From: Candidatus Methanophagaceae archaeon
Lineage (GTDB): Archaea > Halobacteriota > Syntropharchaeia > Alkanophagales > Methanospirareceae
DNA: 20,022 nucleotides
Reading direction: 5' to 3'
NCBI GenBank assembly: GCA_003194425.1
Contig: PQXB01000005.1
Coordinates: 1 to 20,022 of the forward strand
Below are positions 1 through 20,022 of this stretch, one piece after another. Under the pieces are notes generated by a model. It did not search any database. It saw only the letters and a program-made list of their open reading frames with translations, and had not been told where the DNA came from. The translations under genes and the position numbers were made by a program. The stretch's first letter is position 1, and every line of letters starts with the position of its first letter.

Positions 1-88
1 TTTTCTCTGTCCGTGCAAGCCTCATTAGATACGCAGATGTAGAATCTTGCACCAGTACAAGGTTATCCAGCCAATTAGTCTCAGCCAT
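1..88 (-). CDS. hypothetical protein, N-terminal part only (continues beyond window start); N-terminus weakly PIN/toxin-like
   Basis: My own minus-strand translation starts at ATG 88..86 and reads MAETNWLDNLVLVQDSTSAYLMRLARTEK, open to position 1. The start overlaps the stop of the upstream 52-aa ORF (ATGGCTGA, 8-nt overlap). It is too short within the window to appear in the ORF track. Confidence 0.3.
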   Translation of the reverse strand, partial: MAETNWLDNLVLVQDSTSAYLMRLARTEK

Positions 89-239
89 CAGTAGAACCCG
101 CATGCTTTCTTTTCTCTTTCTCCTTGTACTCTGCAACCGCTTCTGGGACTACATCCTTCAAAACACCCCAAACCTTTCTTATCTCTGGATCTTTTAATAC
201 CTCTTTTCGCATTTCCTCTTCGGTAAGTTTTTTAGCCAT
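81..239 (-). CDS. small charged hypothetical protein (52 aa), possible antitoxin-like partner of the downstream ORF
   Basis: My own translation gives MAKKLTEEEMRKEVLKDPEIRKVWGVLKDVVPEAVAEYKEKEKRKHAGSTDG plus TGA. An SD-like GGTAGAGG lies directly upstream (about 241..250). The ORF overlaps the next ORF. It falls below the ORF-track size cutoff. Confidence 0.35.
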   Translation of the reverse strand: MAKKLTEEEMRKEVLKDPEIRKVWGVLKDVVPEAVAEYKEKEKRKHAGSTDG

Positions 240-268
240 TCCTCTACCTCTTATAATAGTTATCCCTT

Positions 269-562
269 TTACTTTAATATATTTTTCTCTACAAACAGAT
301 TTCTACCGACAAGGCAGTCAATATCCAACTTTGGATGCAGGTCGACACCCACAATCTCCAATTTCTTTGTTAATCCGTTCACGCTCATTACACCTTTGAA
401 GACAGGCAATATTAAAGTCCCACCAGGGATAACTATCTCCTGCTCCCTTACCTGTTTAAGCGACAAATCCTCGCATATCGCCCGCGGTGCAGTAGTCGGC
501 GCCGGAATCCATAGTCTTCTTTCATTTTTATCACCTACGTATTTCTGTTTAAGTTTTGGCAT
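269..562 (-). CDS. retropepsin-like (clan AA) aspartic protease homolog, apparently frame-disrupted around the catalytic motif
   Basis: The 97-aa ORF has a C-terminal two thirds (ICEDLSLKQVREQEIVIPGGTLILPVFKGVMSVNG...LVGRNLFVE) that follows the pattern of small prokaryotic retropepsin-like proteases. The expected D-S/T-G-A-D motif is not in this frame. It appears as MDSGADYCTAG in a different frame at 456..512. Confidence 0.5.
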   Translation of the reverse strand: MPKLKQKYVGDKNERRLWIPAPTTAPRAICEDLSLKQVREQEIVIPGGTLILPVFKGVMSVNGLTKKLEIVGVDLHPKLDIDCLVGRNLFVEKNILK

Positions 563-700
563 ATATATTTATTTGTTTTGTCTTTGCACTCGCAACACCG
601 CTCGCGCAAGCCAAGAAGAGCAAAGCAAATGCAACCGCCGCCAAAACATTATCTTTGAGTGATTTATTTTTTCTTTTTCCTTCTCTTAGGTAAGAACAAA

Positions 701-2152
701 ATGTTTGACCTTATGAAGAAGATGCTGCAGAGGGCGTTGAAGGAGAGTGAGTGCGAGCAGGCGGAGATTTACGGAGAGCGGGGTGATGTTTTGAGCGTCG
801 ATCTTGAGCGGTCGGAGGTGAAGAAGGTGAAGCACATAAAAAGCACGGGCGTTGGCGTGCGGGTAGTCGTTTCAAAAAAAATCGGGTTCTCTTACACCAC
901 CGCTCTCGACGAGGCGAGCGTCGAGAAATGCGTGGAACAGGCGGTAAAACAGGCGAGGGTCTCGGAGCAAGACCCTGATTTTCCTGGGCTGCCTGCTCCT
1001 GCTGCTGCCTCAAAACGAAAACGCAGCAACCGCTACACGAAGCCTGAAAAGACTTTTGACGCCAGAATTGTTGAACTGCTTGGTTCTGAAGGCGGGTGCG
1101 AGGACGCGATAAAATGCTGTAGAGAAATGCTGGCAGGGACGGAGGAGTGCGAGGTGAGCCGCGAGGTGAGACGCGGGGTGAAACGCGGGGTGAAACGCGG
1201 GGTGAAATGCAGCCCGACCGAGGGCAGTTTCGCAGCGGCTCACAGCGAGACTTTCGTCTTGAACTCCGAAGGTGTCGAAGCGAGCGACGCAGGGACTTTC
1301 GTCTCCGCTGGAATCGCAGTCGTTGCGAGCGAAAATAAAGGAGAAGAGACCTCGGGCTGGGAGAGCAAGGCAAGCAGGGCGCTCAGCGAGCTGGATTTCC
1401 AGTGGGTCGGCAGAGAGGCAGTGAAAATGGCAGTGGGCAGTCTGGGTGGCAAGCGACTAAAGACCGCCGAGATTCCCGTCGTCTTCTCGCCCCGCGCCCT
1501 TCAAAGCCTCTTCGCCTACACCCTAATTCCGCAACTCAACGCCGAGAACGTGCAGCGAAAACAGTCCCCCTACCACGACAAAAAAGGGGAGGTGGTCGGC
1601 TCTGAAATCCTCACAATCGTGGACGACGGCACGACTCCGTCGGGACTGAACAGCCGAAAAATGGACGGCGAGGGCGTCCCCTCTCAAGCCACAACTTTGG
1701 TCGAGAACGGAGTGCTGAAGAATTTCCTTTACGACTCTTACACCGCCGCCAAAGACGACACCGAGAGCACAGGCAACGCAACACGAGGCTTCGACAACCT
1801 ACCCAGCCCCGGAGCAACGAACTTCATTTTAAGCGGGGGCGGCGGAAGAGGAAGCCGAAGAGGAAGCCGAGCGTCTAAAGAAGAAATGCTCGGCGAAATT
1901 CGTGAGGGTCTTTTTGTTAGCGACTTAATCGGAGCACACACCGCCTCGCGAGCCTCTGGCGACTTCTCAGTCGTCGCACAGAACGCGTTCGGCGTTCGAA
2001 ATGGGGAGTTGTACCCAGTCGCACAGGTGATGCTCTCGGGCAACACGCAAGAGGTGTTAAGACGCGTGGAACTGTTTGGAACAGACACGAGGCAGATTTA
2101 CAACCTCGTCTCCCCCTCTGTCAAGGTCTCGAAGGTCCAGGTCGTGTCGTAA
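701..2152 (+). CDS. pmbA: PmbA/TldD-family (peptidase U62) protein
   Basis: This is ORF 659..2152, trimmed to ATG 701 (MFDLMKKMLQRAL...). Family-typical segments include GVGVRVV, GNATRG and HTASRASGDFS, and there is no HExxxH motif, which makes it PmbA-like. It contains two tandem-repeat insertions, at 1151..1210 and 1847..1870. Confidence 0.85.
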   Translation: MFDLMKKMLQRALKESECEQAEIYGERGDVLSVDLERSEVKKVKHIKSTGVGVRVVVSKKIGFSYTTALDEASVEKCVEQAVKQARVSEQDPDFPGLPAPAAASKRKRSNRYTKPEKTFDARIVELLGSEGGCEDAIKCCREMLAGTEECEVSREVRRGVKRGVKRGVKCSPTEGSFAAAHSETFVLNSEGVEASDAGTFVSAGIAVVASENKGEETSGWESKASRALSELDFQWVGREAVKMAVGSLGGKRLKTAEIPVVFSPRALQSLFAYTLIPQLNAENVQRKQSPYHDKKGEVVGSEILTIVDDGTTPSGLNSRKMDGEGVPSQATTLVENGVLKNFLYDSYTAAKDDTESTGNATRGFDNLPSPGATNFILSGGGGRGSRRGSRASKEEMLGEIREGLFVSDLIGAHTASRASGDFSVVAQNAFGVRNGELYPVAQVMLSGNTQEVLRRVELFGTDTRQIYNLVSPSVKVSKVQVVS

Positions 2153-2156
2153 GTTT

Positions 2157-2175
2157 GGAGGATCCTCCTTTTGTT
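2157..2175 (+). terminator. short palindrome ggaggatcctcc followed by TTTTGTT, possible pmbA terminator
   Basis: A perfect 12-nt palindrome begins 5 nt after the pmbA stop codon and is followed by a T-tract. Archaeal termination typically uses oligo-T. Confidence 0.35.
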
Positions 2176-2405
2176 GACGGCAAGAAACCTATTTAAATAA
2201 TCGTTGCCAACGTCGGCGGATCTGTCGCTGTCCCAGAGCCTCCTCGAACTCCCAACGAGTCACCTCCGCAAGGGCGGATGCTTTGCCTGAGAAAAACACG
2301 CCTCGCTAGATAAAGTGCCAACGCCAGTTCCTTTCGCAACTCCCTCCGCTTCCACCTCGCCAGGCGGTAGTCAGAGTGCAGCCACAACACCCCTGCCTAC
2401 TCTGC

Positions 2406-3422
2406 CTACTCTCTCTCACCTACTCCTCCTTCACCCAGCCCAGCACAACGAGCCAAACTCTCCGCCTGCGTGCGTGCCTTTGCAAGCAGACAGCCCACCG
2501 TCTCACGCTCGTACACACACGCATTTACCGAGAGGTTCAAGGCGTCCGAGTAAGCCTTCTGAAGCAGTGGTTTTATCGTCAACGCCGTCGGGTAAGCGAT
2601 TTCCAAAGCCAAAGCCTGCGATTTCACGCTCGCTTCTGCCAACAGACTGCCGACAGTGAAACGAGTGGGGTAGTCGTATTTTATATGCGTGGCGACCGAG
2701 AAAGCCGCTCTCGCTACCTCCTTCAAGTCCGCAAAATACTTCGTAGTGTCAATTTGAAGAACCTCGGGCGTGAACAAGACTTGAGACTCGCAGTCAAAGA
2801 CGGCACACAAGTCCAGCCCCTCTTTAACAGGATAAATTTCAAGCCTCGCCAACATCTCGGCAAGCCCAGGAGAGACACGCTCGCCCTCCGCAACCGCAAC
2901 CTTCCTCTTTTTTATCGTTACCTTTCCGCCCGAAATCCCCGCGGGAATGCCCAAGTTCTGCAACTCCCCTACAACCGGTCCGGGCTTGAGCGAAGTCGGA
3001 CCCTCCTCAATTGCAATCTCGTGAGGAGCGACCGCACCCGCCTTTATTGGCGCTGGTATTTTCCCCGCCTCCAACACTTTGAAGAGCTCAAAAGCGTCCA
3101 AATCAGTAAAAATCAAACCCGTTTGGTCTTCTACAAAATCCACCATTTCCTGCATTCCACTTCCAGTTCCACTTCCAGTTCCACTTCCAGTTCCCTTTTC
3201 AGTTCCGCTTCCACTCTCCCGCAGCGAAAGGGAAATAAGGCTGTTCTTCGAGACACGCAACCTCGCTTTCTCCCTGAACTCTTTTCTTATCCGTTGCAGT
3301 TGCTTCGCACCCAGTCCTCGTATCTTCACCACTCCGACGGTCTTGGAGGCTGCAATCGACTCTTTTATCTCCACGACCTGCCCCTTCTTCCACTCCTTCG
3401 CCCGCTTCACTCTCTTCTTCAT
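2406..3422 (-). CDS. rplP0: 50S ribosomal protein L10 / acidic ribosomal protein P0
   Basis: The 338-aa ORF is collinear with archaeal P0. Shared segments include WK..V.E, RVSKNSL, APIKAGAVAP, PGPVVGELQNLGIPA, and three spine helices ending LLAKARTQAESLA. It has a GSGT-repeat insertion at 3157..3216 and an unusually short C-terminal tail. Confidence 0.93.
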   Translation of the reverse strand: MKKRVKRAKEWKKGQVVEIKESIAASKTVGVVKIRGLGAKQLQRIRKEFREKARLRVSKNSLISLSLRESGSGTEKGTGSGTGSGTGSGMQEMVDFVEDQTGLIFTDLDAFELFKVLEAGKIPAPIKAGAVAPHEIAIEEGPTSLKPGPVVGELQNLGIPAGISGGKVTIKKRKVAVAEGERVSPGLAEMLARLEIYPVKEGLDLCAVFDCESQVLFTPEVLQIDTTKYFADLKEVARAAFSVATHIKYDYPTRFTVGSLLAEASVKSQALALEIAYPTALTIKPLLQKAYSDALNLSVNACVYERETVGCLLAKARTQAESLARCAGLGEGGVGERE

Positions 3423-3491
3423 CCTTCTCCTTCCTCTCTCCTTCTCTCCCTCTCCTTCCTTCCTTTCTTCCTCTCTCCTCTTTTCTTCTTC
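3423..3491 (-). repeat. uninterrupted 69-nt polypurine (GA-only on sense strand) tract immediately upstream of the P0 start codon
   Basis: Plus strand 3423..3491 contains only C and T by direct reading. Confidence 0.9.
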
Positions 3492-3500
3492 ACTTGCTTA

Positions 3501-3536
3501 ATTATCTCTTCATAAAAAATTATCTCTTCATAAAAA
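3501..3536. repeat. perfect tandem duplication, 2 x 18 bp (attatctcttcataaaaa)
   Basis: Direct reading shows that 3501..3518 equals 3519..3536. The element lies in the P0 upstream region and contains TATA-like TTTTTATG on the minus strand. Confidence 0.95.
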
Positions 3537-3554
3537 ACATTTATTGGTTTTAAA

Positions 3555-4409
3555 TCACAACTCAAAAAAAGGCATCCTCCTCATCCAGACGCTCACCGCT
3601 CTCCTCGCCTGTTCCGGGTTCGCGAAATTCTTTTCTACGCAGTCGTCTTCGGGATTTCCGATGAACGGGTTTAGTGTCCTCTTCTCCAGATCCGCCACCC
3701 AAATCATCGAAACCATTGCCTCTCCAATCTCCTGCCCCTGCTCCCTGAGGAACGAAATAAAAGGCGCCGGGGTCTTCTCTGTCGGAACAACGATTACTTT
3801 CTCTCCGTCTCCTCCCTCTCGCCCCTCTGCGTTCTCCTTCTGCATCTCCTCTACGAAATGCGGAACAAACTTAATCGAAGGAAAAACGAAAATTTGCATT
3901 TTTTCATTTTCATTTTCCTTTTCATTTTTGTTTTCATTTTTGTTTTTACTTTTCACCGCACTCATTTTTACGCACTTATTTTTACGCCCCTCGTTTTCAA
4001 TTTGGTACCCGCACCGCACCAAAACATCCCTCACCACGCCCTCCAAAGCACTTAGCGGGCTTCTCAGCCGTGCCCACCGCAGAAAAGCAGCCTCCAACTC
4101 TGCACTTAAGTAGCGGTGCGTCGGGAGGCAGTAAAAGACCTCGCCCTGATAATTTATCCGTGTGTGCAGGTCAGGCGAGAAGACCGAGAGCTTCTCGTCC
4201 CTCGTCGTTACGCTCTTGAAAATCGCTTCTTCCAAACCTTCGCCAACTCCAACCCGCCTCTCCAACGCTTCTCTTTCCGCCTCGCCGAGCGACGCTACAC
4301 ACTCCTTTATTTTCAACGCCAGTTCGCCCTCTGAAATTACTTTGCACTCCTGGCAACAGTCCGAGAGGTCGTTAAATATTTTTAACAATGTTTTTTTCAT
4401 CTTTTTCAT
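3555..4409 (-). CDS. hypothetical protein (about 284 aa), no family recognised
   Basis: This is ORF 3555..4460, trimmed to ATG 4409 (MKKMKKTLLKIF...) because the 4460 start is a TTG within A/T-rich sequence. Amino-acid composition is sensible, unlike the antisense ORF 3544..4113. It contains a KNKNENKNEKENENEK low-complexity insert at about 3899..3954. Confidence 0.7.
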   Translation of the reverse strand: MKKMKKTLLKIFNDLSDCCQECKVISEGELALKIKECVASLGEAEREALERRVGVGEGLEEAIFKSVTTRDEKLSVFSPDLHTRINYQGEVFYCLPTHRYLSAELEAAFLRWARLRSPLSALEGVVRDVLVRCGYQIENEGRKNKCVKMSAVKSKNKNENKNEKENENEKMQIFVFPSIKFVPHFVEEMQKENAEGREGGDGEKVIVVPTEKTPAPFISFLREQGQEIGEAMVSMIWVADLEKRTLNPFIGNPEDDCVEKNFANPEQARRAVSVWMRRMPFFEL

Positions 4410-4442
4410 TATAAAATAAAGATAAAAAAAAGGTGGAGAGAA

Positions 4443-5798
4443 ATGAAAGAAATAACCCAAAGAAAAGAAATAACCCGAAAATTCGCATTCGCAACCCGCG
4501 TTAAAAACATAGAAATCTCAGGCATTCGCAGGGCGTTTGAGGCTGCATCCGCTGCGTCCGGCTCTGCCGACTCCCCCTCCCCCGCTCGTACTCCCTCCCC
4601 CGCTCGCACTCCCTCCAGCACCCACTCCAGCACCCCAGCCCGCACCTTCAACCTCGGTCTCGGCGAGCCGGACTTCGAGACCCCGGAGCACATAAAAGAA
4701 GCGGCGGTGCAGGCTCTCAAGTCTGGCTTCACCTCCTACACCCCCAACAAAGGAATACCCGAACTGCGAGAGGCGTTGAGCGAGAAGTTCAAGCGTGAAA
4801 ACCACTTCTCGGTCAGCCCCGAGGAAATAATCGTCACCTCAGGAGCGAGCGAGGCGTTGCACCTCGCTCTTCTCGCAGCGGTGGAGAAGGGGGACGAGGT
4901 CTTGGTGCCGAACCCTGGTTTTGTCTCTTTCGCCCCACTAACAAGACTGGCGGAGGCGAAGCCGGTGGGAGTTCCGCTGAGCGAGGGCGAAGACAAAAAC
5001 GAAGGCTTCACGATGTCTGCAGAGGCGGTGAAGGAAAGAATTACGAGCAGAACGAAAGCACTCATTCTAAACTCCCCCGCAAACCCAACAGGTGCAGTAG
5101 AAAGCGAGGAGAACCTAAAAGCACTCGTTGAAATCGCCAACGACCACCGCCTGACCCTGATTTCAGACGAGGTTTACGAGCGTTTTATTTACGACGACGG
5201 CTTGACGCACACCAGCCCTGCGAGCCTCTCTGAGGTTGCTGGCGCTGGCTTTGACGAGAAAGGTAGAGGGGGGGTTGTCACTGTGAACGCGGTCTCAAAG
5301 ACCTACGCGATGACCGGTTTTCGGTTGGGCTACCTCACGGCGCGGGAGGAGTACGTGGAGCAAATGCTGAAAATCCACCAGTACATTCAGGCGTGTGCGT
5401 CCTCAATTTCGCAGCGAGCGGCGCTGGCTGCTCTCACGGGTCCTCAAGACTGCGTGGCTGCGATGAAGAGCGAGTTTAAACGCAGGCGGGACTTCGTTGT
5501 CGCTGCTCTTCGCGAAATGCAGCGGGCGGGGTTGGAATTGGAATTCTCTGTTCCGAGAGGGGCGTTCTACATTTTTCCGCGGGTGCGGGACGAAACAGAA
5601 TTCGTGACGGCGCTGCAGCGGCGGGGGGTAGTCGTAACGCCGGGATCTGCTTTTGGCAGTCGCGGGAAGGACCACGTGCGAATCTCCTACGCTGCGAGTC
5701 TTGAGGTTTTGAAGCGGGCGTTCGAGGTAATTCAAGACCAGCCTCTCCGCTTCGGCAGCGCCGACCGCCTCGACGACGGAGGGCGTGGTGCTTTGTAA
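4443..5798 (+). CDS. aspC: pyridoxal-phosphate-dependent class I aminotransferase (aspartate aminotransferase-like)
   Basis: Family motifs present are GLGEPDFETP, NSPANPTG and SKTYAMTGFRLGY (the PLP lysine). An SD-like GGTGGAG lies upstream of the ATG. The N-terminal SPARTP-type repeat insertion is at 4572..4646. Confidence 0.9.
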   Translation: MKEITQRKEITRKFAFATRVKNIEISGIRRAFEAASAASGSADSPSPARTPSPARTPSSTHSSTPARTFNLGLGEPDFETPEHIKEAAVQALKSGFTSYTPNKGIPELREALSEKFKRENHFSVSPEEIIVTSGASEALHLALLAAVEKGDEVLVPNPGFVSFAPLTRLAEAKPVGVPLSEGEDKNEGFTMSAEAVKERITSRTKALILNSPANPTGAVESEENLKALVEIANDHRLTLISDEVYERFIYDDGLTHTSPASLSEVAGAGFDEKGRGGVVTVNAVSKTYAMTGFRLGYLTAREEYVEQMLKIHQYIQACASSISQRAALAALTGPQDCVAAMKSEFKRRRDFVVAALREMQRAGLELEFSVPRGAFYIFPRVRDETEFVTALQRRGVVVTPGSAFGSRGKDHVRISYAASLEVLKRAFEVIQDQPLRFGSADRLDDGGRGAL

Positions 5799-6151
5799 GG
5801 GCGTCTCGTCTGCTTCCCGCACCGCAGACAGGTCGTCGTTAAGTTCTCGCCCTTGAGCCGAACTCGTGCATTTCTGCCAGGAATCAAGAACGCGTGGCAG
5901 TTCTTGCAGAACCTCATTTTTAAATGCCTTGGTATTCGCACGCGGTACCGCATCCCGATCTTACGGGCAAGTTGCACGTACCTCTCGCTTCGGTCTCGCC
6001 CTCCTTCGTCTCTCCCACTTCCCGCGGTCGTCTTCGTTGCTTCTGCCTCTGCCTCTGCTTCTGCTTCTGCCTCCGCCTCTACCTCTGCCAGCTCGAAGAG
6101 CCGATTTATCCGCTGCAACGCGAGTTCCCTAAACTTTCTCTTCCCCCGCAT
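5732..6151 (-). CDS. rnp4: RNase P protein component 4 (Rpp21/Rpr2 family)
   Basis: The protein reads RINRLFELA...RYVQLARKIGMRYRVRIPRHLKMRFCKNCHAFLIPGRNARVRL...TCLRCG, which includes a CxxC...CxxC zinc ribbon. The start is set at ATG 6151 (MRGKRKF...). An (EA)n insert lies at 6039..6089. Confidence 0.85.
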   Translation of the reverse strand: MRGKRKFRELALQRINRLFELAEVEAEAEAEAEAEAEATKTTAGSGRDEGGRDRSERYVQLARKIGMRYRVRIPRHLKMRFCKNCHAFLIPGRNARVRLKGENLTTTCLRCGKQTRRPYKAPRPPSSRRSALPKRRGWS

Positions 6152-6183
6152 TTCTAAAACAATAAATAAATGCAAGGTAAAAG

Positions 6184-9093
6184 ATGAAAAAAGAGGGTTT
6201 TCTGCTGGACATTGATTACAGAACCGAGAAAGTAGGAAGCGAAGGAAGTGGAGGAAGCGGAGGAAGCAGAGGAAGCAGAGGAGGAGGAAGCAGAGGAGGA
6301 GGGAAGGAGAAGCCTGTAGTAAGGCTGTGGTGCAAGAGTACGAGTGAGAGCGAAGAAGGTTCGGATTTTGTCGTGTTGGACAAGGACTTTGAGCCGTATT
6401 TTTACGCTTTTCCCTTTTCCTACGCTTCGCGTTCAGAGGAAGAAGGAGAGGCGGAACTGCGAGAGAAGAAGCGGTTGGTAGAGGGAATTTGCGTGGAGAG
6501 AAGGAGCAGCGAGGGGGCTGGGGAAGAGGTAAGAGTTAAGCGGGTGGAGTTTTGCAGGAAGAAGTTGCTTGGTCTCGAACGGCAGGGGCTAAAGATTTTC
6601 ACCGAGCTTCCGAGGCACGTTCCAGTGCTGCGTGAGGAAGTGCGGAGAGCGGGTCTCGCAGTCTTTGAGGCGGACATTCTCTTTCCAATTCGCTACTTAA
6701 TCGACAAGCAACTCAAGCCCTTCGACGGTGTAAAAGTGGTCGGCGAAGAAGCGGAGGGCGAAGAGGCGGTCTTGAACTACGCAAACACAGGAACAAGAAC
6801 GAGGACGAGAAAGAGGAAGAGAAAGAGAACGGCGATTCTGGCTTCAAAAGTGTGCTACAAAAAAATGGCGGTGGGCAACCTGCCGATAAAAATTCTCGCT
6901 TTCGACTCGGAAATGGCAACGCAGCCGGGCAGCGGGAGTGGAATGCCGTCGCCGAAAAAAGACCCGATAATTATTATTTCTGTGGCTTACCGCGAGGGAA
7001 GAGCGAGAGGAGGAGGAGCAGGCGAGGGAGGAGGAGCAGGCGAGGGAGAAGCGGGAGGAGGTGAGGGAGAAGCGGGAGGAGGTGAGAGAGGAGGAGAGGG
7101 AAAAGGAGGAGAAGAAAATGAAGTCAAGACGAAGTTGTTTGTGCTGGAGGAGGGAGAGTACGGACGAGGGGACGACGAGCGGGTAATTCGCGAATTTCTG
7201 GAGTTCGTGCAGGAGTTTCAGCCGGATGTGATCGTAGGCTACAATTCTGACGGGTTTGACTGGCAGTACTTGAAGGAGCGGGCGAAGTTGCACGGAATTC
7301 GCCTGAATGCGGGGGCAGACGGCAGCACGGTTCAATTTGAGCGGGGTGGGGCGTTGCCTGGGGTGAACATCGCGGGCAGGCTGAACGTCGACCTCTTCAA
7401 ACTCGCAAAGCGCGACCTGGACAGCGTGAAGGTGAAGAAGCTGGAGAATGTGGCGGAGTTTCTCGGCGTGCAGCGGAAGAGCGAGCGTGTGAATTTGACG
7501 CCACGCGAGATTAACGAGTGCTGGTTTGAGGGTTCGCGAGAGCGAAAGCGGAGAGAGCGGTTGTACGAGTACGCAAAGGCGGACGCGGTCAGCGCGCTGG
7601 GGATTGCGGAGAAGATGCTGCCGCTCCAAATCGAACTCTCCAGAATGGTCGGCTACCCGCTGGACGAGTTAGCAAAAATGGGCAGGGGCAGGCAGGTGGA
7701 AGCGTTCCTAACCGCAGAGGCGTTTAAGAAGGGCGAGCTGGTGCCGCCGAAGCGCGGGTCGGAGAAGACTTTTGAGGGAGGTTTCGTGCTTCCTCCCGAG
7801 AAGGGCTTGCACGAGAACGTCGTCGCCCTTGACTTCTCTTCGATGTACCCTACAATTATGATTTCATTCAACATCTCCCCTGACACTTTTGTAGAACCTG
7901 GGAGAGCGGAAGTAGTGAGGGAAGGAGCGGGAGTAGTCGGAGATTTTGTAGCCCAGGATTTGCACTTCGCGCCAGAAGTGGGGCACGCGTTCCGAAAGTC
8001 GCCTGACGGGTTCTTCAAAAGAATAATGACCGATTTGATTGCGCGGCGGCGGGCGATAAAATCGGCGATGCGGAAACACGACAAAAATTCCTCAGAATAC
8101 CAGCTCTTGAACCTACAGCAGCAGAGCATCAAAATCCTCACGAACAGTTTTTACGGCTACACAGGCTGGAATGCAGCGAAGTTTTACAAGCGAGAGTGCG
8201 CAGAGGCGACGACGGCGTGGGGTCGGCATTTTATAAAGCGTGCAGTGAAAATGGCGGAGGAAGAGGGCTTTAAAGTCGTTTACTCAGACACCGACAGTAT
8301 TTTTGCGAAACTACCGCCTGGAGTTACAGAGGTAGCAGAGGACAGAAAGGCGGCGGTCTTGAAGAAGGCGAGGGAGGTCTCGGAGCGGATTTCAGAGGAA
8401 CTTCCGCTTGAACTCGAGATTCAGGACTTCTTCAAAACGATTTTCTTTACAGGCAAGAAAAAGCGGTACGCAGCGCTCACTGACAAGGGCGAAATCGTGG
8501 TTCGCGGCTTGGAAGTGCGACGGGGCGACTGGTGCGAGCTGGCGAAGGAGGTGCAAACGAAAGTGATTGAACTTGTTTTACGAGAGAAAGACCCTGCTGC
8601 TGCTTTTAAATTCGTTAAAACCGTCGTGCAGGACTTGAAAGACGGGAAGACGCCCCTGGAGAAGCTGACAATTTACAAGACGCTCACTCGGAGAATAAGC
8701 AGCTACGAGACGAAGCAGGCGCACGTTGTAGCGGCGCAGAGGGCTTTAGACTCTGGTGTTGCCTACGAAGTCGGCTCAAAAATCCCTTATGTGATCTTGA
8801 AGGGCGCAGAAGGGGCGAGGGGCGCAGGGGGAGCAAGAGGCACAGGGGGAGCAAGGGGAGGGAGGGGCGCAGGGAAGGCGGAAAAGACGAGCGACCGTGC
8901 GTTTCCGGTAGATCTTGTAGAGAAAAGCGAAGGGAACGAAATAACCGCAGAGGGGCGGAAATACCAAATCGACACTTCTTACTACCTCCAGCACCAAATA
9001 ATTCCGGTTGCGCACAGGGTGCTGCAACTCTTCGGCTACGAGCTCTCCTCTTTTGAAAATCGCGGGCAGAAGACATTGGGGCAGTGGTTTTGA
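6184..9093 (+). CDS. polB: family B DNA polymerase
   Basis: Motifs present are Exo I FDSE, Exo II YNSDGFDWQYL, Exo III YAKADA, motif A DFSSMYPTIM, motif B KILTNSFYGY and motif C YSDTDS. Four low-complexity insertions lie at 6235..6312, 6787..6831, 6994..7122 and 8803..8886. Confidence 0.95.
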   Translation: MKKEGFLLDIDYRTEKVGSEGSGGSGGSRGSRGGGSRGGGKEKPVVRLWCKSTSESEEGSDFVVLDKDFEPYFYAFPFSYASRSEEEGEAELREKKRLVEGICVERRSSEGAGEEVRVKRVEFCRKKLLGLERQGLKIFTELPRHVPVLREEVRRAGLAVFEADILFPIRYLIDKQLKPFDGVKVVGEEAEGEEAVLNYANTGTRTRTRKRKRKRTAILASKVCYKKMAVGNLPIKILAFDSEMATQPGSGSGMPSPKKDPIIIISVAYREGRARGGGAGEGGGAGEGEAGGGEGEAGGGERGGEGKGGEENEVKTKLFVLEEGEYGRGDDERVIREFLEFVQEFQPDVIVGYNSDGFDWQYLKERAKLHGIRLNAGADGSTVQFERGGALPGVNIAGRLNVDLFKLAKRDLDSVKVKKLENVAEFLGVQRKSERVNLTPREINECWFEGSRERKRRERLYEYAKADAVSALGIAEKMLPLQIELSRMVGYPLDELAKMGRGRQVEAFLTAEAFKKGELVPPKRGSEKTFEGGFVLPPEKGLHENVVALDFSSMYPTIMISFNISPDTFVEPGRAEVVREGAGVVGDFVAQDLHFAPEVGHAFRKSPDGFFKRIMTDLIARRRAIKSAMRKHDKNSSEYQLLNLQQQSIKILTNSFYGYTGWNAAKFYKRECAEATTAWGRHFIKRAVKMAEEEGFKVVYSDTDSIFAKLPPGVTEVAEDRKAAVLKKAREVSERISEELPLELEIQDFFKTIFFTGKKKRYAALTDKGEIVVRGLEVRRGDWCELAKEVQTKVIELVLREKDPAAAFKFVKTVVQDLKDGKTPLEKLTIYKTLTRRISSYETKQAHVVAAQRALDSGVAYEVGSKIPYVILKGAEGARGAGGARGTGGARGGRGAGKAEKTSDRAFPVDLVEKSEGNEITAEGRKYQIDTSYYLQHQIIPVAHRVLQLFGYELSSFENRGQKTLGQWF

Positions 9094-9163
9094 GGCAGTT
9101 CTAGAGGTCAAATATCAAAAAAGCTTTTAAAGACCTGTTCCTTTCTTAATTGCGGTGATAAAA

Positions 9164-9364
9164 ATGGCGGAACTACCCATAGCACCTGTAACAAGGATAG
9201 TGAGAAACGCGGGAGCAGAGAGAGTCAGCGAAGACGCAAGCCAGGCGTTGGTAGAGGTTTTAGAGGAGTACGGCGAAGAGGTTGCAGAGAGAGCCGTCGC
9301 CCTCGCCAAGCACGCCGGGCGGAAGACAGTGAAACGCGAAGACATTCTGGAAGCAGTCGAATAG
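9164..9364 (+). CDS. archaeal histone (HMf family)
   Basis: The sequence is MAELPIAPVTRIVRNAGAERVSEDA...LAKHAGRKTVKREDILEAVE. The ORF-track start at 9155 is a GTG, and I prefer ATG 9164. Confidence 0.93.
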   Translation: MAELPIAPVTRIVRNAGAERVSEDASQALVEVLEEYGEEVAERAVALAKHAGRKTVKREDILEAVE

Positions 9365-9392
9365 AACAGAATAGAAAATTGGAGATTTGGAG

Positions 9393-9418
9393 AAAAGGGG
9401 AAATAAATTTCCCCTTTT
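9393..9418. terminator. perfect inverted repeat aaaaggggaaat/atttcccctttt between convergent genes, bidirectional terminator candidate
   Basis: The arms are 12 nt each with a 2-nt gap, which is effectively an 11-bp stem with a 4-nt loop. T-tracts follow on both strands. It lies between the histone stop (9364) and the NMNAT stop (9450). Confidence 0.5.
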
Positions 9419-9449
9419 TATTTTTTCCCTTCCCTTTCCCTAACCCAAT

Positions 9450-9965
9450 CTAAAAGTCGCTTCTACTCAAGTTTTCCAGCCTTCTCAGCCCGTCAATCTC
9501 GCAGACAACCTCGAGAACCGCTTTTGGAACTAACTCCCGCCACTGCTCGTGGTTCAGCATTCGACGCCTTATTTCTCTCCCCGCGTACTCTCTGCGGTTA
9601 AACAGCGAGGGCGTCCGCACCTCGTAGCCCTTCTCGCTGAACAACCGCCCGATTAGCGGGTTGTTCGTGAACACTACCTCCACGGGGGGAATTAGGGACT
9701 CCACGTGCGAGACCCAGACCGCGTTCCAGTTCACATCCAAAATCGGAACGATGTAAAAGTTGAGAACGCCGTCGTCTCGCAGGGATTTTGAAATCATCAG
9801 GTAACGCTCCCCCGCGGTAAAGGGGTCTTCCAACTCGTGGCTTCGCTGCGCCGAGCCGATGCAAATAATGACCTCGTCCACCTCTGCTTCAGAGGCAATT
9901 TGTTTTATCACGGCGTGGTGCCCGAGGTGGTAGGGCTGAAACCTCCCGATGTACAGCGCTCGCAT
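9450..9965 (-). CDS. nadM: nicotinamide-nucleotide adenylyltransferase (archaeal NadM type)
   Basis: The sequence MRALYIGRFQPYHLGHH...ICIGSAQ...FTAGER shows a typical archaeal NMNAT N-terminus and HxGH motif. Confidence 0.92.
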   Translation of the reverse strand: MRALYIGRFQPYHLGHHAVIKQIASEAEVDEVIICIGSAQRSHELEDPFTAGERYLMISKSLRDDGVLNFYIVPILDVNWNAVWVSHVESLIPPVEVVFTNNPLIGRLFSEKGYEVRTPSLFNRREYAGREIRRRMLNHEQWRELVPKAVLEVVCEIDGLRRLENLSRSDF

Positions 9966-9985
9966 TTTGGTTCTACTTTTCTTTT

Positions 9986-10156
9986 CTAATTATTTTCCTT
10001 TGTAATCACCGCTCGCAGCAGGTAGACGACCACCGCGATGACGCACGCCACGAAGCCTGCCTGCACCAGAGAGCGGTATTCAGAGACGAAGAGTCGGGAA
10101 ATTGCCTCAAGGGCGAGGAAATAGAATTGGAAAGTCGCAACGAGAAGCAAAAGCAT
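9986..10156 (-). CDS. small membrane protein, 56 aa, two predicted TM helices
   Basis: My own translation gives MLLLLVATFQFYFLALEAISRLFVSEYRSLVQAGFVACVIAVVVYLLRAVITKENN plus TAG. The ORF is below the ORF-track cutoff and lies in the same orientation between the repeat ORF and nadM. Confidence 0.45.
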   Translation of the reverse strand: MLLLLVATFQFYFLALEAISRLFVSEYRSLVQAGFVACVIAVVVYLLRAVITKENN

Positions 10157-10161
10157 AAGAA

Positions 10162-10353
10162 TTACGAAGACGCCGAGCCTGAAATACCTGAAACTGTCCT
10201 CTGACGCGAACCTCCCTCTCTCCTTTCTCCCTCCTCTCTCTTTTCTCCCTCCTCTCTCCTTTCTCCCTCCTCTCTCTTTTCTCCCTCCTCTCTCTTTTCT
10301 CCCTCCTCTCTCCTTTCTACCTCCTCTCTCCTCTCCTCCGTTCCTTTTCTCAC
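10162..10353 (-). CDS. possible 63-aa EEGEKR-repeat protein; coding status uncertain
   Basis: The GTG start overlaps the upstream stop codon (GTGA). The body of the ORF is a GA-only 18-nt tandem repeat that cannot contain stop codons in any sense frame, so the existence of an ORF is weak evidence. Confidence 0.3.
   Translation of the reverse strand: MRKGTEERREEVERREEGEKREEGEKREEGERREEGEKREEGERREGGSRQRTVSGISGSASS
10211..10339 (-). repeat. about 7 tandem copies of an 18-nt unit (plus strand ctccctcctctctcYttt), GA-only on the minus strand
   Basis: Direct reading places unit boundaries at 10227, 10245, 10263, 10281, 10299 and 10317. Plus strand 10211..10318 is pyrimidine-only. Confidence 0.9.
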
Positions 10354-11576
10354 ACTCCTCTCCTCCTTTTCTTTAACCGCAAAACAAGGATAAAAGCACT
10401 AAAGACAGCAAAAGCCGCGGATAAAGTCTCAAAGCCAGGTACCTTCGTCGTCCTCGCCCCCTCCTCTGCTGGAGCACGGTAAGGCACAGGAGTAGGGACA
10501 GGTACTTCAGGAGCAATAAAATCCGTAATCTTCACGGTAGGCGAAATCTCCACCGTCTTTTCCTCCGCCCCTGTTAGCACGGTTCTCTTCGCAAACGGGC
10601 TCAAAAGAACCATTCCGCGACCCTCTTTTATTATCCGATCCGACTGCCAAATTTGAACCTCAATGATGTAGTCCCTGCCGTTGAGCACCCGCAGTTCTGC
10701 GTAGTGCAGCGTTGTAGTGCCAGTTTTAAGGAATCCGAGCTCTTCCCACCGCCTGTCCGAGATTAATCTCGTCTCGTTCTCCCTCGCCTTTACCAACGCC
10801 CTCAGACCCCTGACATCTTCCCCGAGATTGTCAATGTAGAGCGTGGTGTTCACGATCGCGTACTCCTTCCCCTTCGCGTTCCCCATTTCGCTCTCCCTTC
10901 CGCTCTCCCCTTCTCCCTCGCTCTCCCTTCCGCTCTCCCCTCCTCCCTCCTCGTCTCCTTCTGCCCTCTCCACCGCTTCCACGAAGAAGTCAAGTTCGCG
11001 AATGGAAATTTTAGCAGCCGAAGGAGGTTCCAAGCGAGAGAGCCCGTAAATCCTCCTTTCGCCACGCAGTATGCCTTTACCGTCCTCGAAGACGACCACT
11101 TGCAGTCGGTAGCCCCCTACACCCTCCTTTGGTAGCCTCAAGAGCGTGCTTGCGGATTTTGTCGCACTTTCTCCTTCCCGTCCTTCCCCTCCTCCACACC
11201 AACTTCCACACCAACTTCCACACCAACTCCCACTCGCGCTTCCGCTTCTCTCCGCTCTTCCGCCTATTTCTCCCACGACCGTCTCGTTGGAAGCAACGAG
11301 CAGGTTCGTCTCCGCGTCGTAAGCCTTCACCAAGACACGCACCTCGCCGGATTTCGCTTCTCCGCGGTTGTCCAGACACGTGGTCACATTTAGCAGTGCG
11401 TCTGCGATGCCAAGAGCCTCTGCGGAAATGTCAATCTCCGCGATCGTCAGCTCTGACCTCCCTCGCTCGTGCGACTTTAAACCACCGCCGAGCGTTGCTA
11501 CTAACAGAACAAGCACCAAGAACGCGGAGACGACCGCGAGAGTTGCGATTGCCTGGCGTTTCTCCTCTGAAGGCAT
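10350..11576 (-). CDS. PGF-CTERM-anchored surface protein with N-terminal signal anchor and two tandem related domains
   Basis: The N-terminal TM segment is AIATLAVVSAFLVLVLLVATL. The C-terminus, KVPGFETLSAAFAVFSAFILVLRLKKRRRGV, matches the PGF-CTERM pattern of PGF, a TM helix and a basic tail. Repeat insertions lie at 10888..10947 (2 x 30 nt) and 11197..11232 (3 x 12 nt, GSWC). Confidence 0.8.
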   Translation of the reverse strand: MPSEEKRQAIATLAVVSAFLVLVLLVATLGGGLKSHERGRSELTIAEIDISAEALGIADALLNVTTCLDNRGEAKSGEVRVLVKAYDAETNLLVASNETVVGEIGGRAERSGSASGSWCGSWCGSWCGGGEGREGESATKSASTLLRLPKEGVGGYRLQVVVFEDGKGILRGERRIYGLSRLEPPSAAKISIRELDFFVEAVERAEGDEEGGGESGRESEGEGESGRESEMGNAKGKEYAIVNTTLYIDNLGEDVRGLRALVKARENETRLISDRRWEELGFLKTGTTTLHYAELRVLNGRDYIIEVQIWQSDRIIKEGRGMVLLSPFAKRTVLTGAEEKTVEISPTVKITDFIAPEVPVPTPVPYRAPAEEGARTTKVPGFETLSAAFAVFSAFILVLRLKKRRRGV

Positions 11577-11602
11577 ATTTCTTCTTTATCTTTCTTTCTT
11601 TG

Positions 11603-11612
11603 TTTTATAAAA
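11603..11612. promoter_or_regulatory. palindromic A/T box TTTTATAAAA in a 52-bp divergent spacer, candidate shared TATA element
   Basis: This is the only strong A/T box between start codons 11576 (minus strand) and 11629 (plus strand). It lies about 17-36 nt from each ATG. Confidence 0.4.
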
Positions 11613-11628
11613 TAAACGAGGGAGAAAA

Positions 11629-12249
11629 ATGGCGAAGGCGGTGTTGTTTTTGGCAGCGGGGTTTGAGGAGATTGAGGCTGCGAGCGTTGCGGATGTCTTG
11701 AGGAGAGGCGGTGTAGAAGTCGTGGTCGCGGGTCTGCAAGAGCAAGCAGGAGCAGGGGCAGGAGCAGGGGCAGGAGCAGGAGCAGGAACAGGAGCAGGAA
11801 CAGGAGCGGTTGAAGGCGGGCACGGGATTAAAGTGGTTCCAGACACGACGATTGGGGAGGTTGAGGTTGGGGATTTTGACGCGGTCGTGCTGCCGGGCGG
11901 GTACCCGGGCTACGAGAATCTTGGAAACGACAGGCGAGTCTTGGACGCGGTCAAGAGTGCGGTTGAGCAGGGAAAGGTCGTTGCTGCGATTTGCGGCGCC
12001 CCTACGGTCTTGGCAAAGGCAGGGGTTTTGAAGGGCAAGCGGGCGACGATTTTTCCTGGAATGGAGGCGTGGCTGACCGCGGCAGGGGCAGAGGTCCGTC
12101 CTCTGAGCGAGCGGGTCGTCGTTGACGGCAAGATTGTTACCAGTCAGGGTCCGTGGACGGCGTTGGAATTTGGGGTCAAGTTGGTGGAAATCCTGGTCGG
12201 GGCGAAGCGAGCGCGGGAACTCAAGGACGAACTCGTAGCGAACTTTTAG
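11629..12249 (+). CDS. DJ-1/PfpI family protein
   Basis: The sequence reads KAVLFLAAGFEEIEA...VVLPGG...VAAICGAPTVLAKAGVL...IVTSQGP, with the nucleophile-elbow Cys. A (GA/GT)n insertion lies at 11746..11808. Confidence 0.9.
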   Translation: MAKAVLFLAAGFEEIEAASVADVLRRGGVEVVVAGLQEQAGAGAGAGAGAGAGTGAGTGAVEGGHGIKVVPDTTIGEVEVGDFDAVVLPGGYPGYENLGNDRRVLDAVKSAVEQGKVVAAICGAPTVLAKAGVLKGKRATIFPGMEAWLTAAGAEVRPLSERVVVDGKIVTSQGPWTALEFGVKLVEILVGAKRARELKDELVANF

Positions 12250-12293
12250 AAGGAGAGGAAAAAGGAGAAAGAGGAGAAAGGAGAAAGAGAAAA

Positions 12294-12494
12294 ATGAGGA
12301 GGGAAATTTGGGTAGGTCTTGCGGTCTCCCTCGTTGGAGTGCTGGTTCTGTATGTTTTCAAGTACAACCTCTACCTTGGCGTGGGACTGCTGGGCGTTGG
12401 AGTGGTTATTTTAATAGTAACTATGAGTTTTGAGAGATATGAGGAGTGGAAGAAGATGAAGGAGGAGATAAGCGAGGAGGATTTGAGACCATGA
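12294..12494 (+). CDS. small membrane protein, 66 aa, two TM helices and an acidic C-terminus
   Basis: The sequence is MRREIWVGLAVSLVGVLVLYVFKYNLYLGVGLLGVGVVILIVTMSFERYEEWKKMKEEISEEDLRP. It is preceded by a GA-only tract at 12250..12294, and its stop overlaps the next start (ATGA). Confidence 0.6.
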   Translation: MRREIWVGLAVSLVGVLVLYVFKYNLYLGVGLLGVGVVILIVTMSFERYEEWKKMKEEISEEDLRP

Positions 12495-12811
12495 GCGTGA
12501 TAGTCGTGAATACGGATTTCGTTGTGGGAAAAGAGATTGTGGCGGTTTTGGGGGTCGTGAAGGGGAGTGTGATTCAGGCGAAGCACTTGGGGAAAGATTT
12601 TGTGGCAGGGCTTCGAACGATTATCGGGGGCGAGATAAAGGAGTACACCGAGATGATGAGCGAGGCGAGGGAGATTGCGTTGAAGAGGATGAGAGACAAG
12701 GCGGAGGAGATGGGTGCGGACGCGGTCGTGAACCTTCGGTTTATGACTTCGATGGTGATGACCGGTGCTGCGGAGATTCTTGCCTACGGGACTGCGGTGA
12801 AGTTAAGTTAA
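12491..12811 (+). CDS. ybjQ: YbjQ/UPF0145 family protein
   Basis: The sequence MSVIVVNTDFVVGKEI..GVVKGSVIQAKHLGKDFVAGLRTIIGGEIKEYTEMMSEAREIALKRM..KAEEMGADAVVNLRF is collinear with the YbjQ family. Confidence 0.9.
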   Translation: MSVIVVNTDFVVGKEIVAVLGVVKGSVIQAKHLGKDFVAGLRTIIGGEIKEYTEMMSEAREIALKRMRDKAEEMGADAVVNLRFMTSMVMTGAAEILAYGTAVKLS

Positions 12812-12822
12812 GTTAACACAAC

Positions 12823-14556
12823 TTAAGTTGAGGTAAAATTGCCGTAACAGTTGACCCCTGCGAACCTCTCTCGGTAAGCTTTTAACAAGGGCGTCAGGCT
12901 TCGTTCCGGTGCTTTTGCTTTAACGCTTTTCAGCCGCTCTTCAATCTCGGCGTCGGTCAGACGGACGTTCAGCCGTCTGTTTGGAATGTCGATCTCAACG
13001 GTGTCGCCGTCTTGCACCGCTGCGATTGCACCTCCGTTGAACGCTTCCATTTCGATGTGGCCGACGCAGGGACCGGTGGTGGCGCCGGAGAATCTGCCGT
13101 CTGTGATTAGAGCCACGCGTTTGTAGCCTGCCCCGATTATCGCGTCGGTTGGCGTCAGCATTTCCGGCATTCCTGGCGCGCCCGCAGGTCCCTGGAACGG
13201 CAGCACGACCACGTCGCCCTCTGCAATTTTACCTAACTCAATCGCGTCCAGCAACGCCTTCTCGGTGTAGAAGACCTTGGCGGGACCGGAATGAACCATC
13301 ATTTCTCTGCCGACCGCGGTCTGCTTTACTACCGCGCTGTTCGCGATGTTTCCTCTTAGCACTGCGATTCCGCCCTCTGGGAAGTACGCGTTCTCGAGCG
13401 TTCGGACAACCTCGTCGTCCAGCACTCGCCCCTCCTCCGCCACCTTTTTTATTGTTTTTGGTTTTCCGTTTCCGTCTCCGTTTCCTTTTTCATCCCCCTC
13501 TCCGTCTCTGTTCACGGTCGGCGAGTCTTTTATTTTGTCTTTCAGGCGGTTGAGGACTGCGGGAACGCCACCTGCTCGGTCGAGGTCCGCCATTTCGTGC
13601 GTGCCCGAGGGGATGATTTTGCAGAGGTTCGGCGTCTCTCTCGAGATCTCGTCGAACATTTCTACCCCAATTTCAACGCCCGCTTCTCTGGCTACCGCGG
13701 GAATGTGCAGGACCGCGTTCGTCGAGCCGCCCATCGCCATATCCACTCTAATCGCGTTCTCAAAAGCGTTCTCGGTCATTATTTCCCGCGGCGTAACGCC
13801 CTCTCTAACCAGTTCAACAATTCTCCTCCCGGTTTCGTACGCCTGCTGCTTCTTCCGCGGGTCGGTCGCCAGCGTCGTCGCACAGCCGGTCAGCGACATT
13901 CCCAGCACCTCGGTAGCAACCGCCATCGTGTTCGCGGTGTAAAGCCCGACGCAAGAACCCGCACCGCAAGCCAAAAGCGGAAGCATCTTCTCCGCCTCTT
14001 CCGCTGTCATCGCACCGCTCTTGACCCTACCCACGATGCCAAAGCCTTCGATGGGGTGGTGCTTCTTTACTTCGCCCGCTCTTCCCCCCTCGACCTCCAC
14101 GACATTTGCCTTCATCGGTCCGCCGGTAAGAAGAATCGCCGGCAGGTTGAGCCGTCCCGCTGCCATCAGCATTCCTGGCGTAATTTTGTCGCAGTTCGTC
14201 ACCCCAACCCAGCCGTCCAAGGAGTGCGAGAGCGTCATTATTTCGATGTTGTCCGCGATGTGTTCCCTGCTCGGAAGCGACAGCCGCATCTCCACAAACA
14301 TCGCAACGCCGTCGCAGACGCCTGGCACGCCCCACTCCAAAGGAACTCCGCCCGCGTCTCTAACCCCTCTCTTCACTTCCTCGGTCAGTGCATTCAAGTG
14401 AATATGCCCTGGAATGATGTTGTTGTAGCTGTTAGCGACGCCGACGAACGGCTTGTCCCGCTCACGCTCAAAGTCCTCTGCTTTTAGCCCCGCCGAGATC
14501 AGCAGCGCCCTGTGCGGCAGTGTCTCGATTTGCTCCTTTAAGATGTCTGAACGCAT
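12823..14556 (-). CDS. ilvD: dihydroxy-acid dehydratase
   Basis: This 577-aa ORF carries IlvD/Edd hallmarks: PFVGVANSYN, TNCDKITPGMLMA, GGSTN, ALITDGRFSG and GHI. A low-complexity insertion, GEGDEKGNGDGNGKPK, lies at about 13459..13510. Confidence 0.95.
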   Translation of the reverse strand: MRSDILKEQIETLPHRALLISAGLKAEDFERERDKPFVGVANSYNNIIPGHIHLNALTEEVKRGVRDAGGVPLEWGVPGVCDGVAMFVEMRLSLPSREHIADNIEIMTLSHSLDGWVGVTNCDKITPGMLMAAGRLNLPAILLTGGPMKANVVEVEGGRAGEVKKHHPIEGFGIVGRVKSGAMTAEEAEKMLPLLACGAGSCVGLYTANTMAVATEVLGMSLTGCATTLATDPRKKQQAYETGRRIVELVREGVTPREIMTENAFENAIRVDMAMGGSTNAVLHIPAVAREAGVEIGVEMFDEISRETPNLCKIIPSGTHEMADLDRAGGVPAVLNRLKDKIKDSPTVNRDGEGDEKGNGDGNGKPKTIKKVAEEGRVLDDEVVRTLENAYFPEGGIAVLRGNIANSAVVKQTAVGREMMVHSGPAKVFYTEKALLDAIELGKIAEGDVVVLPFQGPAGAPGMPEMLTPTDAIIGAGYKRVALITDGRFSGATTGPCVGHIEMEAFNGGAIAAVQDGDTVEIDIPNRRLNVRLTDAEIEERLKSVKAKAPERSLTPLLKAYRERFAGVNCYGNFTST

Positions 14557-14612
14557 TTTTCTCTTCTCTCTCTAAAATAAGAATTAAAATAAAAATAAAA
14601 ATAAAAAAAGGA

Positions 14613-14638
14613 AGTAGAGGTTTAGTAGCAAACCTACT
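14613..14638 (-). terminator. hairpin followed by an oligo-T run directly after the repeat-protein stop codon
   Basis: The minus strand reads agtaggttt-gctact-aaacc(t)ctact, a 10-bp stem with one bulge. It is followed by TCC and a run of seven T (plus-strand A-run 14603..14609, with an eighth T one base further on). Confidence 0.5.
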
Positions 14639-16288
14639 TTAGGCAGCGAACTCTACTCCTTCCAGTTCTTTTGCGATTTCCTCCGCGATTTCTTCGGGTT
14701 CTGCTTTTGCTTCTGCTTCTTGCGTTGTTCTTGGGTTGTACTTCCAATTTGCTGTGTCGCTGCTGATCGTCGCGTACGGCGCCGTCGGCTCCAACAACGC
14801 AACGTACCACACCGCGTCAAATCCTACCAAGCCCCAGTTACCTACCAGAATCGAAAAGTTGTAGGTCTGGTCGGAGTTTGGCGGCAGCGTTAGTGGCGTG
14901 CTCAAAATCGGTGACCAGTAGCCGTAACTCGGCAGTCCCAAGTACCAGATGAAATAACTGTCCACGCTACTTGCTGTTGGGTTTTTTAAGCCGATTGTGA
15001 CTGTCATTGTCTCGCCGGGTTTGTAGCTCGGTTTGTTTGTTGCGACTGAGACAGTTGGTTTTACTGGTTTTCCCTTTACCTTCACGAGCCAGAAATCATA
15101 GTTACCTGCACCGTACGAAGTTGTGTCTCCAGCGAGGATGTAGCCGCCGTCTGTTGTCTGCTGGACCGAGTTTGCACCCTCACCGCGAGTTCCACCAAAG
15201 GTCTTGTTCCACTCCTCGTTTCCGTTTGCGTCAGTTTTCACCAGCCAAACATCGTCATCCCACCAACCCGCCCCGTACGAGCTCGTGGATCCAGCAAAGA
15301 TGTAGCCGCCGTCTGTCGTCTGTTGAACTGAGTGTGCCTTATCATCACTAACACCACCAAAAGTCTTTTTCCAGATTTCATATCCGTTTGAATCGGTCTT
15401 CACCAGCAAGGCATCTGTCTCACCCGCCCCGTACGATTCTGTGTACCCTGCAACGATGTAATCGCCACTTGTGGTTTGTTGGACAGAATTAGCCTCATCC
15501 CAGTCAGCACCACCAAAAGTCCTGTCCCACTGCTTGTTTCCGTTTGCGTCGGTCTTCACCAGCCAGAAATCCATGTCACCAGCTCCGTACGACTCTGTGT
15601 ATCCAGCAAAGATGTAGCCACCGCCCGTGGTCTGCTGGACAGCCATTGCTACATCAGGGTTTGTTCCGCCGAAGGTCCTGTCCCATTGCTTGTTCCCGTT
15701 TGCATCTGTTTTTATTAGCCACGCATCAGCTAAACTAGCGCCGTATGCATCCTTGAATCCCGCGAGGATGTAGCCTCCGTCCGTGGTCTGCTGGACCGCC
15801 CATGTACCATCATAGTCAGTCCCACCAAAAGTCTTGTCCCACTGCATGTTTCCGTTTGAATCGGTCTTCACCAGCCAGGCATCATTCTTACCCGCCCCGC
15901 ACGAATTCGTGTATCCAGCAAGGATGTAGCCTCCATCTGTCGTCTGTTGGACTGATTCTACGAAATCACAGCGAGTTCCACCAAAGGTCTTGTTCCACTC
16001 CTCGTTTCCGTTTGCATCTGTCTTCACCAACCAGAAAGCAACGAAACCAGCCCCGTACGATTCTGTGTACCCTGCAACGATGTAACCTCCATCTGTCGTT
16101 TGCTGAACCGACCTTGCGTAATCACTACCAGTACCTCCAAAGGTCTTGTTCCACTCCTCTGCCGGCGCTGTTGCACCGCTTGCGCTGCCAAGAGCGGTAG
16201 CAACTAAAGCCAGCACTGCGAACAGTACTGCAAAAGCAAAAAAATTCGGTTTTCTTTCTTCGTATTTTTTAGATTGTTTGGTGTTCAT
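14639..16288 (-). CDS. secreted protein with seven 52-aa beta-propeller-like repeats and a C-terminal beta-rich domain
   Basis: The N-terminus has a signal or TM segment (FFAFAVLFAVLALVATALG). Seven repeats of W[ND]KTFGG..D.A.SVQQTTDGGYI.AGYT.SYGAG..D.WLVKTD.NGN have their W residues at aa 46, 98, 150, 202, 254, 306 and 360. A strong SD lies upstream. Confidence 0.85.
   Translation of the reverse strand: MNTKQSKKYEERKPNFFAFAVLFAVLALVATALGSASGATAPAEEWNKTFGGTGSDYARSVQQTTDGGYIVAGYTESYGAGFVAFWLVKTDANGNEEWNKTFGGTRCDFVESVQQTTDGGYILAGYTNSCGAGKNDAWLVKTDSNGNMQWDKTFGGTDYDGTWAVQQTTDGGYILAGFKDAYGASLADAWLIKTDANGNKQWDRTFGGTNPDVAMAVQQTTGGGYIFAGYTESYGAGDMDFWLVKTDANGNKQWDRTFGGADWDEANSVQQTTSGDYIVAGYTESYGAGETDALLVKTDSNGYEIWKKTFGGVSDDKAHSVQQTTDGGYIFAGSTSSYGAGWWDDDVWLVKTDANGNEEWNKTFGGTRGEGANSVQQTTDGGYILAGDTTSYGAGNYDFWLVKVKGKPVKPTVSVATNKPSYKPGETMTVTIGLKNPTASSVDSYFIWYLGLPSYGYWSPILSTPLTLPPNSDQTYNFSILVGNWGLVGFDAVWYVALLEPTAPYATISSDTANWKYNPRTTQEAEAKAEPEEIAEEIAKELEGVEFAA
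15080..16153 (-). repeat. seven tandem intragenic repeats of about 156 nt
   Basis: The period is derived from the protein repeat positions. Long stretches that are identical or differ at only a few bases recur at the DNA level, for example ccaccaaaggtcttgttccactcctcgtttccgtttgc at about 15193 and 15979. Confidence 0.85.
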
Positions 16289-16297
16289 TTTTTTTGT

Positions 16298-16305
16298 TCA
16301 CCTCC
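16298..16305 (-). promoter_or_regulatory. Shine-Dalgarno GGAGGTGA, 9 nt upstream of ATG 16288
   Basis: Plus-strand tcacctcc is fully complementary to the conserved 16S rRNA 3' end motif. Confidence 0.6.
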
Positions 16306-16565
16306 TAATTTTTTTATGCTGGGAAAAGTGGAGTGTCTCCTGACTTGCCCTTCTCTTCGCCTTTTCTTCTTCGCGTTCTCGCCCCCTTCCTTCGTACTTC
16401 GGAAGCGAGAGGGTAAAGGGCACCGTTTCCTTTTTCACTACCTCTGCCCCGTTTCCCTCTTTCTCACACTTTCCCCTCGATCTTACTTTTCAAGTCAGAA
16501 GACATTAAATATCTTTTATAAATATAAAACAAAATAACCTTTTTCTCTTTTTCTTTTAGCACAGG

Positions 16566-18344
16566 TTACATTTCTTCCGGCGCCTCAACACCCAGCACCT
16601 CCAAAACCCGACTCAAGACAATCTTCGCACACTCCACGAGAACCAACCTCGCTTCTCTCACCTCCACCTTCTCTGCAGTCAAGACCGGACAGTCCTTGTA
16701 AAACAAATTAAAACTCTCGGCAAGTTCCCTCGCGTATTTAGCGACCAAATGCGGTCTCAACTCGGACGCCGCCGCCTCCACAACACTCTCAAACTTCGCC
16801 AACTTCTTCACCAACTCCTTCTCGCTCTCCTCGTGCAGCCACAGCCGAGAAGCCTCGCTGCCGCGCGCTGTTGCGGCAGCGGTCGCAGCCCTTAAAATGC
16901 TGCAGGCTCGTGCGTGCGAGTACTGAACGAACGGAGCGCCCTTCTTCTCGATGTCCAGAGCGTTCTCCAAGTCAAAAACAATGTGCTTCTCCGGCGAGAC
17001 CTTCACAATGTCGTACCGCAACGCCCCAACTCCGACCCTCCTCGCAATCTCACGCCTCTTCCCCTCGCTCAAATCCCGCCTCCTCTTAGACACCTCCTCG
17101 TACGCCCGCTCCTCAATCTTCTCAATCAACTCGTCCACCGAAATGTACCTGCCTGCACGCGTGGAGAGCGACCCGCTCGGCAGCGAAACGAACTCAAAAA
17201 GGACAAACTCCGGCAGCACCCGCACGCCCAAAATCTCCAACGCCTTCGCCAACTGCTGCGAGACCAACTCGTGGTCCTTCCCGAATACATCAATTATTCG
17301 ATCCACTCGGTCGCCCCGCTCGCTCTTCCACCTGTGGTAAGCGAGGTCTCGTGCGGTGTAGAGCGAAGTCCCGTCGCTCCGCTGCACCACCAACTCCTTC
17401 CCAATCCCCTCCAATTTCAGCAGAACCGCAGAACCCTCAAACCGAACCTCTCCCTTCCGCTTTAACTCTTCTAACACCTCCGCCACTGCCCCGCTCCTCA
17501 CAAACTCGCTTTCCCAAACGAAGAGGTCGTGCCGAATATTCAAACGCTCCAAAGACGCCCGAACTCCAGAAAGGCACTTCTCCACCACCGCCTTGTACCT
17601 CCGCACCACCTCCTCGTCCCCCACCTCGTACTTCCTCATCAACTCCCCTACTGACTTCTCCGCCTCTGTTTCTGCCTCCACTGTTTCTGCCTCCACTGTT
17701 TCTGCCGCCGCTTCCTTTTCCGCCTCAAGCAGCTTGTTTGCGGCGATGTAAACATCGGCAACCGCGTGGTCTGGTTTTTTGTCCGCGGCAACCTCTAACC
17801 TCTCCGCACCCCAGACCGCGACTCCAATTTGCCGCCCCATGTCATTCACGTAATACTGCGTCTCCACCGCGAACCCAGCACGCTTCAGCACCCGCACTAG
17901 CACATCGCCGATAATCGCGTTTCTGAGATGCCCGATGTGTAAGGGACCGTCAGCGTTCGCAGAAGTGTGCTCAATTATGATTTTCCCCCGCCTCTTCTCC
18001 GCCGCAGCAGGCTTCGCTCCTTCTTCGTCTTTTATCCTCTGCAAAGTCTTCTGCAAGAAGAAATCGTTCGCATAAAAATTGATGTAGGGACCGACAGCGA
18101 CGGCTTTTAATATTAATTTTGAATCCGCACTCGTCTCCGTCAATTCCAAGTGCCGCACAATTTCTTCCGCGACAACGGAGGGCGGCTGCTTGTGAGTGCG
18201 GGCTAACGAGAAGGCGACACGGGACGAAATGTCGGCGTGCTCGCTCTCCTCTAACTCCAACTCCTCGCCTGCCGCCGCGTACGAAGCTTTTTTCAACGCC
18301 TTGGTCAGCACTTTTTCCACTTCTTTTTTGAATTCACGAAACAT
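16566..18344 (-). CDS. argS: arginine--tRNA ligase
   Basis: The class I HIGH motif is present (GPLHIGHLRNAIIGD), along with the usual ArgRS N-terminal and anticodon-binding regions. The ORF-track start at 18395 is a TTG that lies inside a duplicated promoter element. I prefer ATG 18344 (MFREFKKEVEK...). An ETVEA repeat insertion lies at 17666..17710. Confidence 0.92.
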   Translation of the reverse strand: MFREFKKEVEKVLTKALKKASYAAAGEELELEESEHADISSRVAFSLARTHKQPPSVVAEEIVRHLELTETSADSKLILKAVAVGPYINFYANDFFLQKTLQRIKDEEGAKPAAAEKRRGKIIIEHTSANADGPLHIGHLRNAIIGDVLVRVLKRAGFAVETQYYVNDMGRQIGVAVWGAERLEVAADKKPDHAVADVYIAANKLLEAEKEAAAETVEAETVEAETEAEKSVGELMRKYEVGDEEVVRRYKAVVEKCLSGVRASLERLNIRHDLFVWESEFVRSGAVAEVLEELKRKGEVRFEGSAVLLKLEGIGKELVVQRSDGTSLYTARDLAYHRWKSERGDRVDRIIDVFGKDHELVSQQLAKALEILGVRVLPEFVLFEFVSLPSGSLSTRAGRYISVDELIEKIEERAYEEVSKRRRDLSEGKRREIARRVGVGALRYDIVKVSPEKHIVFDLENALDIEKKGAPFVQYSHARACSILRAATAAATARGSEASRLWLHEESEKELVKKLAKFESVVEAAASELRPHLVAKYARELAESFNLFYKDCPVLTAEKVEVREARLVLVECAKIVLSRVLEVLGVEAPEEM

Positions 18345-18375
18345 CTCGCTTTCCAAAAATCCCGTTTCCTTTATT

Positions 18376-18442
18376 AAAATTTTCTTTTTGGTCAAACTTT
18401 TCCTAAAAAAAATTTTCTTTTTTGGTCAAACTTTTCCTAAAA
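18376..18442. repeat. tandem duplication, 2 x about 33 bp (aaaattttcttttt(t)ggtcaaacttttcctaaaa)
   Basis: Direct reading places copy 1 from 18376 and copy 2 from 18409, differing by T5 versus T6. Copy 2 completes a perfect inverted repeat with 9-bp arms, caaactttt-cct-aaaagtttg, at 18427..18447. Confidence 0.85.
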
Positions 18443-18466
18443 GTTTGGTTTGTAAAAAAACGAAAA

Positions 18467-18490
18467 GAGGGGATAAAAAAAGCACCCCTC
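18467..18490 (-). terminator. GC-stem hairpin (gagggg/cccctc, 12-nt loop) followed by T-tracts on the minus strand
   Basis: It lies about 45 nt downstream of the S-layer-like gene stop. The minus strand reads gaggggtgctttttttatcccctc TTTT cg TTTTTTT. Confidence 0.4.
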
Positions 18491-18534
18491 AAAAATTTTT
18501 TATAGTCCTTTTCTCTCTTGTCTTCTCTTGGGTT

Positions 18535-20022
18535 TCACTCCCTTCTCCTACTCAGCACGAGGTAAGCGACTGCTAACAAGCCTGCAATTGCGACTACTGA
18601 CTCAAAGCCCGGTATTCTCCCTCCTGGTGTCGGTGTCGGTGTTGTAGTTTCATTTCCCGTCGGCGTCGGCGTGGTTACTTCTGGTGTCGGTGTCGGCGTG
18701 GTTACTTCTGGTGTCGGTGTCGGTGTTGTAGTTTCATTTCCCGTCGGCGTCGGCGTTGGTGGTGCTTCTGGTCCTATCGTCACTTCTATCGTGTCTGTAT
18801 TCCCGTCGCCGTCGTCTGCTTCAAGCGTGTAAGTCCCCTCTTCAGCACCGGTTGTGTCTATTGTCATTGTGAACACTCCTTCTTCCGCGGTTGGCCATTC
18901 CACTATCGCTGCATCTCCGCTCAATTCTCCAGGTCCTGCAAGTGTCGAAAATGTAATTATTGATTCAGGCTCTCTGTTCGTCGTTCCGGTTATGTTCAAC
19001 GGTTCTCCTGCTGGTACTGACTCGATTGGATTTAGTCTAACGTACGGCGACTCAACCTTGAAGGTAAATATCTCTACCAGGTCATCACTGCCCGCCTCAT
19101 CAATCGTTTTATCCAGAATCATTGCTATTAGCTGTTTCTGGTCCTTGCCATCTGGATTTATAATATCCGGGAAGAAGTCATCGAAATCGCCATCCTCAAT
19201 ATTTGTGACCCCATAGACGCCATCTCGTCCTGGTGAAAGAACAATTGCTTTCCAGATACCAGTGTCTAAATCCTCGATCATCATTGTCTCTTCACTGAAT
19301 TCATTGCTCTCGGATACTGATATTGAATCTACGTCAAGCCCGTACTGGACTTCATATCTTTCTCCTGTATATCCCTTAGGACCTATAAGAACGAGATCCA
19401 CATTGTCCACACCTGTTGCTGATCCTTCTATCACATAGTCATCGTCCTCTGCGACTACATTCCTCAACTGCTTAGCGTCAAGTCCTGGCACAATCAGCCT
19501 TATACTCGTTTTTCCATCTTCGTCTATGCCCTCATTCTGTAGTTCACGGTATGCTTCTAGCCCTGTCATATCCTTCTTAGTCAGCGTAGAATCTATGTAA
19601 ACCTCAATCGTGTACGAACCAGCTGTTGTTCCCGCTGTTCTCCAGGTTACATCGAATTCATTGTTCTCATCTACTGGCTCGTGATACTTGTACCACAGCC
19701 TTCCCTCGTCTATCAGTATGTCTACATAGTCTCCTGCACTTATCGTTCCTATAATGTCCACATCTTCACCGATTATCACACTGCGTGGTATATCAAAAGT
19801 TACCGTTGGCTCTCTTACTTGTATGTCTTCATCCTCGTAGTCTTCTGTCTCATCTCTATCGATATCGCTGTCATTAACGAACTCCCAGCAGTCTTCTTTT
19901 GTTTTGTAAGAAGCCGTAGCATTGCTAATATTAAGCAAGTGTCCATCGTCTTTTACTGGTTTGTAATAGACATAAATGGTGTAGGTTCTGTCATCCGCGC
20001 CTGTCGTGTCAATCTTAACCTC
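18535..20022 (-). CDS. large acidic S-layer-like surface glycoprotein with Thr/Pro linker and PGF-CTERM anchor; N-terminus lies outside the window
   Basis: The frame stays open through 19939..20022 (EVKIDTTGADDRTYTIYVYYKPVKDDGH...), so the TTG start in the ORF track is an artefact. The C-terminus reads PTPTPTGNETTTPTPTPEVTTPTPTPEVTTPTPTGNETTTPTPTPGGRIPGFESVVAIAGLLAVAYLVLSRRRE. Confidence 0.85.
   Translation of the reverse strand, partial: EVKIDTTGADDRTYTIYVYYKPVKDDGHLLNISNATASYKTKEDCWEFVNDSDIDRDETEDYEDEDIQVREPTVTFDIPRSVIIGEDVDIIGTISAGDYVDILIDEGRLWYKYHEPVDENNEFDVTWRTAGTTAGSYTIEVYIDSTLTKKDMTGLEAYRELQNEGIDEDGKTSIRLIVPGLDAKQLRNVVAEDDDYVIEGSATGVDNVDLVLIGPKGYTGERYEVQYGLDVDSISVSESNEFSEETMMIEDLDTGIWKAIVLSPGRDGVYGVTNIEDGDFDDFFPDIINPDGKDQKQLIAMILDKTIDEAGSDDLVEIFTFKVESPYVRLNPIESVPAGEPLNITGTTNREPESIITFSTLAGPGELSGDAAIVEWPTAEEGVFTMTIDTTGAEEGTYTLEADDGDGNTDTIEVTIGPEAPPTPTPTGNETTTPTPTPEVTTPTPTPEVTTPTPTGNETTTPTPTPGGRIPGFESVVAIAGLLAVAYLVLSRRRE

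Follow-up and report, generated by a model that had tools for sequence, protein, structure and literature searches.

The window, by which we mean the whole 20,022-nucleotide stretch analyzed here, is a chromosomal contig of a heat-vent, methane-oxidizing ANME-1 archaeon (Methanophagales) from the Guaymas Basin. It carries the single-copy core genes for PolB, P0, ArgRS, IlvD, RNase P Rpr2, NMNAT, and histone, in a gene order syntenic with other ANME-1 genomes, and the gene identities were checked with Pfam. The comparison drew on a same-species panel of about 20 independent assemblies with 97–100% nucleotide identity and covered about 30 kb of genome, of which about 9 kb lie beyond the window (L002 1–5372; L100 780–4420). 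A previous sequence-only reading had proposed that ten conserved housekeeping genes in this stretch harbor in-frame, purine-rich tandem repeats. TRF recovered every site on its list as a real tandem repeat at essentially the same coordinates, and most of the genes are indeed housekeeping genes, the DUF6834 and DUF7490 genes being the exceptions. The list was nevertheless incomplete, as it overlooked the largest array (10210–10369) and a 27-nt array (18659–18723), and its description of the repeats as pervasive holds for the roughly 30 kb sampled. Unless otherwise indicated, the arrays below are TRF calls.

From the left end of the window to Rpr2, the first relevant feature is a 21-nt segment (282–302, minus strand) of a hypothetical gene (269–562), which is single-copy in the window and tandemly duplicated, with AAA microhomology at its flanks, in other strains, where the protein has 104 instead of 97 aa. 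The pmbA gene contains two plus-strand arrays, one of 12 nt × 4.9 (EVSR/EVRR/GVKR; 1149–1207), from which 12 nt are deleted in strain L001, and one of 12 nt × 2.2 (RGSR RGSR; 1845–1870). The array of ribosomal P0 (12 nt × 4.9, GSGT/GTGS; 3155–3213, minus strand) makes the protein about 9 aa longer at this point than P. furiosus P0 (4v6u) and is 24 nt shorter in L001, and the P0 leader bears a GA-only tract (3405–3499, minus strand) that adjoins the ATG at 3422 and whose sense strand is 100% purine. A DUF6834 protein follows with 6/12-nt units encoding KN/EN (3901–3953, minus strand) and 6- and 24-nt indels among L096, L098, and L099. The aminotransferase array (18-nt SPARTP plus 12-nt units; 4575–4635, plus strand) is the sole pyrimidine-rich array on the sense strand; at this site the protein has about 30–35 residues more than solved AspATs, and other strains have gained 6, 18, or 42 nt. 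In Rpr2/Rpp21, (EA)n units of 6 nt × 8.7 (6038–6089, minus strand) lengthen the stretch between helices 1 and 2 by about 21 aa compared with 1x0t and 6k0a, and indels of 12, 18, and 42 nt accompany protein lengths of 143 to 153 aa among strains.

PolB harbors four plus-strand inserts: 9/15-nt units (GSGGSR...) in the first β-hairpin (6226–6302), 6/12-nt units (RTRTRKRKRKR; 6796–6831), 18/21-nt units (GGGAGEGE...) between motifs ExoI and ExoII of the exonuclease domain (6992–7112), and 9/18/27-nt units (GARGAGGARG...) in a thumb loop (8799–8874). At each site the insert is missing from 33–34 of 34 homologues, and P0077, from a different lineage, has an independent insert of its own in the same thumb loop. 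In the AlphaFold model the inserts correspond to residues 19–38, 200–212, 274–311, and 877–898, all of them predicted as coil with pLDDT<50 between strands or helices of an otherwise well-folded protein, in agreement with the loop placement that had been suggested. Every catalytic residue of the Exo and Pol motifs is kept, in invariant alignment columns. PolB length varies from 952 to 993 aa among strains, and the repeat residues of site 4 can be lost completely.

A DUF8060 gene carries the largest array (18 nt × 6.6–8, (EEGEKR)n; 10210–10369, minus strand) at its 5′ end. Purines make up 98% of the sense strand of the array, and a −1 frame error splits the gene in the window strain. The DUF7490/PGF-CTERM protein has two minus-strand arrays, of 30 nt × 2.1 (GESGRESEGE; 10868–10968), which showed no length change across the compared strains, and of 12 nt × 3.4 (GSWC; 11193–11233). 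In DJ-1/PfpI, a (GA/GT)n array of 6 nt × 10.5 (11745–11807, plus strand) adds 19 aa that 4e08 and 5sy4 lack; other strains have lost 6, 12, or 48 nt here, and the protein ranges from 190 to 206 aa. A second GA-only tract (12254–12298, plus strand) occupies the leader of a 66-aa ORF (orf66, start 12294) and has acquired non-3n insertions of 11 and 16 nt in other strains. The weakest array (TRF score 40; 6 nt × 4.5, GNGDGNG; 13463–13489, minus strand) lies in the interdomain linker of IlvD, with 6 nt inserted in L003 and L098 and cluster members of 577, 579, and 581 aa. ArgS (592 to 612 aa among strains) contains an (AETVE)n array of 15 nt × 2.7 (17666–17706, minus strand), one unit shorter in L017, and a new insert, EERREERREKKRR, was found in L016, L017, and L098 and not in the window. 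Finally, the 27 nt × 2.4 array of a PGF-CTERM surface protein (PTPTPEVTT; 18659–18723, minus strand) is a Pro/Thr linker repeat of the ordinary kind and belongs only marginally to the set. The expectation that solved homologues would lack these segments held for DJ-1, P0, Rpr2, the aminotransferase, and IlvD. It failed at the second PmbA site and at ArgS, where solved homologues, though distant, have stretches of comparable length; the 16-aa ArgS insertion is visible only against close relatives, and is absent from all those compared. The proposed lineage specificity of the inserts is thus borne out, those of PolB and ArgS being absent from ANME-1 relatives as well.

These arrays greatly exceed what codon composition predicts, since TRF found 16 coding arrays (leaving out a propeller-domain protein) against 0.20 ± 0.44 expected, with a maximum of 2 in 200 codon shuffles. 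The window holds 12.0 arrays per 10 kb, as against 0.69 in 83 control loci of related archaea (838,576 bp), which is about 17-fold lower, and 0.48 in those control loci with GC≥0.5; the roughly 9 kb sampled outside the window contained about five arrays, a density below that of the window. All periods are multiples of three save one doubtful call (14 nt, 2.2 copies). The sense strand is likewise the purine-rich one, as had been noted: its purine fraction (R) is 0.795 inside arrays versus 0.583 in other CDS (null maximum 0.674 in 5000 resamplings), and R>0.65 in 15 of the 17 coding arrays, excluding only the aminotransferase (0.21) and the PT-rich array of the PGF-CTERM protein (0.54). Because the purine-rich arrays lie in both plus-strand (7) and minus-strand (8) genes interleaved across 20 kb, their orientation tracks the gene and not the replication strand. 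Synonymous codons shift strongly to purines in arrays relative to other CDS (Gly GGR 91% vs 51%; Arg AGR 79% vs 44%; Ser AGY 86% vs 40%; Ala GCR 94% vs 72%; Val GTR 100% vs 51%), and the bias is therefore largely a property of the nucleotide level. Glu makes up 97% of Glu+Asp in arrays versus 67% elsewhere in CDS, disorder-promoting residues are enriched, and L, I, F, Y, and Q are absent from the array peptides. Different arrays share no k-mers beyond composition-matched shuffles, which indicates independent origins. Moreover, 70%-identical relatives without arrays have equally high purine loading and polypurine-run density, so composition alone is insufficient as an explanation.

Comparison among strains at 0.5–1.5% divergence revealed that expansion and contraction are ongoing, in keeping with the slippage or expansion process that had been proposed, with copy-number polymorphism at over half the arrays (10 of 18 changed in length in L001, 7/9 in L003, and 7/11 in both L004 and L005), always in whole units. 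Within true coding regions all 44 indels, every one inside an array, were multiples of three, against none of 10 in intergenic sequence (Fisher p=4e-11), and this conservation of frame suggests that the inserts are translated. A perfect 28-nt, non-3n tandem duplication was confined to a PIN gene, which is decaying in several strains and is disrupted by further mutations in others. The proposal that selection acts only to preserve frame was right about the frame and too narrow otherwise, since the inserts that remain also lie in loops, linkers, and termini, as in the PolB model, and are devoid of hydrophobic residues such as L, I, and F. Single-nucleotide differences between adjacent units (n=44; 14 synonymous, 30 non-synonymous) have a synonymous share of 32% against 26% expected (p=0.39), and the repeat peptides appear to evolve nearly neutrally. 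The arrays are imperfect and occupy sites common to all strains and to relatives at 94–95% amino-acid identity; hence they cannot all be very young, and selection may have a part in maintaining them. Outside coding sequence, all four GA-only arrays (leaders of P0, orf66, DUF8060, and an FG-GAP gene in L002) adjoin start codons in the sense orientation, for which peptide selection offers no explanation.

We consider it probable that these are coding and leader micro- and minisatellites, made and resized by a lineage-specific elevation of tandem duplication and replication slippage. An array would be born when a short segment with 2–3 nt of microhomology at its flanks is duplicated. Arrays then grow and shrink by the whole-unit changes seen among strains, and the length of a given array changes about 100 times as often as a single site is substituted. 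The process favors strongly strand-asymmetric, G+A-rich homopurine/homopyrimidine tracts, which in this purine-loaded genome fall for the most part on the mRNA-like strand and within Shine–Dalgarno-like leaders. Selection removes frame-breaking products, as the indel spectrum shows, and, judging from the positions of the survivors, probably also bulky or hydrophobic peptide in folded cores. What survives, in otherwise intact enzymes, is rich in Gly/Glu/Arg/Ser/Thr/Ala and probably extends surface loops, linkers, and termini as disordered sequence. Candidate reasons why this lineage accumulates arrays and its equally purine-loaded relatives do not are altered replication or repair (for instance in Okazaki-fragment processing, polymerase–PCNA coupling, or mismatch repair) and its G-richer tracts, which should make misaligned or triplex intermediates more stable.

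A less likely reading is that the loops are adaptive and kept by selection, whether they promote solubility, act as "entropic bristles", supply thermoadaptive charge at the surface, serve as modules for interaction or condensates, or provide selectable variation. The persistence of imperfect arrays at shared sites, their disorder-promoting composition, and the independent insertion in the PolB thumb loop of P0077 all speak for it, and function has been argued on similar grounds for the amino-acid tandem repeats (aaTRs) of Borgs (PMC9879509). Against it, what sets the composition operates at the nucleotide level, with Asp depleted 9-fold and the chemically similar Glu enriched, and near-identical strains differ freely in copy number: of its roughly 21 repeat residues DJ-1 can lose 16, and site 4 of PolB can lose all. 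Unrelated enzymes carry an unrelated peptide at each site, and close relatives of the same lifestyle do without them. As the differences between units fit neutrality, the functional role raised in the sequence-only reading found no support.

We regard as improbable a function of the purine-rich, GGAGG-laden mRNA tracts themselves, whether as extended or internal Shine–Dalgarno-like sites that tune initiation or make ribosomes pause where domains meet, or as an extreme form of "purine loading" that counters RNA–RNA pairing in a thermophile. The nucleotide-level bias, the four sense-oriented leader tracts, and the 26 GGAGG and 58 GAGG per kb of array speak for it, and polypurine tracts in thermophile mRNAs have been proposed to be adaptive (Paz et al. 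2004, as cited in PMC3308326). However, the density of these motifs is as composition predicts and no k-mer exceeds shuffles, equally purine-loaded relatives manage without arrays, the leader arrays vary by a non-3n 11 to 16 nt with no conserved length, and the sense strand of one array is rich in pyrimidines.

That the arrays are artefacts of short-read metagenome assembly or binning, or that the contig is non-chromosomal and Borg-like, is largely refuted and would surprise us greatly. Some contigs do break off or have N-gaps at arrays (L006 stops within the 10210 array, a gap of 79 N lies at 8850 in L008, and L007, L099, and L104 carry a truncated PolB), and the −1 frame error in the DUF8060 array of the window could be an assembly error. 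Yet the same arrays, with their unit-wise differences and always in frame, recur in about 20 contigs from different samples and projects, assembled with MEGAHIT and SPAdes or taken from JGI, Logan, and NCBI MAG assemblies, and the core genes and synteny mark the contig as chromosomal. Dispersal of a mobile or targeted element (mini-insertion, intein remnant, or target of a diversity-generating retroelement, DGR) in place of local duplication is equally hard to credit, for although diversity-generating systems are known from ANME-1 genomes and several arrays have GA-rich 10-mers in common, this sharing is not above composition-matched shuffles, unit length (6 to 30 nt) and sequence differ at every site, strains differ by whole units and not by adenine-specific substitution, and Pfam detected no intein or endonuclease domain among the window proteins.

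The AAA and AT microhomologies at two simple duplications match the model of microhomology-mediated tandem duplication (bioRxiv 10.64898/2026.02.28.708716), and archaeal PolB and PolD slip in vitro, a slippage that PCNA suppresses (PMC4134008). Our search of the searchable literature found no earlier description of the in-frame repeat phenomenon in ANME-1. The arrays are alike to the tandem repeats of Borgs, but they are not the perfect, long arrays by which those are defined, and the in-frame repeats of ANME-1 stand as a chromosomal counterpart to those of Borg elements and malaria parasites.

In-frame insertion of tandem repeats into core genes is real in the window, statistically overwhelming, lineage-specific and currently active. 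The window is the complete contig of an ANME-1 (Methanophagales) metagenome-assembled genome (MAG), and its core-gene content together with its partial synteny with other ANME-1 genomes identifies it as chromosomal DNA. Its NMNAT (PXF50201 among the NCBI proteins, where IlvD is PXF50205) has exactly the sequence found in 'ANME-1 cluster archaeon ex4572_4', the top archaeal MAG by abundance in Guaymas Basin hydrothermal sediments (PMC5569505). Pfam searches confirmed the gene names proposed by the sequence-only reading. On the forward strand, these searches identified PmbA/TldD (701-2152), a class I/II aminotransferase (4443-5798), a family-B DNA polymerase (PolB, 6184-9093), a histone (9155-9364), DJ-1/PfpI (11629-12249) and YbjQ (12446-12811). 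On the reverse strand, they identified ribosomal P0 (2406-3422), a DUF6834 protein (3555-4460), RNase P Rpr2 (5732-6175), NMNAT (9450-9965), a DUF8060 protein (9986-10353), a DUF7490/PGF-CTERM protein (10350-11576), IlvD (12823-14556), a beta-propeller repeat protein (14639-16288), ArgRS (16566-18344) and a PGF-CTERM surface protein (18535-19938). Neither the Rfam nor the tRNA scan gave a match in the window. The aminotransferase (+) and Rpr2 (-) genes converge, with 3' ends overlapping by 67 nt (5732-5798) in a stretch that encodes basic or Gly-rich C-terminal tails of both proteins, and the same overlap is found in L001, a contig of another assembly. The interval between ilvD and argS looks like a strain-variable surface-protein hotspot, being occupied by the 549-aa propeller-repeat protein in the window (14639-16288), by an FG-GAP protein and a 700-aa protein in contig L002 (1358-5364), and by a 618-aa protein in contig L098 (3606-5462).

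Tandem Repeats Finder (TRF) recovered all the repeats previously listed, at essentially matching coordinates. Every listed site was therefore real, but the list had overlooked the largest array of the window, which lies at the start of the DUF8060 gene (10210-10369, reverse strand) and consists of 18-nt units encoding (EEGEKR)n, as well as the 27-nt PGF-CTERM protein array. In total, 24 TRF arrays were found in 20 kb, and arrays make up 7% of the DNA and 6% of the residues encoded in the window. At a TRF score of at least 50, 16 coding arrays were counted, leaving out the 156-nt propeller blades as ordinary domain repeats, against 0.20 ± 0.44 arrays in codon shuffles of the same genes (n = 200). 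The array density of the window, 12.0 per 10 kb, compares with 0.69 per 10 kb (58 arrays) in 83 control loci of related archaea (838,576 bp) fetched through PolB and ArgS, and with 0.48 per 10 kb in the control subset with a GC content of at least 0.5. TRF arrays and translations place the units head to tail inside ORFs; every confident coding array has a period of 6-30 nt that is a multiple of three, and the arrays are 26-160 nt long and imperfect, with roughly 62-100% matches in the TRF rows. Twelve genes bear arrays, eight of them cytoplasmic (seven enzymes, ribosome or RNase P proteins and the uncharacterised DUF6834 protein). The sampled DNA of the species amounts to ~30 kb, of which the ~9 kb beyond the window has fewer arrays; to the left of the window, contigs break at a gene that is rich in repeats and at least 1014 aa long. 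Two contigs of less than 6 kb with 5-12 arrays per 10 kb (L048 and L049) were considered as a second lineage with the trait and rejected, as they hold only a few weak or out-of-frame repeats. In a survey of 261 prokaryotes, most species had 0-3 satellites per Mb under that survey's own definition (PMC6749651).

The proposed lineage specificity held up against orthologues from outside the species, which lack the segments in PolB, ArgS, DJ-1, P0, Rpr2, the aminotransferase and IlvD. PolB has gained ~105 residues over four sites (6226-6302, 6796-6831, 6992-7112 and 8799-8874) and reaches 969 aa in the window versus 830-865 aa in the closest PolB outside the species (68-69% identity). A segment of comparable length occupies these four sites in 0, 1, 0 and 1 of 34 aligned homologues, respectively, and the sole exception, the PolB homologue P0077, carries an insert of its own with unrelated sequence. 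In P0077-P0079 (52% identity, 917-922 aa), an unrelated ~23-residue Gly/Lys/Arg-rich insert lies in the thumb loop that harbors insert 4, beside a further 27-residue insert, and this thumb loop seems generally tolerant of insertions. The AlphaFold2 model of the window PolB, built from the 34-homologue alignment, is well folded (mean pLDDT 79), and low confidence falls mainly on the four repeat inserts (residues 19-38, 200-212, 274-311 and 877-898; pLDDT<50), each modelled as coil between regular strands or helices. Because of these low-confidence coils and of the disorder-promoting composition of the repeats, the latter probably create intrinsically disordered regions, as judged by proxy. The residues of Exo I-III and of the polymerase motifs are all kept, as invariant columns. 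PolB also contains a non-repetitive lineage-specific insertion of ~14 residues, AEVVREGAGVVGDF (residues 576-590, window 7909-7953), which is absent in 34/34 homologues and of which residues 583-589 are modelled with low confidence.

Compared with solved structures, the inserts amount to 19 residues after the second strand of DJ-1, ~9 residues in P0, ~21 residues between the first two helices of Rpr2, 30-35 extra residues ahead of the first core strand of the aminotransferase and ~16 extra residues in the interdomain linker of IlvD. The 16-residue ArgRS insert is clear versus 11 relatives and not evident versus the distant P. horikoshii structure, and the second PmbA site is ambiguous.

Comparison among strains exposed the dynamics of the arrays. 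The repeat-free NMNAT is encoded, with identical sequence, on 20 contigs of other assemblies, and more contigs were found via IlvD and the small left-edge gene. These contigs, which stem from a variety of samples and assemblers, match the window at 97.3-100% identity, so that the arrays which they share exclude an assembly artefact. When the contigs were aligned to the window and every indel was mapped, indels within genes proved to be confined to arrays, as gains or losses of whole units: 12 nt in pmbA, 24 nt in P0, 6 and 24 nt in the DUF6834 gene, 6, 18 and 42 nt in the aminotransferase gene, 12, 18 and 42 nt in Rpr2, 3-63 nt at three of the four sites in PolB, 6, 12 and 48 nt in DJ-1, and 6 nt in IlvD. 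The copy-number polymorphism that the sequence-only reading had suggested looking for is thus present between strains ~99% identical. Two apparent exceptions disappear: differences of 17 and 53 nt in the DUF8060 array amount to 18 and 54 nt after counting the window's own missing base, and the positions of two 1-nt changes, 4424 and 4432, precede the true DUF6834 start codon. At 0.8-1.0% substitution divergence, array length had changed at 10/18 arrays in L001, 7/9 in L003, 7/11 in L004 and 7/11 in L005, from which we infer that a length change of one array is roughly a hundred-fold more frequent than a substitution at one site. Accordingly, protein lengths range over 952-993 aa for PolB, 190-206 aa for DJ-1, 143-153 aa for Rpr2 and 592-612 aa for ArgRS, with 577, 579 and 581 aa for IlvD. 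An extra EERREERREKKRR-type insert upstream of the ArgRS HIGH motif, lacking in the window, was found in contigs L016, L017 and L098, and the ArgRS of L017 has one (AETVE) unit fewer; inserts continue to arise.

The predicted bias toward units divisible by three extends from the array periods to the strain differences: 44/44 coding indels versus 0/10 intergenic ones are multiples of three (Fisher p=4e-11). This conservation of the frame suggests that the inserts are translated. Intergenic arrays have periods of 25, 18, 16, 6 and 34 nt and length changes of 1-19 nt; given periods such as 16, 25 and 34 nt and changes of this size, the duplication process itself is not limited to multiples of three. 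Two of the intergenic repeats are AT-rich and lie in likely promoter regions, namely a tandem duplication of 34 nt x2 upstream of argS (18376-18442), in which L098 has an 8-nt deletion and a 1-nt insertion, and an 18 nt x2.1 repeat separating the DUF6834 gene from the leader of P0 (3500-3537).

What confines coding arrays to this periodicity is indicated by a PIN_12-domain gene located to the left of window position 1 in contigs L099-L105 (677-1319 in L100, 605-1219 in L103). Some strains have an intact gene of 204 aa; a 1-nt insertion disrupts it in L099 and L101, and the gene call of L102 consists of two ORFs. Given that this insertion breaks it in two strains, the gene is evidently dispensable. 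L100 carries a perfect 28-nt tandem duplication within this gene, and the finding of such a duplication inside a dispensable gene constitutes direct evidence for purifying selection as the source of the multiple-of-three rule. Some 700 nt of the PIN cassette are 82-92% identical to a stretch in L106, an unrelated Methanophagales MAG that represents a different organism from that of the window (GC 0.43, 1.5 arrays per 10 kb), and this similarity suggests that the toxin-like cassette may have been horizontally transferred.

The DUF8060 gene of the window departs from the frame rule. Other strains have it as a single ORF of 104, 116 or 122 aa (compare L001, L003, L010 and L098). The window instead has two pieces, a 63-aa repeat peptide (10162-10353) and a 56-aa transmembrane part (9986-10156), and its 18-nt array has an end that is rebuilt from perfect units and lacks 1 nt. 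Gene calls for L099 (GCA_029935835.1) show this split too, and L006 agrees with the window at every base as far as 10244; the split could be a true frameshift or a misassembly common to several assemblies. L006 ends at that very position, L008 has 79 N at window 8850, and PolB is called at 650-656 aa in L007, L099 and L104. Short-read assemblies thus tend to break, gap or truncate gene calls at arrays, which makes gene lengths and completeness estimates unreliable there and serves as a warning for work on this lineage. A different irregularity concerns ribosomal P0, whose C-terminus (2406-2480, reverse strand) ends in ...ARCAGLGEGGVGERE. The long acidic stretch and the conserved hydrophobic GLGALFG-type tail that are usual in archaeal P0 are both absent here, and no alternative frame restores either of them in the window or in L001; directly past the P0 stop codon, a 21-nt repeat unit varies in copy number (indel at 2410).

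The arrays also share a pronounced compositional bias. As had been noted from the sequence, the purine-rich strand is the sense strand with the exception of the aminotransferase: the sense-strand purine fraction is 0.795 in arrays versus 0.583 in the remaining CDS, with a null maximum of 0.674, T is nearly absent, G exceeds A in most arrays, and the contrary aminotransferase array is 64% C. As this last array is equally extreme in the opposite direction, the common trait of the arrays is a strong homopurine/homopyrimidine asymmetry. Gly, Glu, Arg, Ser and Thr are enriched among the array residues, and Leu, Ile, Phe, Tyr and Gln are absent. Nevertheless, a preference for harmless residues does not fully account for the purine bias, since the use of synonymous codons is affected as well: GGR makes up 91% of Gly codons in arrays versus 51% outside, AGR 79% versus 44% of Arg, AGY 86% versus 40% of Ser, GCR 94% versus 72% of Ala and GTR 100% versus 51% of Val, alongside a Glu share of Glu+Asp of 97% versus 67%. 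The GA-only tracts reported in leaders (3405-3499 for P0, 12254-12298 for a 66-aa ORF) were found again and, together with those of the DUF8060 gene and of the FG-GAP gene in L002, all abut start codons in sense orientation. Short purine-rich stretches resembling Shine-Dalgarno sequences occupy the same position in several other genes, so these leader arrays look like expanded ribosome-binding regions.

Lao and Forsdyke reportedly described purine loading in thermophiles in 2000. Purine loading is a known thermophile trait according to Paz et al. 2004, as cited in PMC3308326. In the window, the sense-strand purine fraction of 0.58 outside arrays resembles it, and polypurine runs would supply both seeds and orientation. 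Purine loading is, however, diffuse and common to array-free relatives, and alone makes neither arrays nor copy-number polymorphism: ArgS has about 12 polypurine runs of at least 8 nt per kb in this species, and that of 70%-identical relatives, with a purine fraction of 0.59-0.60 and 11-14 runs per kb, has no arrays. We therefore reject purine loading or polypurine density as a sufficient cause. The visible difference from these relatives is the GC content (0.55 here versus 0.42-0.45), by which the tracts are G-rich. A replication-strand mutational bias is excluded as the reason for the orientation of the arrays, since over a mere 20 kb the strand rich in purines changes with the direction of the gene (seven arrays in forward and eight in reverse genes, interleaved). 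Selection on the repeat peptides was sought through the 44 single-nucleotide differences between adjacent units, of which 14 are synonymous and 30 non-synonymous; at 32% versus 26% synonymous expected without selection (p=0.39), this small sample shows no detectable constraint on the peptide sequence. A dispersed element or shared motif is likewise rejected, as no k-mer is shared among the arrays beyond composition-matched shuffles, and with no common motif beyond composition the arrays arose independently at each site. Inteins or other mobile in-frame insertions fail for want of a shared motif and of Pfam domains for intein splicing or homing endonucleases in the window PolB (some homologues do have inteins), and variable regions of diversity-generating retroelement (DGR) type fail in view of variation by unit gain and loss and of the lack of an RT domain within the window.

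Elevated tandem duplication and slippage on G/A-rich tracts best explain the repeats, with selection filtering the products for frame and loop positions. The mutational process would favor homopurine/homopyrimidine tracts, the genome's purine loading would put most seeds on the sense strand, and reverse-oriented tracts, yielding Phe/Leu/Ser/Pro-rich peptides, would be less often tolerated. The two simplest events, two-copy duplications of 21 and 28 nt, are flanked by microhomologies of 3 and 2 nt. Defective Okazaki-fragment processing has been proposed to promote microhomology-mediated tandem duplication and this, in turn, to seed most tandem repeats (10.64898/2026.02.28.708716); in vitro, archaeal PolB and PolD undergo slippage on repeats when PCNA is missing (PMC4134008). 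A further, speculative step, which we consider rather unlikely, would be a heritable 'tandem-duplication mutator' state that acts on G/A-rich homopurine tracts in the transcribed orientation and adds disordered loops across the core proteome. The source of such a state could be altered Okazaki-fragment maturation (Fen1) or polymerase-PCNA coupling, missing mismatch repair or an effect of the PolB inserts themselves.

To our knowledge, prokaryotic core enzymes are normally almost without repeat-derived inserts; here PolB, ArgRS, P0, RNase P Rpr2, IlvD, DJ-1 and others carry them. If the trait is genome-wide, an abundant and environmentally important methane oxidiser would constitute a natural experiment in the birth of disordered segments in ancient proteins, in the loop insertions that essential enzymes tolerate at 50-60 degrees C and in the control of archaeal tandem-repeat instability. 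The arrays are, besides, hypervariable markers for strain typing of ANME-1.

No description of such repeats for ANME-1 was found in the literature searched. They have the character of in-frame coding VNTRs (slippage-type amino-acid tandem repeats), with units of 3n in ORFs, whole-unit variation between strains and orthologues that lack the segment. Phase-variable contingency loci similarly place hypermutable repeats in or beside genes, and the broken DUF8060 frame and the leader arrays, which change by lengths other than 3n, recall them. In contrast to those loci, the arrays show no preference for surface or virulence genes, and nearly all are 3n, which alters protein length without switching the gene off; no reversible on/off pattern was found. 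Phase variation is therefore rejected, although the DUF8060 array of this strain, alone among coding arrays, departs from 3n.

In Plasmodium falciparum, the loops of conserved housekeeping enzymes hold lineage-specific, hydrophilic, repeat-derived inserts whose composition follows the nucleotide bias of the genome, and whether these are neutral or functional has long been debated. The likeness lies in the loop inserts in conserved enzymes and in a rapid length polymorphism put down to slippage (for insert polymorphism, see PMC3140889). Plasmodium, however, is an AT-rich eukaryote whose Asn/Lys-rich inserts are documented proteome-wide, whereas G+A-rich tracts encoding Gly/Glu/Arg-rich segments were found here in ~30 kb of a prokaryote. 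Comparable, too, are prokaryotic coding satellites and SSRs (Subirana & Messeguer 2019, PMC6749651; Lin & Kussell 2012, PMC3315296), which likewise have 3n units, encode amino-acid repeats and form strain-variable indel hotspots. Methanosarcina and Halobacteria are among the few archaeal groups fairly rich in them (PMC6749651; PMC3315296), satellite-rich prokaryotes being those with more than 4 per Mb by the definition of that paper (PMC6749651). Known cases are mostly surface or domain-repeat proteins, whereas PolB, ArgRS, IlvD, P0 and RNase P are affected here, and the window is an extreme case of the coding satellites known in few prokaryotes (PMC6749651).

The nearest described phenomenon is that of the tandem repeats of Borgs, giant linear extrachromosomal elements of Methanoperedens, and of their amino-acid counterparts (aaTRs) (Schoelmerich et al. 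2023, PMC9879509). In both systems, tandem repeats pervade the DNA of anaerobic methanotrophs, with ORF units of 3n and intergenic units that often are not, copy numbers that vary within populations, homologues without repeats, a purine bias of the coding strand and probable disordered regions. Borg repeat regions are rich in E, K, T and P and often several per protein, and their unit sequences are unique to each site, as here. T is nearly absent in both, although the bias of Borgs is toward A and most arrays here have more G than A. Borg repeats are, moreover, perfect, with at least three units and at least 50 nt, a combination found in none of the window arrays, only three of which are perfect with at least three units and at least 30 nt; the strict Borg type is therefore rejected. 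The chromosomal core genes, the ANME-1 synteny and the sources naming ANME-1/Methanophagales mark the contig as non-Borg, and its arrays lie mostly in cytoplasmic core enzymes, whereas Borg repeats are enriched in extracellular proteins. The chromosomes of Methanoperedens are reported to be nearly without tandem repeats (PMC9879509). The window offers a chromosomal comparison for the Borg repeat puzzle. Should the doubtful mutator reading prove true, the arrays would be the chromosomal counterpart of the Borg repeat phenomenon, and Borg-like repeat formation would belong to the replication machinery of anaerobic methanotrophs rather than to extrachromosomal elements.
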